Source: an uncultured Methanosarcinales archaeon
GTDB lineage: Archaea; Nanobdellota; Nanobdellia; Woesearchaeales; UBA12501
Length of the DNA: 64,000 bases
NCBI GenBank assembly: GCA_964397315.1
Contig: CAYNHV010000005.1
Location: forward strand, 1 to 64,000
Reading direction: 5' to 3'
Each line of letters begins with the position of its first letter. The first letter of the stretch is position 1. Below, one piece after another: positions 1 to 64,000 of the stretch. The translations under genes were made by a program, and so were the position numbers. The notes beneath the pieces are model-generated. The model searched no databases. It was given only the letters and a program-made list of their open reading frames with translations, and was not told where the DNA came from.

Positions 1-104
1 TGCATTTTAGATGGTCAAATTTTTAGTCTTGAAAATGGCGCATTCGCACTAAAGTACGAGGTATTGAACCCACTGGAAAATGGCTTTGCGCCATTTTCAA
101 TAAA
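1..104 (+). repeat. Repeat family A (AAA-loop multi-hairpin element), partial copy cut by the window edge
   Basis: Near-identical to the reverse complement of 63797-63902 and similar to 5567-5726; 14-bp stem 29-42/87-100. Confidence 0.9.
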
Positions 105-193
105 TATGCCTTCATCTATATACTAGTATACAAACTGTTTTGAGGTGGAATGTGGAGAGCCTGTAAACCGGCCAGGCAGGCATTGATGATTTG

Positions 194-299
194 GTGTGAA
201 AAAGGCCGTAAAAAACGGATAGAAATGGTTGTATTGGGATGGGATGAGAAGATCTTGGCCTTTGGTTTCATTTTTCAACAGAATATTTATAAAAGAGGC
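194..299 (+). promoter_or_regulatory. Repeat block B carrying an archaeal TATA-type promoter
   Basis: Highly similar to 5978-6085; ends in ttcaacagaatatTTATAAAAgaggc about 25-30 bp before the next ORF. Confidence 0.7.
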
Positions 300-323
300 T
301 CTTCCTGAAAGCTGGTTGAAGAG

Positions 324-569
324 GTGATGATAATGCGGGATTTTAAGAATTACAAGCTAAATACCCTTCTCAATATGGCCTTGGTCAAGGAGAGGTCTGT
401 GAAAGGTCTGGAGGAGAAGCTGGAGGATTACAGGGCAAAGCTGAATGCCATAAAAGAGGCCATAAGGGATAAGCAGGAGCAGGAAGGCCTCTCTGACGGG
501 GATCTGGAGAGGCTCAGGAAAGAGGCTGAGGAGGAGTCAGAGGATGAGGGTGTTTGTCCTTTGGATTGA
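324..569 (+). CDS. Small coiled-coil hypothetical protein
   Basis: ORF downstream of TATA box and GAGGTG; charged heptad pattern; start could be 333. Confidence 0.6.
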   Translation: MMIMRDFKNYKLNTLLNMALVKERSVKGLEEKLEDYRAKLNAIKEAIRDKQEQEGLSDGDLERLRKEAEEESEDEGVCPLD

Positions 570-717
570 ATCATTGCTTTAGGCTCTTGCCTGAATCAGG
601 CCTGGAGTCTTAGAGGAAAGGCGATTTTTGGGCCAGTACCATATATGAAAATTTTTTTGTAATATATATAATGAAATATAGAAATTAATTTATAAATCAA
701 AACCCCTAATGACCTGC

Positions 718-805
718 AGAAGGGATACCCACCGTATTGCCTGAATAGGGAAGCCGAAAAGGCATTAGTGGGCTCAGGGGTGATACAACCCAACCCTTCT
801 TTTTT
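718..805 (+). ncRNA. Candidate structured small RNA
   Basis: TTTATAAA at 689-696; closing stem AGAAGGG(718-724)/CCCTTCT(794-800); inner stems CCCAC/GTGGG, TGCCT/AGGCA, GGGT/ACCC; T-tract at the 3' end. Confidence 0.45.
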
Positions 806-1313
806 ATTCTCTTTTCTTTAGGCTTAATCTATTAAAAAACCTGATGAACCCACCCATATCTTTTTTACTGAAATTATAGGCAGGTTTTCTTTTGCCCTTA
901 TAGATCTTGCTTATTTTAGGGTGCGCTTTTGACTTTTCTTTAGCCTCCTTGGGTTTTATCTTTAGAGACAGAAACAGTTGATTTTTACCATGGTTGCTGA
1001 AACATTTCTGTAAGCATTTCATATAATGTTTTGGCGGTTTTACATCAGGACATAACCATGTTCTTTTAACTGAACTGTTGTATAGGATATTCTCTTTTTC
1101 CTTAAGACAAAGGAAAACAAGATAAGCCTGTAAATAACCTGCTATATCACTTTCTGAGTATGTTTTTATTAGTTTGTCTTTAATCTTTAGCTTCCACGAA
1201 TGCTTTATCATTATACTGCTGGAAAATGAACTATCTTCAGCATATACTCCTGTGGCTGTGTCTTTATACCAGCTGTTATCAATCTGATTAGCTGTGTCTA
1301 TATGAAGTATCAT
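804..1313 (-). CDS. Hypothetical protein, possibly RNase H-fold (DUF3800-like) N-terminus
   Basis: ATG start MILHIDTANQID resembles the hhxhD first strand of RNase H-like folds; weak similarity only. Confidence 0.5.
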   Translation of the reverse strand: MILHIDTANQIDNSWYKDTATGVYAEDSSFSSSIMIKHSWKLKIKDKLIKTYSESDIAGYLQAYLVFLCLKEKENILYNSSVKRTWLCPDVKPPKHYMKCLQKCFSNHGKNQLFLSLKIKPKEAKEKSKAHPKISKIYKGKRKPAYNFSKKDMGGFIRFFNRLSLKKRE

Positions 1314-1490
1314 TAGAGAGAACAAAACTGATATCTTTTTAAAATTTATGCCGTAGAAAACGCCAAAGTATGCAAGATCTTATCAATCCTGACACTGTTC
1401 ATTGTTTCTTTAAAGGAGGAGGCCCATTTATTCCTTTCAGAATAAAACTTGCAGGAAATATTATAAAATAAGAATTATTATTCTTCCTGT

Positions 1491-1715
1491 ATGGCTGAGA
1501 AATGCAGGGTGTGCGGAAGCAGGAGCATGGAAACCAGGAATACAAGCATGGGGCCGAAGTTCTTGTGCATGGCCGCAGAGAAAGATCAGGACCTGCACGA
1601 TCGGATGAAGGAGCTCCTGGAGGAGGCTGAGAACACGGCCTCGCCCTTGCTGAGGAGGATTATAGAGATAGACCTTAAAAGGCTTAGGAGGAAGTGGAGG
1701 AAGGTTATATCATAG
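1491..1715 (+). CDS. Small Zn-ribbon/coiled-coil protein
   Basis: CRVC...C motif; TATA-like ATTATAAAA upstream. Confidence 0.6.
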   Translation: MAEKCRVCGSRSMETRNTSMGPKFLCMAAEKDQDLHDRMKELLEEAENTASPLLRRIIEIDLKRLRRKWRKVIS

Positions 1716-1995
1716 GAGTTCCGTTCTATCATTTGAGCTTTAGCGTTACATAAAGAACAAGAATGAATACCAACTCGAGTACATGGGTTAATTAATCCTG
1801 AGAAATTGGTTATTGCTTACCCTTATCTGGATGATCTTGGTCTTGGCCATATATCCTTTAAGGACTTTCAGATATAAGAATTAGCAGGATACAGTGATGG
1901 TACCTTTTTTGGTACCTGAAAGGGAGTTATATAAATAACCATATAATGAAACTAGAGACCACAAATTTTATATCTTCTTGTATATTTTATACTTC

Positions 1996-2205
1996 ATGGC
2001 ATTAAAAGATGTAATTAAGAAATATAAAATGAGCTTTATTGCATTATTAGTTGGTATTTTTGTTTTATATCTTGTGCCTAGGGATTTCATGCTTTTTGGA
2101 GATAACCCTTTTTTTAAGAATCTACCTTATTTAATCTTTGCAATATTGGTGGCGATTCTTGTAATCATTATTGTTATGGTTGATCTAAAAAGAAACCCTT
2201 TGTAA
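1996..2205 (+). CDS. Small two-TM membrane protein
   Basis: Two hydrophobic segments; ATG at 1996 after a TATA box. Confidence 0.6.
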   Translation: MALKDVIKKYKMSFIALLVGIFVLYLVPRDFMLFGDNPFFKNLPYLIFAILVAILVIIIVMVDLKRNPL

Positions 2206-2208
2206 AAA

Positions 2209-2625
2209 ATGTGTGTAATAAGAATGGATAACCCATCTAAAGAGGAAAAAGAGAATTTTATTTGGGCTAGTTATAATGGAAAATACCCTTCTTCTACTAT
2301 AAATATTGGTAAATGGTTAGTCTTTGTTTCAATAGATGAAGTAGATCAAGTTTGGAAAAAAGTTAGAGAAGCATTAAAAAATGGCAGATTAGGGGATACT
2401 GCTAAGGTCGGGACAAAATTACAGAGGGAATTATATAATTCTAAAGAACATGTGATATGCGTGTATACTCCTAATTATAAAGATAAGAAAGATGTGATGA
2501 GAATAAGGCAAGAATTAAGAGAATTAGGCATCACTAAGAAAGTACCTTACAAATCAGACACAGATACTCTTAAAGGAAAATATAAGTATAAGGGAGATAA
2601 AAATATTTCTTTGTATTATGAATAA
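2209..2625 (+). CDS. DUF1917-family (eIF4E-like fold) protein
   Basis: GKWLVFV...W..V......GRLG.TAKV...HVICVYT.NY.D..DV.R....LRELG...YKSD motifs. Confidence 0.75.
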   Translation: MCVIRMDNPSKEEKENFIWASYNGKYPSSTINIGKWLVFVSIDEVDQVWKKVREALKNGRLGDTAKVGTKLQRELYNSKEHVICVYTPNYKDKKDVMRIRQELRELGITKKVPYKSDTDTLKGKYKYKGDKNISLYYE

Positions 2626-2824
2626 TAAATTGGGAGAGCTCTGATTTGTGAATCCTTCTAGGAACACAACCCTTATATTAAATGGTATTGATAAAAGTTT
2701 CAGCTATTTCCCCTAACTATTTTATACTCAGTTCCTTATGAGGATCTTGTATATATAACCTTGCTTCATGAAAAAATCTTTCACGATATTTAATATTCTG
2801 AGATATATAAAATCACTGGAGAAA

Positions 2825-3637
2825 TCAATACACTCTAATGGATTCTATCAATTTATCAATATCATTTATACTCTTATCGTAATTTGTTGGACTAGCTGTG
2901 AATCCTATTTGGATTATCAAATCCGGCAATATTGCAGTAACTCGCATAGCTTTTATTTCATAATTTATTCCATCTATTGTTTGATTGTAAGTGTAGACTA
3001 CTTTTGTAGCATTGTGCCCTGCCAAAGTGCTATTTATATGTTGGATAATCGTTTGGTTAACCATATTACTTTCCAGACCTAAAAGACGATTATAAGTAGA
3101 TTCTCTTAATGGTTCATTTTCATAAAACTTAACTCTTATTACTTCTGATGCGGGATCTTCATCAATATAAAAGATAAGATGAGCAGAATTTGCATCATTA
3201 TTTACTTTTAGGTGAGATGGGTATTTTAATGAGATATATTCATCAGAATAAGTACTAAAATTCTCGTAATCAATATCGGAACTATATCTTATATCCACCC
3301 ACAAAAAGAGTATTAAGATTAAAGACATAATGACCAAGGGGATAATAGAAACAATAAAATGAATTATATTCAAAGAGTTTGATCTTTTTCTCATTTTAAT
3401 GTAAGCAAAATATGCCCACAACCCTAAAAGACTAAATATTAGTCCAAGAAAAAATGCTCCGACACCTTCTTTATTATTCTCTCTGGCAATTTTATAATTG
3501 TATCTTGCACAAAAATAGCTTATAAGGTAATAGATCAAACCAACAAAGTATCCACCTATGAATATAACATAAAGGATTATAATAATAAAAGTTGAGGCTT
3601 CAAGCCACCAAGGAATCTTGTGTTCTTCCTTATCCAT
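2825..3637 (-). CDS. Membrane protein with C-terminal PsbP-like domain
   Basis: 3-4 N-terminal TM segments; YSDEYISLKYP.. and final IESIRV strand typical of PsbP-like domains. Confidence 0.65.
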   Translation of the reverse strand: MDKEEHKIPWWLEASTFIIIILYVIFIGGYFVGLIYYLISYFCARYNYKIARENNKEGVGAFFLGLIFSLLGLWAYFAYIKMRKRSNSLNIIHFIVSIIPLVIMSLILILFLWVDIRYSSDIDYENFSTYSDEYISLKYPSHLKVNNDANSAHLIFYIDEDPASEVIRVKFYENEPLRESTYNRLLGLESNMVNQTIIQHINSTLAGHNATKVVYTYNQTIDGINYEIKAMRVTAILPDLIIQIGFTASPTNYDKSINDIDKLIESIRVY

Positions 3638-3842
3638 CTTAAGGCTTTAAATCATATTTGCTTAAAAATGTATTGGTAGAACTACAGATTACCTCTCTAA
3701 AGGGCTCTGAAAGCCAACATTCCTTTGTTTTTAGGCTTTGTACAACCTTGGTAAAAGATTATGAACCAAGATACCTATTTCAAAAACATTACATCTAAGT
3801 AAGGAGGATTTGAATCTCGAAATGGTTGTTTTCAAACTTTAT

Positions 3843-5384
3843 TTATTGTTGGTTTTGGAATCTTTTACTTTTATTTGATGTTTTATTGATATTGTTGATT
3901 ATCTCTTTTAATTTATTCTTATCCCAAATATCAACTTTATTGCTTTTAGCTAATTGAACAGCACTTTTAGTAAAAGTTCCTGTAGTTACTACCATAGCAG
4001 TATCTGCCCCATAATGTTTCTTAGAAGCAACTACTTCTTGTATAGCTTTATTGGTTATGGTTCCTGCATATTTTTTTGCTTGGACAACTGTTTTCTTCTC
4101 ATCTTTTTTAATAATCAAATCGGCTCCCTGATCTCCACTTAGTTTTGTTCTCATAACTTGATAACCTAAAACGGAAAACAATTCTTTAAGATAATCTTCA
4201 AACTGATGACCATTTAATTTAGAAAAGTCGCCTATCCTCTTTTTGGTTTCCAATCCTAAATTGTTCTCAAAGTCTTCTAATTCCTTTTCTTCAAGACAAT
4301 CTTTTAGTAAATGTTCTGGTTCGGAATCTGAATATTTTAATCCAAATTTATCAAAAAGGTCTTTAATTATCATTTCATTGGGTTCATCAAAACCCAGTTT
4401 AAGATATTCCTTTATTATCAATTCTTTATCTGTAGTTGTTATTTTAGAAATTCGTTTATATGCAGGAATTGTAAGTTTCTCAATAGTTTTTTTCATATCT
4501 TGTTCAACAATCTGAGCCATCTCCTCAAAAATTTGGATGTAATCACTTTTTATATCTTTTTTATCAAGAATCTTTTTTATTTTTTTGACATCTTTAATTA
4601 ATTCTAGCCCGTGGTTGCAAGTTGACTCTAATGACATTAATTCATCATAATCTGCCGATGTTGAAGGAGTATGCTCTTGTGCTTGTTGATACAATTTAAC
4701 AAAATGTTCTTGAAGAAAATCTAAATCATTTTCATAAATTAATCCGAAAATGTCCTTATCTCTAAAAATATATGAGATTATTCCTTTGAAATCTAAATCT
4801 TTACTTGATAAATATTTACTGCAATAATCTGCGACCAAAGGAGCGTTTTTTTCCTTTTCTCTAGCTTCCTCTTTCACTTTTTTTGCTTTTTCTTCTGCTT
4901 CTTCCTTCACTCTTTTTTCCCTTTCTTCTGCTTCTTTTTTCAGTCTTTTTCCTTCGTTAATTAGAAATGCTCTTTTTTCTTTCTTAATATTGCTCATATC
5001 AGAAATACTTTGGTTTAGGTCACCATTATCCTCTAAAACATTAACACAGTCAGAACATAATCTCCTAAATCCTTTATACCATCTAGCATGGTTATCAAAA
5101 CAAACCCAACAATTATCTCCTGTATATTTTTCTGGGTCTTTTGGAGGTTTTATATTATTATCCTCATTTCTAAATCTTTGTATAATATACTCAAACCGCA
5201 ATTTCATACCAGAATCAAAATTGGTTTTGTTATTTTTGTCTTTTAAATCCTCTTTTTCTGGCTGATTCTTAAAACCTTCATTACATTTAGAACAATATTT
5301 TAGTAGATTACCTCTTTCATCTTTATAATCAAATTTCTTTTCAAAAAATCCTAACTTTTTTCCACATTTTGCACATTTAACCAT
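3843..5384 (-). CDS. Mrr-family (type IV) restriction endonuclease with N-terminal Zn ribbons and coiled coil
   Basis: C-terminal G.QFE..L..LF...GY.V..T..SGDQGADLI...VQAKKY...AIQEV...VVT...FT..A..LA...V.IWD; CxxC pairs at the N-terminus. Confidence 0.9.
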   Translation of the reverse strand: MVKCAKCGKKLGFFEKKFDYKDERGNLLKYCSKCNEGFKNQPEKEDLKDKNNKTNFDSGMKLRFEYIIQRFRNEDNNIKPPKDPEKYTGDNCWVCFDNHARWYKGFRRLCSDCVNVLEDNGDLNQSISDMSNIKKEKRAFLINEGKRLKKEAEEREKRVKEEAEEKAKKVKEEAREKEKNAPLVADYCSKYLSSKDLDFKGIISYIFRDKDIFGLIYENDLDFLQEHFVKLYQQAQEHTPSTSADYDELMSLESTCNHGLELIKDVKKIKKILDKKDIKSDYIQIFEEMAQIVEQDMKKTIEKLTIPAYKRISKITTTDKELIIKEYLKLGFDEPNEMIIKDLFDKFGLKYSDSEPEHLLKDCLEEKELEDFENNLGLETKKRIGDFSKLNGHQFEDYLKELFSVLGYQVMRTKLSGDQGADLIIKKDEKKTVVQAKKYAGTITNKAIQEVVASKKHYGADTAMVVTTGTFTKSAVQLAKSNKVDIWDKNKLKEIINNINKTSNKSKRFQNQQ

Positions 5385-5472
5385 GATAATATGCAGTCAT
5401 AACATAAACCTTTTAAATTTTTCTTTTTAGAGAAATTCCCTTTCAATAATATATAAAAGTTTGACTATTATT

Positions 5473-5726
5473 TTATAAGCAAGTCATATCATCGACCTAA
5501 CAGTCTGGGTGTTGACATCCAAAGGATGTCTTCTACTTTGAGCAAAGCTCAAAGTATTTATGGACTTGCATTTCAGATGGTCAATTTTTAGTCTTAAAAA
5601 CCCTCAGAAATCAAAGATTTCTGGGGTGTAAAAAAATGCAATGCACTTTTGTGTATGGTGCCAGCGCACTAAAGTGCGTGGGGTATTGAACATATAGAAG
5701 ATGGTTTGACACCATTCTCAGATAAA
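5473..5726 (+). repeat. Repeat family A, full copy with an extra hairpin insert
   Basis: Colinear with the reverse complement of 63797-63996; hairpins gacatcc-aaa-ggatgtc, actttgagc-aaa-gctcaaagt, cagaaatc-aaa-gatttctg, cgcac-taaa-gtgcg. Confidence 0.9.
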
Positions 5727-5977
5727 GAATGGGCAGTGCCCCTCATCCCCCATAAGCGACCTGGACAACCAGATAGGCATCCTATGGAGTCTGTTTAGCA
5801 GTTATATGTTAAATACACTGCAGGAACTATTACATTTAGCTAGTCTCTATATTTTACTGAACCAAATAACAAAATACTATATCAGTATACAAAAGTGTAT
5901 ATCAACTTCTGGTAAATGATTAGGAAGATCTGTAAGTTCTTATCTCCATGGGTGGGTGAACCCCTCTGATGGGTTTT

Positions 5978-6085
5978 GTGTGATAAAAGCCATTAAAAAA
6001 TGGATAGAAAGGGTTGTATTGGGATGGGATTAGGGGAGTCTTGGCCTTTGGTTTCATTCTTCAACGGAATATTTATAAAAGAGGC
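5978..6085 (+). promoter_or_regulatory. Repeat block B (second copy), TATA promoter
   Basis: Highly similar to 194-299; TTTATAAAA about 35 bp before ATG 6116. Confidence 0.7.
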
Positions 6086-6115
6086 CTTCTCAGAACCAAG
6101 AAGGTGGGAGTTAAT

Positions 6116-6931
6116 ATGTCAAGAGCAAGGATTTTAGTGGGAATTCTGGTAATCCTGTGTTTAGTGGGTTTGGTTGGTTGTGAGGATAATCCGCAAACAA
6201 CAGCTTCTACACATGATGCAGGGACAGAGTCTCAAACAGATGTTATTGAAAACCAAAGTGAAGATGTACTCAATTCTACGGAAGTTTCAACAAAAAAATC
6301 TTCTAAAGTTACTCACCAGGAAGAGAGTGAAAATGTAATAGAAAAAGATAGCATGGTCTTTAAAGTTACTGATGTGAGGGAATGTATACCAGACTACTCT
6401 GTATATAGTAGGGGGTGGTCAGATAAGCTAATAAAAGAAGATACCTTCAGTGAGAAAAAAGAGGAGTTGAAAGAGATTTATACTAATTATTACGAGAACA
6501 AATATGATAAAAAAGGACGGGATTACAAACAAAAACTCCTTGAAAATAAAGAATATCTTAATATGAACACCTGTGTGAATGGTGAAGCAACTTCTGATAC
6601 AATCATATTTAATAAAAGATATAATAATGCGAACAATGTTGTTATGTATGACCCAAAAAATGAAAAAATTAAGAACTTACAATTGAGGGGAACTGTTTCT
6701 ACTTCAAGAGACCGCGAAATAGAGAAGGTTTCCATTTATGGGATGTTTTCAGGAACCCCAGAAGAAAATATAGATAATTGGGTTATATTCAAAATAAATC
6801 TAGAAGAACATACTACGCATACAGCCGCACCTGATTTTAAAGAGATCTGCAATAATGGATGTGATTTTGAGGTTATAAACAAAGCTGAGAACTTTTTTGC
6901 ATTCAAAATGAGAAACTTGATAGAGAGTTAA
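6116..6931 (+). CDS. Putative lipoprotein
   Basis: MSRARIL+hydrophobic stretch+LVGC lipobox, followed by an S/T/E-rich linker; ATG 6116 preferred over the upstream TTG. Confidence 0.75.
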   Translation: MSRARILVGILVILCLVGLVGCEDNPQTTASTHDAGTESQTDVIENQSEDVLNSTEVSTKKSSKVTHQEESENVIEKDSMVFKVTDVRECIPDYSVYSRGWSDKLIKEDTFSEKKEELKEIYTNYYENKYDKKGRDYKQKLLENKEYLNMNTCVNGEATSDTIIFNKRYNNANNVVMYDPKNEKIKNLQLRGTVSTSRDREIEKVSIYGMFSGTPEENIDNWVIFKINLEEHTTHTAAPDFKEICNNGCDFEVINKAENFFAFKMRNLIES

Positions 6932-6932
6932 C

Positions 6933-7259
6933 ATGGCCAGAAAAATAACAGAAGCGGAATTTGATCCAAAAAAACATATTAAAGAATATAAAAGAAAGTG
7001 TAAGCAATGTGGTAAAGTATGGCATGTTCTTGCATCTCGCGAGAAAAAACTCCAGAAGGATGTTAAAAGAAATCAATGCGATCAGATAACTTCCTCATGC
7101 GGGATGTGTGGGGGAAGGTGGGGCGCTCTAGGGGCATCCACACAATCTAAAAGGAATGAGCAAGCCCTTACAGACGAAGTAAGCCGTTTAAAAAAGTGCC
7201 CAAAATGTGGTTCAGGAAATTACTCTGAAGATGTCCTCATATATAAGAAAAAAGAATAA
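6933..7259 (+). CDS. Zn-finger protein
   Basis: CKQC...CGMC...CPKC motifs; coupled to the upstream gene. Confidence 0.75.
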
Positions 7260-7488
7260 TCCACTAGCTGAATTCTCTATACTTTGTATTAGAAGAGTAT
7301 GGCACGGCAGATTAGGAAAGCATTTTAAGAAAAAAAGAAACATAATATGCCGTTTTCATCCTTCCTGCTCTAATTATGGCATACTAGCGCTTAGGAAATA
7401 TGGCTTTTTCAAAGGGTGGTTTCTGACCTTCAAAAGAATAAAAAGATGTAACAAGTCCAACACAGAATCTTGTGTTGATTATCCTTAA
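7231..7488 (+). CDS. yidD: YidD-family membrane protein insertion efficiency factor
   Basis: [10 protein letters not shown]...A..KYG..KG..L...RI.RC...DYP signature. Confidence 0.85.
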
Positions 7489-7601
7489 GTAAATTCCATA
7501 TTAACTCAAACTAAATATCGCGCCACATCAAATCAAATTCTCTTAAAATTCTCCAGGACTCCACAAATCCTCCTATTGCAGCTAGGCAGTTTATCATCCC
7601 A

Positions 7602-7633
7602 GTTTCATTCTTCAACAGAATATTTATAAAAGA
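7602..7633 (+). promoter_or_regulatory. Core of repeat block B (third, partial copy)
   Basis: gtttcattcttcaacagaatatttataaaaga, about 20 bp before ATG 7654. Confidence 0.7.
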
Positions 7634-7653
7634 AACCCTGCTTGAATATAATC

Positions 7654-8139
7654 ATGGAGGGGGACGACGACATAATAGCTCTTTTAGCTCACATGAATGA
7701 AGAAGAGAAGAATGAGTATCAATCTCTAAATAACAGTATTGTTAAAGGTGGCAGTATTGTATTATTAGCTCTTGTCATGGTTGTTATCATACTATCAGGT
7801 ATGCTTGATAGTTACTTTGATAAGTTCATCCAAGATATAATATTTTATGTTTCTTTTGGGATATTTATAGTGAGTTCCTTATTCTTATTATATAACTATC
7901 AGCAAAGAAAGAAACATTTAGAGCTGGTGATCTACAAAATGCGTAAAAAGTATAGAGTGTATAAATCAGAGGATTGGAAAGAAAGAATGCCTGATTACAA
8001 GGAGGAAAAGCTTTCTAGGAAATCAATCAATGTTAGAAAGAAACATAAAGGCAAAGGCGGAGTAAACTATTGTGATAATTGTGGTGCTAAATTAAGCAAA
8101 GGAGCGAAATTCTGTTCTGAGTGCGGCACAAAACAATAG
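7654..8139 (+). CDS. Two-TM protein with C-terminal zinc ribbon
   Basis: Two TM helices; YCDNCGAKL...KFCSECG. Confidence 0.75.
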   Translation: MEGDDDIIALLAHMNEEEKNEYQSLNNSIVKGGSIVLLALVMVVIILSGMLDSYFDKFIQDIIFYVSFGIFIVSSLFLLYNYQQRKKHLELVIYKMRKKYRVYKSEDWKERMPDYKEEKLSRKSINVRKKHKGKGGVNYCDNCGAKLSKGAKFCSECGTKQ

Positions 8140-8226
8140 GGGTGCTTATCTCTCTGCTGGAAATCTACACAGAGTAGTTTCTATATTCTTCAACACAATA
8201 CCTTATAAAAGAACCCATTGGAGCCT

Positions 8227-8859
8227 CTAATTTTGTTTAATATTAAGCTCTAGAAAGTAAAAGTTGTTTATTTTTTCCCATTCAAATTTGTACTGTCCTT
8301 TAATTTCCACTACCACATCCTCCCTGCCTTTGCATTGTTCTGCCTGGAATTTGCCAGGTTTTGAGACATGCCCATTGTGCATAGGGAAGATTGTGCCAAC
8401 TCCCCTTGATGAGGGGTTTATATAGGAGGTACTGTCTGTCACCATGAAGAACCTTCCTAAAGAATGGCCTTGATTTAGGCTTTCTTCTAAGGCTTCTATA
8501 TCCTTATAAGCGTCAATTCTGCCGTAATCCTGAGCTCCCTGCTGTTTTGTCTTGAATTTTAGCTCTATTGAAGCTTTTATCTCTTCTCCATTGATTATAA
8601 ACCCGCACACCATATCAAAGTATTTGTCTTTGTTTTTGATCTCAGGACACTTCCTCTCAAGGTCTGTAAAGAACACTTCTTCTCTTTTAATGCAGAATAA
8701 GTTACCCACTGTTTTTATTATGCTGGCAAGATGATGCTGAAAAGGAGCTTCTCTAGTCACAAGGACCCTGCCGTTTGTGAACTGTGATTTGAATATACTC
8801 CAGGACAGATCAATTATCTTATCCAGTCTTTCTGAATAATCCTCTGGGATTTTTTCCAT
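8227..8859 (-). CDS. Putative PD-(D/E)XK nuclease-like protein
   Basis: REAPFQHHLA...FDMV...IELKF...KDIEALE pattern. Confidence 0.6.
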   Translation of the reverse strand: MEKIPEDYSERLDKIIDLSWSIFKSQFTNGRVLVTREAPFQHHLASIIKTVGNLFCIKREEVFFTDLERKCPEIKNKDKYFDMVCGFIINGEEIKASIELKFKTKQQGAQDYGRIDAYKDIEALEESLNQGHSLGRFFMVTDSTSYINPSSRGVGTIFPMHNGHVSKPGKFQAEQCKGREDVVVEIKGQYKFEWEKINNFYFLELNIKQN

Positions 8860-8913
8860 TTTTTATCTTCTTATACGCTTTTCTTCTCTTCTGGCTTCTC
8901 AACTAACCTACCT

Positions 8914-9771
8914 TTACCATCCTGTATCCACAACACCTCCATTGTAATACCACCAATCATAAAGATCCAGGAGGTTTTGGGCGGTGGATATTGGGTCTCC
9001 CTGACCAATACTCCCTGCAGTGTTCCCTACCAACCCCACCAGATCCACAAGCTGGTTTGTCTGATATTCGCCATGAATATAATAATGCCTGTTCTGGCTT
9101 GCTTCAAGATACTGGCTTGAGTAAGACCTTATATTATTTATCTGGGTGAGTACATTATTCCTGACAGCCTTCACATCAGCAGGATACAGCTTGTCATTAT
9201 TATCCTCAATATATTCCCCCAGCCCTGTTGCTTTATCTTCATAAGCTTCAACACATTTCAGAACATCCTCATCATAAGTATATAAGGTTCTCTGGTCATT
9301 GATGAGATTAACTTTAGAGTATGCTGTTTCAATCTGGCCTATACAGTGTTCATAAAGATCTGTTAGTGAGTTGTACTTGCTGACAAGCTCTTCATTTAGC
9401 CCTGAATCATATTCAGGTTCTGTCTCTTTAGGAGTCTCAGGGGTGTGGGTTTGGGCCTGCTTCTCTTCAATGCAGTGCATGACACCTTCACGTGAGCACA
9501 TAGGGGTTGTTTCTTCAGGACAACTATAACATTTTCCATCGCAGAAGTAAGGGCTTTCAGGAGGACATTCCATCTTCTGCTGTTCAGGCTCTGAGATACT
9601 CTCTGTTACCTGTTGTGAGGCTTCTTCCTCATCTTCTGAAAATATATCAATATTTTTTAAGCCTCTAGCAGCTGGGGCTCCAGACCGTAATAAAGCTCTC
9701 TCACAGCCTGCAGTTAAGAGCAAGGCGAGTATAAGCAATAAGGTTAGAATATTTGTTTCTGTTGTGTTCAT
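8914..9771 (-). CDS. Putative lipoprotein with Cys-rich segment
   Basis: LLLTAGC lipobox; CPPESPYFCDGKCYSCP cluster. Confidence 0.7.
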   Translation of the reverse strand: MNTTETNILTLLLILALLLTAGCERALLRSGAPAARGLKNIDIFSEDEEEASQQVTESISEPEQQKMECPPESPYFCDGKCYSCPEETTPMCSREGVMHCIEEKQAQTHTPETPKETEPEYDSGLNEELVSKYNSLTDLYEHCIGQIETAYSKVNLINDQRTLYTYDEDVLKCVEAYEDKATGLGEYIEDNNDKLYPADVKAVRNNVLTQINNIRSYSSQYLEASQNRHYYIHGEYQTNQLVDLVGLVGNTAGSIGQGDPISTAQNLLDLYDWWYYNGGVVDTGW

Positions 9772-9998
9772 TTTATCTTAAATTCTTTTTCTAGCTGTTA
9801 ATCTCCTTACTTAGTCTTATATTTGAATGCCCAATAACTGCATATATGACAACGACAAGCAGGCCTTCAACAGTTGCAAATCCCACTCCTTTTTGTTTTA
9901 ACTTATAATATTTCTTTATTTATAAAAATTTTATCATTTGTAGGCCCAGAGAATAAATTTACCCTATAAGCCTTTCTGATTCCAAAAATTTAAATATC

Positions 9999-10889
9999 AT
10001 GTCATTATTCTGCATTTCTATGCCTTTTGATATTCCCACTAAAAACAAGATGAAAACACTGAAAGCTCGTAGAGAAGAGTGGCAAAAATTGGTGGGGTTG
10101 TTTGTAGTCATTGTGGCGGCCTCCTTTTTTGTTTTTTTTAGTCTTGCTTTGTACATTTCTGAAATTGCCCCTCAATTTGAGGATACTTTTAAAACCATCA
10201 TTCCTTTTTTTATGTTACTCCTTTTTATTATAGTTGGCGTATATTTTCTTAGAAAAAAAGATATTAAACTATCTTTTAAGGAAAATTTATTATTAAATAC
10301 TTTTGAAGCTTCACAAAACCTTGAAAATTTTCATAGAAGCAGTAAAGCTGATGATCTTAAAAGTGCAAAAAACTTTCTTAATAAGATTATCCTAAATGCT
10401 CAAGCTGATTTTGGTAGAAATTTTGGATTTAATTTTGAAAAACATTTCAGGGGGTCTTTTTACAATCTTGCATTGCTAATTAAAAAAAATATTCTACCTT
10501 CTTTAGATAGTGGTCTTAGTTCTGAAAGATATTACGAGGTTAGTAGCTGTCTACACAATATATTCATCAATATTGACAAAGAGCAATTTGAAAAGTTGGA
10601 AGACCAGTGTAAAAGATTAATGAAGGATTACAAGATTAGTAAGAAAAAAATTGTTTTGAGTGTGTGGTTTAAATTTTCGCAAAAAATTCAGGCTTCTAAC
10701 CCACTTAAGATGACTATTCTATTCTTCTTGTTTATAATCTTATATTTAGTTGCTTGGGCGGTTTTCTCTTGGTTAGACAGAGGTTATACCCACATCGCTG
10801 CTTTTATCGCAGTTGTAGGTGTACTGGCTTTATTACATCAATTTGGCATTCTCAGATCTTTAGAGTATACTCCAAAAACAAAAGGTTAA
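9999..10889 (+). CDS. Membrane protein (2 TM + soluble domain + 2 TM)
   Basis: Long ORF with N- and C-terminal TM pairs; start uncertain. Confidence 0.65.
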   Translation: MSLFCISMPFDIPTKNKMKTLKARREEWQKLVGLFVVIVAASFFVFFSLALYISEIAPQFEDTFKTIIPFFMLLLFIIVGVYFLRKKDIKLSFKENLLLNTFEASQNLENFHRSSKADDLKSAKNFLNKIILNAQADFGRNFGFNFEKHFRGSFYNLALLIKKNILPSLDSGLSSERYYEVSSCLHNIFINIDKEQFEKLEDQCKRLMKDYKISKKKIVLSVWFKFSQKIQASNPLKMTILFFLFIILYLVAWAVFSWLDRGYTHIAAFIAVVGVLALLHQFGILRSLEYTPKTKG

Positions 10890-10924
10890 TTTTAAATGCA
10901 AATTAAGCTATTTATATGTAGTTA

Positions 10925-11539
10925 TTAAGATTCTCTCTTAACCTCTTCTATTGTCTGTTTTATATCAATCATCCCATCTATGCAGCCATAAAGGAAACCA
11001 GAAATCTCTTTTATGCTCTTCTTAAACTGTTTGAGATCTACTTGAGTTGTTTTTTTGTTTTTGTCTCCAAAAGATTTCATATTAGTCCCTTTCTCAAAAG
11101 GATACCGAGATGCTGTAGCTTTGGGATCTTTTTTATGCAATTTTTTTATATTTTTTTCCATTATTTCAAGCTCATCATCAGTGCAAAGGTCTGGCTGAAA
11201 GGACCTGAGACACTCTTTAGCATCCCTCCACAATTTATTAAGATCATGCCCATACCTCTCTGGGTTGTAACTACTCTTATTATACTTAGGGCCAATATCT
11301 AATATCTCTTTAAAAGTTACTTCTAAATAATGTCTAAACAGAAAGAATATAGGATAGAATAGACTATCGGCATTAAACATTCTGCTTTCAACATCTTCTA
11401 ATAGTTTATTGCATGCTTGAATATAACCACTAGAATAAGTGTAGAAGGACAAATTCTGTATACAGGCTATGTGCGGCCCTTCCTCTACTATTTTGAACAA
11501 ATCTGTGTTTTTGTTCAGTCTTTCACTATCCTCATCCAT
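10925..11539 (-). CDS. HEPN-like domain protein
   Basis: YPIFFLFRHYLEVTFK...GHDLNKLW...DP....SRYP; GGAGG SD. Confidence 0.7.
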   Translation of the reverse strand: MDEDSERLNKNTDLFKIVEEGPHIACIQNLSFYTYSSGYIQACNKLLEDVESRMFNADSLFYPIFFLFRHYLEVTFKEILDIGPKYNKSSYNPERYGHDLNKLWRDAKECLRSFQPDLCTDDELEIMEKNIKKLHKKDPKATASRYPFEKGTNMKSFGDKNKKTTQVDLKQFKKSIKEISGFLYGCIDGMIDIKQTIEEVKRES

Positions 11540-11814
11540 AATACCACCTCCCTTAAATATATATTACATAATAATCTTTCTACTATATAAATCTTCTTAT
11601 TCCTGACAAGCCTATAAATCCCTATAACTCAGAATTCTCCCCCCACAAATCCCCAAACCCTCAATCAACCTCTTAGGTTCGGCCCGGGCATTTAAGCAGA
11701 AAAGATATTATATCATTTCATTGTTCACTGAAAAGCTTTCTCCAGTGATCTCCTGCTCCTTAGAATCCACACTGCGCAGTACAACAATGAGTAACCTACT
11801 GCTGAGATTGCTGT

Positions 11815-13074
11815 TCAGAATCTCCTCCTGTTCCTTCCAGGATTGCCGGGCCCTCTTCCCCCTGGGCCTTTTCTGTCATGGCCTCTCCTGCCAGGGCCCC
11901 TGTCTCCAGGGCCCTTTCTTCCAAAGCCCTGTCTGGGTCTGCTGTCCTGCCTTACAGTGGCAGCCCTTTCCACATAAGGCTTTTTCATGTTAATGATGTT
12001 GAAGTCCCTGTAATGGTCAAGAAGCCTTCCGAAGTTCTCATGGTCTGAATCGCTGACCAGGTTGACTGCCATGCCCTCTTCTCCTGCTCTTGCGGTCCTC
12101 CCTATCCTGTGGACATAATCCCTTGGATCCTTTGGTATCTCATAGTTGTAGATGTGGGACACATTGTCTATGTGGAGTCCTCTTGCAGCAACATCAGTGC
12201 AAACGAGAACAGCAGGGCCTTTTCTGTTGAACATCTTGATTGTCTTTGTCCTCTTGTTCTGCGTCATGCCGCCGTGTATTGCCATCACATTGACCCTGTT
12301 GGCTCTCAGGTTTTTCTCAACAAACTCTGTTGTCCTTCTTGTGTTGCAGAACACCATTGAAAGCCCTGTCTTCTCTTTCTTCAGCAGGTGAACAAGAAGT
12401 GATATCTTCATGTTCCTAGGCACGTCATAGTACACCTGCTTGAGCTTTGCAGGGTCAACCTGGTTCATTGTGAATACCTCCTCAGGCTCCTTCATGTAAT
12501 TGGAAGAGAGGTCCAGTATCTCCCTGGAGACTGTTGCAGAGAAGAACATTGTCTGCCTGTCCTCAGGGCACTGGCTTATTATCTTCTCAACATCCTCTAT
12601 GAATCCCATGTCAAGCATCCTGTCAACCTCGTCAAGAACCAGTATCTTTACTGTTGAAAGGCTTATTGTCTCCCTCTCCAGATGGTCAAGCAGCCTTCCA
12701 GGTGTTGCAACCACAACCTCTGAATTCCTTATGGCATCTATCTGCGGGTCTATGGCCACTCCGCCGTAGACTGCTGTTGTTCTGAGCCTCTTGTCTTTTG
12801 AGAGCTCAGCCAGGGAGTCTTTTACCTGCTCTGCAAGCTCTCTTGTGGGGGTGAGCACCAGCGCCTGAAGGCCTGCTCCCGGAGCGGCTTTCTCTGTTAT
12901 TCCACACCCAAAGGCAAGTGTTTTTCCTGAGCCTGTTGCAGACTCTCCAACAACATCCTTTCCCTTAATGATGTAAGGTATTGATCCTTCCTGTATCTCT
13001 GTGGGCCTTGTGAAGCCGAGCTTCTTAATGGATTGCATAAGCTGGCTGCTAAGGCCGAAATCTTCAAAATTCAT
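11815..13074 (-). CDS. DEAD/DEAH-box RNA helicase (DEVD variant)
   Basis: Q motif, ATGSGKT, PTRELA, TPGR, DEVD, SAT, ARGLHI, HRIGRTAR; RG/GP-rich tail. Confidence 0.95.
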   Translation of the reverse strand: MNFEDFGLSSQLMQSIKKLGFTRPTEIQEGSIPYIIKGKDVVGESATGSGKTLAFGCGITEKAAPGAGLQALVLTPTRELAEQVKDSLAELSKDKRLRTTAVYGGVAIDPQIDAIRNSEVVVATPGRLLDHLERETISLSTVKILVLDEVDRMLDMGFIEDVEKIISQCPEDRQTMFFSATVSREILDLSSNYMKEPEEVFTMNQVDPAKLKQVYYDVPRNMKISLLVHLLKKEKTGLSMVFCNTRRTTEFVEKNLRANRVNVMAIHGGMTQNKRTKTIKMFNRKGPAVLVCTDVAARGLHIDNVSHIYNYEIPKDPRDYVHRIGRTARAGEEGMAVNLVSDSDHENFGRLLDHYRDFNIINMKKPYVERAATVRQDSRPRQGFGRKGPGDRGPGRRGHDRKGPGGRGPGNPGRNRRRF

Positions 13075-13344
13075 TTTATCTACCTCGTGTTAAAGCTGCA
13101 TAGAAAAAGCGAAATGTTCAGTTATAGCGTCTCTGGCATCTCTGAGCAAGTGCTTTCTCTTGTCTCACGCTTTCTTTGTTCTTTGTAATATATGAGTTTG
13201 AGAGGTCATATATAAATCTTTCTGTTTTATAACCACCGTGAAGGGACTATATAAACCGGGGAGTGGAAACAAGCAAGAATTCAAAGCCAATAAAAAAAAC
13301 ATGTTACAGGGGCTCTAAACCCCATCTCCTGGCTCTGAAAAAGC

Positions 13345-13629
13345 TTATGCAGCTTTTTCTTCGTCTTCAGGTTCTTCAGAGTCTTCTTCAGTGCCTGCTT
13401 CTTCAGCAGCCTCTTCAGGTGCTGCCTCAGTGCTTTCGCCTGCCTTGGAGACATTCACAGCCTTAGGGCCTCTGTCTCCTTCCTCAGGGTCAAAGCTTAC
13501 AGGGTCATTCTCATTGAGCTTGACTCCCTCATTGAGCCCTGTCATGTGCACAAAGTACTCCTTTCCGTCGTCTCCCTGGATGAAGCCGAATCCCTTCATC
13601 TCGTTGAAGAACTTCACTGTTCCTTTCAT
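13345..13629 (-). CDS. cspA: Cold-shock domain protein with acidic tail
   Basis: MKGTVKFFNEMKGFGFI...YFVH...GPKAVNV; GGAGG SD. Confidence 0.95.
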   Translation of the reverse strand: MKGTVKFFNEMKGFGFIQGDDGKEYFVHMTGLNEGVKLNENDPVSFDPEEGDRGPKAVNVSKAGESTEAAPEEAAEEAGTEEDSEEPEDEEKAA

Positions 13630-13838
13630 TCTTTTACCTCCGATACTTACTTTTAGAAGCTGCAACACAAGATTCCCGTAAGATTCACTTTAAATCCTCT
13701 GAGAAACCATGTTTTAGCTCCTTTTACAGCTGTTATCAGGAGGTCATTTAAAAAGTTTTCCTTTGGCAGGCTGTTTTTAACAGCCAAGCCAGGCAAAACA
13801 TCACATTTAAATATCAGTCTGCACTACATTCTCCTACA

Positions 13839-14039
13839 ATGGAACTTACAGTTGTTTTGGAATCTCAGGATGAGGGCGGCTTTACTGTGTACGTGCCCTC
13901 CCTCCCGGGGTGCGTGTCCCAGGGAGAGACAAGGGAGGAGGCTCTTAAGAATATCAGAGAGGCTATTGAGCTTTATCTGGAGCCTGACACCAATGAGATT
14001 ATTGAGTTCAGCGGTGAGAAGCTCAAGGTATCTGTATGA
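13839..14039 (+). CDS. hicB: HicB-family antitoxin (short form)
   Basis: EGGFTVYVPSLPGCVSQGETREEALKNIREAIELYL. Confidence 0.93.
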   Translation: MELTVVLESQDEGGFTVYVPSLPGCVSQGETREEALKNIREAIELYLEPDTNEIIEFSGEKLKVSV

Positions 14040-14260
14040 TGAAGCTTCCGGTTGTTTCTGGATTAGATATTGTAAAGCGATTAAAGAAAGCGGGTTTTAT
14101 TGCAACAAGGCAGAAGGGCTCTCACGTGAGGATGGAGAGGTTTGACGGCAGCAAAACAATAAAGCTGACAGTTCCCCTCCATGAGGAGATAAAGAAAGGC
14201 ACTCTAAACAGGATATTAAAGGATGCAGGCATAAGCCTTAATGAATTTAAGAAACTGTAA
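14036..14260 (+). CDS. hicA: HicA-family mRNA interferase toxin
   Basis: L.K.GF...RQKGSH....VPLH.EIKKGTL..ILK; ATGA overlap with hicB. Confidence 0.93.
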   Translation: MMKLPVVSGLDIVKRLKKAGFIATRQKGSHVRMERFDGSKTIKLTVPLHEEIKKGTLNRILKDAGISLNEFKKL

Positions 14261-14286
14261 TAAGCGTGATGAAGCGCTTGGACTTT

Positions 14287-14655
14287 CTACTTCAGCTCCT
14301 TCCATCCCAGGCCCAGAAGGGCTGCAAGGACAGCATAGAAGAAGAATGCTGAAAGGACTTTCATGTCCTGCGTGAGTAAGTATGATGTGAGGGTAGCTCC
14401 GATGCCCAGCACCAAAAGCGCAGCAGCTATCATTCCGCCGTGCCTGTTCCTCCTGACAAGGGAGATTCCTGTAAAGATTATGAGAAGGGTGAAGAGGATT
14501 GTGGTTATGGTTGTCACAGCCATGTCCCACATGGAGTCCATGCTTGCGAACACGTACTCGCCTGCAAGAGCCAGAAAAAAGAACGCTCCGAGGATGATGA
14601 AGATAACTCCATCAATTATGAGCAGCCTTCTTTTCCACGCCCTTGATATCTGCAT
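14287..14655 (-). CDS. Four-TM membrane protein
   Basis: Four hydrophobic segments; TATA upstream. Confidence 0.7.
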   Translation of the reverse strand: MQISRAWKRRLLIIDGVIFIILGAFFFLALAGEYVFASMDSMWDMAVTTITTILFTLLIIFTGISLVRRNRHGGMIAAALLVLGIGATLTSYLLTQDMKVLSAFFFYAVLAALLGLGWKELK

Positions 14656-14709
14656 GGGGCAGGAAAAGCCGCAATAATATATAAATGTTTTCAGGCATCA
14701 GCCTGAGCA

Positions 14710-15201
14710 TCATGCAGCTTTCGGCTTTTTAGCGCTGCTGAGCCTGACATTGAACAGCTCAATGTCATAGAAAGGGTCGCTCTCAATAACCCTCCACCCT
14801 GCCGCAATCCACTCTGTCTCAAAAGCGTATAACTTTCTTTCCCTCACTGCAAGGCACCTGTGCGAGAGCCTTACTGTTTTTGTATTCCTGTCAATGAACA
14901 CAGGAAAGTTCCTGCACGCTGCAGGCCTTTTGGGATTGTCATGCACGCGGCACTTGAAACCCTTAAGCATGGGGCACGGAGCATCTTTTTCTCCAAGAAA
15001 AAGCGAGTATCCTCCTGACCTGAGCCTTTTCAGCCGGCCTTTTCTCTCCAGCTCCTCCTGGCTCTCCCCTGCGAGAAGTCCTGCCTCTTCTTTGTCAAGA
15101 ACAAGATAGCCCTTCCTGCAGCAGTATGACCTGCACTCATTGAAGCAGAAGCTGCTTATTGACTTCCGCGCCTTTTCCGCGATCAACTCTCCCCTGTCCA
15201 T
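14710..15201 (-). CDS. YkgJ-family cysteine-cluster (Zn/Fe) protein
   Basis: C..EC.SYCC...CP.L....C.VH...RP.AC..FP. Confidence 0.85.
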   Translation of the reverse strand: MDRGELIAEKARKSISSFCFNECRSYCCRKGYLVLDKEEAGLLAGESQEELERKGRLKRLRSGGYSLFLGEKDAPCPMLKGFKCRVHDNPKRPAACRNFPVFIDRNTKTVRLSHRCLAVRERKLYAFETEWIAAGWRVIESDPFYDIELFNVRLSSAKKPKAA

Positions 15202-15261
15202 GATCAGGGGGAAAACTGGCTGTTTATAAAGATTATGCAATTGATGTGCGCTGATGATTCA

Positions 15262-15636
15262 GGGGGTGATTCGTGATTATTATTCATGATAAATCCCTTT
15301 TATGTAGATTGGATTTTAGGGCTTTGATAACTCATATTGTTTCCATCCCTTAGAGTGGCTTGCTTATGATAATAAATCCTAATAATTCCCTCCTTAGATA
15401 GGCTTGCTTGTAATCATAAACCCAGATTCCTCCCACCCTTACTGCACAACCGCCTTGCAGGTTCACACCTTCTGAATCTAAACAACTTCCAGCTCCTGCA
15501 ACAGATAAGCCCACCCAATCATATGCTTAAAATGCTCTGTTGGATCTGGTGCGCTAAGCATATGCGAGGGGGTGGCGGGTGGGAAAAATCAGTTTGTAAC
15601 TGTGACGAGGGTGGCGGAGAAATCAGGAGGAATTTC
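15262..15636 (-). repeat. Repeat family C copy 1 (conserved ~205-bp core plus ~45-nt degenerate array)
   Basis: Core 15432-15636 is similar to 55371-55575 and to the reverse complement of 41342-41545, 41584-41780 and 43305-43502. Confidence 0.9.
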
Positions 15637-15783
15637 CATTTTTACAATGAAATCTTTCTTAGAACTTATAGAGAGCGGGCGGCCGCACCAGGAAGATCAT
15701 TATGTTTATACAACAATCAGAAAGAATCACAGGCATACTCTGTAATCAGGAAGGCTTAGTAATATGCATCTCCCATCACTCAC

Positions 15784-16392
15784 CTAAAGAAATGTGTTGA
15801 GCACTCCTGTCACTATCATGTTAATGCCTATTGCGCCGACAAAGAAGCCGTTCAGCCTGAGCAGAACTTCCATGTTCTTGTCAAACGCAACCTTGAGCTT
15901 CTTTCTTGAAAGCCCGTCCTTTATCATCTTGAGCACGGTTATTATGATGTAATTTATGGCCATCACTGAAATAAGGGCGAAGATGCCCTCTGTCTCGGGA
16001 AGCTGGTGGCTCATGACAATGGCTATTGATATTGTCCCTGCTCCGACCATGAAAGGCAGGGCTATCTCAGACGCAAGGTCGTTGAGGTTCTCCTTCATGT
16101 TTATAAGCGACTTGTGGCCCTTGACAATAAACAGATAGGCGAATGAGAATATGATAATGCCTCCGAATATCCTGAATGACTCAAAGCTTATCTGGAGCAC
16201 CTTGCTGAACAGGAAGCTGCCTGCGAGCAGGAAGACCAGGAGTGTGAAGAATGACATTATCGTGGCCTTGAACAGGACCTTGAGGAATGACCTGTTGTCC
16301 AGCTCCTCCATTATGGGATTGAGGTAGAGGAACAGCGCAAATGGGTTTAGCATGACCAGAAAGGCTATCATGAGGGTTATAAGATTTGACAT
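15784..16392 (-). CDS. marC: MarC-family membrane protein
   Basis: MLNPF, SFRIFGGII, ALPFMVGAGTIS, RLNGFFVGAIG. Confidence 0.9.
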   Translation of the reverse strand: MSNLITLMIAFLVMLNPFALFLYLNPIMEELDNRSFLKVLFKATIMSFFTLLVFLLAGSFLFSKVLQISFESFRIFGGIIIFSFAYLFIVKGHKSLINMKENLNDLASEIALPFMVGAGTISIAIVMSHQLPETEGIFALISVMAINYIIITVLKMIKDGLSRKKLKVAFDKNMEVLLRLNGFFVGAIGINMIVTGVLNTFL

Positions 16393-16504
16393 AAGGGCTT
16401 GCTGGAACAGGAGGGGTTATTTAAAGCTTTCCTTGCCGCGCCATTAAAAACATTTATATATAAGCGGGAATTAGGCAAGTGCAGAAGATAAAAGAGGTGC
16501 AAGC

Positions 16505-17218
16505 ATGGAGTTGAAGCTTAATAAAAGACCCAAGAATCCCGTAATCGTTGAGGGCTTTCCCGGATTCGGCCTCATAGGGACAATAACAACAGAGTTTCTC
16601 ATAGAGCAGCTTAAGGCAGAGCAGATAGGCACTGTAAGGTGCGACGACATCCCTGCCATGATCGCCATACACGGCGGAAAGGTGCTTGAGCCCATTGGAA
16701 TATTCTATGACAAGAAGACGAACATTGTCATACTCCACATTATCACAACAGTGCAGGGCCTGGAATGGCAGCTTGCTGAGACCATATCAAAGCTCTCCTC
16801 ACAGCTGAAGGCAAAGGGAGTCATAAGCCTTGAGGGTGTTGCCTCGCCTCACGAGGATGATGACAAGATGTCCTGCTACTATTACAGCACAAACAAGAAG
16901 CACGAGAAAACTTTCAAGAATAACAAGATTGACCCGCTGAAGGAGGGCATAATACTCGGCGTGACAGGAGCGCTGCTTCTTGAGGCTGACAAGATTCCGC
17001 TGACGTGCATCTTTGCAGAGACCCACTCTGCAATGCCTGACTCCAAGGCATCCGCAAGGGTCATAGAGCTTATTGACAAGCTGCTCGGGCTGAACATACC
17101 CACAAAGCCGCTGATGAAAGAGGCTGAGAAGTTTGAGCAGAAGCTCAAGGGCATACTCCAGCAGAGCAAGAGAGCCACTGACGAGCAGATGAAGAAGAAG
17201 CTCAGCTATGTCGGGTGA
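16505..17218 (+). CDS. PAC2-family proteasome assembly chaperone
   Basis: EGFPGFGLIGTI, GVTGALL, AETH..MPD..AS, C-terminal YVG. Confidence 0.9.
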   Translation: MELKLNKRPKNPVIVEGFPGFGLIGTITTEFLIEQLKAEQIGTVRCDDIPAMIAIHGGKVLEPIGIFYDKKTNIVILHIITTVQGLEWQLAETISKLSSQLKAKGVISLEGVASPHEDDDKMSCYYYSTNKKHEKTFKNNKIDPLKEGIILGVTGALLLEADKIPLTCIFAETHSAMPDSKASARVIELIDKLLGLNIPTKPLMKEAEKFEQKLKGILQQSKRATDEQMKKKLSYVG

Positions 17219-17399
17219 GCTTTCTTTTTCCTTTCATTCTCAGGTATTCGTCCCTGCTCATGGTGGAGGATTTAATGCAGGAGTTTATTATGATATTCTG
17301 CTGTCTTGACCATTCCCTGTCATCGTGCTCCAGAACATACCTTGACCACAGGTCAACAAACTCAAGCCTTTCCCTGTTGTTCTCATCCTGAAAGCTCAT
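17202..17399 (-). CDS. Small conserved-type hypothetical protein coupled to a nucleotidyltransferase
   Basis: Overlaps the 3' end of the upstream gene; N..RL.FVD.W..YV...W..QQN..IN pattern. Confidence 0.65.
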   Translation of the reverse strand: MSFQDENNRERLEFVDLWSRYVLEHDDREWSRQQNIIINSCIKSSTMSRDEYLRMKGKRKLTRHS

Positions 17400-17961
17400 G
17401 GATCATCCTCTTGTATTCTTTTATCATGCCATTGTCCAGATGGCCTTCTGCAACATTCCTTATGTGCCTTGCATCCTCAATATCCTTTGGCGATTTCAGC
17501 ACATTCTCCTTGAAGGCTATCTGCATCTCAAGGCTGGAAACAATTATATCGCCTTCATCCAGAGTGACCGTAAGCCTGTTCTTCAGCGCAAGATTGTCAA
17601 TCCTTGTTTTGGCGAACTTGAGCTCAATGTTGGGTATGACATTCCCTTTTCTCGCGAACCTGGCTGCAAGCCCGTCCATGAGATGCTCATGTGTTTTGCC
17701 GGCTCCCTCTGTATTTATGCACTCAAATCCGTTGCTTGCAAGGTCATTGTAAAGGCTGCTGAAATCAGGCAGGCTCATCCTGGGTATGATGATGTCTATA
17801 TCCTCGCTTGCTCTCGCCCTTCCAAGCAGTATTGCGACATAGCCGCTCACCACAGCATAGCTCGTGTGCTTGCCTAACACCCTTATGAAGTCAAGGGCAA
17901 ACGTGTCCAGCTCAGAAAGCTCCCTTCCAATCTTTATGCGCTCTTTTGAGACAAACTCCAT
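17383..17961 (-). CDS. Nucleotidyltransferase (Pol-beta superfamily)
   Basis: VSGYVAILLGRARASEDIDII; K...L.S.KD.ED. Confidence 0.8.
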   Translation of the reverse strand: MEFVSKERIKIGRELSELDTFALDFIRVLGKHTSYAVVSGYVAILLGRARASEDIDIIIPRMSLPDFSSLYNDLASNGFECINTEGAGKTHEHLMDGLAARFARKGNVIPNIELKFAKTRIDNLALKNRLTVTLDEGDIIVSSLEMQIAFKENVLKSPKDIEDARHIRNVAEGHLDNGMIKEYKRMIHELSG

Positions 17962-18039
17962 GCTGAGCAATATGCCTGCCTTGTATTTAACTGTTTCTGT
18001 AAGAGAGGACAGGTTTATTATTTTCTATATTGAAAAGAA

Positions 18040-18122
18040 TAGATAAAAAAAGAGAAAAAACCAAAAAACACCAGTTTAAGATATTATAGATGCCCTCCTA
18101 TAATGGGTATAAAAGGGCATCT
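18040..18122 (-). terminator. Terminator at the end of the minus-strand ORFan array
   Basis: agatgccct(18088-96)/agggcatct(18114-22) stem followed by several T-tracts on the minus strand. Confidence 0.6.
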
Positions 18123-18132
18123 GGATATGCGA

Positions 18133-19713
18133 TTACTCCCTGAGAAGCAGGGGAAGCGGATCTGGAACGTCCTCGTTGAGCACTTCTGCGCAGAAATCCA
18201 CAGGATGCATGTCCGCGTGCTCGCTGCGCCATCCTGACCTCAGTCCCTCGCACCCGCAGGGGCAGTCAGGGCAGAGGTACGGCTGCAGCTCCTCAGGCAT
18301 GGGAACCATGGAAGGCCCGAACGGGATGATCATTGTGCCGTTGGAGTACATTGTCATGTCTTTAGTTTTGCCGAAGGTCTTCAGAGTAAACTTCAGGAAG
18401 CTTTTGAATTCATCATCGATGGGAAGGTCATTGATGTCCACTGCCTCTCCCTGGCGCAGTATGAGGAGGTCCGGAGAACATTCCCATGTGTAGGAAGGAT
18501 TGGGTTTGAAGAACCTTTCCATCACCTTCTCGTTAAAAGGCAACATGTGTTCTACTATGCCCTCCAGAGCATCCAGCGCGAGAGGTAATGAGCCGACTTC
18601 GCTGAAGAGAGTGATCCGGCCTTCTGCGTTTAAGAAACAAATCCCTTCTGCGCTTATGACACTCCTGATCTTTCTGATGATGCTTCTCGCATGTTCAGAA
18701 CCCTTCAGCCTGTTGAGAGGGTAGTAGTTAGTGCCGATGAGCAAGAAAAGACCAATGGCATCATAGAAGATGATCTCCGGCAGCTTTTTCTTTGCGCAGG
18801 CATCAAGCTTTTCCATCTGCTCCTGCATCCTTCTCTCGGCGCATCTCATCATGTTCTTGTATTGGCCGGTCTCTTTCAGCCGATGGAAAAGAAAGCCTGT
18901 GAAGAGCTCGTTGAGCTTGTCCTGCCCCTCCTTCAGGAGGTAATCCTCAAAGAGATGGAGGAGATCAGAGAGGGCCCCTCTTTTGCCGCGTAGGCCGCGG
19001 ATGAGGATGTTGCTGAGCAGGTGGCTTCGTATCATGCCCATGTATTTCACGAAATCCCTGAAAATGCTGTTCAGCAGTGCATCCCCTTCGTCCTGGAGGT
19101 ATTGTTCTGCAGCTGCATTGTTGAGAACAGGCCGGAGAGGGACTCCCAGCACCACCTTTTTCTTGAGGTTTTGATACTGCTCAGAGAGGTGGAAAGGGTT
19201 TTTCAGCTCAACAGCCTCTTCCTGGTTGAGGTCCCTGAATGGAGGCATTTTAGGAGGCCTTTCCTTCCTTTTTTTAGTGCGGTTGATGAGGTTTCTGATT
19301 TCCGGCGGCATGCCGCTGAACAATGCGCCTGGCTCTTGCAGAAAATGCGGCTCATATTTTGGAAGGGTAAACAGAGGCAGGTCAGGGATAGGAGGGAATT
19401 CTTCCCCGTCGCAGGGATCGTTTAGAAGAGCCTTGCCAACGGCGTTTCTGAGCTCTTCAGAATTATATTCCTCGCGGGGGGGGTTGTTGAGAAGAATCCT
19501 GTCAATGATTTCTTCTAAATTATGAGGTGGCTTTCTGGTGCTGCCGCTCCCTTCAATCATTACCTCAATCCCATCCAGCGTTTCCTGTACAGAAACAAAC
19601 CCGCTGAAATTTTCAGGGACTCCATCCAGGATTTTTCTCATCTTCTCACCACCTACCCCTGATTCAGCAAGCGCTTCCTCCAATTGTTTTTTGTCTGCCA
19701 CAAACTTAGCCAT
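18133..19713 (-). CDS. Hypothetical protein, C-terminal Cys cluster
   Basis: 526-aa ORF, GGAGG SD, CPDCPCGC...H..FC. Confidence 0.8.
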   Translation of the reverse strand: MAKFVADKKQLEEALAESGVGGEKMRKILDGVPENFSGFVSVQETLDGIEVMIEGSGSTRKPPHNLEEIIDRILLNNPPREEYNSEELRNAVGKALLNDPCDGEEFPPIPDLPLFTLPKYEPHFLQEPGALFSGMPPEIRNLINRTKKRKERPPKMPPFRDLNQEEAVELKNPFHLSEQYQNLKKKVVLGVPLRPVLNNAAAEQYLQDEGDALLNSIFRDFVKYMGMIRSHLLSNILIRGLRGKRGALSDLLHLFEDYLLKEGQDKLNELFTGFLFHRLKETGQYKNMMRCAERRMQEQMEKLDACAKKKLPEIIFYDAIGLFLLIGTNYYPLNRLKGSEHARSIIRKIRSVISAEGICFLNAEGRITLFSEVGSLPLALDALEGIVEHMLPFNEKVMERFFKPNPSYTWECSPDLLILRQGEAVDINDLPIDDEFKSFLKFTLKTFGKTKDMTMYSNGTMIIPFGPSMVPMPEELQPYLCPDCPCGCEGLRSGWRSEHADMHPVDFCAEVLNEDVPDPLPLLLRE

Positions 19714-19727
19714 GATTCCTCCCTTCC

Positions 19728-19922
19728 TTAGTTTAGGGTTGTTAAGCCGGGGTTTAGAGGAATGATTTCCCCTTCTTCAATAATGAAGCTGGTTCCGGGC
19801 TCGTCAGGGAGAGCTTCCATACGCTTTGATATCTCCTCCTCAGGCGCGCCCAGCCATCTCAGGTACTGCTCTAAGTCACGCTTGGTTTTCAGGATAACAA
19901 CTTCTGCCTCTTCTTCACCCAT
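19728..19922 (-). CDS. Small hypothetical protein
   Basis: AGGAGG SD; resembles the N-terminus of 18133-19713. Confidence 0.7.
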   Translation of the reverse strand: MGEEEAEVVILKTKRDLEQYLRWLGAPEEEISKRMEALPDEPGTSFIIEEGEIIPLNPGLTTLN

Positions 19923-19968
19923 TCATCCTCCTTTCTGAATTTCCTTTCATCTGCAGGTGTGCTTGGTT

Positions 19969-20235
19969 TCAGTCATCAGTCCCTTGCTCTGGCTGAGCCT
20001 TCTGCAGGGCATCATCTTCTTCCATACACCTTATGGTCGTTGTTGTGGATAAGTACATTCCCAGCATGAACATAACCGTGCTGAGAATGAAAGGAGAGAA
20101 ATCCATAAGAAGCATTCTGCCAGAGGCAGTCACCTTCATCATGGTGAAGATAAAGAACCAGGATCCAAGAAGGCAGCACAGGGAGCCCGCGATCAGGTAG
20201 ACTATATTTCTTATTATCGTGAATGTTTCCTTCAC
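19969..20235 (-). CDS. Two-TM membrane protein
   Basis: AGGAGGTG SD, GTG start, two TM helices. Confidence 0.7.
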   Translation of the reverse strand: MKETFTIIRNIVYLIAGSLCCLLGSWFFIFTMMKVTASGRMLLMDFSPFILSTVMFMLGMYLSTTTTIRCMEEDDALQKAQPEQGTDD

Positions 20236-20274
20236 TCCATCACCTCCTTTCTTTTGGTCTTGTTCTGGATTGAT

Positions 20275-20310
20275 GGCGCTCCCTGCTCTTTTCAGGAGTT
20301 AAGAGAGCGC
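20275..20310 (-). repeat. Intergenic hairpin repeat H
   Basis: ggcgctccctgctcttttcaggagttaagagagcgc, identical to the start of the 21882 and 23076 copies. Confidence 0.9.
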
Positions 20311-20323
20311 TGTGGCAGTAGCG

Positions 20324-20719
20324 TTATTGTTCTGCTTCGGGATTCTTGAGGAACTTGGTAACATCATAATGGCCGTATGCTTCTGCAAGCTGCATTGGCG
20401 TGTTCTTCAATTTGTTGGTGGGGTTGAGCTCTTTCATGGCTTCAGCAAGAACACCGACAACTGCAGACCTGCCGTGGGCTGCAGCAAGGTGCAGCGGAGT
20501 GTTGCCGACATTATCCTTAACATTGACATCAGCGCCTTTGCTTATTAGAGCTTTCGCGATTACAGCAAAGCCTTCTCTTGCTGCAAGATGCAGCGCTGTC
20601 ATGCCCCCTATATCCCCCATGTCCGGGTCAGCTCCCTGTTTGATGCAATCCTCCACAGCTTCAAGATTGTTGCTCAAGACTGCCGTGAAAAGCCTTTTGC
20701 GCTTCTCATCCTCCTGCAT
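20324..20719 (-). CDS. Ankyrin repeat protein
   Basis: G.TALHLAAREG...LI.KGADVN.KD..GNTPLHLAA..G; AGGAGGTG SD before ATG 20719. Confidence 0.95.
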   Translation of the reverse strand: MQEDEKRKRLFTAVLSNNLEAVEDCIKQGADPDMGDIGGMTALHLAAREGFAVIAKALISKGADVNVKDNVGNTPLHLAAAHGRSAVVGVLAEAMKELNPTNKLKNTPMQLAEAYGHYDVTKFLKNPEAEQ

Positions 20720-20762
20720 GAGTCTCACCTCCTTTCATTGAAAAGATTTTATTTGGGGTTAA

Positions 20763-20800
20763 CAGCGCTCCTTCATCAGGGGAAGTAAGAAGGAGCGCCG
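20763..20800 (-). repeat. Divergent copy of hairpin H
   Basis: gcgctccttc...gaaggagcgc stem between a stop codon and an SD. Confidence 0.75.
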
Positions 20801-20809
20801 CGGTGGTTG

Positions 20810-21844
20810 TTAAAGTAAGGGAGTTCCCCTGCTTTGCAGTATTACGCCGGTCAGGTGGGCCAGCTCTGCCATCTGCTCTTCAGTGTAGTTTCCCTCGCCG
20901 AGGATGTTATCCAGGGCCATTGAGAATGTGTCCGGCATCGGCAGCTCAGGGTCAGTGCAAAGATGAGTGAACCACCCCTTCCTTTCTTTTGCTTCTTTCA
21001 GCAGGCGCGAGAATTCCCTGTCTCTCAGCTTGACAGACGGCTCGGCTTTTTTACTGAGGTATTCCACTACCCCTGCTGCGCCTCCCTTCTTTACTGAGAA
21101 AAATGTCTTGTTCAGGAGTTTAACTGGCTTGCCGTCGGCTGACACAATCCCCTTGTTGTCATCCCAGGAGCAGGGATTCTCCGGGAATTTCCTGTGAATC
21201 TGCGTGGTAGACGCATAAGAAAGCACCAGCGAGCCGTCTTCGTTCTTGTCAAGAACAGTAACTTTCAGGGGGGCTTTGTGCAGTAACAGGATATCTCCCT
21301 GCTCCAGGCTTTCCCATTTCTCCCTCATGCAGGAGAGAAGGTTACTCATCCTTTTATGGAAGTCCTCCTCAAGGACAATCCTGAGTCCCGCCGGATCCGC
21401 GAACATCTCGCCGGTTTTTGTAACCGGGCATGCTCTCTCTTCATCCCAGTGAACAGGGTTGGAATCTTGCGGCTGACTCTCATGGCTATCAGTATAGGAA
21501 AGCACCAGGCCGTCATGGAATTCTTTAAGCACCTTGAATATTGAGGGACCGCACTGAAGGTACTGCCCTTCCTCCAGGCTGTACCACATCTCCTTTACCG
21601 CTATGGAGGAATAGATGCCGGTATAGTAGGGAACCTTGCAGTCAGCTTCTCTTCTGGATTTCATGGGAAGGTCGCGCTTGTCGCTCCACTTTACTTTCCT
21701 TCTTTCTCCAGAGGGGATATCCTTGAGGGTAAGTTTCCCCCTACGCGCTTTCTCAACAAGGAACCACATCCTTTGAGTCTGGATTACATCGCCTACTCCC
21801 AGTGAAGACCATGTTTCCCTGTCCATTATTTTCTCTCTTTGCAT
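20810..21844 (-). CDS. Hypothetical protein with three internal W.SL..GD repeats (paralog 1)
   Basis: WSSLGVGD, WYSLEEGQ, WESLEQGD; similar along its length to 21929-23050. Confidence 0.85.
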   Translation of the reverse strand: MQREKIMDRETWSSLGVGDVIQTQRMWFLVEKARRGKLTLKDIPSGERRKVKWSDKRDLPMKSRREADCKVPYYTGIYSSIAVKEMWYSLEEGQYLQCGPSIFKVLKEFHDGLVLSYTDSHESQPQDSNPVHWDEERACPVTKTGEMFADPAGLRIVLEEDFHKRMSNLLSCMREKWESLEQGDILLLHKAPLKVTVLDKNEDGSLVLSYASTTQIHRKFPENPCSWDDNKGIVSADGKPVKLLNKTFFSVKKGGAAGVVEYLSKKAEPSVKLRDREFSRLLKEAKERKGWFTHLCTDPELPMPDTFSMALDNILGEGNYTEEQMAELAHLTGVILQSRGTPLL

Positions 21845-21881
21845 CAGTTTACTCCTTTCTTCAGGATTTGTTTAAGGTTAT

Positions 21882-21936
21882 GGCGCTCCCTGCTCTTTTC
21901 AGGAGTTAAGAGAGCGCCGGGTGGCGGTTTATTGGT
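21882..21936 (-). repeat. 55-bp direct repeat containing hairpin H
   Basis: Identical to 23076-23130. Confidence 0.95.
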
Positions 21937-23050
21937 CGCGTCTGGAAAGCAGCCGGGATAACAGACTGCCAAGTCTTAATGAAGAAAACCGGCTTTTTTC
22001 CTCCTCCAGTTTTATGTGGAAATCCAGGATGAGGGAGACGATGCGTGCCAGCTGCTCTTTGTTGTAATTGCCCTCCCCCAGGATTCTGTCCAGTGCTATG
22101 CTGACTGCATCCTGAAGATTAAGGTTGTTGAGGGATTCCATGATATCTTTGATTTCTTCCGTATGCCTGCTTATGATTTGCCCACATTCCTCTGTGCTGA
22201 GCTTGATTGATGGTTGAAATTTTTTTCTGTAATGTTCCAGGATTTCCATAGCTCCGCCTTTTTTGACTGAGAAGAGCTTGTCGCTGAGACCTGTCACATG
22301 AACCCCTTCAAAACTGACAATGCCATTTTCATCATCCCATCTGCAGGGGCTTCCCTGAAACACCTTGGTAGTGGGCGGATTGCGGCTCATGGAAAGAGTC
22401 AGCCCATCTTCTGCACTGTCCAGGACTGCTATCTCCTCCTCGGAGCCGGGAGAGTCTGGATTCTTCACCACTATGCTGTCTCCAGGCTCAAGGCTGTGCC
22501 ATGCCTCTTTCATTGATGATACTACCTGGATGAGGTCCTCTTCTGTAACAACCCTGAAAGGGAGAAGGGGAGCAAAAGGGCGGCCGTCTTTCATAGGCAA
22601 TTTATTTTTCTCATCCCAGTAAGAAGGGCTGAGGGCAGGATTTACCCCCTGGTGTTTATCACCGTAGGACAACATCAGTCCTCTGTCATCCCTTTTCTTG
22701 ATAACCCTTATCAGCCCGGTGGGGGGACGCAACAAATTTAGGTTTAGGTAATCGCCTTCCTTGAGCGCCTTCCATTCCTTCTCCATCCCTGCCAGCTCTT
22801 CTGAAGAGAAGACGGCTGAGATAGGGGAGATATGGGAATAAGAAGTCCCGTCCTCTTCCACAGGCAAAAGCGTGTCAGTCCATGTGAGCTTTACCTTTTC
22901 TCCGTCGAAAAGATTCCTGAGTGTCAGCACCCCCTCCTTGCGATGGGCTGTTTCTACGATGTGAAATGTTCCACTTGGGAGAGGAAGGACACCGACTATA
23001 ATGTCTCCTTTCTTCAGGGAATACCACCGTTCAGGTGCTAGTTTATCCAT
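21929..23050 (-). CDS. Hypothetical protein with three internal W.SL..GD repeats (paralog 2)
   Basis: WYSLKKGD, WKALKEGD, WHSLEPGD; shared FSVKKGGA and ALD.ILGEGNY. Confidence 0.85.
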   Translation of the reverse strand: MDKLAPERWYSLKKGDIIVGVLPLPSGTFHIVETAHRKEGVLTLRNLFDGEKVKLTWTDTLLPVEEDGTSYSHISPISAVFSSEELAGMEKEWKALKEGDYLNLNLLRPPTGLIRVIKKRDDRGLMLSYGDKHQGVNPALSPSYWDEKNKLPMKDGRPFAPLLPFRVVTEEDLIQVVSSMKEAWHSLEPGDSIVVKNPDSPGSEEEIAVLDSAEDGLTLSMSRNPPTTKVFQGSPCRWDDENGIVSFEGVHVTGLSDKLFSVKKGGAMEILEHYRKKFQPSIKLSTEECGQIISRHTEEIKDIMESLNNLNLQDAVSIALDRILGEGNYNKEQLARIVSLILDFHIKLEEEKSRFSSLRLGSLLSRLLSRRDQ

Positions 23051-23075
23051 TTCATCCTCCTTTCTTTTTTGTTAA

Positions 23076-23130
23076 GGCGCTCCCTGCTCTTTTCAGGAGT
23101 TAAGAGAGCGCCGGGTGGCGGTTTATTGGT
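23076..23130 (-). repeat. 55-bp direct repeat containing hairpin H
   Basis: Identical to 21882-21936. Confidence 0.95.
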
Positions 23131-23288
23131 TGTTCAAACCTGGAAGATCTGAAAGCGAGTCTTTGCTGCCGCATTTCATGTCACTGCTGCTTTTGCAATC
23201 GCTCTTACCTCCTCTCTTTTCCTGTTTTCCCTGTTCTCCTCGCGTGAGCCTTATCAGGAGCGCATTCTGCAAATATGATATTCAGCGC

Positions 23289-23762
23289 TCAGGCTGCGCA
23301 CTCATCCTTGCTCCCGGCCACAACCCTAAGGCCGTAGTTTTCAAGGTCTATTGTCTCAATGCCGTGCAGCTTCACGAGATTCTCAAAGCTTTCCCGGCCG
23401 ATCTCAAGGTAGTAGCGCTCCATGTATTTCTCCTTTATGAGCAGGTAGCCCAGGACAAAATTTGCGCTAGCCCCTTTCGCAGGCTCTTTTGCGATGAAAG
23501 GCCCTTCAATGCTTATTTCTCCCTTCCTGAAGAGGCTGACCAGGCCTTCAACCAGTTTTCCAGCAAGCTCATGCTCCCTCACTCTCTTCCCCAGGATCTT
23601 CTCAGCCAGCTCTTGCTTCTTCTCCAGCCGTTTAACTATGGCCCAGGCCATTACTCTCATGGTGTGCTCGTCACCCAGCTCTCCCTGCTGGTAGAAAAAG
23701 ACGGCCTCTGCAAAGTGCTTTTCATCCTCCTGATTGGAGTTGTTAATCACAGGATTCTCCAA
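23289..23762 (-). CDS. Hypothetical protein
   Basis: AGGAGG SD, TTG start, coding-like composition. Confidence 0.7.
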   Translation of the reverse strand: MENPVINNSNQEDEKHFAEAVFFYQQGELGDEHTMRVMAWAIVKRLEKKQELAEKILGKRVREHELAGKLVEGLVSLFRKGEISIEGPFIAKEPAKGASANFVLGYLLIKEKYMERYYLEIGRESFENLVKLHGIETIDLENYGLRVVAGSKDECAA

Positions 23763-24016
23763 TTCTGAGCCCTCCTTTCTAGCTCTTGCTTTTCTTGGAT
23801 TCTTCTCCTGCAGGAGGAGAGGCAGCCGCCTGTCTTTTTGCGGACTTCTTGCTGCGATAATGGGGGCCTTCTCTCACCCTGCCCAGCTCATTGTTCCGCC
23901 TGCATTTTTCTCTTGAAAGCTTGCTTGCCATCTGCTTCTCCTTTCTCATGCTCGCGCCCTTGCGCGCAGGGGCTCCTTGCTCCTTCCTTTTTCTTTCTCA
24001 TCAGGCTTTTTTGCCT

Positions 24017-24271
24017 TTATAACTGGATGATCTCAGGAAGACCAGGCTGCATCAGCTTGTTGTGCTCTTCCTCTGGCAGGAATTCAGTCAGCAGGACATG
24101 AAGGGGGATTATCTTTTTTGACATTGTCACAGCCACCACCATGCCGAACATAGGGACCACTTTTTTCACATACACTACTTCATTTCCTTCCCTGCTAACG
24201 TACTTGACTCCCTCTATTCCTTTTCCTTTTCTCACGTCGCTTTCATCTTCCTTGCTGGTGAATCTTCCCAT
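24017..24271 (-). CDS. Small hypothetical protein
   Basis: AGGAGG SD. Confidence 0.65.
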   Translation of the reverse strand: MGRFTSKEDESDVRKGKGIEGVKYVSREGNEVVYVKKVVPMFGMVVAVTMSKKIIPLHVLLTEFLPEEEHNKLMQPGLPEIIQL

Positions 24272-24347
24272 TTATCTCCTCCTTTGATTAGTGATTGATA
24301 TTTGCTGCGCTGTTATTTTCAATTGTATTTTCAATTGTGAAATGTTT

Positions 24348-24390
24348 AAAAAAAGAGGGAGCCCTCCAGACCGTGAAAGAAGACTCCCTC
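24348..24390 (-). terminator. Hairpin + T7 intrinsic terminator
   Basis: gagggag(24355-61)/ctccctc(24384-90) stem followed by 7 T on the minus strand. Confidence 0.6.
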
Positions 24391-24415
24391 AGGGGCAACT
24401 GTTCCGGCAGGGTTT

Positions 24416-24808
24416 TCAGGCGTCTGATTTGTGGCTTAAGACAGCTGTGACTTTCTTCCGCAGGGTTTCCTCTTTTTCCCTGCCTGTGATGCAGAGTTGG
24501 TTGATGTTCCGGATTATATCCTGCATTCCAGGGAAGAGGTTTGCCCAGCCATTAAGCCCTTTTTTCAATGACTCCCGGTCTGCTCTCAGGGAGCTGACGA
24601 GGAAGTGGACATCTGAATCATTGTTCTTGACAACATCCTCCGGAGACTCTGAAATGTCAAGCTTGCGTATGACAGGGTCCTTTATGCCAAACTCCCCCAG
24701 GATGTCTTTCAGCCTCTCAAGACAGTCGTCGCCTTTTGGCCCTTGTTTTAGGTTGGCCCTAACAATGATACAGCAATTGTACCTGCTGCTCTGCTCGATT
24801 TCCTGCAT
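24416..24808 (-). CDS. Hypothetical protein
   Basis: GAGGAGG SD before ATG. Confidence 0.65.
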   Translation of the reverse strand: MQEIEQSSRYNCCIIVRANLKQGPKGDDCLERLKDILGEFGIKDPVIRKLDISESPEDVVKNNDSDVHFLVSSLRADRESLKKGLNGWANLFPGMQDIIRNINQLCITGREKEETLRKKVTAVLSHKSDA

Positions 24809-24914
24809 GGAATTCCTCCTCTTGCTTTTGTTTTTGCCAGCACACTTCCACTTTTATGTGAACTTCCACTCAACTTAGGGCATATTGGAGGGCATTGTTC
24901 AGGCATGGAAAGGC

Positions 24915-25628
24915 TTATTGGTAGGGGTGGGGGCTGGGGGCTCTCAGGAGGAACCACACCTTGTTGTCAGTGCGGTATTCCCTGAGCTTTATTGTTGATG
25001 CAGGCGGGTTTTTCTGGATGCACTCTCCCAGCCTGAACACGCCTTTTGACTGCGCCCACACTCTTGCCTCAAACACGCTGTCAGCGCTTTCAGGGTCTAT
25101 GTCAGCTGATGCCACAGCATACACATACTTGCTGCCGAGGAGCTCTTTGGTGTAGAGCTTCTTACTGCTGGCTACCCACTCAGGCTTCTCAAGGGCGACA
25201 GTTTGCTCAAGATAATTCTCCGGCACAGTGGGCCTGACATCAGAGGGAGCCTCAATCCTCAGCAGCGCCCATGTCCTGTCAGTGCCGATATGGTAGTCCA
25301 CTGCCTCGTAATCCTGCTGGTAGAGAGTGCAGCCCGTGTGCTGCTCCAGTATCTTCTTGGCCCACTCCCTGGCAGCTATCCTGCCGCAGTCGTGGGGGGC
25401 GCATTCCATGTCTCCGGCCACTTCCACGTTCCGGTCCTGGCCGACTGCGTAATAGTAGGGCTTGCCTTCTGACTCCATCACAAAGAGCTCAGGCCCCTGG
25501 GTCCACGCAGGCAATGCGTTCTCTTTTGCATCTGAACCTGCAGCGCTGGCAGTTAATGCCAGAAGCAGGGCGAGCAGGGCTGCAGCAGCTCCTGCAATTG
25601 CATGGTTTCTGGTCATTGCTTTTCTCAT
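24915..25628 (-). CDS. Secreted protein with two LPP20-like domains
   Basis: Signal peptide; repeated P.W...Y.YAV...AR.WA pattern (PAWTQG/PEWVAS). Confidence 0.65.
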   Translation of the reverse strand: MRKAMTRNHAIAGAAAALLALLLALTASAAGSDAKENALPAWTQGPELFVMESEGKPYYYAVGQDRNVEVAGDMECAPHDCGRIAAREWAKKILEQHTGCTLYQQDYEAVDYHIGTDRTWALLRIEAPSDVRPTVPENYLEQTVALEKPEWVASSKKLYTKELLGSKYVYAVASADIDPESADSVFEARVWAQSKGVFRLGECIQKNPPASTIKLREYRTDNKVWFLLRAPSPHPYQ

Positions 25629-25737
25629 GGTATCTTCTCCTTTCAAATTGGGGTGTTTCCACATTAAGGCATTTTGCCATGTTTCCTGTTATCTCCTTGA
25701 TTTCCTGCTTTGCTTTTTGGCTTTGTTTTGCCGCCTC

Positions 25738-25989
25738 CTACTCTGCTGCATTCACCTCGCATGTTTCCTCTGAAATCCTCGCTGCAGGAGCGAACTTGCC
25801 GAGGTTTATTATGGAGTTAAGCACCTGCATAGCCCTGCACACCCAGCCTGCTTCAAGCAGCGATGTAAGGTGTAACGCCTGATTGCAGATTATTGCGCCT
25901 TGATCCCACGCCCTGCATATCTCCACTGCGGTATCCTGGCGCTCTGATAAGGGATCTGTTAATCCCTGGGCTTCACTCACCTCGTTCAT
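25738..25989 (-). CDS. Small hypothetical protein
   Basis: G-rich SD before MNEVSE; overlaps the upstream gene. Confidence 0.45.
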   Translation of the reverse strand: MNEVSEAQGLTDPLSERQDTAVEICRAWDQGAIICNQALHLTSLLEAGWVCRAMQVLNSIINLGKFAPAARISEETCEVNAAE

Positions 25990-26455
25990 GGATTTCCCCC
26001 TTTCTTTTCCTGCAGACTTCTGCATTCGTGGCTGCCATTGCTATGTTCTCCCGGAGCATGCCTCTTATAGCAGGTATCTCCTCATGAGAAGAGTTATTGA
26101 ATGACTTTGCCTTATTAGTCAGCTCCTTTACCAGCCAGCTTATATGCTCCTTTCTGCCGTACACTGTTATGGACTTTGAGAATCCTTCTTTGCTTTCCTC
26201 GCAGGGCAGCACATCTTTCACAATCTGCTCAACAAGAGGGATCATGTGTCCTGATGTTGTCTCATAAAAGGTTATTGAGGGCAGCTCCCTAAAGTTGAGG
26301 AAGAACTGGCAGGAGGTGAATATGCCCTTATCAGTTGCGACAACGAAAACCTGCCCTTCAGGGTCAGATTCGTCTTCAAAGGGAAACAAGTGGCTGAGAG
26401 GATATATGCCGAACACTTCAACCAGCTGCCCTGTTGCGATATGGAAAAACTTCAT
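25973..26455 (-). CDS. Hypothetical protein
   Basis: AGGAGG SD. Confidence 0.65.
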   Translation of the reverse strand: MKFFHIATGQLVEVFGIYPLSHLFPFEDESDPEGQVFVVATDKGIFTSCQFFLNFRELPSITFYETTSGHMIPLVEQIVKDVLPCEESKEGFSKSITVYGRKEHISWLVKELTNKAKSFNNSSHEEIPAIRGMLRENIAMAATNAEVCRKRKGEIHERGE

Positions 26456-26493
26456 TTTTATCTTCCTCCTTTTTTAGTGAAAGTTAAGGGCAA

Positions 26494-26536
26494 GCGCACC
26501 ACTGAGGTCTTCAGCTGAGTGTGCAGAGTGGTGCGC
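26494..26536 (-). other. Intergenic GC-rich hairpin related in position to repeat H
   Basis: gcgcaccact/agtggtgcgc 10-bp stem between a stop codon and an SD. Confidence 0.65.
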
Positions 26537-26576
26537 GCCTGAATCCCTGTTATTATCCTTCCCGGCCTGGCTGCGC

Positions 26577-27047
26577 TCATTGCATTGGAGCTGAGAGGAA
26601 ACTGCCGCCGCCTTCAGAGTCCCATGTTTCAATAAGGTCTGAGGGATTCACCTGCTCCACAGCTGTTATGCTCAGCTTATTGATGAGGCAGTCAGCCTCT
26701 TCTGCAGGAAGCCTGAGTGTTATGAACCTGCAGCTGATGCCCATGCTGTCCCTGCATTTGATGTAGTAGGTGAAGGAGGTGTAATCGCTCCTGCAGGCAG
26801 CTCTTTTTTCCTCCAACATTCTCCTGACCTCAGGCAAGAATACATCTAAGAGGTTCGGCCTGCTTTCCTCCCCTCTCATTGCAGGATGTCCTGATATCAC
26901 AGGCCCGAATATGCGGATGTCCTGCTCGTCAAGTGACGGAACATTCTCTCTCAGTATCGCCAGAACATTGGCGTCCCTGTTGCCTCTCTTTGCCTGCTCC
27001 AGGGCCATGATGAGCTTCTTTCTTGCCTCAAGGCTCATATTTCCCAT
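26577..27047 (-). CDS. Hypothetical protein
   Basis: AGGAGG SD. Confidence 0.65.
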   Translation of the reverse strand: MGNMSLEARKKLIMALEQAKRGNRDANVLAILRENVPSLDEQDIRIFGPVISGHPAMRGEESRPNLLDVFLPEVRRMLEEKRAACRSDYTSFTYYIKCRDSMGISCRFITLRLPAEEADCLINKLSITAVEQVNPSDLIETWDSEGGGSFLSAPMQ

Positions 27048-27175
27048 TTTTTCCTCCTTTTCATAAGGCTAAGAGGTTATTGTTTGAATAGTTGTTTGGT
27101 TGTTTGAAGAGCTGCCTCTCTAATGAAAAGCAGCTCTTCACCTGTTCATGACTCAGTTTGCCTATGATGGCAGGG

Positions 27176-29047
27176 TTATTCAGGCAGGCTGAGGCTGAAT
27201 TCCACCACTCCGCTGACAGGGGACACCGGGCCTCCTGCGCTGCCTGTATCATGATTCGTGATATTCACCCTGTTCTTGGAGTCTGTATCATAGGTCATCA
27301 CATTGCCCAGGAAGTTGACAACGCTTGTGGTGTCGTCAAGGACATGCTTTGTTCCGGAATCCCATATCCAGGCTGAGGCGTACAGCTCTTCATCATCACT
27401 GTCTTCGCTGATGATATAACCAAAGTAGTTCCCTCCTGCATCCTCAAAGTCAACCTGTAGGCTTCTGCTGGGAAGGCTAAGGTCAAAGGCGCCGTCGTAA
27501 AGGGTGGGGATGTAGTTGAAGGTGGAGAGGTTGGTGTATGCTGCTGCAAGGGTGTAGTTTGTGTCATAGGATACAGGCAGGTTGATGGTGCCGATTCCGC
27601 TGATTTCCATGCTTCCGTCAGAGAATGCGTTCCATACAACCTCATGCGCCTCTCCAGTTGTGAGGTTTTTCACGTCAGCTGTTATGCTGCTGCCTTCTGC
27701 TATGCTGCTCAGCTCCAGAATGTTGAGGGCTCCTGAGCTGTCCATTGCAGCGACAAGAACTCCCTCAAAATCCTGTAGGGAAGCGGCTTCAACTGTCTGG
27801 GCGCATGCAGGGCAGAATGTCTGGTCTGACAGCAGAGGATGATCAGGCTCTCCAATCACGATTCCGCTGCCTGTGCCGTACATTGGGATGTCCACTCTTC
27901 TGCTGTCCTTGTTTGTGAGGGACACCTCTCCCAGGCCGGCTGAGGCGTTCCACTCAACTGTCTCGCTCTGGTTGTATATTCCGTTGTATGTCCAGTTGAA
28001 CCCATTGACGGGACAGGTAACAGCCTGGCCAGGCTTGAGCGCTTCCCCACCTGCAGGATCTTCGGCACCGTATCCGAAAACTTCAAGATAACCATTTCCG
28101 CTTGTGTAGGAGTCAATGTAGCTGACAGTGCCTTCCACTTCCTCGCTGTTGCGCTTGAGGGGCTGGCCGTCCTTGCTGAACTGCACCTCTTCTGCGTGCA
28201 GGATTACCTGGCAGGCATTGGAGATTGTTTCTGTGACTCCTACGCTGATGCTGCCGGCCTTTTCCATGCTGCCCTCGCTTATGTTGACAGTGTCAGTGTT
28301 GACGCTCACGCTGCAGGAGCCTGAAGAAGGCAGCGGCTCCACAGTTACTTCAGCAGCCCCGCCTGCGCAGCTGTTTTGGCACTGGCTTGCCTGGTAGAAG
28401 TAGTATGTCACGCCGGACTCAAGGAACACGGGATTGAAGCCTTTTGTGCTCCGCATCAGGGTGAGGTATGTTATCTCACCAATGTTCCTGCTCGCAGAGG
28501 TTATGATGTTCTCCACATGGTATCCTGCAACCGGAATGCTTATGCTTGTTCCGGCCAGGTCCTCTTGCGTCTCCTGCAGGGAGTATTCAACTGGCTCGTC
28601 AAACCAGAGCTCCCAGGTGTAGGCGAGCTGCGGGCTTTCCTGGAAAGAGAGCAGAGGCCCCATGTAATCCCCCTTTGTGCCATAGTGGTGCTCCACCCTG
28701 AACCAGGCCTCTGACTCGTAGGAGGTTGAGTTGTCATTGGCGCCTTTACTGTCATTGTACTCGCCAGCAAACTCAGGCAGCTGATAGCTTCCTGCTGTGT
28801 AGGCGCTTACGGCGTAGTTGGGGTAATAGTTGTAGGAGGAGTCCAGCTTCTGCTGTGAGACTATGTTGCTGTCCTCCTCAACCTGCGGCGTGTCATTGCT
28901 GTTATTGTAATTGTTTATGGTTGTGTCCCCTCCGCTGTCTCCGCAGCCGGTGGCGAGCATTGCGGTCATGAGTGCGGTTATCACGGCAATGGTTATGGCC
29001 GGCTGCACATTCGCTATTGTTCTTACTATTGTTCTTACTATCCTCAT
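27176..29047 (-). CDS. Lipoprotein resembling DPANN S-layer-like proteins
   Basis: AGGAGG SD before MRIVRT; LATGC lipobox; acidic beta-rich body with AYTWELWFDEPV...DLAGTSISI. Confidence 0.65.
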   Translation of the reverse strand: MRIVRTIVRTIANVQPAITIAVITALMTAMLATGCGDSGGDTTINNYNNSNDTPQVEEDSNIVSQQKLDSSYNYYPNYAVSAYTAGSYQLPEFAGEYNDSKGANDNSTSYESEAWFRVEHHYGTKGDYMGPLLSFQESPQLAYTWELWFDEPVEYSLQETQEDLAGTSISIPVAGYHVENIITSASRNIGEITYLTLMRSTKGFNPVFLESGVTYYFYQASQCQNSCAGGAAEVTVEPLPSSGSCSVSVNTDTVNISEGSMEKAGSISVGVTETISNACQVILHAEEVQFSKDGQPLKRNSEEVEGTVSYIDSYTSGNGYLEVFGYGAEDPAGGEALKPGQAVTCPVNGFNWTYNGIYNQSETVEWNASAGLGEVSLTNKDSRRVDIPMYGTGSGIVIGEPDHPLLSDQTFCPACAQTVEAASLQDFEGVLVAAMDSSGALNILELSSIAEGSSITADVKNLTTGEAHEVVWNAFSDGSMEISGIGTINLPVSYDTNYTLAAAYTNLSTFNYIPTLYDGAFDLSLPSRSLQVDFEDAGGNYFGYIISEDSDDEELYASAWIWDSGTKHVLDDTTSVVNFLGNVMTYDTDSKNRVNITNHDTGSAGGPVSPVSGVVEFSLSLPE

Positions 29048-29176
29048 CTTGATTCCTCCTTTCAGGAATTGTAAGGTTGAATCATAGTCTTGATTTCCCT
29101 TTGGTTTCTGGTTTTTACTCTCCAGTAGAGACATTCTCAGGAGCTGCAAAAAAAGAGAACAACAAGCCAGGCAGCA

Positions 29177-29353
29177 TCAGGATTTCCTGCTTTTTCGTTT
29201 TCTTCTCCTCCTTCTGGGAGTTATGCCTGTATCTCTGCTCTCCTCTTCGCTCCTGTCTTCTTCTCCGGATTTCTCTCCAGGTTCTCCTCTAGCAAGACTT
29301 TGTCTTGACCTTTGGGTGTGTCTTCCCGGGCCTTCCCTGTCGTTTCTGGCCAT
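29177..29353 (-). CDS. Small charged protein with Arg-rich tail
   Basis: AGGAGGTG SD before MARND; ends PRRRRRKRKSRKS. Confidence 0.45.
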   Translation of the reverse strand: MARNDREGPGRHTQRSRQSLARGEPGEKSGEEDRSEEESRDTGITPRRRRRKRKSRKS

Positions 29354-29758
29354 CTGGCTCACCTCCTTTGATGGCTCTTTGCTTTTCTCGCTCTGCCCTT
29401 TTTCGCTTCTCTCTCCCATAGGAAGGGTCCGGCTGCCACTGGTGCAATGCTAGAGGAAGGTTCCGGGCAGCCGGCGTGGGGAAAAAGGCAGATGTTATTT
29501 TTTTATTTCTCCTCAGTTTGCTCAAGTAATCCAGGCGGGAAATGCATCCTGTTTGACGGCGGTTTTTCAGGCTCCTGCTGACAGGGCTTTTCAGAATGTG
29601 ATTCATCACCCTCTCCCTGGCCGGAAGAGCGGGATACAAGGCCGCTCCATCTATCATCAGCAGCTCCGGCAGGTTTAAGGGCAAGAGGACACTCCCCTGG
29701 ATCGCATCCTAATCTTATGCATTTTCTTGACGGACTTCCCGGACAACGCTTATCCAGC

Positions 29759-30043
29759 CTACTCAACTTCAACCCTCCTTCCAGGCATGAAAATGCCGTT
29801 TCCCGCTGCAATCCTTGCTGTCTCCACGCATTCCTTTGAGCAGGCCCGTTCTTCTTCGCTGAGAACAAAATGCTCATCAGGAAGCCGCCTGCCGCAGAAC
29901 ATGCAGTGAGTCTCACTGTAAAGTTTTCTTGCTTCTCTCACCAGCTCCATGACCATTTCCGCCATTCCGGCCGCAGCTGCGAGCGCGAAGAAAGCGAGAA
30001 TGAGGCAAAGTATTACAAAACGCAGTGTAAAGAAATCTTCCAT
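29759..30043 (-). CDS. Membrane-anchored Zn-finger protein
   Basis: N-terminal TM; CMFC...CSKEC; GAGGAGG SD. Confidence 0.7.
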   Translation of the reverse strand: MEDFFTLRFVILCLILAFFALAAAAGMAEMVMELVREARKLYSETHCMFCGRRLPDEHFVLSEEERACSKECVETARIAAGNGIFMPGRRVEVE

Positions 30044-30288
30044 AATTCCCTCCTCTTAGCTTTGTTTTGGTTTGTCAGAACACATCACCTGGCAAGGCTT
30101 CTTGCCCTTGCTTATCTTTTCCACTTCCACGGCCTTGTCTTTACAAGCCTTGGCTTGTTCACATTCTCCTGCTTGCGTTTAATTGTTCATCCCTCCTTTC
30201 AGTGTTAAATGTTTTCTCGCATTACGTTTGCATATTCCTCATTGCTTCTTACGCTGCTTCTTATGATTATAGGATTGCATGCTGCAGA

Positions 30289-30522
30289 CTAATGGTTTGT
30301 ATCTCCCTGTATCGTGAGCAGCACCCTCCTGCAGTGATCGCATTTCCATGTGCATATTACGCCAGGGAGGAGGGCTTTCTTCATATAATCAATATCTGAT
30401 GTCCTGAAAGTCTTTGTCTTGCCGCAGCCAGGGCAGATAAATATTTTCCTCCCCTCTGCTGTTTCTGAGTTTATAACAAGCTGCCCGTCTTCTTCCCCTT
30501 TCAATCTCATGATCTCTTTCAT
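30289..30522 (-). CDS. Zn-ribbon protein
   Basis: CPGC...CDHC; AAGGAG SD. Confidence 0.6.
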   Translation of the reverse strand: MKEIMRLKGEEDGQLVINSETAEGRKIFICPGCGKTKTFRTSDIDYMKKALLPGVICTWKCDHCRRVLLTIQGDTNH

Positions 30523-31523
30523 GCCTTTGTTCTCCTTTGTGTTCTTTGGTTTAAGGGTTTCAAAAAATGGAGCCCGGAAGGAAAAAGCAAAGGGAGGAAT
30601 TTCTCTGCTCTTGTAAACCTCCCGGACTCCCAAAACCTGTTAGAAGGATTTTCAGACCCTGGCCTATATGTAAACCTGCTGTGCAGGGGGTTGGAAAAAG
30701 TGCTCAAGAGCAGAGGGCGGTATTTGCTCCTGAGCAAAGTGATCATTAACAGTGCTTGGAGCACTCAGACAGCTGCAATGCCTTCAGGCAATGCATCAGG
30801 ACCTTGCCCTGAGTTCCGGTTTGCGCCGGTGAAAGAAAATGTATTCTGTTTTCAAAGAGCCTCACACCTGATTTCAGACCAGTACGTCAGGTCCTTTCTC
30901 TGCATTATCCTCCTTTCTCCAGGTCAGGCTACCCTGGCAGAATAAGATAAAGCCCTGCTGCGCTGCAACCTCAAATAATAGTTTTGAAGTTGAAGGATTT
31001 AGAGTCCTTTGTCTTGTGGTATTGGAAGGTCTTTCATGACACCTCCCTTGTGAAAACTAAGTGTGAAGGGTTTAAGTTTCTTGCTGTCCCATGTTCTCCC
31101 CGGTTCTGTTTCCTCTTGTTCTGCAGCAGGGCTTAAGCCCAAAAATGTGGGAGCCGGCGCTGAGGAGCGCTGAGGCCGGGTTCTGCAGCAATCAGGAGTA
31201 GAATGTCATGCAGAACTGCTTATTATACACCGTCCACTGCTGCCGGCTCCCTCAGGCTGGAGGAGAAATAGCTTAAAAAATGGGGCCTGAGGAGGTAAAA
31301 GGAGGTGCCTGCTTTGCAAGCATGGGCCGAACTGTGTCGCTGTGCAGACAACATACCCAGGCCCCGACTCCAAATAGGTGTTGGAGGAGAAAGACTTTTT
31401 TATTCCCCGGCTTCCTGCCCTGTTAGGCAAAGGAGGACAACAGGTTTCCTGAGAGAAATGCGCAAATCCCAGGATTCATGCAGGAAGCCGGGGTTCAGGA
31501 GGAGAAGAGACGATATTTTCGGG

Positions 31524-31808
31524 TCAAACCTCAGGAAGCTCTATCTCATCATCAAGCATCAGAAGGAAAGTCAGGTATGTCTGCGCAGTCATCCAGAAGT
31601 CAAAAGCTTCTGTTATCTGCTCCTGAGTGGGAAAGCGTATCCTGATGGTGCTGCTGTTGAAGCTGAAAATATCCATGGCTAAGTATTGAAGGAAGGCAAT
31701 CTGCATCTCTTCATCTCCGCCTTTCTCTTCCACCTCCTTGCACGCAAGGCTTGTAAGTTGAGTTATGTCACTTGTCCGTTTCTCACCCCCTTTGCTGCAA
31801 TTTTTCAT
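31524..31808 (-). CDS. Small hypothetical protein
   Basis: AAGGAG SD. Confidence 0.5.
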   Translation of the reverse strand: MKNCSKGGEKRTSDITQLTSLACKEVEEKGGDEEMQIAFLQYLAMDIFSFNSSTIRIRFPTQEQITEAFDFWMTAQTYLTFLLMLDDEIELPEV

Positions 31809-31948
31809 AACTTGCTCCTTTCTTTTGGGTTATCAACAGCTCATAACAGGATCAGGGTTTAAAGGATGCCGGGCTCTGGTGCTCTGCATACGCTGCATGA
31901 ATGCCCGGCCCGGCTTTCCTATGCCTGCTCAGCTAGGACATATCCTCC

Positions 31949-32284
31949 TCAGCTGAGGTACGGTGCCGACTTGAGTCTTCTTGCCATCTGAGAAGCTGTT
32001 GAAATCGTCCTGTCCGCTGCGGTTATCCTTTTGGAGCCGGTTTTTGCCGTTTTCGGTGTTATGGTCCCTTCCTGGCTGATAGCGGCTGGTCTGCTTATTT
32101 CAGCCTTTTCAGAAGGGGCTGCCTTGGCGGTTATGGACGGAGCAGGAGTATTCCCCTGGGCTGCCGTCATGGTGGCGGTCTCGTAAGAGCCATTTAAAGC
32201 CTCGCTCTGCTCTGCCTGCTGGATAATGAAGAATGAGATGGCCAGTATTGTAGCCAGCAGCAAAATAAACCTGAGTTTACCCAT
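31949..32284 (-). CDS. Secreted/anchored A/T/S-rich protein
   Basis: N-terminal signal/TM, low-complexity body, AAGGAG SD. Confidence 0.6.
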   Translation of the reverse strand: MGKLRFILLLATILAISFFIIQQAEQSEALNGSYETATMTAAQGNTPAPSITAKAAPSEKAEISRPAAISQEGTITPKTAKTGSKRITAADRTISTASQMARRLKSAPYLS

Positions 32285-32442
32285 GCTTGGCTCCTTTCTG
32301 GCTAAGGGTTAAGCTGTTTTTGGACAAGTTACGCTGCCCCTGCCTTGTTCTGCTGTTTCAGCTACCGCGCATTACCACCTCCTTTCGTGGGATTAACAGA
32401 TGCTGAGTTTAGTCATTCCCTGCCTGAAAGGACTGCGTTCCC

Positions 32443-32664
32443 TCACTCAACATAATTTCTTAACCGATACAGGTTGATAAGAAGGAAGATGATTAAACTG
32501 TCTAGAATGAGAAGGATGATGATGGTGATGATATCAACTGCTGCTGGACCTCCTGCAGCTTGCATGGCGAGGCAGATCTCCAGCGTCGTAATGGCGAGTA
32601 GAAAGAGCAGGCATGCTCCTATGAGCAAAAGAGGCAGGATTCTGCTATTTACCCTGCTGCTCAT
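32443..32664 (-). CDS. Two-TM membrane protein
   Basis: Two hydrophobic helices, AAGGAG SD. Confidence 0.6.
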   Translation of the reverse strand: MSSRVNSRILPLLLIGACLLFLLAITTLEICLAMQAAGGPAAVDIITIIILLILDSLIIFLLINLYRLRNYVE

Positions 32665-32716
32665 AATCTTCTCCTTTCTCCAGAAATTCTGGAAGTTAAT
32701 TATGGCCTCCTGCCAC

Positions 32717-33469
32717 TCACTGAACAGTCACCGAGACAATCATGTTTTCAGGGCCTATATGCTCTATACAGTCCACACATATGCCGCCGCCTTTGCTCAT
32801 GCCCCTCTTGATGGTCGGGAGCATGTATGTCCTCTTCTCTTCCTCCTGGGTTTTGACGCCGAACTCGTCATATTTGGCCTCTTTTGTTACCTCAGTGATA
32901 AAGGGCACTCCGCAGTTTTGGATTTCATAGCGGAGGGTAGAGCAGCAGGCTTCTTTTACATTCTCCTTTCCAAAGATAAATCCAGGACAGTATAATGCCT
33001 CTCTGGTCTTGCCTGACTTCAGGGTGATCCTCCACACATAGGCCTGCATCTTATGTCTGTTGACTATGTACTCATCTACAAAACCGCCCCTCCTTTTATG
33101 CAGTTTAGTGCAGGACCAGTGATAGGAGACAGAATCTGTCTTGTCTGTCAGAATCTCAATCTTCCTGAGCTTTGGAGAGGGGATTGTAAAGCCAACATAG
33201 TCTTTGGGGGAACTCCTACACATCTTCTCAAGCCCCATAGTCAGACCCAGCTTGCCTCTTCTGATCCTCCTTTTCATTGTGGAACCATCAGCCAACTTGA
33301 GCACTACAGTGACCATTGGGCCTTTTGAACTGCCTGCTTTTGAGCTGTCAGGAGGTATTACCCAAAAGAGGCTGAATAGGGAAAGTATCAAGAGGGTTGT
33401 GATTATGCCCATGAGCACATTTTCTTCTCTTCCTTTCCCTTTTATTCCTTTCATGCCTGCTTTCCTCAT
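32717..33469 (-). CDS. Membrane-anchored hypothetical protein
   Basis: AGGAGG SD before MRKAG; one TM; several Cys. Confidence 0.65.
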   Translation of the reverse strand: MRKAGMKGIKGKGREENVLMGIITTLLILSLFSLFWVIPPDSSKAGSSKGPMVTVVLKLADGSTMKRRIRRGKLGLTMGLEKMCRSSPKDYVGFTIPSPKLRKIEILTDKTDSVSYHWSCTKLHKRRGGFVDEYIVNRHKMQAYVWRITLKSGKTREALYCPGFIFGKENVKEACCSTLRYEIQNCGVPFITEVTKEAKYDEFGVKTQEEEKRTYMLPTIKRGMSKGGGICVDCIEHIGPENMIVSVTVQ

Positions 33470-34027
33470 GCCAGTCCTCCTTTCTCTTCTTTCTATTGAG
33501 GAATTTGTTAAACCTTGTAACTTACAGAATTCCTTATATGCTATTATGGCTTTTCCGCCTTTTTCCTTTAAGAATTCTTCATTCTCAGGCATTCACATCC
33601 GGAAGATGATGGAAATAAAACTGTCTAAATCGCACCTTTTCTGGTGTGACTTGCCAAACCCACTTGCTTTCTCAGCGCTCCTCAATGGGTTTTTCAGGGT
33701 TTTCCAGGTCCACTCGCAAGAGCATTTCCGCCTTTGTCTGTAACCATGATGGTTCAGATCACTGAGGTTTCAATGCAAAACTCACGGCTTCCTACTCTGC
33801 ATCTGCGTTGGCATGGAGCACAAGGTCATTCTCATTTTAGAGTTAATGATCCGCGCTTCCTGCAGAGTCCCTGCAAAAACTTAGTTGTTGTAAGTTTTTG
33901 GTTGTTGTTTGTTGTCGTGTTGTGATGTAAAAAAGTATGATTTGTGATATATTTGTGTGGAATGATAAGGTGTTTGTCATCATGTTTTATTAATATTTTC
34001 CTGCTCTGGCATGCTGATTATAGGGGA

Positions 34028-36106
34028 TTATGAGGAAACAGCCTCCTGAACCTCTTCCTGCACAGCGCTCCTCCCAATGCTCTCCATCAGGGGCTTTGCG
34101 CTGTCCGTCAAGTGGAGCCTCTTTCTCCAGCCATCATCCCTCCTGTCCTCTATGACTGATATCAGGCCCATCTCAACCAGCTCTTTCTTGAGCCTGTTGC
34201 CCTTTCTTCCTGAGATTCTGAGCTGCCTGTAGAGCTCTGAGGTGGATATTCCAGGATGCTCCATGACCGCCTGCATGAGGCTGACATGGTCTCTTGTGAG
34301 CCTGCTCTCAATGCCTGTCTCAGGGGCGCTGCCTGAAGCAGATGAGGAGCTCGCTTTCTCAATCTTCTTGTTCTCCTTCAGCTCCTTATCCATCTTCCGC
34401 CTGACATTGGTCAGGGCAACGTCAATGTCCTGCCTGCTGTAGCCCTCGCTCTCAAGCTTCTGCCTTATGCTGTCAAGGGTGAACCCGTTATTGACCTGCT
34501 CGCAGGCGTAATCATAGATGAATTCCTGGATGTGGTTGACTATTATCCTGTTCCTGTTGTGCATTCCCTTCGGCTTCTCCTTTTTTGTCAGGCCCTCAAG
34601 CTCTGCCTCTCTAATGCCAGTATCAACACCCATTGACTTTATCATGAGGTCTGTGCTGGCTATCCTTGCCTGGAGCTTGTCAGGCCTGCATGACTCGTGG
34701 AATATCCTCATTCTTTTGTCATGCTTCATCATGCCCTTCATCCTCTGCCTGACATCATCATCTGTAACAGAGTGCTTTTTTATGTCAATCTCAGGCACTT
34801 TCATCAGGAAGGGATTGTAGTATCTTTCTGCCAGCTTGACTATTGCGTGGCCCACAGGAAGCATTGAGAAGTACTTCCTCTGCTGGGGGTCTGTCATCTG
34901 CATTATGCCGGCTATTGTGTGGACATCCTGGGGAAGCATCTGCTGGAAGGCCACGTTGCAGGCTGAGTTGCCTGCCACGACATCAGAGAGCTTTGACACG
35001 TGCTGGTCAAGGCATATGAGGCTTGCGCCGTACTCCCTTATCTCCCTGTAGATGACATCTGTTATTGTCTCCTTCATGAATGTGGGCCTGTCCTTGAGGA
35101 ATATGTTGTGGGCCTCGTCCACAAGTATCGCGTTCTTGAAATCCCTGCTCTCAAGCATATTCGCTTTTTTGTACTTGTAGATGTATGTGAGGAGAAACTG
35201 GCAGAAGAATTTCTTCTCTGAGTTGCTCAGGGCGTCAAGCTCAAACAGCACTTTCTTGTCAAAGAGGTCCTCAACGCTCATTGAGTACTCTCCCTTGTAG
35301 TTTATGGCCTCGCCGAACCCGCCGAATGTCAGCGCGTGGGCTATCCTTATTGAGGATGTTATCCACTCTGACTCCCTTCCTGTCTTTTTTGAGTGCTCTG
35401 CCTCAATGTCCTCAAGCCTGTCCTTTATCTGGTGCCAGGTGGGGTAATTTTCAGAGCCTCCGTAGACTCCAAAGTCCTTGAATGCCTTGTCAAGGGTCTC
35501 AAGAAGTATCTTGTGGACTCCGTAGCTTGCAAAGAACGCCTCTGTTATTATGTCAGCGAGTATGCTTATCCATTCCTGTGGGTGGACTCCCTTAGGGGGC
35601 CTGTTTATGTTTATCCTGAAGAGGTTGCTCACGCTCTCGTTTCCGACTGTGAAGCAGAGCATGTCAGGGTCTATCTTAAGCAGGGGCCTGAAGCTTCTTT
35701 TCCAGTCAAATATCATGAACGGCTTTTTCTTGAGCATGAGGTTTCCGAGTATCTGGAACGCAAAGGTTGTCTTTCCTGAGCCTGACATCCCGCTTATGCA
35801 GATGTGCCTCTGCCAGTCCCTCTCTCTCAGGCCGAAAGGGTAAAGCTCCTTGTCAGGATATACCACTTTTCCAAGAGGGTAGTCTCCTTTTATGACATCC
35901 TTTTCAGGAGGCTCCAGGAGTATCTTGTCTGAGAACATTGACTTGTTGAGGTGCTTGTGGTACAGCGCGTGAAGGGCCTGCTCTATCTCCATCTTCTTGT
36001 CCCTGCTGTCAGCAAGGGAGTACTTCAGATAGAGGTTGTCAATCTTTTTCCCTAATACAGGCTTCAGTTTCCTGCACAGCTCCTCAACAGTAAGGTTGTA
36101 TTTCAT
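34028..36106 (-). CDS. HerA/VirB4/TraD-like P-loop ATPase (DUF87-type) with C-terminal winged HTH
   Basis: RHICISGMSGSGKT (Walker A), IFDWK, ILVDEAH (Walker B), REIREYG; PGISTSELYRQL.IS.RKG..LK..L...GLI wHTH. Confidence 0.88.
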   Translation of the reverse strand: MKYNLTVEELCRKLKPVLGKKIDNLYLKYSLADSRDKKMEIEQALHALYHKHLNKSMFSDKILLEPPEKDVIKGDYPLGKVVYPDKELYPFGLRERDWQRHICISGMSGSGKTTFAFQILGNLMLKKKPFMIFDWKRSFRPLLKIDPDMLCFTVGNESVSNLFRININRPPKGVHPQEWISILADIITEAFFASYGVHKILLETLDKAFKDFGVYGGSENYPTWHQIKDRLEDIEAEHSKKTGRESEWITSSIRIAHALTFGGFGEAINYKGEYSMSVEDLFDKKVLFELDALSNSEKKFFCQFLLTYIYKYKKANMLESRDFKNAILVDEAHNIFLKDRPTFMKETITDVIYREIREYGASLICLDQHVSKLSDVVAGNSACNVAFQQMLPQDVHTIAGIMQMTDPQQRKYFSMLPVGHAIVKLAERYYNPFLMKVPEIDIKKHSVTDDDVRQRMKGMMKHDKRMRIFHESCRPDKLQARIASTDLMIKSMGVDTGIREAELEGLTKKEKPKGMHNRNRIIVNHIQEFIYDYACEQVNNGFTLDSIRQKLESEGYSRQDIDVALTNVRRKMDKELKENKKIEKASSSSASGSAPETGIESRLTRDHVSLMQAVMEHPGISTSELYRQLRISGRKGNRLKKELVEMGLISVIEDRRDDGWRKRLHLTDSAKPLMESIGRSAVQEEVQEAVSS

Positions 36107-36157
36107 TTTGCAATCCCTGATGTCCCAGCGGCATTCCCGGCTCATTCACCGGCAGGT

Positions 36158-36646
36158 TTAATCTTCTTCTCCCTCAAGAAGGCTGTCAAGCATGGCTGAC
36201 CTGCCCTCTCTTTCCCTGCACTCTGCAAGGTGCTGCCTGAGCTCTTTCTTCAGCTGGGCAATGTCCCGCCAGCAGTTCACCTGCTCTTCTATCTTTCTTG
36301 ACTCCACGTCAAGCACTTTCTGCTTCAGCCTCATCTGCTCCCCTCTTATGATCTCGCTTCTCCTGTCAACCTCGTGGAGCTTTATGATGAAGTTCTCTGT
36401 GTCAACGATGAGCTTGTCAAACTTTGCTATGACTTCCTGGGAGAGCTGCTTTCTGAGCCTGATGCCCTCCTGGATGTCCTCTATTGAGTCCTTTATTGAC
36501 TGCACCTTCTCGGACTGCAGAGTCTCAAACACCCTTTCGTCCTCAAGCTTGTTCATCTTGTAATCAGGCGAGGCTGCTGTGTTCGCTGCAGGGTTTGCAG
36601 CAGGATTTGCAGCAGAGTTTGCAGTTGTCGCGTTGTTTTGTTCCAT
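36158..36646 (-). CDS. Coiled-coil protein with N-terminal ANPA repeats
   Basis: Heptad pattern; directly upstream of the ATPase. Confidence 0.75.
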   Translation of the reverse strand: MEQNNATTANSAANPAANPAANTAASPDYKMNKLEDERVFETLQSEKVQSIKDSIEDIQEGIRLRKQLSQEVIAKFDKLIVDTENFIIKLHEVDRRSEIIRGEQMRLKQKVLDVESRKIEEQVNCWRDIAQLKKELRQHLAECREREGRSAMLDSLLEGEED

Positions 36647-37150
36647 TTTACCACCCTCCGGCCATCAGCTTATGCGGAAAAACCGGAATAACCCTCCAAA
36701 AAAGGGGCTTTATATCTTGTGTTATGGGCTGTTATGCTCAACTAATATTTAAATCTTTCGATTATTAACCATTAAGAAGTGACAAAAGATATATGGCGTG
36801 GGCTGGTGGAAAACGCTTGCTTTGCAGGGAATGTGCTTGATGAGAATGTGCTGGGAATTGCTTGATGTAAATCTGGAAAGAGCTTCAGGGATTGCCGGAA
36901 AAATTACCGGAAAAAGACAGCTGGGCAGGCCAAGGCTCGCGCCACAAACTTGCTTCAGCATACAACATATTTCAACATTCTCCAGCAAGGGTTTTCCGCC
37001 TCTCTTCTCGATAATTAAAGGGTTTTCCGCTCATGAGCATATTTCAACCATAAGAGAGATCATGATACAGCATGATAAGAGGAGATGAGAGAGAAACAAG
37101 AAAGAGACAAGAACAGAAGAAGCCGGGAACAGAAGATAACAACAGCTGTT

Positions 37151-38752
37151 TTATTCCCTGTACAGCTCAGGCCACGCCCCGCTGCTCTTGTATTTGCTGC
37201 TGAACTTGTCCTGCAGCCCGCACATGAGTGAGTCAATCCTGCGGTCTGTTCCTGCTGCATTTATGAACTCCTCAAGCTTTGTTATTGCTGCATATTCGTT
37301 TATCTTTTTCCTGAGCTCCTCGCCTGCGTCTTCCTGCCAGAACTCTGTTATGGCTGTGTCCATCTTCTCATAGGGAGTCTTGCTGAGGTGCCTCCTGTCC
37401 TCAGGATCCAGCATCCCTATCATCTCCCTGAATATGTTCTCTTTCTCATTCTGCACCTGTTTTCTTGCTTTCCAGGTGTATTTTCCATTCAAGGCATTCT
37501 CATACGCCTGATTGCTTCTTGGATTGCCTCTCAGGTGAGTTAAGTTGTGGTCGTATTCTGCTCCGACCTTCCCAGGCTGGTCAACCGGATTTATTGCAGT
37601 GTCCCTCAGGGCTTCCACCCTCTCTTTCACAGAACCTGATTTCCTTTTCCTTCCAAAGTAGAATTCATTATGTGTCCTGTGCTCATGCTTAAGCTCGCAG
37701 TATTTGTGAGCCCATTCCACAAGTGTTGAGGATGCTGTCCTGTCTCTATCCACTCCCTCCAGCATATTGTATCTCATGCCCACTGAGCCTGCCAGTATGC
37801 CCTGTGCTGTGTCAAGCCCCTTGAAGCGCCTGTTAAGGCTGTTATAATCCTCCATGCTGGTTAATGCCCCCATAACATTACCCTTCCATGCCTCAAGATT
37901 GCTGTCATAATTCTCATCAACCAGATCAAGTATCCTTTTTGCCACAGGCCTTGTGAACCCATCCTGCTTCCCTGCTCCAGTTATGCATTTTTTCATGTCC
38001 TTGAGGGTGTCCTCAAGGGCATAGGAGTACTCTTTTGCAACGCTTCTGGGCATGAGAAGCCTCTTGAGGTCCTCCTCAAACTTTCTCTTTCTCTCATCAT
38101 TAAGGTGGATTTTAACTCTTGAGACATCTGCGCCATCCTCAGGAAGAGAAGTCCTTAGATGGTCTGTTAGAAGGTATTCAGTATCGCTATCCTGATGAAG
38201 GCTTTCAGCCCATCCATCTATCTCTTCTGCAATATAATCATGCTTCAAGAGCTTGTATTCCTTGCTCCTGCCTATCTGCTCCCTCTCATGAATGGGCTCT
38301 CCGTCTGCTCCCGGAATTGAGAAATATCCCTCTTTGTCAGGCTCTGCCTTTGCTATCCTCCTTATGTTCTCTTCAAGATTTTTTATCCTGTTGGAATCTG
38401 AGTCTTCTTCAAGAAAGTGCTCTTTGAAGACCTCGTGATCAGTGTTTATGAGGCTTACCATGTCCCTGAGCAGGGGATAACGCTCTGAAGAGCCAGGTGA
38501 GTCCCCTCTTCCAGGCGCCACTTCCTGCCTTCCTGCAAAGTAAAGCTTGTTGTAGTCCAGCCTGTTGATGTGGTTGTTGAGTGAGCTGTCAGGGCTTTCA
38601 AGGCTCTTCTGCTCCTGAAAATCCTCGTGAGAAACAGTATTTTTCAGGTATTGCTTTCCGAAATGCTCTGCAACCCTGTCAACAAGCTTTGATCTCTTCC
38701 TGCTGCTGAAATGAGGGTTTATCCTTGCCAATGCCCTTTCAAGCCATCTCAT
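37151..38752 (-). CDS. Hypothetical helical protein
   Basis: 533-aa ORF with host-like codon usage; TATA upstream. Confidence 0.8.
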   Translation of the reverse strand: MRWLERALARINPHFSSRKRSKLVDRVAEHFGKQYLKNTVSHEDFQEQKSLESPDSSLNNHINRLDYNKLYFAGRQEVAPGRGDSPGSSERYPLLRDMVSLINTDHEVFKEHFLEEDSDSNRIKNLEENIRRIAKAEPDKEGYFSIPGADGEPIHEREQIGRSKEYKLLKHDYIAEEIDGWAESLHQDSDTEYLLTDHLRTSLPEDGADVSRVKIHLNDERKRKFEEDLKRLLMPRSVAKEYSYALEDTLKDMKKCITGAGKQDGFTRPVAKRILDLVDENYDSNLEAWKGNVMGALTSMEDYNSLNRRFKGLDTAQGILAGSVGMRYNMLEGVDRDRTASSTLVEWAHKYCELKHEHRTHNEFYFGRKRKSGSVKERVEALRDTAINPVDQPGKVGAEYDHNLTHLRGNPRSNQAYENALNGKYTWKARKQVQNEKENIFREMIGMLDPEDRRHLSKTPYEKMDTAITEFWQEDAGEELRKKINEYAAITKLEEFINAAGTDRRIDSLMCGLQDKFSSKYKSSGAWPELYRE

Positions 38753-38919
38753 TGTTTCCGCTCCAGTGACTCTTCAAAGATTTTAAAAAGATAAAAACAT
38801 AGGGAGTATGATGCGTTGGTTTATAAAGTTTACGATTCAGTTATTACTTAAAAGTAGCTATAAATCAAAACATTTATATATGGGCTCTGCCTTCCTCTGA
38901 TGAATAAAAGACAAACAGC

Positions 38920-39132
38920 ATGATAACAATGGTATTCAGCTTCTTCAGCAGGGTGAAGGCCTCCTTCAGGAGGATAAGGAAGGACATGACAGAGCTTAGG
39001 AACAGCATGAATGAGTGGATAGTGTTCCTCAACTCCAACCAGAAGGAGATGCAGCAGAGGATTGACCAGCTTGACCAGAGGGTGAGAGAGCTGGAGATGG
39101 AAAGGGTTTCTGAGATGATAAGAATTAAGTGA
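38920..39132 (+). CDS. Small coiled-coil protein
   Basis: SF.RI.KDM..L...W heptad pattern; TTTATATA promoter upstream. Confidence 0.7.
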   Translation: MITMVFSFFSRVKASFRRIRKDMTELRNSMNEWIVFLNSNQKEMQQRIDQLDQRVRELEMERVSEMIRIK

Positions 39133-39227
39133 AACTCCTTATGCTAAGGCTGCCTTGATTGTTTTCTATATGGACTGTTTCTTACTGTTTGTATCAACTT
39201 ACTGTTTGTATCAAGATACATCCTGCT

Positions 39228-39908
39228 TCATGCCTTACTCCCGCGTCTCATCCTCTTTGCCCAGTAGATGAAGGGAGTGTCTATTGCAGAGACTATTATC
39301 TTCATGATGTATGATGTTATGAATATCTGGCCGATTATGCCCCATGAGAAAACTCCGGTGAATGCTATCAGAGTGAAGATAGTGTTGTCTATCAGCTGGC
39401 TGAGCATTGTGGAGGCATTGTTTCTTGCCCACAAAAACCTCCCTTTCATTCTTCTCTTCAGCCTTGCAAACAGCCAGACATCATGGAGCTGAGACACCAG
39501 ATAGGCTGCCAGGCTCGCTATTGTTATCCTGGGCAGAAAGCTGAAGACAGCATCAATGTGGGGGCTCAGGAAATCAGAGGAGTGGGGGATGAAATAGAGG
39601 GTTGCCTGCATGACAAGGGTTGTTGATATGAGGGCATAGAAGCCTATCCAGACCGCCTTCCTGGCATCCTTTTCTGAATAAAGCTCATTGAGTATGTCAG
39701 TCACCAGGAACAGCGAGCCGTAGATGACATTGCCCATTGCAGTCACAAGCCCGAAGAAGCCTATTGTCTTCATCACCTGGATGTTGGCCAGTATGACAGC
39801 TATGGCTGTCCACACGTACAGGCCTGTCCTGCCCCAGAGGGTGTAGGCCAGCATTATGAGCAGGAAACACCCTATGAGCAGCTCAATCCACAAAAGCTCG
39901 TTAATCAC
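39228..39908 (-). CDS. yhhQ: Queuosine precursor transporter (VUT/YhhQ family)
   Basis: ANIQV.K, GNV.YG..FL.TDILNE.Y, RI..ASL.AYLVSQ..DV, W.RNN.ST..SQLID, DTPF.Y. Confidence 0.92.
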   Translation of the reverse strand: MINELLWIELLIGCFLLIMLAYTLWGRTGLYVWTAIAVILANIQVMKTIGFFGLVTAMGNVIYGSLFLVTDILNELYSEKDARKAVWIGFYALISTTLVMQATLYFIPHSSDFLSPHIDAVFSFLPRITIASLAAYLVSQLHDVWLFARLKRRMKGRFLWARNNASTMLSQLIDNTIFTLIAFTGVFSWGIIGQIFITSYIMKIIVSAIDTPFIYWAKRMRRGSKA

Positions 39909-40061
39909 AATAACACCTCCTATAGTACACCCCTATAGTACACCCCTACAATGCACCCATAATGCCTGACAAGCCCGACACTGCCTCACGCCTAATCAAG
40001 AACCCCTTTTTGGACAGCAAAATATTTAATACTTAATATAATTTGCGCTGGAGGGTGCTGG

Positions 40062-41246
40062 ATGGGATATCTAAAATTCAGGCTGGAAGCAGAAGACAGG
40101 GGCGCAAGAGCTGGAACCCTCAAGCTAAGGCACGGCATCATAAGGACTCCTGAGCTCATGCCTGTTGCCACAAAAGCAAGCGTAAAGGCTATCTCATCAG
40201 AGGATCTTGAGGAGCTGGGAACCCAGGTCATAATAGCCAACACCTACCATCTTATGCTCAGGCCGGGGGCCGACACAATAGCGGGCCACGGCGGAATACA
40301 CAGTTTCATGAACTGGAAAAAGCCTGTCATCACAGACTCAGGCGGGTTTCAGGCGTTCTCTTTGGGGCTGTCAAGAGAGCATGGTACAGGAAAGATGTTC
40401 TTTCCTGGAGGGGCAGACCCTGTTGCAAAGCCGAAGCCGAACATTGCAAGGATAAGCAGGAAGGGCATAAGGTTCAAGTCAGTGTATGACAGCTCATGGC
40501 AGAGCCTCACCCCTGAGAGGTCAATCAGGGTGCAGGAGAAGCTCGGAGGGGACATGATTCTCGCCCTGGATGAGTGCACATCCCCATTGTCTGACAGGGA
40601 CTATGTTGCCAAAAGCCTTGAAAGGACTCACAGGTGGGCAAAGGAGTGTCTTGACATCCACTCAACAGGCCAGGCAATAGCGGGAATAGTGCAGGGAGGC
40701 CACTGGAAAGACCTGAGGGAGAAGTCTGCACAGTACATAGGCAGCCTCGGCTTTGACTCAATCGCAATAGGGGGTTCTCTTGGAAGGTCAAAAAAGGACA
40801 TGCACAGCATCCTGGAGTGGGTTACTCCATGTCTTCCTGAAGCCAAGCCAAGGCACCTGCTCGGCATTGGCGTTGTTGAGGACATATTTGAGTCAGTGCA
40901 GAGGGGCATTGACCTGTTTGACTGCGTCACCCCAACAAGGATGGCAAGGATAGGCTATGCTTACCTGCGGCCTCCAACAGGAAAAAAGCAGAACAAGTTC
41001 AAGTACAAGCTTCTCTCTCTTGATTACGCGCATGACAACAAGCCTCTGGACCCGAACTGCAGGTGCGCTGTGTGCAGGAGATACTCAAGGTCATACGTGC
41101 ACCACCTGCTGAAGGTCAACGAGATGCTCGGCCACAAGCTCCTGAGCTACCACAACCTCCACTTCTTCACCCAGCTGATGAGGGAGATAAGGGAGGCCAT
41201 AGAGGCAGGGGCGCTTGAAAAGCTGAAGAGGGGATGGGGAATTTAG
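40062..41246 (+). CDS. tgt: Bacterial-type tRNA-guanine transglycosylase
   Basis: ANTYHL, TDSGGFQ, LDEC, GIVQGG, RHLLGIG, DLFDCV.PTR.AR, C.C..C...HN Zn site; no archaeal PUA domain. Confidence 0.95.
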   Translation: MGYLKFRLEAEDRGARAGTLKLRHGIIRTPELMPVATKASVKAISSEDLEELGTQVIIANTYHLMLRPGADTIAGHGGIHSFMNWKKPVITDSGGFQAFSLGLSREHGTGKMFFPGGADPVAKPKPNIARISRKGIRFKSVYDSSWQSLTPERSIRVQEKLGGDMILALDECTSPLSDRDYVAKSLERTHRWAKECLDIHSTGQAIAGIVQGGHWKDLREKSAQYIGSLGFDSIAIGGSLGRSKKDMHSILEWVTPCLPEAKPRHLLGIGVVEDIFESVQRGIDLFDCVTPTRMARIGYAYLRPPTGKKQNKFKYKLLSLDYAHDNKPLDPNCRCAVCRRYSRSYVHHLLKVNEMLGHKLLSYHNLHFFTQLMREIREAIEAGALEKLKRGWGI

Positions 41247-41341
41247 ATTAAAGAAATACGGCTTGCAAGAACGGAAATCCCACAGATGCTGCTTCTGTCC
41301 TGTTTGTGAGTTCTAAAAATGATGCTTGTTTTAGAAATAGG

Positions 41342-41556
41342 AATTCCTCCAGAGTTCTCCCCCTCCCTTGTCGCGATTACAAACTGATTTTTCCCGCCCC
41401 CCTCCCCCTCACACATGCTTAGCGCACCAACTCCACAGAGCGCTTTAAGCATATCATTGGGTGGGCTTATTAATGGCAGAAGAAAGAAGTTGTGCGGAGA
41501 CAGAAGGTGTGAACCTGCTAAGCAGTGGTGCAGTAAGGGTGGGAAGTACTATGATT
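41342..41556 (+). repeat. Repeat family C copy 2 (core, truncated array)
   Basis: 41373-41521 identical to 41609-41757. Confidence 0.92.
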
Positions 41557-41564
41557 AAAAGCCC

Positions 41565-42000
41565 CTCTAAGTGTTTTGGTTAATCCAGAGTTCTCCTCCT
41601 CCCCAGTAGCGATTACAAACTGATTTTTCCCGCCCCCCTCCCCCTCACACATGCTTAGCGCACCAACTCCACAGAGCGCTTTAAGCATATCATTGGGTGG
41701 GCTTATTAATGGCAGAAGAAAGAAGTTGTGCGGAGACAGAAGGTGTGAACCTGCTAAATAGTTGTGCAGAAAGGGTGGGAAGTACCATGATTTATTATCA
41801 TAAACAAGCCACTCTAAAGGCGGGAAGTACCATGATTTATTATCATAAATCTATTATCCCCAGGGGAGTACCAGGAATCATAATAATAAACAAAATAAAC
41901 AAAAAACAACTCTAAGGGTGGGAGGAATCTGGAATCATAAACACAAGCAAATTCTCTAAATAGCGGGAAGCGCCCGGAACAGTAACCATAAGCAGGCCTG
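41565..42000 (+). repeat. Repeat family C copy 3 (core plus ~5 array units)
   Basis: Core, then units starting about 41771, 41816, 41862, 41914, 41958. Confidence 0.92.
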
Positions 42001-42052
42001 TCAAGCCCATCTAAGAGCAAAAATTCCATGGAACATGGCGCATGGTCCTGCA

Positions 42053-42132
42053 GGTGCTGTCAAGTTGGATGTCTTGGAAGCCATCTGCCAGATAAGTGCA
42101 GCACCTCTTTTGGCACTTAACTTGACAGCACC
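42053..42132. mobile_element. 80-bp MITE with 14-bp TIRs and 9-bp target-site duplication
   Basis: GGTGCTGTCAAGTT (42053-66)/AACTTGACAGCACC (42119-32), flanked by GGTCCTGCA at 42044-52 and 42133-41. Confidence 0.85.
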
Positions 42133-42195
42133 GGTCCTGCATAAAATTAATAAAGGGGGGCTTATTTGACTGCTTACAAGCAGGGATTGTTCAAA

Positions 42196-42969
42196 ATGAT
42201 GTACAAGAAAGAAGGGTTTCCTGAGGAAAGCGAAATAGTGATATGCAGCGTGCTTAAGGTGCACCATAACACTGTATTCTGCCTGCTTGATGAGTATGAC
42301 AAGAAGGGCATAATCCACATCTCAGAGATCTCCCCAGGAAGGATAAGGAACATAAGGGATTATGTTGTTGAGGGCAAGAAGGTAATATGCAAGGTCCTGC
42401 GGATTGACAAGGCCAAGGGCCACATAGACCTCTCGCTCAGAAGGGTGAATGAGGGCCAGAGAAGGCAGAAGAGCAGCCAGCTGAAGCAGGAGCAGAAGGC
42501 AGAGAAGATGCTGGAGCTTGCCTGCAAGGAGGCGGGAGCTGACCTTCGGAAGACATATAAGGACATAATGGGCAGGATATCAGACAGGTATGAGACGCTT
42601 TACTCCTGCTTTGAGGATGTCATAGCAGGAAACTTCTCTGTCAGCGAGCTTAAGCTTGACAAAAAGATGGCAGAGTCCCTTGAGAACCTCATACGCACAA
42701 GGATAAAGCCGCCTGAGGTGGTCATAAGAAGCAGCATGCGCATAGAGAGCTATGATCCTGAGGGCATTGAGATAATAAAACAGGCTCTGAAGAAGGGAGA
42801 GCAGGAGAATACAGAGATAAGATACTCCGGAGGCGGAAGGTACTCAATGAGTGTCAAAGCCGAGGATTACAAGAGCGCAGAGAGCATTATGAAAAAGGCT
42901 GCTGACTCCGTAAGAGAGTATGTTGAGTCCCATAACAGCACCATTGAGATAACAAGAGAGGAGTCATGA
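42196..42969 (+). CDS. eif2a: Translation initiation factor 2 alpha subunit (aIF2a)
   Basis: S1 domain with LDEY...G.IHISEIS.GRIRNIRD, KVLRID..KGHIDLSLRRV; YDPEGIEIIK. Confidence 0.95.
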   Translation: MMYKKEGFPEESEIVICSVLKVHHNTVFCLLDEYDKKGIIHISEISPGRIRNIRDYVVEGKKVICKVLRIDKAKGHIDLSLRRVNEGQRRQKSSQLKQEQKAEKMLELACKEAGADLRKTYKDIMGRISDRYETLYSCFEDVIAGNFSVSELKLDKKMAESLENLIRTRIKPPEVVIRSSMRIESYDPEGIEIIKQALKKGEQENTEIRYSGGGRYSMSVKAEDYKSAESIMKKAADSVREYVESHNSTIEITREES

Positions 42970-43121
42970 TGAAACACCTTCTCAAGTGCGTCAAGTGCGG
43001 AAGCTACACGCTGAAGCAGGAGCACTGCGGGCAGAAGACAGCAAGCCCCAGGCCCCCCAAGTACTCTCCTGAGGACAGGTATGCCAGCTACAGGAGAAAG
43101 GCCAAGGGCATCTCTGAGTGA
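42966..43121 (+). CDS. nop10: H/ACA RNP protein Nop10 (not in the ORF track; 51 aa)
   Basis: MMKHLLKCVKCGSYTLKQEHCGQKTASPRPPKYSPEDRYASYRRKAKGISE; overlaps the aIF2a stop as in the usual archaeal operon. Confidence 0.92.
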   Translation: MMKHLLKCVKCGSYTLKQEHCGQKTASPRPPKYSPEDRYASYRRKAKGISE

Positions 43122-43286
43122 GTGATGTTGTAGAATAGCCCTCCAGAGCATTCTGATCTAATATTATTAACTTCTCCTGAGTTCTCCTCCAGAAGCATTA
43201 CTCAGTTCACGCGTAAGCGGGATTAAGCGCAGTGAAATCCCACAAAAAGCGCAATTTAAAAGAGGCACTATACTTAAAAAATCTCC

Positions 43287-43680
43287 TCTAAGTGTTTTGG
43301 TTAATCCAGAGTTCTCCACCGCCCTCATCACAGTTACAGATGGACAAATCCCGCCCTCCATCCCCCTCACATATGCTCAGAGCACCAACTCCACAGAGCA
43401 CTTTAAGCAAATTAAGGGGCGGGCTTATTGGTGGAAGAAGGAGTAAGTTGTGCTTTTCCAGAAGGTGTGAGCCTGCTAAATAGTTGTGCAGTAAGGGTGG
43501 GAATTACCATGAGCTATCAGCATTAACCCAGCCTCGCAAGGGCGGGAAGTACCTGGAATCATAACCATAAACAAGCTATTCTAAACACTCTAAAGGCGGG
43601 AATTATCTGGAGTTACTAAAGCAAAAGACTCAAAACCCAATCAGAGTGGGAATCAGCAGGACTCATAAATAATAAGGGGC
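43287..43680 (+). repeat. Repeat family C copy 4 (core plus ~4 array units)
   Basis: Shares ctctaagtgttttggttaatccagagttctcc with copy 3; units from 43493, 43538, 43592. Confidence 0.9.
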
Positions 43681-43697
43681 CTTTATCAGTTTCCATC

Positions 43698-45587
43698 TCA
43701 GTCATTGACAAGCACTTCAACGTCCTTGCCAAACACCCTCTTGAGGTCCTCAAATATGGGCTCTTTTATGAAGGCCTTTGGAGGCATTTCATACTTTGCT
43801 ATTGCCTTCTCAAGATCCAGGAGAGAAGAGCCTGATATTGTGCCCAGGCTGCCGTCCTCTTTTATTTTTGCCTTTGATATCTCCTTCTCCTCCTTGTCAA
43901 TGTCATGGATTATGAAGGCGGTGTCCTCCAGCATTATGACCTCTCCGTACCTGTTGCCGTGCTTCACCCTTATCTTGGCCCTTTCCAGCTCCTTCCCCCT
44001 CTTCCTCTGCATGTACTCAACAAGGAATTTTATGAGCTGGGTGGACTGCTTCTTGACAGTGCTCACCTCTGACTTTGTGAGCTTCCCTGCCTCGTAATCA
44101 TCCTTTGCCTTCTCAATCGTCTTCATCATCCTGAGGTATTTCTCAGGAACCTTTCCTGAGTGCACTAGCTCCCTCTCAAATATGCCCACTGCCTCCTCTG
44201 CCTTTGCCTTCTCAATGCCCTCTATCTTGAGAATGTCCCTTATTGTGCTGACCACAGTGTCATAAGTCTTGAGCATGGACTCCTCTTCCTTCATGTTCTC
44301 TATCTGGCTGAAAAGCTTCTTTATCCTCTTGAGATACTTGTCTGACGCGTCAAGAAGCTCGTCAACATCCTTTCCTGTGACTTTCTTTTTTGTGCCGTGC
44401 TCCACGTCCTTTCTTATCCTGATGACCTTCTCAAGGGTTGCGACGAACTTGTCCTCCATGAGATTCTCCTTTTTCACGAATATGTCCCTCATGAGGTCCG
44501 GAGTCTCCTTTGGAGTCGGAGGAGGAATGCCGTAAAGCATGAGCGCAGCCTGCGACGGAGTCAGCAAAGCGTAGAACATGTCCTCAACAGCCACGTCCTT
44601 GAGCTTTGTGCCCACCCTCTGGAGCATCTGCTCTCCTGAGCTCATGTACATCTCTATTGCCTCCATTGAGGGCTTTACCTTTCCCATCTTCAGGAGCTGC
44701 TTCCAGGGCATGAATATTCCCCTGTCGTAGAACGGCACCCCGTCCCTGAGGAAGGTGAATATTATGGGGTTTGCCTCCTTTATGCTGTCCCAGAAGTCAG
44801 TGAGTATGTACACCTGGATGTTCAGCTTGTTCTTTATGCCTGTCATCTCACCTGCTTCAATGCCCATTCCTATTATAATCGCCCTGAGCTTGTCCTTCAG
44901 CTCTGCCCTTGTCATCCTCTTAACATCGGTATCATCTATGACAACAAACACGTCAATGTCTGACGTCTTTGTCGCCCTTCCCTGAACAAGGCTTCCGGCA
45001 AGAACATAGCTCACGATGTACTTCTCAAACTTCTTCAGGACCATTGACTTGTGAATCTCGGATATCTTGATGGCAGCGAGCATGCCTGTGTCGTATATGA
45101 TAGCCCCCATTGCAATAAGCTGGAGCAGGTCATACTTTGAGTCATAGCAGGACTGCCACAGCTCTGACAGTATGATTGTCTGCACAGAAAGGTTCTTGTT
45201 GATTTCCTCTGCTGTCTTCTGTATTATTGTCTGGAGCTTCTGCTTGAGCTCCTGCTTGGACATCTTCTGGCTGTCAGAATCATCCACAAGAACGAGCACG
45301 TTAATCCTGCTCTTGTCAGGCTCTCCGTCCTTGTCCTTCTGAGGAGGAAGAAGCGAGATGCCCATTATGTACTTGTCAAACCTCTTGACAACCTGCTTCT
45401 GGAATCCCTCAAGCTCTGACTTGATGCTTTTAAGCCTGTCCTGAACCTCCTTGGGAAGGTTCTTCTCTATCTCAGCAGCAGAGGCCTCTGACTCCTGCTG
45501 ATCCTTCTTCTTGCTTTCCCTGCCTGCCTTTCCGGTAATATTATCCCCTGTGTCCTTATTATCCTTATTACCCTTCTTCCCTGCCAT
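43698..45587 (-). CDS. Tandem nucleotidyltransferase + HEPN-like domain protein
   Basis: Degenerate first NT (INVLVLVDD), intact second NT (LAGSLVQGRA...SDIDVFVVIDD), then helical YA.L.P.QAALM.YG HEPN-like region. Confidence 0.82.
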   Translation of the reverse strand: MAGKKGNKDNKDTGDNITGKAGRESKKKDQQESEASAAEIEKNLPKEVQDRLKSIKSELEGFQKQVVKRFDKYIMGISLLPPQKDKDGEPDKSRINVLVLVDDSDSQKMSKQELKQKLQTIIQKTAEEINKNLSVQTIILSELWQSCYDSKYDLLQLIAMGAIIYDTGMLAAIKISEIHKSMVLKKFEKYIVSYVLAGSLVQGRATKTSDIDVFVVIDDTDVKRMTRAELKDKLRAIIIGMGIEAGEMTGIKNKLNIQVYILTDFWDSIKEANPIIFTFLRDGVPFYDRGIFMPWKQLLKMGKVKPSMEAIEMYMSSGEQMLQRVGTKLKDVAVEDMFYALLTPSQAALMLYGIPPPTPKETPDLMRDIFVKKENLMEDKFVATLEKVIRIRKDVEHGTKKKVTGKDVDELLDASDKYLKRIKKLFSQIENMKEEESMLKTYDTVVSTIRDILKIEGIEKAKAEEAVGIFERELVHSGKVPEKYLRMMKTIEKAKDDYEAGKLTKSEVSTVKKQSTQLIKFLVEYMQRKRGKELERAKIRVKHGNRYGEVIMLEDTAFIIHDIDKEEKEISKAKIKEDGSLGTISGSSLLDLEKAIAKYEMPPKAFIKEPIFEDLKRVFGKDVEVLVND

Positions 45588-45867
45588 TATAAGCACCTCA
45601 AAAGCTGATTATCCCAATAAGAGCCTGTTATCTGGTCTTAGCATGGTAACATCACAATCATTTATAAATACTCTGGGAATAAAGTATACAATACTGTGAC
45701 ACAAAAGTCATAGCTTATGGTAGCTTCTGGTAGCTTCTGGTCTACGCAGGACAGGCCAGGAACATACCTGAAAAGGCTCCAGAAAGGCCTCCAGAACGCC
45801 CTCATAAGAGATTTCTCACTCTACAAAAGCGAAAGATTTATATTGTAGGGAGGCTGATTGAGACATT

Positions 45868-46740
45868 ATGCCAGACGAAGACAAAGGAAAGGAGATGTAT
45901 GACAAGGTATACAAGAGCGCTTCTGATGTAACAAAAAACATAGAGGATGTTGTCAAGCCAGGAAGCCTTGAGGATTTCAACCAGCTCAAGAAATGCTATG
46001 AAGAATTCAGCAATCCTGAGAGCGCCCACCAGCAGCTTCTTCAAAACGGTGTTGATTACATCTTTAACGGCCATCATGATGAAAAGCTAAGCAAGCACCT
46101 GCCCGGAGCTAAGAACAAGGCGCTTCAGGAGCTGGACAAGCTTAAGGCATCCGAAGACGGCAAGATTGAAGACAGGGAAGGCATCATGAGAGTTCTCTCA
46201 ACATACATGGACGAAGTCTTAAAGCATTATTATGGAGAAAAAGGCTTTGAAGTAATAAAAGAAGAGATAGACAAAATGAAAGATTACGGCAAGTCAGAAG
46301 AGGAGATATTCAGGGCAAGAGCAAGCAAGTTTGACGCGATTGCAGGAGGCCGTCAGCCAAAGCATGGGAATGTAAGCATTGAAAGTCTTCTGGAATCTCT
46401 TGATGGTAAAAAGAAGCATGATGCAGAAAGCATACTAAAAGAGCAGAGTGAAATACACAAAGAGGCCTATCTTCATAATAATGCGGGCCAGGTAATGCAA
46501 AAATACCTCAAGCAGGAACACCATCCAAACTGGCTCGGACAGGCAAGAAGGACAGCAAAAGCCAATGAGTTTGAGCAGACTGATACCCTGGCACACAAAA
46601 GGGTGGAAGAGCTGGCAAGTATTCACTCAGGCATGAAATATGGTTTTATGTCTGATGAAGAACTAAAGAAGCACGGCTTCAAGAAGAAAGAGGAGGCAAA
46701 GAAGGAAGAGGAAACTGAAGACCTCGATGAAGCTGCCTGA
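45868..46740 (+). CDS. Hypothetical charged helical protein
   Basis: 290-aa ORF after GAAAGATTTATA BRE/TATA. Confidence 0.75.
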   Translation: MPDEDKGKEMYDKVYKSASDVTKNIEDVVKPGSLEDFNQLKKCYEEFSNPESAHQQLLQNGVDYIFNGHHDEKLSKHLPGAKNKALQELDKLKASEDGKIEDREGIMRVLSTYMDEVLKHYYGEKGFEVIKEEIDKMKDYGKSEEEIFRARASKFDAIAGGRQPKHGNVSIESLLESLDGKKKHDAESILKEQSEIHKEAYLHNNAGQVMQKYLKQEHHPNWLGQARRTAKANEFEQTDTLAHKRVEELASIHSGMKYGFMSDEELKKHGFKKKEEAKKEEETEDLDEAA

Positions 46741-46782
46741 TCTCCTGCTAATCTTTCCTTTTTAATTGCTTTCTTTGAAGAT

Positions 46783-47628
46783 TTATGAATTTTCTCTGCT
46801 AACACCAACAAACATCACTCTCGCCCATGCAGCAAGAGGGATGAACAATGCCAGGCCGAGCAGGACTGTCCAGAACAGGTCAAGGCCCGCGAGCATGAGT
46901 ATGGCATAGACAACCGCTGTTTTTATTATTATGAGAGCATAGGCAGGAACAAAATGCTTGGCATTTATTATTCCTGCAGTATACGCCCCCTTTACAGCAT
47001 CTTTCAGCTTTCTGTCAAGCATTGAGAAAGTCACAAAGGCGAAGTACAGCACAATGAGAAGCATTATCCCCATGAGCTTTGCAAGTGTCTCAACACTGAT
47101 GAGCTCAACACTGCCCACAACTGCGAGGCCTGAAAGCTTCACAAGGCCGTAGGCTATAAGAAGAAACACAGCAGCCCATGCAAGGCTCATGATGCTGAAC
47201 CTCTGCTGGTACCTGCACCATGACACCCTGTTCCTGAGCCTCTGGTGGGCAAGCCACCAGCTTGTTCCCTGGAACACGCACCATATGGCATAAGTGCATA
47301 ACGCGAGCAGGAGAAGCAACAGCAACAGCCTGGTGAAGTTCTCCATGAGGATGTCCTTGTGGGCTGCAAGCGCTGTCATTGTGCCGTTGTCAGGCATTCC
47401 GCTTCCTGAAGGCAGGCTTCCGCTCATGGCTGATATTATGATGTTTATCCTGTTCAGGACATCAACAATCCTGAGCGAGAAGAATGTGTAGATGATTGCG
47501 AATGCTGCGAAGAACCCAAGGTCTGAGGCAGCTGACTTGAGCATGAAAGAAAGTCTTTTTACATTATCATATGAGCCTTTCAAGGCTGCAAGGAAAGGCA
47601 GCCTCTTCAGTTTTTTTGCTGATATCAT
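46783..47628 (-). CDS. Polytopic membrane protein (paralog of 55874-56737)
   Basis: About 6 TM; ASDLGFF, RF....LAW, A.KGAY..G motifs shared with the paralog. Confidence 0.8.
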   Translation of the reverse strand: MISAKKLKRLPFLAALKGSYDNVKRLSFMLKSAASDLGFFAAFAIIYTFFSLRIVDVLNRINIIISAMSGSLPSGSGMPDNGTMTALAAHKDILMENFTRLLLLLLLLALCTYAIWCVFQGTSWWLAHQRLRNRVSWCRYQQRFSIMSLAWAAVFLLIAYGLVKLSGLAVVGSVELISVETLAKLMGIMLLIVLYFAFVTFSMLDRKLKDAVKGAYTAGIINAKHFVPAYALIIIKTAVVYAILMLAGLDLFWTVLLGLALFIPLAAWARVMFVGVSRENS

Positions 47629-47655
47629 TCTTCAACCCCCTTTTGACTGCCCAGC

Positions 47656-50600
47656 TCATGAGGCCTGCATGCACATGAACTCTCCCTGGTCTGACCTTTT
47701 GCAGACTTTTTCTGTACAGTCCTCAACATTTCCCATGTCATCGCAGCCGCACCAGTACCTCTCTCCAATCCTGACCCTGTTGTTGTTGTCTGTGTTTTCA
47801 TCCACTTTCTGCTCAAGAGGGCATGGCTTGTAGTCATGGACAGAAACCTCATTGTTTGTCCTGTCAAGATGGCAGAACTGGCCCGGCTCTGCTGTCTCGC
47901 CCTCTCCGCTGCCGCTGCCCACACACACGCATTCTTTATCAACAAGAACGTCATACTGGCAGACAGGATTCTTGTCTGTCTCGCTGCACACCACCTTTAC
48001 AGGAAGCTCGTGATACTGCCCCTCTCCATAATATTCCACAAGCTGGTTGCTGGGCTCCCTTGCGCAGTTTGAGTGGCTGTAGGGCTCTGAGTCATCAATC
48101 CTTGAGCACCTGTACAGGCCCATTGCAAATGTCCACTCCTTTGGATTTGAGAGATCCCACTTGTCCTCGCAGAGCTCTGTGAGCTCTGTCTCAGGAGGGG
48201 CGTAATCAATGACAAAGCCTGAGTTCTCGTTCTCCTTTACTGTTTCAGAGTCAATGTTTCCCATCTTTACTCCTTTGTACTCAACAATGAGTTTTGAGCC
48301 TGTGGTGCCTTTGGTTTCTGCACTGTCATCATCTCCAAGGCCGTGGCAGTCAGGATTCCTGAATGCCCTCCCCTTGTCTGTCTGCTCAATGTTGCCGTCG
48401 CACACCTCAACCAGGTCCTTGTGCGCCTCATATATGTCCTTGCCTTCATCATTGGTCTCAAGGGTGACAGCCCCTCTCTTGAACCTCACGTAAAAGTCAG
48501 ACACCGCTGTAGGGCTGTCCAGGTCCACCACAGAACCCCTTATCTTGTTCAGGTTCTGCACTGAAACATCAGAGACAGTGTAGGTTCCCCTCACAGCAGC
48601 TCCCATGATGGCATCCTCTGTGACCTCAAACCCGCCAGATGGTATGGTATGGGTCATTGTGCCGTCCCTCACTATTCTCTTGTAGCCTTCATGCAGTATT
48701 GTAGAGCCGTCCTTTATTGCATAAACCAGGAAGAATGGTATCTGCTTGTCAGTGTCAGCCTCTGGGCTGTTGGAATCAAAGCCAGGGCTCCTCTTCTCCA
48801 CCTTTGCATCAGCCATTATCCTGTCTCCTACAGCATAAGGCGTTGTCTTTAAGAGCTCAGGAGCTCCTATGAACCCTGCATGGCCTATGTCGCCCACTGT
48901 GAACCCGCACCTGAACTCTCCTGCTGCAAGGTCAAAACTGCACTCTGCAGGAGGCCTTCCCCCTATTATTGTTGTCTTCTCCTCTATCTTGCCCCCTTCT
49001 GCTCCCTCAACATCCTCTGTGGGATCCCACACAAGCCTGACAGTGTCATACCTGTAAGGATGCTCCCTCACCTTCACGTAAACATCGCCGTCATTCGGCC
49101 CTATCATCTCGCCAGCGCTCAGGTAGCCTGCGCCGAGCTGGTTTGTTATGTCATGCACCTGCTCTCCCTTTCCGGCGCAGTCACATCTTCCTCCCATGAA
49201 TCCCTCAGACGGGTTGCAGTCGTGAGTGTCTGAGCACACAAGATAGAGGTGGTAATTAAGGTCAGTGCCTGCTGACATCCCAACCCCTATGTGGTATGTC
49301 CATGTCGCGTATCCTTTCTTCAGGGGATTGCTGCCCATGAACCTTCTTGTGTGGGGGTAGACAAACGCCTGCGTTTCCAGGGGTATTGTTCCCACTCCTG
49401 AAAGCATGCCTCCGATGTCAAAGTCAAAGTCTCCTGTAAAGGCAAAGAGGCAGACTGAAGTCATAAGCTGCCTCTCATTGAACATTGTGTTGTAGAGGCC
49501 TGTATCACCATACCTTCCTGTTATGTCCTCCTGTATGCCCCTTCCTGACTCTGCAATTGCCTTTGCAAACCCTCCGGGCCCGCTGTAGTCAGTATCCCTT
49601 GACTCTCCCACCCCGTATGCCTGGACAAAGCACCTTATTGCCTTGTATATGAGGTCGCAGACATACTGGGCCAGCACTGCCCTGCACACTCCGGGGCTTC
49701 CGTCTCCTGTCAGGAGTATTGTCTCAAAGCACTGCTTTACCTGCACAAGTATGTTCCTCCAGAGCTGGAGGTGGCCGTTTATTGCAGGAAGGCAGGCGCA
49801 CTTAACTGAGTTAACCAGCCCTTTTGTCGGGTTGACAACATACTCCCTCTGGCTCTCGTGATAATCATCCTGCATTGATGACGGAGTCTGGTTGCCCCTG
49901 CCCGCGCAGCTGGCATAAACAGGAGTCCCTCTTACTCTTCCCTCAGCGCCAACCTCGCTTCCGAGCTGGTATATTATGCCTGAGCTCTGGTCTATTGCGC
50001 AGCTGCTTATTGTTTTTCTCCCAATATCGCCTCCTCCTGAGAAGCACTGGCTGTCGCTTCTCTTGTACAGCATAAGCGGCCTGTCTCCGGGCTCAACAAT
50101 CGCCATGACCTCTTGAGTATAAGCTCTCCTGTTTCCCCCTGATACAACGTAAACATTCCTGTTGTTGACTGTTCCCAGATAGCCTGGGCAATCAGGGTTT
50201 GGCCTTGACCTCTCATGCTGCCTATCAATCCCTGCCTCTGTCTCGGTTCCTGCCTCCTCAACCTTGCAGTAATACCAGTTTCCTGAGTTGTCCTTGCACA
50301 CAGCAGTCCTGTCATACTGGACAATGTTGACATTGCTGTCCTCCCCGCCTGCCTTGCTGCAGAGGTTGGACATGCTCATTGACCTCATGAAGTTCTTGAC
50401 ATCATTCTCGCATGAGGGCAGCGAGGAGAGTCCCTCATGGCCTGACTCCATTGCAAGGAGGCATTTTGACTCTGTGAGCTCATTCCTTATGCCCACGCAT
50501 GCAGAGTCCCAGTCATTCATGTACTGCTGGCCGCAGCACTGCTCTGAAGATCCTTCTCCTTCCTCGCAGTTGATTGCTGTTGTGACTGCCTGCTGGAAGT

Positions 50601-52974
50601 TCTGGGATGTGGGGTTTCCCTCAAGAGCCTCTATGTAATCAAGGGAGTTGGCCCTGCTGCTGTCGCACACAACAGAATCCCCCTTGTCTCCTCCTGGGTA
50701 GCCGGTGTCCCTTATGTACTTGTTTATCATCGGCACGCTGGGGCAGAACACCCTGTCGCAGATCCAGTGCATGGCAAGCTTTGTCTGCTCAAGCTTTTTC
50801 TTTGCTGAACTGCACCTGCTGCTTGAGCTGTCCCTTCCGCAGAATATCTTCTCCTGCACCATCATCACGAAATACACAACCCAGGAGAGCAGGCAGGTTA
50901 TGAATATAGTGAGTGTTATCTCCTGCAGGGGCTCAAGTATATCATCTATTGTGTCAATGGTCTTCTGCAGGAATTCTATGGAGTCCTTAAGCAGCCAGTC
51001 AGGGATAACCTTGTCAGGGGGCACCTGTATGTCAACTATTGTCCTGGCATCAACGCACTGCCTCTGTATTCTCCTGACAGTCTCTCCCTGATTATCCTGG
51101 TATGAGTATTCAATCTCAATCTCTATAGGGACCATGAGCTCAACCTCGTCCCTGTCAATGCCCTCTCTAAGATCCTCCCACTCAGCCTGGGTGTAGTCAA
51201 TCTGGTTAAGGGGAATTGTGGAATAGAATGTCCTTCTTGACGCCTGGTCAAGGAATCCTGTTGGAGTGCCTGAAAGCTCGTCAGGGTCAATGACAAAGTC
51301 CTTTCTTACCTCCTCATTGAGAGAGTATTTCCTTACAGCAAAGTTCTCAACCCTGGGCCTGCTCCCCTCCCCTGTAATGCCTCCCTCATCCTCGCCAGGC
51401 CCCTGCCACTCAAGGGTTCCCCAGAAGTTCAGCTCTGCAATGCCCTGCCTGAGGTGCTCTGGAGTCACGACAGATGGTGTCATCTCCCTGATGTTGATGT
51501 TCCAGTCACCCCCAACCCCGCATTTGGCAAAGCTCACAACATCCTCAACCTCGTCAGACCTTCCAAAGTCATCAACAGCAACAATTCTTATCACATTGTC
51601 CCACACGCTTGGGATGCCGTAGGCCTCTCCTGTGGTGTCGCCTCCTGTCACAGTCTGCTGGTCAGGCTGCTCTGTTGGCTGCTGGCCTCCTGTGCCCTGC
51701 TCCTGAGTGAGTCCTGTCTCTGTAAGGTCAGAGACTATGTCCTGGGTCAGGAAAACATCAAGCTTAAACCTTCCGTTCTCGTCTGTTGTGGTGACGTAAT
51801 CCTCCTCATACTGGCCTGTGGCAAGGCCTCCGTAATGCACCACCATGTCCCTCAGGCTTGTGCTCCACGCATCTGACGATCTTGTCAGGTTGTTGACAAA
51901 CACTATGACCTTCACGTTGGGCTTTGACGCATTGCCTCTTACCTCTATATTCTGCACATATGAGGGGTCAAGCTGGGGAAGGTTGTGGTCAACTATCTGG
52001 GGACCCTGCTCGTCCACTGTTATGGTGTTGCTGAAAGAGACTGTGTTGCCCCCCCTGTCCCTGAATGAGAGCAGCACATTGTTGCTCCTGCCTGAGTCAA
52101 GGCTTAGGGAGAGTTCAAACTCATTGTCTGCTGACTCTGTTCTTGTATCATTGTTGACTCTTATTGTTATGTTGACAGGCTCTGTGGTTGTTCCCTTGAC
52201 ATTAAGGGATGAGGATGGTGCTGTTGAGGGAAGGCCGCTGAGTGAGAACTGGATTTCAGAGTCAGGGCTTGTGACCTCAAGTGTTATGTTTGGGGGTGTT
52301 GTGTCAATCCTTACTGTATGGCTTTCCTGGTTGGTGTTGCCTGCAGAGTCTCTCACCCACACAACAATCTCATTGCTGTCCTGAGGGAGGTTCACTCTTG
52401 GAAAGACGAATATGCCTGTGGCGTCAGAAGACGCTATGTAATCATAGTTTGACGTGCCCACTGCAGAGTCCGGCCTGTTCACATACACCCTCACTATTGA
52501 GTCAGGGTCTGTCACCCCAGTAAACCCTATCCACGGCGCATTATGGTAAGCAGGGAGTGAGGCATTGATTCTTGGAGGGGTGGTGTCAGCCGGTGTTGTG
52601 AAAGAGTAGTAGTTGCCGCTGTTGTCGTCAGTGATTGTCTCGCCTGTCTGGTTCGTGGATATGAGGCTGTAATAGTATGTTGTTCCGGGGAGGAGTCCTT
52701 CCAGCCTTACACTGTGGCTGCTCCCTATTGTGCTGTTCTCCTCTGAGCTGCCGAGGCTTGCTGTCTCGCCATACTCCACCTCTGCGTCAGCATTGTCATC
52801 TGTTGTCCATCTTATCTCCGCGCTTCTCTCTCCGGCAGTAACCTCTGTGTTGGGGTTGTGGCTTATGGAGAACGCGCTGACAAGAGAGAAGTTCATGATT
52901 AGGTAGATGCAGAATACAGCTATTATGTGAAGCCAGCCCTTTTTCATGCTCTGTTCCCTCTCCTTTTCTTGCAT
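47656..52974 (-). CDS. Giant secreted protein with FN3/Ig-like repeats and Cys-rich domains
   Basis: Signal peptide (start 52974 or 52947); W.T...A...V.YG...L.GL.PGTTYYY FN3; DTTPP Ig repeats; internal hydrophobic helix; many Cys. Confidence 0.88.
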   Translation of the reverse strand: MQEKEREQSMKKGWLHIIAVFCIYLIMNFSLVSAFSISHNPNTEVTAGERSAEIRWTTDDNADAEVEYGETASLGSSEENSTIGSSHSVRLEGLLPGTTYYYSLISTNQTGETITDDNSGNYYSFTTPADTTPPRINASLPAYHNAPWIGFTGVTDPDSIVRVYVNRPDSAVGTSNYDYIASSDATGIFVFPRVNLPQDSNEIVVWVRDSAGNTNQESHTVRIDTTPPNITLEVTSPDSEIQFSLSGLPSTAPSSSLNVKGTTTEPVNITIRVNNDTRTESADNEFELSLSLDSGRSNNVLLSFRDRGGNTVSFSNTITVDEQGPQIVDHNLPQLDPSYVQNIEVRGNASKPNVKVIVFVNNLTRSSDAWSTSLRDMVVHYGGLATGQYEEDYVTTTDENGRFKLDVFLTQDIVSDLTETGLTQEQGTGGQQPTEQPDQQTVTGGDTTGEAYGIPSVWDNVIRIVAVDDFGRSDEVEDVVSFAKCGVGGDWNINIREMTPSVVTPEHLRQGIAELNFWGTLEWQGPGEDEGGITGEGSRPRVENFAVRKYSLNEEVRKDFVIDPDELSGTPTGFLDQASRRTFYSTIPLNQIDYTQAEWEDLREGIDRDEVELMVPIEIEIEYSYQDNQGETVRRIQRQCVDARTIVDIQVPPDKVIPDWLLKDSIEFLQKTIDTIDDILEPLQEITLTIFITCLLSWVVYFVMMVQEKIFCGRDSSSSRCSSAKKKLEQTKLAMHWICDRVFCPSVPMINKYIRDTGYPGGDKGDSVVCDSSRANSLDYIEALEGNPTSQNFQQAVTTAINCEEGEGSSEQCCGQQYMNDWDSACVGIRNELTESKCLLAMESGHEGLSSLPSCENDVKNFMRSMSMSNLCSKAGGEDSNVNIVQYDRTAVCKDNSGNWYYCKVEEAGTETEAGIDRQHERSRPNPDCPGYLGTVNNRNVYVVSGGNRRAYTQEVMAIVEPGDRPLMLYKRSDSQCFSGGGDIGRKTISSCAIDQSSGIIYQLGSEVGAEGRVRGTPVYASCAGRGNQTPSSMQDDYHESQREYVVNPTKGLVNSVKCACLPAINGHLQLWRNILVQVKQCFETILLTGDGSPGVCRAVLAQYVCDLIYKAIRCFVQAYGVGESRDTDYSGPGGFAKAIAESGRGIQEDITGRYGDTGLYNTMFNERQLMTSVCLFAFTGDFDFDIGGMLSGVGTIPLETQAFVYPHTRRFMGSNPLKKGYATWTYHIGVGMSAGTDLNYHLYLVCSDTHDCNPSEGFMGGRCDCAGKGEQVHDITNQLGAGYLSAGEMIGPNDGDVYVKVREHPYRYDTVRLVWDPTEDVEGAEGGKIEEKTTIIGGRPPAECSFDLAAGEFRCGFTVGDIGHAGFIGAPELLKTTPYAVGDRIMADAKVEKRSPGFDSNSPEADTDKQIPFFLVYAIKDGSTILHEGYKRIVRDGTMTHTIPSGGFEVTEDAIMGAAVRGTYTVSDVSVQNLNKIRGSVVDLDSPTAVSDFYVRFKRGAVTLETNDEGKDIYEAHKDLVEVCDGNIEQTDKGRAFRNPDCHGLGDDDSAETKGTTGSKLIVEYKGVKMGNIDSETVKENENSGFVIDYAPPETELTELCEDKWDLSNPKEWTFAMGLYRCSRIDDSEPYSHSNCAREPSNQLVEYYGEGQYHELPVKVVCSETDKNPVCQYDVLVDKECVCVGSGSGEGETAEPGQFCHLDRTNNEVSVHDYKPCPLEQKVDENTDNNNRVRIGERYWCGCDDMGNVEDCTEKVCKRSDQGEFMCMQAS

Positions 52975-53088
52975 TCCTCCTTCATCATTCCTGGCTTAAG
53001 CCTTTATTTATCCCTTATTTATCCATTATTTATAATTTTAACGTGGATTTTATAATTTTAACGCGGCTTTGGCAGGATTGGCCTGTGT

Positions 53089-55053
53089 TCAGCTGAATGA
53101 TGGCATGAGCCTAGTGTTGTAAGCTCCCTCCTCAAGCATTGTTATCATCCCAGCCATCTCTTTTGTGCTGCGGGGGTGGGGTATCTTCTCCAAGGCGGTG
53201 AAGGTTATGCTGCTCTTGCCCTTGAGCTGGCTGTCATCAACTGTCCAGTTGCCCCTGAAACCGCCTATTATCTTTCCTTTCCTGCTCAGGAGGGTTATGT
53301 CCAGCCTGTACTTTATGTCATCATCAGGCAGCTTTATGCTCCTGAACTTCTCAGGATCATCGCTCTCAGGAGGGTATCTCCTGAATATGCTGAAGTCCTC
53401 AAGCTGGTCTGTCTGCAGGTGGATGATGGCTGTCTCGTTGGGCTCAAGCTGCTGGGGCTGCTGGAGGTCAGGGCCTGTAAGCCTTCTCTTGACAACCTCA
53501 AAGTTCATCTCCTTCAGGGGTGTCATCAGTATGTCAGTGTAAGTGGCTTCAGGGCTTACTGTCTTTGTTGTCTTTGCATAATTCCTGTGGTCTGCCTCAA
53601 GCCTGGCAGGAGAGCAGAAGCTCGGCAGCCTGGTGCTGAGCCTGTTGACTCCGAGCTCAAATCCTGTCTTCCCAAGCCCGCAGTAGTACACGTTCATGCA
53701 GTTGAATGTGATGTTGACGCCGGGTATGTCCTCCATTGTCTTCTTGTCCTTTGCGTAGACTGCAATCTCCCTGTCCAGCCTCTCATCGCAGAACTCACCG
53801 CCTATGCCCTCTGGATACTCATAGAGCTCTATGGGAAAGTCGCTCCTGTCCGGCTTGTTGTGGTTTATCAGCACAGGCGTGGCGTAGCGGAATGTGTAGC
53901 CCTCTCCGCCGAAGGCAGAGGGGTCTGTGACTCTTATCTCAACAGGGTATATGACATCATAGGTGAAGTGGTAGGCGTTGATGCACAAAAAGCTGAGGTA
54001 ATACTGGGGGCTTCCCTTGCCCCAGCTTGACTCCAGCACATCTCCCCTGCCGGGCCTGGCGTGAATCTCAAAGCTCCAGCCCTTCTGGTAATTGACATTG
54101 GCCCTTAAGTCCTTGTAATCTCTGGTTGCGGCATCCCAGAAGAAGTGGAAGTACTCATACGCATCCTCTGGAGTGTCCTCAGGTGTTATTCCCTTTCCTA
54201 TGTCCTGCGGGGTGTACGCCCTCAAAAGCTCGTACTTGGAAGAGTGCTCCTGGAACGGAACATGGTCAGTGCCCTTGATGCGAATCTTGGGAATGTTGTA
54301 ATAGAGCAAATTCTTGATGTCCTCCTCAATGTCAGGAAGATACCACTGCTTCTGGCCGCACTCAAAGAGTATGTCGGTGAAGGGTATATCCTTGCCTGCT
54401 GTCATAAGGTCTATGGTCATTTTCTCAAGAAATGCCTGGTTGTTCTCTGAGACCATTATCTCCTTTGCAAGATTGTAAACCCTTTTCATGCTGATGCTGA
54501 GCTCTGACGTGAACCTGCTCATGGTGCTGGCTCCCTCACTCCCCCTTAGCCTTACTCTCAGAGGAAATTCCATGTCAGCGACCACCTTGTTGTCGCTTAT
54601 TGAAGAGTCAACAGTGATGTTTCCTGTCCTGGTTATGTTGAAGCTGTCTGACAATGCTGAGAAATCAGCTATACACCCCATGATGTTCTCCTCAACATAC
54701 TGGTCTATCTCCTGCTCCATGCCTGGAATTGTCGGAACCCTGGACCTGCCCCTGTAGAACCAGTAGGGAACCTTTGCCCCTCCCATGCTTATGTAGCTTG
54801 TGGGGTCATGCCTTATCCTGTCAGGCAGGTAGATGTAGCCGCCCTGCATGCCGAGTATGGCAACACCATCCTTTACAGTGGAGTGGAGGCAGTCCTCAAT
54901 GTACAGCTTGACAGGCATAAGCTCCTCAGGGACAACCTCCTCAGGCTCCTCAATGGCAATCTCATGCCTGAAGTAGAGAATCACCCCTAGGAAAGCGAGA
55001 ATAAAGATACCTATGATTATGAATACAGTAATCTGGCCTCTTTTTTTGAGCAT
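53089..55053 (-). CDS. Large protein with class III (type IV pilin-like) signal peptide
   Basis: MLKKRG/QITVFIIIG; V..YIE.CL; G.QGGY; PYW; paralog of 61398-63596. Confidence 0.85.
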   Translation of the reverse strand: MLKKRGQITVFIIIGIFILAFLGVILYFRHEIAIEEPEEVVPEELMPVKLYIEDCLHSTVKDGVAILGMQGGYIYLPDRIRHDPTSYISMGGAKVPYWFYRGRSRVPTIPGMEQEIDQYVEENIMGCIADFSALSDSFNITRTGNITVDSSISDNKVVADMEFPLRVRLRGSEGASTMSRFTSELSISMKRVYNLAKEIMVSENNQAFLEKMTIDLMTAGKDIPFTDILFECGQKQWYLPDIEEDIKNLLYYNIPKIRIKGTDHVPFQEHSSKYELLRAYTPQDIGKGITPEDTPEDAYEYFHFFWDAATRDYKDLRANVNYQKGWSFEIHARPGRGDVLESSWGKGSPQYYLSFLCINAYHFTYDVIYPVEIRVTDPSAFGGEGYTFRYATPVLINHNKPDRSDFPIELYEYPEGIGGEFCDERLDREIAVYAKDKKTMEDIPGVNITFNCMNVYYCGLGKTGFELGVNRLSTRLPSFCSPARLEADHRNYAKTTKTVSPEATYTDILMTPLKEMNFEVVKRRLTGPDLQQPQQLEPNETAIIHLQTDQLEDFSIFRRYPPESDDPEKFRSIKLPDDDIKYRLDITLLSRKGKIIGGFRGNWTVDDSQLKGKSSITFTALEKIPHPRSTKEMAGMITMLEEGAYNTRLMPSFS

Positions 55054-55139
55054 CTCAGCATGAATTTGGAGATTACATTTATAAATGTTTTTGTTGGTAA
55101 ACAGAGGGTAAACAGGGGGATGCAGAGGTTAACAAATCC

Positions 55140-55575
55140 TGATGATTCCTGGAGATGATATGGGCTTATGATTGTTATTCATGGTGATTCCTGCCATTTG
55201 GGAGGTTATGTTCTTATGCTTATAACTCATGGTACTTCCTTTTGGAGAAATGTGTTCCTGCTGATTTTTCCTGATACTCCCTTTTGGGAAAGTGTGTTTT
55301 TGCTGATTCTTCATAGTGCCTCCCGCCCTCTAGGATATGATATTTTTATGATTATAATTCCTGGTACTTCCCACCCTTACTGCACAACCACCTCACAAGT
55401 TCGCACCTTCTGAGTCCACACAACTCCCCGCTTCTGCCTCCAATAAGCCCTCCCAATGATATGCTTAAAGCGCTCTCGGGCTGGTGTTTGTGTGATTAGC
55501 ATGTGTGAGGGGATGGGGGGCGGGAAAAATCAGGGTGTAAAGCAAACAGGGAGGAGGAGAAATCAGGAAGATTCA
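55140..55575 (-). repeat. Repeat family C copy 5 (core plus ~5-6 array units)
   Basis: Core 55371-55575 similar to 15432-15636; 42-47-nt units to the left. Confidence 0.9.
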
Positions 55576-55618
55576 TTGTTACTTCCTAATGAAATCCCGA
55601 AGGTTTACTATTTTTATA

Positions 55619-55781
55619 TGTCAGAAATATACCACTGATTTATTTAACCAGTGGACAAAGTCCACAAAGGCATATCCGCAGAGGGTATATTTCTGAGCAT
55701 GCTCAAAAACCACAGGTCAATAAAGAATGAGAATGAAGCTTTCGCTTCATGCCACCGGTCTCTGACCGGTGGTTTTTGACA
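55619..55781. other. Multi-hairpin structured element
   Basis: Stem 55621-33/55684-96 enclosing gtggac-aaa-gtccac; stem 55703-12/55770-79 enclosing two perfect hairpins. Confidence 0.6.
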
Positions 55782-55873
55782 AAACAATCAGGGCTGTGGA
55801 AAACTCTGGAAAACTTACAATCTCCGCAAGTTTCATATAAACTCAGCGCGGAGATGTCCTGCCCAGCACCTTC

Positions 55874-56737
55874 TCATGCCTTGACGTGCTTTTTGAAGAC
55901 AGAGGCTGCGTAGAGCTTCGCCCAGGTGAGGAGGGCTATGAGCAGCACTGAGTTCAGCACGCTGCTGATGATTGTGGGCAGGAGAAAGGACAGCAGCGAG
56001 ACCGCCCAGGCAACCATGAAAACTGCCGCAACAAGCAGGAGGGGGAGCCATAAGACATTAAGCTTCTTCACCCCCTCAACAAAGGCATTCTTTATTGATG
56101 AAAAGACCCTCTCTTTTTTCATGAAAGAGTAATATATCAGGTAGGTGAAGTAGAACAGGGCGATGACATACAATAATATCATTATAACAGAGTATGCCAT
56201 GACCAGCTGCGGAATTTTAAGCACGCCTGAGGACACAAAGATAAGGGCTCCTACTGCTATCACTGGAATTGCCCACACAATGTTAAGGAGGAAGAACCTC
56301 AGGAAATCCTTTACAGCCATGCCTTTCTCAACAAGCGTAGTCCATATCATGTATTTTGAGAGCGCAAAGCCGGCAATAAGAAGTATCACATAGATTACAG
56401 CTGCTGCAATCACCAGGTTGATTGCCCTTGAGATTCCGGCATTCATTGCAGATGCCTGCGCAACCGCGCCTGTGGTCAGAGCAGAGGGGTCCATGTACCT
56501 GAGAGGGTCAATTATCTTCTCCAGTGTAAAGCTCATTATAAAGGAGAGCGCAATAGCCAGGATGTAGAACATGATGTCAAAGGAAGCCACAAGCAGTGCC
56601 TTGAGGCTCTTCAACCGGCTGAAGCTATGCAGGAACCTGCTGAACTCTGCTGACGCGTAGGATTTCTTCTTTCCTGCGCTGCTTCTCTTGCTGCTGCTCT
56701 TGCTCTTCTTTGCTGTCTTGCGCTTTTTTGCCGCCAT
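55874..56737 (-). CDS. Polytopic membrane protein with basic N-terminus (paralog of 46783-47628)
   Basis: About 6 TM; GGAGGT SD. Confidence 0.82.
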   Translation of the reverse strand: MAAKKRKTAKKSKSSSKRSSAGKKKSYASAEFSRFLHSFSRLKSLKALLVASFDIMFYILAIALSFIMSFTLEKIIDPLRYMDPSALTTGAVAQASAMNAGISRAINLVIAAAVIYVILLIAGFALSKYMIWTTLVEKGMAVKDFLRFFLLNIVWAIPVIAVGALIFVSSGVLKIPQLVMAYSVIMILLYVIALFYFTYLIYYSFMKKERVFSSIKNAFVEGVKKLNVLWLPLLLVAAVFMVAWAVSLLSFLLPTIISSVLNSVLLIALLTWAKLYAASVFKKHVKA

Positions 56738-56775
56738 TTAAGATACCTCCTTCTGTTCATCAGACATCCGATTTA

Positions 56776-58050
56776 TCATGCCATGCCTGCATTGCCGCCC
56801 TCAGGCATGTCATCCCCAGCAGGGGGCTGGGGCCTGTTCTCTGGCTCAGGCTCACTATCGTCATCTCCGCCTCCAAGGCCAAGGTTCAGGTCAAAGCCTA
56901 AATCAAGGCCGCCGAATCCGCCAGAGCCGGGGCAGTATGAGCATGAGCCCATGTCAGGCGGAGCCCCTGCAACCTTAACAGACCTGCACGACCTGTCTCC
57001 ACCAAGCACCAGCTCAGCCTCATTGTTGAAATTAGTCCCGTGGAACTCAAGGCAGACCCTGCTCAGGGGCTCGTTCATTGGTATGACAAGGGCTGAGCTT
57101 CCTGTAAGAGTGTAGGGGGCTGTGTCACATGCTATGTCCACCAGGTCTGGCTCGCCATCCAAGTTTATATCAGCCCTTTTCTTAGCCCCGGAATGCCTAA
57201 GGATGCCCACGATGTAAAATTTTATATGGTCATTGCAGTCGCTTTCTCCTGAATGCTCTGTAAGGCCTGAAGAGCTTACAAACACCTCAATCCTGTGCCA
57301 GTACTCCTCAACCATCTGGCTTGGATTATCCTCTGATGGGTGCACTATTCTCTGCACTTCCCCAGTTATCCACGCTGAGGGAGCCATCTGGCCCGGAAGA
57401 ACCACCACACCCTCCTCAGCTGCCATGCTATCATAATCGGTGGAGTACCTGCATATGCTCTGCTCCCAGTTCCCTGACACGACCTGCCCGAACTCTGTGG
57501 ATATGAAATCGCTCACCCCAAGGAAGTCTCCCATAACGCTGTCATCACTCCACCATTCATTCTCAATTCCAAGCTGTACAAATCCCCCTGCTATTATCAT
57601 GGCATCCCTGAATGACATATCAACAGGCTGAGTGAATCGCTGAAGGAAACCGCGGTTCTGGTTCAGCGCATACTCCACTTCATCATTATATAGGCCAGCG
57701 TCTTCTATATCGTCTGTTGTCATGGGTTCACGTCCATCTTCATCACAACCATGACCACTACATCTATACATGTTATCATCATCATCAACATAATAGAAAT
57801 TATAATCGGCGGGATCATTACTACCCTCTGGTCCGATTTCAATCATTTGTCCTCCTTCATCATCAGGCGTGGTAATAACATTTAATGTTTCCCCCTCAGT
57901 TTCTCCCTCCTGTGGCTTACCCTTCATCTGTTCCATTCCAGGTTCAACTCCATCATCCCCAACAGCAGCATATGCCATGCTCAAGAGCATCACCACTACT
58001 GCAATCAACGCAAGGCTTCTCTTAATGGTTTTGCTGTTTCCTTTTCTCAT
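56776..58050 (-). CDS. Secreted acidic protein
   Basis: Signal peptide, acidic Cys-containing body, G/P-rich tail. Confidence 0.8.
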   Translation of the reverse strand: MRKGNSKTIKRSLALIAVVVMLLSMAYAAVGDDGVEPGMEQMKGKPQEGETEGETLNVITTPDDEGGQMIEIGPEGSNDPADYNFYYVDDDDNMYRCSGHGCDEDGREPMTTDDIEDAGLYNDEVEYALNQNRGFLQRFTQPVDMSFRDAMIIAGGFVQLGIENEWWSDDSVMGDFLGVSDFISTEFGQVVSGNWEQSICRYSTDYDSMAAEEGVVVLPGQMAPSAWITGEVQRIVHPSEDNPSQMVEEYWHRIEVFVSSSGLTEHSGESDCNDHIKFYIVGILRHSGAKKRADINLDGEPDLVDIACDTAPYTLTGSSALVIPMNEPLSRVCLEFHGTNFNNEAELVLGGDRSCRSVKVAGAPPDMGSCSYCPGSGGFGGLDLGFDLNLGLGGGDDDSEPEPENRPQPPAGDDMPEGGNAGMA

Positions 58051-58062
58051 TTTGCTGCCTTT

Positions 58063-61000
58063 CTACTCGTCACACTCAGGAGTCTCCATGTCCAGCGCCT
58101 GCGTGCACACTCCGCTCTGCAAGTCAAGAAGATCCTCATTCTCGCTTATCTGCTCAAAAGTGGCCACAAGCGACATCACCTTGGGTGCAATCTTCAGGAC
58201 TCTACATGTAGCATCTATATAAGGATGCGTCACTGCGCAGAACCACACCAGCCCCATAGCCAGAAGAAAAGCCATGGGATTCATCAGGATCTGAATGATT
58301 GCCTGTAATGCCTGCCTCACAAGATTTGCAAAAGGAATGAGCTGGAATATCTCTCCCCAGATGAATATGCACCACTGGTAATCCCTGAGAGTGGTGCACA
58401 TTGAAGGGGGAACTCCTGCAGGAACATACGCTTTCAGGCAGAGCAGGTACTGGCACTCTATCTCCATCATCTTGTTCATGTTTATTATTATGCCAGGAAT
58501 GCATACATACAGGATGCTTAATACTATGCTGTCCCTGGGATTGCCCCATAAGGGGCCTGTTGCGCTGTCCATGCTTGTTTCTGAAAGGCCTGCTGCCTCA
58601 CCCAGGCCGGGGTGGCTTGCACTAAACTCCCCCAGTCCTGCTTCTGTGCTGCTGAACACACCGTCACTGAGCCTGTCGAATGTATTGCCCACGCCCACTC
58701 CGCACCATGCGTCCACTGCTGCATTACCATCACCACCACTATCACCATCACCACCATCGCATAACACGGTCTTGCACGCTATGAAGTCGCAGAATGTGTT
58801 GAATGCTGTGAATGTTGAAGTGTCAGTAGCTTCTCCTGATGCTGCAAGAATGCTGAAGAACCAGGCTATCGGAGCCAGAAGGGTGCCTGCAAGCCATGAT
58901 GTTGCTGCATTAAGCCCTGTGAGGAGCGTGTAAATCTCAAACATTGTCTTCACTGTCTGGCAAAGCAGCTGCGAAAGCTCCACCAGGTTGTTCAGCACAG
59001 TCCACCACTCACTCATCTCAACAAGCCAGCCTTCCTCCACATCCTCAATCTTCTCGCAAATGATGCTGTGCACCTCGTCATAGGCAAGAGTGCCTATGCT
59101 CATGGTGATGTTCTCCCTTTCAGGGTTTGACAGCATGCCATTGTACAGTGTTGTCAAAGTGAGAGAGCAGTTGAAATTAAGGGGGTCAACATCAATGGCT
59201 CCTGTGTAAAGCCCTACCTTGATCCACCTTTCTGTGGAGTTGGGCATGAAGTTCAGCATGTACGTGTTGCTGATGTCAGCATAATCATCAAAGTGCCAGC
59301 CGCAGGTTCTTGGGTCAAAGGACGCCCTGGCAAGCTCAACTCCGGGAACTTTAGGGGCAAGCTCTATCTTGAACCAGATGTCATGGCCCACAATCATTGT
59401 TGTTGAGGAGTCCACAAAGCTTGGCTGGGAGCCTACAACCGCAGCATCCCAGTAGTCAGGGGTCTGGTTTCCCCCTCCGGGGTAGATGCGCACTCCAGTG
59501 AGGGGAAGCATGAACCACTCGCCAGAGCCCACATTGTATGTCTCTATGAAGAACTCGTCAACCTTCCTTGTGGGGGCTTTGGTGTTTCCCATTATGTCAG
59601 AGATGTTAAGCCACACCTTGAAGTCGCCCTCCTGGACGTTCATGAGCTCCCATGTGCAGTTCCACAGCCTGTTGCCTGCGCCGCTTCTCGCGCCTGAATG
59701 CCAGCAGTCAGTTGCAGGAAGCCACATTCCGCTTGAGGTCCTGAATTTCGCAAAGACATTAAAGTCTCCGTCATCGTTCTTCAGCGCAGTGTTATCCTCT
59801 ATCATCGCCCTCATAAGCATGTCATCCCCGCCCACAAAGAACGGCGCACCTTCCCTTGCTATGTTTCTTATGCTGACATTAAGAAGAGAGGGCTTTGAGT
59901 CATCATAAATCAGGGTTTCTGAGTAGGGGCTGAGCCGGTTTCCTGAATCATCAGAGCCTGTTATGGACACGCCAGCGTCTCCTGCAAGGCTCACATTGAA
60001 CACTGTGCAGCGCCACTCCTCGCCCCCCATGCTGGTGCAGTTTGCGCTGTTGTTATAATCATTCTGCGCCCCTGACACTGATATTATAATGTTGCTTCCT
60101 GCAAGGCCGGCACCTGTGTCGTTTATCACTGCGGTGATATTGTTGAAGCCCGGAGCCACGTATCCTGTGTTGTTGTAGCTGTAATCAGTGAGCACGGCCT
60201 CAACCTCAGGAGCTGCTGAATCCTCTCCAAGGGATATCTGCTTTGTTGTTGACACCTTGTTTCCGCCGTCATCAGTGACAGTCACTTTTACAGAGCCTTC
60301 AACCTCTGACCTCATAACCGGAAGGTCTTTCACGCACTTGTATTCTGTTGTTGTCCTGCTTGTGCAGTCAAGCAGGGAGTCCTGGGAAAGCCCGAACATG
60401 GAGAGGTCTGCAACCGCGCTCTTTATGCCGAAGTACTCTGACGCTGTGGCCTCAACAACAAACTTTGCCCTTGTGCCTGCAGGGCTTATGTAGCTTATGG
60501 GCGCTGTTCCGCTCTCGTCATAAACGCCTGCAGCATCAATAACAGGCTGGGTGTCATCCTTTCTTATCTCAACACACTTTGAGCCTGCACTTTCCTGGTC
60601 CAGCAGGTCATACGCCTTGAGGCATATTGTATGCACGCCGTTGCTCAGGGATGAGAGTGAGAAATCATCTATTGTCCCGCTTTTTGAGCAGTCCTCTGAG
60701 TTTATGTCATCTGAGTGGAGGGATGTGCCGTCAAGCTTTGTTATCTCAATCCTGCTTATTCCTGAGCAGTAGTCTGAGGCTGTTGCGCCGAGCCTGTCCT
60801 TCACGCTGTATGAGGCAGATAGGCCTGTGCCTGTAGTGTTTCTGGGGCTTATGTCAAAGCTCTCAAGCAGGGGCCCGAATCCGTCAACAAGAATGTAAGA
60901 GCTTGCCCTGCAGTTCTGGTCGCTGCAGGATGAGCAGTCATTGGAGCAGCAGTTTCCTCCTCCTCCGAGGCAGACATCAAGATTGCGCTTTCCAGGAAAT

Positions 61001-61341
61001 GGTGATGCTGTGAGGGAGTAAGAGCATGTGTAAGGAGGCCCGCCTCCTGGCTGGCCTGTGCAGCTGGTGAAGCTCCAGAACTCATAACTGCCGGGGTATG
61101 AGAGATGGAGCGCGTCTGCCAAAGCTGATGCCTCAACATGCTCGCCCGGAGTTACCTGCGCCTCAACCTGAACTGTGTCGCCTGCCTTTGCAACATTCTC
61201 TATGCCGTCACTCCCTTTTATGCTCTCTATATTGACATTGCCTGAGACAGCGTAAACATTTGAGACATAGAAGGGTATGGTTATGACTAGGAAGCTCATG
61301 AAGATTGCAAGTGTCTTCAGTATCTCCGGCTTGATTTTCAT
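58063..61341 (-). CDS. Large secreted Ig-repeat protein with C-terminal Cys-rich/hydrophobic domain
   Basis: Signal peptide; repeated D...P Ig-like units; NP..S...S....C.PG.I domain shared with 47656-52974. Confidence 0.85.
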   Translation of the reverse strand: MKIKPEILKTLAIFMSFLVITIPFYVSNVYAVSGNVNIESIKGSDGIENVAKAGDTVQVEAQVTPGEHVEASALADALHLSYPGSYEFWSFTSCTGQPGGGPPYTCSYSLTASPFPGKRNLDVCLGGGGNCCSNDCSSCSDQNCRASSYILVDGFGPLLESFDISPRNTTGTGLSASYSVKDRLGATASDYCSGISRIEITKLDGTSLHSDDINSEDCSKSGTIDDFSLSSLSNGVHTICLKAYDLLDQESAGSKCVEIRKDDTQPVIDAAGVYDESGTAPISYISPAGTRAKFVVEATASEYFGIKSAVADLSMFGLSQDSLLDCTSRTTTEYKCVKDLPVMRSEVEGSVKVTVTDDGGNKVSTTKQISLGEDSAAPEVEAVLTDYSYNNTGYVAPGFNNITAVINDTGAGLAGSNIIISVSGAQNDYNNSANCTSMGGEEWRCTVFNVSLAGDAGVSITGSDDSGNRLSPYSETLIYDDSKPSLLNVSIRNIAREGAPFFVGGDDMLMRAMIEDNTALKNDDGDFNVFAKFRTSSGMWLPATDCWHSGARSGAGNRLWNCTWELMNVQEGDFKVWLNISDIMGNTKAPTRKVDEFFIETYNVGSGEWFMLPLTGVRIYPGGGNQTPDYWDAAVVGSQPSFVDSSTTMIVGHDIWFKIELAPKVPGVELARASFDPRTCGWHFDDYADISNTYMLNFMPNSTERWIKVGLYTGAIDVDPLNFNCSLTLTTLYNGMLSNPERENITMSIGTLAYDEVHSIICEKIEDVEEGWLVEMSEWWTVLNNLVELSQLLCQTVKTMFEIYTLLTGLNAATSWLAGTLLAPIAWFFSILAASGEATDTSTFTAFNTFCDFIACKTVLCDGGDGDSGGDGNAAVDAWCGVGVGNTFDRLSDGVFSSTEAGLGEFSASHPGLGEAAGLSETSMDSATGPLWGNPRDSIVLSILYVCIPGIIINMNKMMEIECQYLLCLKAYVPAGVPPSMCTTLRDYQWCIFIWGEIFQLIPFANLVRQALQAIIQILMNPMAFLLAMGLVWFCAVTHPYIDATCRVLKIAPKVMSLVATFEQISENEDLLDLQSGVCTQALDMETPECDE

Positions 61342-61397
61342 TGTTCTTCCCTGCTTTTTCCTTAATGAATTAACATGAATCTTTAAATTTTATTGGT

Positions 61398-63596
61398 TCA
61401 TCCTGAGCTGACAAACCTGGGCTGGAGCAGCTCCGCGTTTGCAGGGGCTATTTTTGAGTTAATCTGCGTCAGCCCCTGAAGGTCGCTGTGCTTCCTGTCC
61501 CCCTGGGGAACACCCCTGATGTTGAAGTTGAGGGCTGTGAGCTCAAGGTCAGTGTCATTAACATTCACGTACAGCTCATTGCCTATCACAACATTCAGCT
61601 TGTATTCTCCCTCAAAAAGGGGGCTGTTGTATGAGAGGTTTATTGGATCTATTGTCTCGCACTCCTCATCATCAGGAGGGCACACAGTTGTGCACTTGCA
61701 TATCTCATCCTCTGGTATTATCACTGTGGTGTTATCCCTCAGGAGAATGACCTGCAGGGAATAGTTGCCTGGTATGAGCCTCATCCTTCCCTTGTGCGTC
61801 CTGTTTATGTCTCCCCCTCCCATGACCTCGTCATCAAACTGGCTTTCCTTCTTTCTCTGCATCACCACGCCCGCGTGCTCCTTGCTGTCAGGCCTTCTTC
61901 TTCCAGGAGTGAGCACCCACTCATACTGTGGAATATAGTTTTCATATGTCAGCTCTTTATCAATGTCCATGATCTTGATGGTCACGTTCTTGACAACATA
62001 CCTGGGCATTCTTATTATCCCAATGTCTTTTGGCTCTTCTGATGCCATGAAATATGGCTTGTGGCCTGTTGCATAATCCATGTGCTTCAGCACAACCGAG
62101 CCTAGAGCTCCTGTAGGGAACTTGCCTTCAAAGTTGCCCTCCTCGTCTGTCTCTCCTATGACGCAGGAGGTGGTTCCAGAGCTGAACATCACAACAGCGT
62201 CCTTGACAGGCTGGCCGAGACTGTCTCTCGCCTTTAAGCTGACAGGCGCGCTGTCCCTGTACTTCTCAAGGCAGAGCTGCTGAGAGGGCTCCCCCCTTGC
62301 CACGCTCTTCAGCTGGACAGACTTTGCGGTAAATGGCTGGTTGTTTCTTATGTTGCTTTCTAATGCAAAGAAGAAGTCATAACCCTCTCCCATGAACGCG
62401 CTGGGGTCATGAAGGTTTACCATCACCGGAAATGAAAGGTCATAAGGGGTATCATACTTTTTGACAGGGAATATAAGGGACACAAAAGGCACTGTGATGC
62501 CGTCCCTTGGCCCGACCATGGCGCTGTCTGTAAGGTAAAGGTATATCGGCCATCCAAAGTAGTTGAAGTTCACGTCAATGTGGCCTACAAACTCTTCCTG
62601 GTCCTGCAGGGGAATCACCATTCCGCTGTAAAGGCCTGTCTTGATGTCCTCTCCCTCAAAGTAGGGAAGCTCAAACCCTCTTGTCCTTGTGGCCTGAAGG
62701 GCATTAACGTATATTGAGAGGATCTCCTTCAGCTTCTTCTCAACATCAGACATAAGCCATCTCTCTGCTGTGAAGCTGAAGTCAGTTCCTGTGACAGGAG
62801 GCAGATCCCTGTCAAGCCCTGAATAGATTGATATGAGGTTGAGGGCGTGAGTCTCAAGCGCGTTGCCGTCGCTCTCTGTTCTTCTTATCTCGTCTGCAAG
62901 GCGGTATATCCTGTCAAGGTCAATTGCGTAATCAGCAGAGAAGAGCGAGATTGTTGATGTTCCTCCCTCCCATGATGCTTCCAGGGGATATTCAACCTTT
63001 ATGGACACGTCATTCCTTGCTATTGTTGTCTCTGCCTTTACGCCACTTGTATTCCTTATATTGATCCCTTTCTCCCTGAATGATCTCAGGCCTGCTGCCA
63101 TGCACTTGGGAAGATTAACCTGCACATACCTGTCAATCTGCTCCTCTATTGAGTTCTCGCCGTCATCTCTTCTGAGGGGCGGCTGCTGAAGGTCAAAGCT
63201 GCACTTGCCCCTGCAGTCATTGGACGAGCTCATGTGCCACCAGTAGGGGATGTGCCATCCTTCTGACATCCTCAATGCATCATGCTCTGTGGGGTTTCTT
63301 CCTGAATGGTCTATGCTGAATGTGGTATGGGTGTATTTCGTGGATGCTTCAGGGGACAATCCAATGTAGCCGCCATGCCTGCCTGCCATCCTTATTGCCT
63401 GCTTTCCTGTCTCTTTAAGACATTCCTGAACATAGCTCTTGACAGGCTGAAGCTCAAGAGGAACTTCCTCGGTGAGTCTCTCAGTCTCATCCTCTTTTGC
63501 CTCCCTTAACTGGAGAAAGAGCATGATAACAACAGAGAAGAGGATTATAATGCCTATTATGATAAAGATTGTGGTCTGTCCCTTTTTTGACTGCAT
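61398..63596 (-). CDS. Large protein with class III (type IV pilin-like) signal peptide
   Basis: MQSKKG/QTTIFIIIG; PVKSYVQECL; G.HGGY; IPYW; DPSAF.GEGY shared with 53089-55053. Confidence 0.85.
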   Translation of the reverse strand: MQSKKGQTTIFIIIGIIILFSVVIMLFLQLREAKEDETERLTEEVPLELQPVKSYVQECLKETGKQAIRMAGRHGGYIGLSPEASTKYTHTTFSIDHSGRNPTEHDALRMSEGWHIPYWWHMSSSNDCRGKCSFDLQQPPLRRDDGENSIEEQIDRYVQVNLPKCMAAGLRSFREKGINIRNTSGVKAETTIARNDVSIKVEYPLEASWEGGTSTISLFSADYAIDLDRIYRLADEIRRTESDGNALETHALNLISIYSGLDRDLPPVTGTDFSFTAERWLMSDVEKKLKEILSIYVNALQATRTRGFELPYFEGEDIKTGLYSGMVIPLQDQEEFVGHIDVNFNYFGWPIYLYLTDSAMVGPRDGITVPFVSLIFPVKKYDTPYDLSFPVMVNLHDPSAFMGEGYDFFFALESNIRNNQPFTAKSVQLKSVARGEPSQQLCLEKYRDSAPVSLKARDSLGQPVKDAVVMFSSGTTSCVIGETDEEGNFEGKFPTGALGSVVLKHMDYATGHKPYFMASEEPKDIGIIRMPRYVVKNVTIKIMDIDKELTYENYIPQYEWVLTPGRRRPDSKEHAGVVMQRKKESQFDDEVMGGGDINRTHKGRMRLIPGNYSLQVILLRDNTTVIIPEDEICKCTTVCPPDDEECETIDPINLSYNSPLFEGEYKLNVVIGNELYVNVNDTDLELTALNFNIRGVPQGDRKHSDLQGLTQINSKIAPANAELLQPRFVSSG

Positions 63597-63796
63597 CTTA
63601 ACCCCTTTTGTGAACAAAACAGGCGTGAAACAAGCGAACCCGCGCGCCTCTGCAACCCTTGTGGGGCTGATTATTCTATATTTTTATATAAAGTTTGCGG
63701 TAGAAATGCATGGGAATGAGAGGAAAAGGGAGATAGTGTGGGTTAATGCTGATAGCTCCAGGTACTTCCCTCCCTAAAGAAACCGATATTTTAATT

Positions 63797-63996
63797 TTTA
63801 TTGAAAATGGTGCAAAACCATTTTCAAAAGGGTTTAATACCCCGCGCACTTTAGTGCATCTGCACCATTTTCAAGACTAAAAATTTGACCATCTAAAATG
63901 CAAGTCCGTAAATACTTTGAGCTTTGCTCAAAGGGGAAGACATCCTTTGGATGTCGACACTCCAACCTTTAGGTTGGGGATAGGACTTGCTTATAA
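63797..63996 (-). repeat. Repeat family A, full copy (inverted)
   Basis: Reverse complement aligns with 5473-5726 and 1-104. Confidence 0.9.
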
Positions 63997-64000
63997 GATA

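Follow-up and report, generated by a model that had tools for sequence, protein, structure and literature searches.

A tiny symbiotic DPANN archaeon carries a cargo of about 23 orphan genes downstream of a DNA-pump-like ATPase, and this array is what varies within a larger module that also includes a coiled-coil protein, the ATPase, 8-mer motifs and a leader. The explanation that we favor, with moderate confidence, is that the array is replaceable cargo of an ATPase module that some Woesearchaeota-type DPANN archaea carry, expressed as a single transcript with a Shine-Dalgarno (SD) sequence for each cistron and with punctuation that recombines. No published description of such an arrangement, an orphan-gene array following a conserved ATPase, was found in the literature. 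The window analyzed was a 64,000-nucleotide stretch of contig CAYNHV010000005.1, in which curation yielded 23 minus-strand genes from 33469 to 18133, an unbroken one-strand series of ~ 16 kb (33.5-18.1 kb) that matches the roughly 23 consecutive ORFs counted in an earlier, sequence-only reading and makes up 1.08% of the 1.47-Mb genome. Nineteen of the 23 genes are confident calls, while cargo 7, 8, 12 and 16 are doubtful (Table 1).

Table 1 Features of the array, its leader, the ATPase operon and the flanks, in window coordinates
Feature	Position	Strand	Description
Orphan gene upstream of ATPase operon	37151..38752	-	533 aa; promoter-like site 38837; no family found
Control region, ATPase operon	36647..37150	-	promoter-like site 36763; YGGAAAAVC at 36675, 36998, 37029
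Coiled-coil-like partner	36158..36646	-	162 aa
HerA/VirB4-class P-loop ATPase (DUF87)	34028..36145	-	705 aa, C-terminal winged helix, no TM
Leader	33470..34027	-	promoter-like site 34003-33984; T-run 33935-33929; CA-rich tract 33924-33894
Cargo 1	32717..33469	-	250 aa, N-terminal TM, 8 Cys, SD-led
Cargo 2	32443..32664	-	73 aa, 3 TM-like segments
Cargo 3	31949..32284	-	111 aa, signal or TM at N-terminus
Cargo 4	31524..31808	-	94 aa, orphan with SD
Gene-poor 1-kb stretch	30523..31523	-	no credible gene; highly structured, z -8; SD-led mini-ORFs
Cargo 5	30289..30522	-	77 aa, CxxC...CxxC, zinc-ribbon-like
Cargo 6	29759..30043	-	94 aa, N-terminal TM and Cys motifs
Cargo 7	29503..29766	-	87 aa, TTG start; doubtful
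Cargo 8	29177..29353	-	58 aa, highly charged; doubtful
Cargo 9	27176..29047	-	623-aa lipobox lipoprotein, S-layer-like
Cargo 10	26577..27047	-	156-aa orphan
Cargo 11	25973..26455	-	160-aa orphan
Cargo 12	25738..26025	-	95 aa, without SD, 53-nt overlap with neighbor; doubtful
Cargo 13	24915..25628	-	237 aa, signal peptide; LPP20-like as weak lead
Cargo 14	24416..24808	-	130-aa orphan; its SD is one side of joint (24819)
Spacer	24272..24415	-	hairpin then T7; most terminator-like site within array
Cargo 15	24017..24271	-	84 aa, one TM-like segment
Cargo 16	23779..23931	-	50 aa, basic; doubtful
Cargo 17	23289..23762	-	157-aa orphan, TTG start
Cargo 18	21929..23050	-	373 aa; three W-x-SL-x-x-GD repeats and helical domain
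Cargo 19	20810..21844	-	344 aa; tandem paralogue of cargo 18, 35% identity
Cargo 20	20324..20719	-	131-aa ankyrin-repeat protein
38-nt hairpin repeat, copy 1	20273..20310	.	other copies 21880-21917, 23074-23111
Cargo 21	19969..20235	-	88 aa, 2 TM, GTG start
Cargo 22	19728..19922	-	64-aa acidic orphan
Cargo 23	18133..19713	-	526-aa orphan
Predicted transcription-unit end	18042..18121	-	hairpin 18121-18089, then three oligo-T runs 18072-18042
Flank two-gene module	17202..17961	-	192 aa and 65 aa, no Pfam family; leaderless-type promoter 18001

An SD (GGAGG, AGGAG or GAGGT no more than 22 nt from the start) precedes 22 of the 23 array genes, cargo 12 being the exception, so that the earlier description of nearly all ORFs as SD-led holds. 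The signal is stereotyped, with GAAAGGAGG about 7 nt upstream of ATG, and 9 of the 17 sites genome-wide that combine GAAAGGAGG with a start fall within the array. Strong-SD-plus-ATG matches on one strand number 45 in the array, compared to a median of 10 and a 95th percentile of 17 over 398 sliding 16-kb windows and to 23 in the best window off the array's contig, making the array the genome-wide extreme. SD usage inside the region is above the genome background, not equal to it: of 1698 genes called elsewhere, 12% are SD-led at the default start, a share that rises to 31% when any plausible start is allowed, and co-directional neighbors carry an SD in 25% (gap 20-150 nt, n = 393) or 32% (gap < 20 nt, n = 336) of cases, rates that are approximate as the gene calls are crude and the choice of start leans toward SD. 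The arrays of genomes G003, G129 and G085 show SD-plus-ATG densities 3 to 30 times those of stretches sampled from the respective genomes; this enrichment is absent from the G122 array, and in G015, G098 and G100 the array is either short or unclear.

It had been suggested that these SDs are tuned to translation in a host cell, a reading that lacks support, since an anti-SD is present at the 3′ end of the organism's own 16S (GGATCACCTCCT). In a version likened to T-DNA, a host archaeon would receive the neighboring DNA, or the products of that DNA, through the DNA-pump ATPase, with SD-type signals tuned to the recipient. The sharp difference in expression-signal style from the rest of the genome would fit such delivery, as would the position of the array beside a winged-helix ATPase of the HerA/VirB4 class with oriented 8-mer sites. 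The cargo also includes ankyrin repeats, classically an effector domain, the ankyrin label given earlier to cargo 20 having been confirmed. However, up to a third of the organism's own genes use an SD, including its S-layer gene, in which it is strong, codon usage in the array is ordinary for the genome (an equal or greater deviation is seen in 13 of 69 control blocks), and the signal peptides, the lipobox and an S-layer paralogue in the cargo point to the organism's own envelope. We consider expression in another cell very improbable.

The array also differs from the rest of the genome in its promoters. Outside the island, a TATA-like hexamer at -38 to -24, peaking sharply at -32 to -28, precedes 27% of 1021 long genes, compared to none of the 23 array genes, in keeping with the flanking genes having been described as starting just behind a TATA box with little leader. 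Within spacers, the hexamer occurs in 3 of 18 cases in the array vs 166 of 265 in the background. A promoter model trained on the genome's own leaderless genes (training median 10.2) placed minus-strand sites scoring at least 10.2 between 17 and 39.2 kb only at 38837, 36763, 34003 and 18001, none of them inside the array; at a 25th-percentile cut, the model is noisy, with 4.8 sites per kb per strand. The strongest predicted promoter (36763, score 14.4) is in the control region of the ATPase operon, and a further strong one lies 25 nt past the ATPase stop (34003), the next being at 18.0 kb. These results support the earlier proposal of a polycistronic locus, with a single transcript predicted from the promoter scan. 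An archaeal promoter just past the ATPase stop would most likely drive a transcript of ~ 15.9 kb, from 33.97 to 18.05 kb; the CA-rich leader noted near 33.9 kb is present, and the terminator placed at 18.1 kb agrees with a likely end of the predicted transcription unit there. A hairpin with T7 at 24.3-24.4 kb could split this unit. The organism's mRNAs appear to be mostly leaderless, with one promoter per gene, and since the array has no predicted internal promoters, every cistron would need its own ribosome-binding site (RBS), in the stereotyped form of which (GAAAGGAGG, 7 nt, ATG) a match to the 16S 3′ end can be seen.

Hairpin punctuation, as claimed earlier, was borne out for spacer folding, with 7 of 17 array spacers at z < -2 vs 16% of 200 background co-directional spacers (Mann-Whitney p = 0.0013), but not for stems followed by T-runs, a scan for which was at chance (26 found vs 24.8 ± 4.4 expected). 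The strongest spacer hairpin (27175-27048, z -7) adjoins cargo 10. GC-rich hairpins after many cistrons probably stabilize or grade the mRNA. The hairpins are short (~ 35 nt) and mutually unrelated, except for one 38-nt repeat whose three copies all lie in the array and nowhere else in the genome, and the tandem pair formed by cargo 18 and 19 includes a duplicated 91-nt spacer with hairpin and RBS. The gene-poor stretch had no match in an Rfam search, and its SD-led mini-ORFs may be decayed cassettes.

Promoter-proximal, promoterless orphan ORFs on one strand with intervening hairpins recall an integron-type cassette array or CALIN, in which site-specific recombination would act at attC hairpins, and integrons in archaeal MAGs are on record in at least one report (10.1101/2022.02.06.479319). 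However, R''...R' pairs (RYYYAAC / GTTRRRY) number 0 in 15,951 nt against a shuffle mean of 1.9, no tyrosine recombinase was found with Pfam among the 55 window ORFs, the hairpins are almost all unrelated, and the sole mapped joint lies in RBS tracts rather than hairpins, making this origin extremely improbable. An integron-type array was thus set aside on two defining features, an attC-like site and an integrase. The looser notion of an expanding gene-cassette array retains some support in the tandem paralogue pair and a 3.8-kb joint.

This joint was seen in contigs of two sister samples, which connect 20985 to 24819 across the 3.8-kb gap with flanks differing by 0-3 letters; mean word depth in these samples is ~ 0 over most of 21170-24504 and 1.3-1.7 in the bin 23171-23837. 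The contigs behind the joints are from a single study and have a depth of 4-6; replacement is as possible as deletion. One side of the joint is the RBS of cargo 14 and the other an SD-like purine tract in cargo 19, and a sister-sample contig also joins back from 21879 to 20273 via the 38-nt hairpin repeat. In sister samples, the cargo 20 ankyrin gene is a variant with 8 non-synonymous and 4 synonymous codon differences. No cargo is common to other loci, apart from one weak match of 36-67 aa between cargo 6 and the G003 array, and cargo gene order is not conserved in relatives. Cargo turnover is fast, as gene content differs between species and between co-occurring strains of one mat. The repeated punctuation, that is, purine-rich RBS tracts and hairpin repeats, would provide microhomology for deletion, duplication and replacement, by which gene content would shift at both levels.

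Directly upstream, 40 nt beyond the region first delimited, lies the conserved ATPase operon, and its 705-aa ATPase is the anchor of the module. The fixed part consists of the coiled-coil and HerA/VirB4-class ATPase operon, flanking pairs of YGGAAAAVC and a conserved leader. The congener G003 has the ATPase-partner pair in the same place, beside Vut_1 and TGT, with 73-75% identity, which is the degree of conservation of the flanking genes, and a homologue of the partner adjoins the ATPase in 8 other loci (29-73% identity). Pairs of YGGAAAAVC, as oriented 8-mer sites, occur on both sides of the operon in many loci, and the three copies at 36675, 36998 and 37029 form the genome's sole cluster of at least 3 per kb. 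The leader (~ 540 nt) is alignable across 5 congeners, has a fold z of -5.1 and contains the motifs CCTGGAAAACCC (33708-33697) and GGCGGAAAAGCC (33559-33548); in its hairpin at 33693-33654, pairing is kept across congeners despite changes on both sides. The 533-aa gene upstream of the operon is without a match in the other loci, and G003 does not share it, which makes this position a second variable slot. The two-gene flank module has a paralogous pair on contig C9, and in G111, homologues of the module sit immediately next to the ATPase, the intervening array being absent. Adjacency of the ATPase and the array is no proof of joint function.

The ATPase is patchy, occurring in 13 of 121 genomes at the order level and, within the family, in 2 of 11 genera, consistent with the earlier description of an accessory locus, yet it is 50-64% identical across families. 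In G013, the block is absent and PAC2 directly adjoins the small ORF homologous to the one at 38.9 kb. Given this absence and the patchiness, the 21.6-kb block in its entirety could represent an old mobile insertion, that is, an integrated DPANN mobile element at 17.2-38.9 kb, whether plasmid-like, conjugative or viral, with the ATPase as transfer or packaging motor, the 8-mers as recognition sites and the array as accessory and morphogenesis genes. Small orphan and TM proteins in one-strand arrays are typical for archaeal plasmids and viruses, which this array resembles, and a T2SSE (PilT/VirB11-type) ATPase in the G003 array and weak Zot and terminase P-loop matches point the same way. However, searches of PHROGs (26 proteins), Pfam and NCBIfam turned up no family of integrases or of replication, capsid or portal proteins, in agreement with the earlier statement that the cargo has no capsid, integrase or replication genes, and HMM searches of the locus gave no viral, integron or defense hallmark. 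Relatives of the ATPase are absent from 2.9 million viral contigs by single-protein and profile searches, while phage and plasmid collections yield only DUF87 proteins at 22-27% identity. The window contains no tRNA, and the flanking direct repeat is limited to a 15-nt promoter-like match. The block occupies the same site in the congener with a divergence equal to that of flanking housekeeping genes, its codon usage is native, and its depth in the source sample (5.7-11.2) is like that of the flanks (7.4-9.6). An integrated element is, on this evidence, unlikely.

The favored reading, replaceable cargo of an ATPase module, was also compared to an array acting as a sink for bacterial genes, for example from ultra-small Patescibacteria, with SDs, hairpin-T-runs and lipobox inherited. 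The style of the punctuation is that of bacteria, a lipobox is present in cargo 9, the LPP20-like label of cargo 13, a weak lead only (Atlas score 0.83), comes from bacterial clusters, and the G129 array has 40-45% GC vs 29-35% in sampled stretches of that genome. On the other hand, two large cargo proteins have no outside homologue among 5.8 billion proteins, bacterial included: cargo 23 matched only itself, and cargo 9 only the genome's own archaeal S-layer family protein on contig C9, a distant paralogue (25% over 432 aa, E 9e-21) that supports the earlier S-layer-like label. A third, cargo 18, belongs to a very small family with 10 matches of unassigned origin among 1.84 billion representatives and none in 400 other genomes of the phylum. 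Codon usage is again ordinary, and an RBS stereotyped over all cistrons is unexpected from mixed donors, which leaves a bacterial sink distinctly improbable. For the zinc-finger label, the cargo 5 match to HVO_2753_ZBP (E 0.004) is below the cut-off. The cargo consists mostly of small orphan proteins, about a third of them membrane or secreted, including the S-layer-like lipoprotein, and one ankyrin protein. These features suggest that the cargo most likely acts at the cell surface or in host-cell contact, with the surface function applying to a minority, since just 8 of 22 examined cargo genes have a TM or signal segment.

The 23 curated genes of the array run unbroken along the minus strand from 33.5 to 18.1 kb, 19 of them called confidently and four doubtful, and nearly every one is preceded by a Shine-Dalgarno (SD) site, as a sequence-only reading had proposed, with an SD core no more than 22 nt from the start codon in 22 of the 23. 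When these sites were aligned on GGAG, three A's were found ahead of it, each in 86–95% of the array genes compared to 31–72% at the same three positions in 309 SD-led long genes elsewhere, and the SD-to-start spacing was ~7 nt. Sites consisting of GAAAGGAGG plus a start number 17 in the genome, and 9/17 lie within the array, which represents 1.08% of the genome. A count independent of gene calls (strong SD, 4–10 nt, ATG) in 16-kb windows (n = 398) gave 45 on the array coding strand, against a median of 10, a 95th percentile of 17 and 23 in the best window of another contig, placing the array at the extreme of the genome for SD usage. Other windows with high counts, on contigs C11, C14, C26 and C18, were rejected as SD-led arrays, with an SD of at least 6 in just 4/14, 1/20, 4/16 and 3/19 genes. 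Outside the array, by crude gene calls, SD sites were present at 12% of default starts and in 31% of genes when any plausible start was allowed. Among co-directional neighbours outside the array, the class expected to be operon-internal, the rate was 25–32%, again by crude gene calls, indicating that operon-internal position alone is insufficient to explain 22/23 in the array. A TATA-like hexamer peak 28–32 nt ahead of the start codon, the signature of leaderless or near-leaderless mRNAs, was present in 27% of 1021 long genes outside the island and in 0/23 array genes, so that the contrast with TATA-near starts in the flanks also held. The array is a real, statistically extreme feature. No DNA similarity was detected between it and the rest of the genome. 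Ten plus-strand ORFs within the region have no Pfam family and were treated as shadows of the minus-strand genes, and 1 kb at 30523–31523, which contains SD-led mini-ORFs and strong structure but no credible gene, may be decayed cargo.

Given this SD usage, the array had been suggested to be tuned to the SD-dependent translation of a host cell, a suggestion not supported by the genome itself. The 3′ end of its own 16S gene is GGATCACCTCCT followed by T's, complementary to AAAGGAGG, its own S-layer gene carries a 7-nt SD, and the codon usage of the array is unremarkable (at 0.121, its distance is equalled or exceeded by 13 of 69 control blocks of the same size; GC3 0.58 versus 0.53). Together these point to the organism itself as the translating cell and argue against both tuning to another cell and a recent foreign origin of the array. 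A capture of its genes from bacteria received no support here, though it may hold for orphan genes. Two modes of initiation occur in one small genome (1.47 Mb in 61 contigs, with the window the first 64 kb of contig C5), most genes being leaderless and a stereotyped strong SD being used within one long polycistron. The genes flanking the locus are archaeal (eIF2-alpha, PAC2, archaeal-type TGT and Vut_1).

The claim that the locus is polycistronic was examined with a promoter matrix trained on 221 leaderless-type promoters of the same genome, with the training median as cut-off. Minus-strand scores reached this value at only four places between 17 and 39.2 kb (see table), one of them just past the ATPase stop and none inside the array, where the highest score was 9.4. 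TATA-like hexamers were present in 3/18 array spacers compared to 166/265 control spacers. These results agree with a polycistronic locus, and the simplest reading would be a single transcript that begins at ~33.97 kb with a long conserved leader and runs to 18.05 kb. Both the CA-rich tract at 33.9 kb and the end signal at 18.1 kb, read earlier as a terminator, were found. The proposed hairpin punctuation stood in part: folding z-scores were below −2 in 7/17 array spacers versus 16% of 200 control spacers (p = 0.0013), while a simple scan for a stem plus a T-run was at chance, 26 versus 24.8. At 24.3–24.4 kb, a hairpin followed by T7 could possibly impose a partial stop on transcription.

Genes and predicted signals at the array locus
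Feature	Position	Strand	Remark
533-aa orphan gene	37151-38752	-	upstream of the ATPase operon
Coiled-coil-like partner	36158-36646	-	162 aa
ATPase	34028-36145	-	705 aa, HerA/VirB4-class P-loop protein
Cargo array	33469-18133	-	23 curated genes
Promoter-like site	38837	-	ahead of the 533-aa gene; promoter matrix
Promoter-like site	36763	-	ahead of the ATPase operon; promoter matrix
Promoter-like site	34003	-	25 nt past the ATPase stop; promoter matrix
Promoter-like site	18001	-	ahead of the flanking 192-aa gene; promoter matrix
Spacer hairpin	27175-27048		among the four clearest
Spacer hairpin	24415-24272		among the four clearest
Spacer hairpin	21928-21845		among the four clearest
Spacer hairpin	20809-20720		among the four clearest

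Turnover of the array was followed in three DNA runs of one microbial-mat study in which the stretch was found as contigs at low depth. In the likely source sample, contigs span the whole region at flank-like depths. For the two other samples, almost no differences were seen in the flanks, and mean word depth is ~0 across most of 21170–24504, with low cover (1.3–1.7) in the single bin 23171–23837, and in each of them one contig joins 20985 to 24819, skipping 3,833 nt and with it six genes, whole or in part. This joint has one side within the SD of the 130-aa gene and the other in an SD-like purine tract within the 344-aa gene; the form may be either a deletion or a replacement, the two being indistinguishable in one low-depth study. 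In another contig, 21879 is linked backwards to 20273 by way of a 38-nt hairpin repeat that has three copies, all inside the array and none elsewhere in the genome; a tandem duplication or an excised circle would produce such a link. The punctuation of the array coincides with recombination joints between co-occurring strains. In addition, the 344-aa gene and the 373-aa gene form a tandem paralogous pair (35% identity) with a duplicated 91-nt spacer, and 12 codons of the ankyrin gene vary between samples, 8 by non-synonymous changes. Gene order is also not conserved in relatives, as the array of the congener G003 is unlike this one and the sister samples lack the skipped genes.

The variable part of the locus adjoins a fixed one. 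The lower end of the ATPase gene lies only 40 bases above the upper limit of the region marked out by the sequence-only reading, and the coiled-coil-like protein precedes it, as it adjoins the ATPase in 8 other loci. In G003, the same pair is found at the same site beside Vut_1 and TGT with 73–75% identity, similar to that of the flanks, while the 9.4 kb downstream has nothing in common with the array except one weak match of 36–67 aa and is again a one-strand run of small SD-led ORFs. The leader, the 540 nt after the ATPase, is alignable among all five congeners as far as the start codon of the first cargo gene, where the alignment stops. It contains CCTGGAAAACC and then a hairpin (33654–33693) whose stem sequence differs in all five congeners with pairing kept; this could be an RNA or single-stranded-DNA element. 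Folded as a whole, the leader gives a weak consensus RNA structure (−20.3 kcal/mol, 5 sequences) with this one convincing hairpin only, and no Rfam family was matched at gathering score in the window, or at E ≤ 0.1 in 30400–34100. Contigs end inside the leader in two other congeners and ~0.8 kb past the ATPase in a third. Pairs of the motif YGGAAAAVC occur upstream of the operon and in the leader, both here and at most other loci inspected, and 36.25–37.5 kb is the sole place in the genome with at least three copies per kb. The locus thus has an adjacent coiled-coil partner, a flanking 8-mer motif, a conserved leader and a species-unique same-strand array. In G111, the 3′ end of the ATPase gene directly abuts homologues of the gene pair at 17.2–18.0 kb, and in G013 a homologue of the small ORF at 38.9 kb lies 260 nt after PAC2; these arrangements characterise the array as inserted between neighbours that are themselves conserved.

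The central domain of the ATPase matched DUF87/HerA above the Pfam cut-off (E 4.5e-7), and its C-terminus probably forms a winged helix of the F-93/MarR kind, judging from an F-93 match below cut-off (E 1.3e-4). No transmembrane (TM) segment was found in it. Its matches to models of CedD, CedB, VirB4 and HerA were far below cut-off, with NCBIfam scores of 62.2 bits against 600 for the CedD equivalog and 27.5 against 700 for CedB. The best PDB sequence match was 8yho (E 3.9e-7), a code cited in a Sir2-HerA paper, and a PDB profile search with the ATPase alignment returned nothing at E ≤ 0.01. More than 1,190 homologues were found, the mean column identity being 56% across 17 that were sampled, and the named relatives are Woesearchaeota or Nanoarchaeota. 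Distribution is patchy: the ATPase is present in 13 of 121 genomes, one sampled per family across the order, and in 7 of 17 genomes and 2 of 11 genera of its own family, and several genomes of 95–100% completeness yielded no match to it. A second, divergent pair is present in the same genome (C2:79077–80796; partner 29% and ATPase 38–39% identical), with a few small genes behind it, two of them SD-led, and no YGGAAAAVC cluster.

SD-led arrays were also found behind the pair in other genomes. The density of SD-plus-ATG on the array coding strand was 1.74 per kb in G003 versus 0–0.43 in sampled stretches of the same genome, 2.1–3.1 versus 0.10 in G129 and 1.43 versus 0.3–0.7 in G085. G122 showed no enrichment (coding strand 0.15 per kb versus 0.45–0.78 in sampled same-genome stretches), G015, G098 and G100 had short or unclear arrays and G111 had none. 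Pfam assigned no family to 61 of the 64 array proteins at six other loci; the remainder matched T2SSE (an ATPase, in G003), SiaC and, weakly, a zinc-binding family. The larger arrays each have TM-like segments in 5 to 9 of 12–19 genes. The G003 protein, a 396-aa T2SSE (PilT/VirB11-type) secretion ATPase at C103:5977–7167 (E 9e-46), is the only recognisable machine component among the arrays examined. In the AT-rich genome G129 (C10:400–11700), the pair has small SD-led membrane genes on its upstream as well as its downstream side, and GC of this array is 40–45% versus 29–35% in sampled stretches, its genes being 5–15 points GC-richer.

The cargo itself consists mostly of orphan proteins. The ankyrin protein, recognised as such by Pfam, PHROGs and PADLOC in agreement with its earlier label, was the only Pfam match among 21 cargo ORFs scanned and the only cargo protein matched by PHROGs and PADLOC, and NCBIfam gave no match to the cargo proteins submitted. 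Among 5.8 billion proteins, the 526-aa and 623-aa proteins had no homologue except themselves. The 373-aa protein had 10 matches among 1.84 billion representatives and 0 in 400 other genomes of the phylum, two single-protein scans of metagenome contigs gave nothing for its family, a cluster look-up attached neither names nor taxa to it, and Atlas searches with cargo gave only scores under the level that counts. The label of S-layer-like lipoprotein given to the 623-aa lipobox protein is supported by distant paralogy to a protein on contig C9 (25% over 432 aa, E 9e-21) that belongs to the S-layer family (PF05124, 62 bits). TM-like or signal segments were present in 8 of 22 curated genes examined (31524–31808 left out). 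At C9:17962–22012, the gene of this S-layer family protein (812 aa), which has a strong SD, is separated by 0.8 kb from a paralogue (38% identity) of the 192-aa plus 65-aa module that flanks the array here and abuts the ATPase in G111.

Several known kinds of element could account for such a locus. An integron, or an array of its cassettes alone (CALIN), would be consistent with the one upstream promoter and the promoterless same-strand genes predicted here, and was rejected on both attC and integrase: attC core pairs (RYYYAAC / GTTRRRY) numbered 0 on either strand of 18040–33990 (shuffle mean 1.9), and no Phage_integrase-type tyrosine recombinase was matched among 21 + 34 ORFs of the window. 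The earlier description as an expanding gene-cassette array is supported only loosely, by tandem paralogues and strain-level joints, and falls on attC-like pairs and integrase as far as an integron is meant. A virus or plasmid is not supported either. As had been noted for capsid, integrase and replication genes, no viral hallmark (capsid, portal, terminase, integrase or replication) was recognised by PHROGs on 26 proteins, Pfam or NCBIfam; beyond the ankyrin matches, PHROGs gave three sub-domain matches of the ATPase, of a 44-residue P-loop to a terminase family, to an unnamed family, and of the winged helix to a transcription-regulator family. The ATPase had no relatives in IMG/VR (2.9 million viral contigs) by single protein or profile and two matches, 22–23% identical, in 50,697 phage records, the phage and plasmid collections holding remote DUF87 proteins only. 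There is no tRNA in the window, and the only candidate for flanking att repeats is an identical 15-nt promoter-like match, AAAACATTTATATAT, at 16447–16461 and 38867–38881, the two outer borders of the 21.6-kb block at 17.2–38.9 kb. Each copy precedes a plus-strand gene and the two are read as similar promoters; they may possibly be an old att-like duplication, and an old mobile origin of the whole block is possible as well, in keeping with its patchy distribution. HerA-based defence (Sir2-HerA, DUF4297-HerA and the like) was rejected because PADLOC, which gave weak HerA, DndH and mad8 matches on the ATPase, recognised no effector partner among the 26 proteins.

Known systems resemble the locus in part. 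In Haloquadratum walsbyi, flexible ('replacement') genomic islands carry cell-envelope genes at fixed chromosomal sites. As in those islands, the site is fixed between conserved genes, content varies by strain and species, the cargo includes some surface and secreted proteins and assemblies of relatives break there; unlike them, the array is one promoterless polycistron with a stereotyped ribosome-binding site per gene, always lies behind a conserved ATPase operon and leader, and holds mostly orphan genes rather than glycosylation or envelope gene sets. The TraB-clt-spd module of Streptomyces conjugates double-stranded DNA with a ring ATPase of the FtsK-HerA superfamily, 8-bp repeats and small membrane genes. 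Shared with it are clustered 8-bp repeats beside the ATPase gene (YGGAAAAVC, candidate sites) and adjoining small, often membrane, poorly conserved genes, and an ATPase of this superfamily with a C-terminal winged helix may be a further likeness, although the ATPase here matches HerA/VirB4/Ced models rather than FtsK and is without a TM segment, and the locus is chromosomal and syntenic in G003 with no plasmid rep/int genes found by Pfam or NCBIfam. In type VIIb secretion loci, variable effector/immunity regions lie downstream of the FtsK-like ATPase EssC, and here too a conserved FtsK-HerA superfamily ATPase is followed by strain-variable small soluble and membrane proteins; the present locus differs in being archaeal, in having no WXG/LXG or other T7SS families detected and in an ATPase whose winged helix appears to be of a DNA-binding type, in place of substrate-recognition domains. 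The Ced system of Sulfolobales, for DNA import, comprises CedA/A1/A2/B and CedD and likewise combines a HerA-clade, VirB4-related ATPase with small membrane proteins (PMC11868833). CedD and CedB are among the best NCBIfam matches of our ATPase, but it scores far under their cut-offs and is without a TM domain, no CedA/VirB6-like polytopic protein was recognised here, and neither the C-terminal winged helix nor a hypervariable array is characteristic of Ced. Archaea are also reported to carry integron cassette arrays (10.1101/2022.02.06.479319). The likeness to integrons extends to one promoter, promoterless and mostly orphan genes on one strand, hairpin-forming spacers and rapid turnover, the differences being that attC and an integron integrase are lacking here and that joints lie in ribosome-binding-site tracts and a local repeat.

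The array is most plausibly the hypervariable cargo, expressed as one polycistron, of a DPANN ATPase module that is so far undescribed and whose diversification mechanism and function we infer; no published description of the module was found in the literature searched. DPANN archaea live attached to other cells, and their host interaction and DNA exchange are largely unexplored. The gene set that varies most in this genome follows a highly conserved motor ATPase and is set within a defined expression frame, and therefore offers a concrete place to seek host-contact proteins, a DNA-transfer apparatus or new-gene birth. Should ATPase and array prove to be linked in function, the locus would represent a gene-diversification system of a new kind. 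By analogy, one could go further and picture the ATPase as a sequence-guided DNA pump and the 8-mer sites as tags of the array for cell-to-cell transfer, making the array communal transferable cargo, an archaeal counterpart of TraB-clt or T-DNA and an integrase-free platform of gene capture and gene birth, which we regard as a long shot. Under such a DNA pump, the standard frame of one promoter, GAAAGGAGG before every ORF and a hairpin behind it would give immediate expression of any captured or newly arisen ORF.

Elsewhere in the window, positions 1–11500 form an AT-rich island, among the compositional outliers of the genome, with GC of 0.29–0.39 compared to 0.46–0.53 in the remainder, which encodes a 513-aa protein with an Mrr_cat restriction-endonuclease domain (3843–5384) and a Bles03-domain ORF (2209–2625). 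Six consecutive large minus-strand ORFs (1772, 654, 287, 424, 1092 and 739 aa) at 47656–63617, with Pfam domains (Ig-like Big_13, Glucodextran_B and Pur_ac_phosph_N) only in the first, may be a second orphan surface-protein block. Finally, a short repeated element at 41243–41688 and 55216–55787, 94% between copies, has a further copy on contig C2 (~65336–65497, 98%) and may belong to a mosaic intergenic repeat family of the genome.
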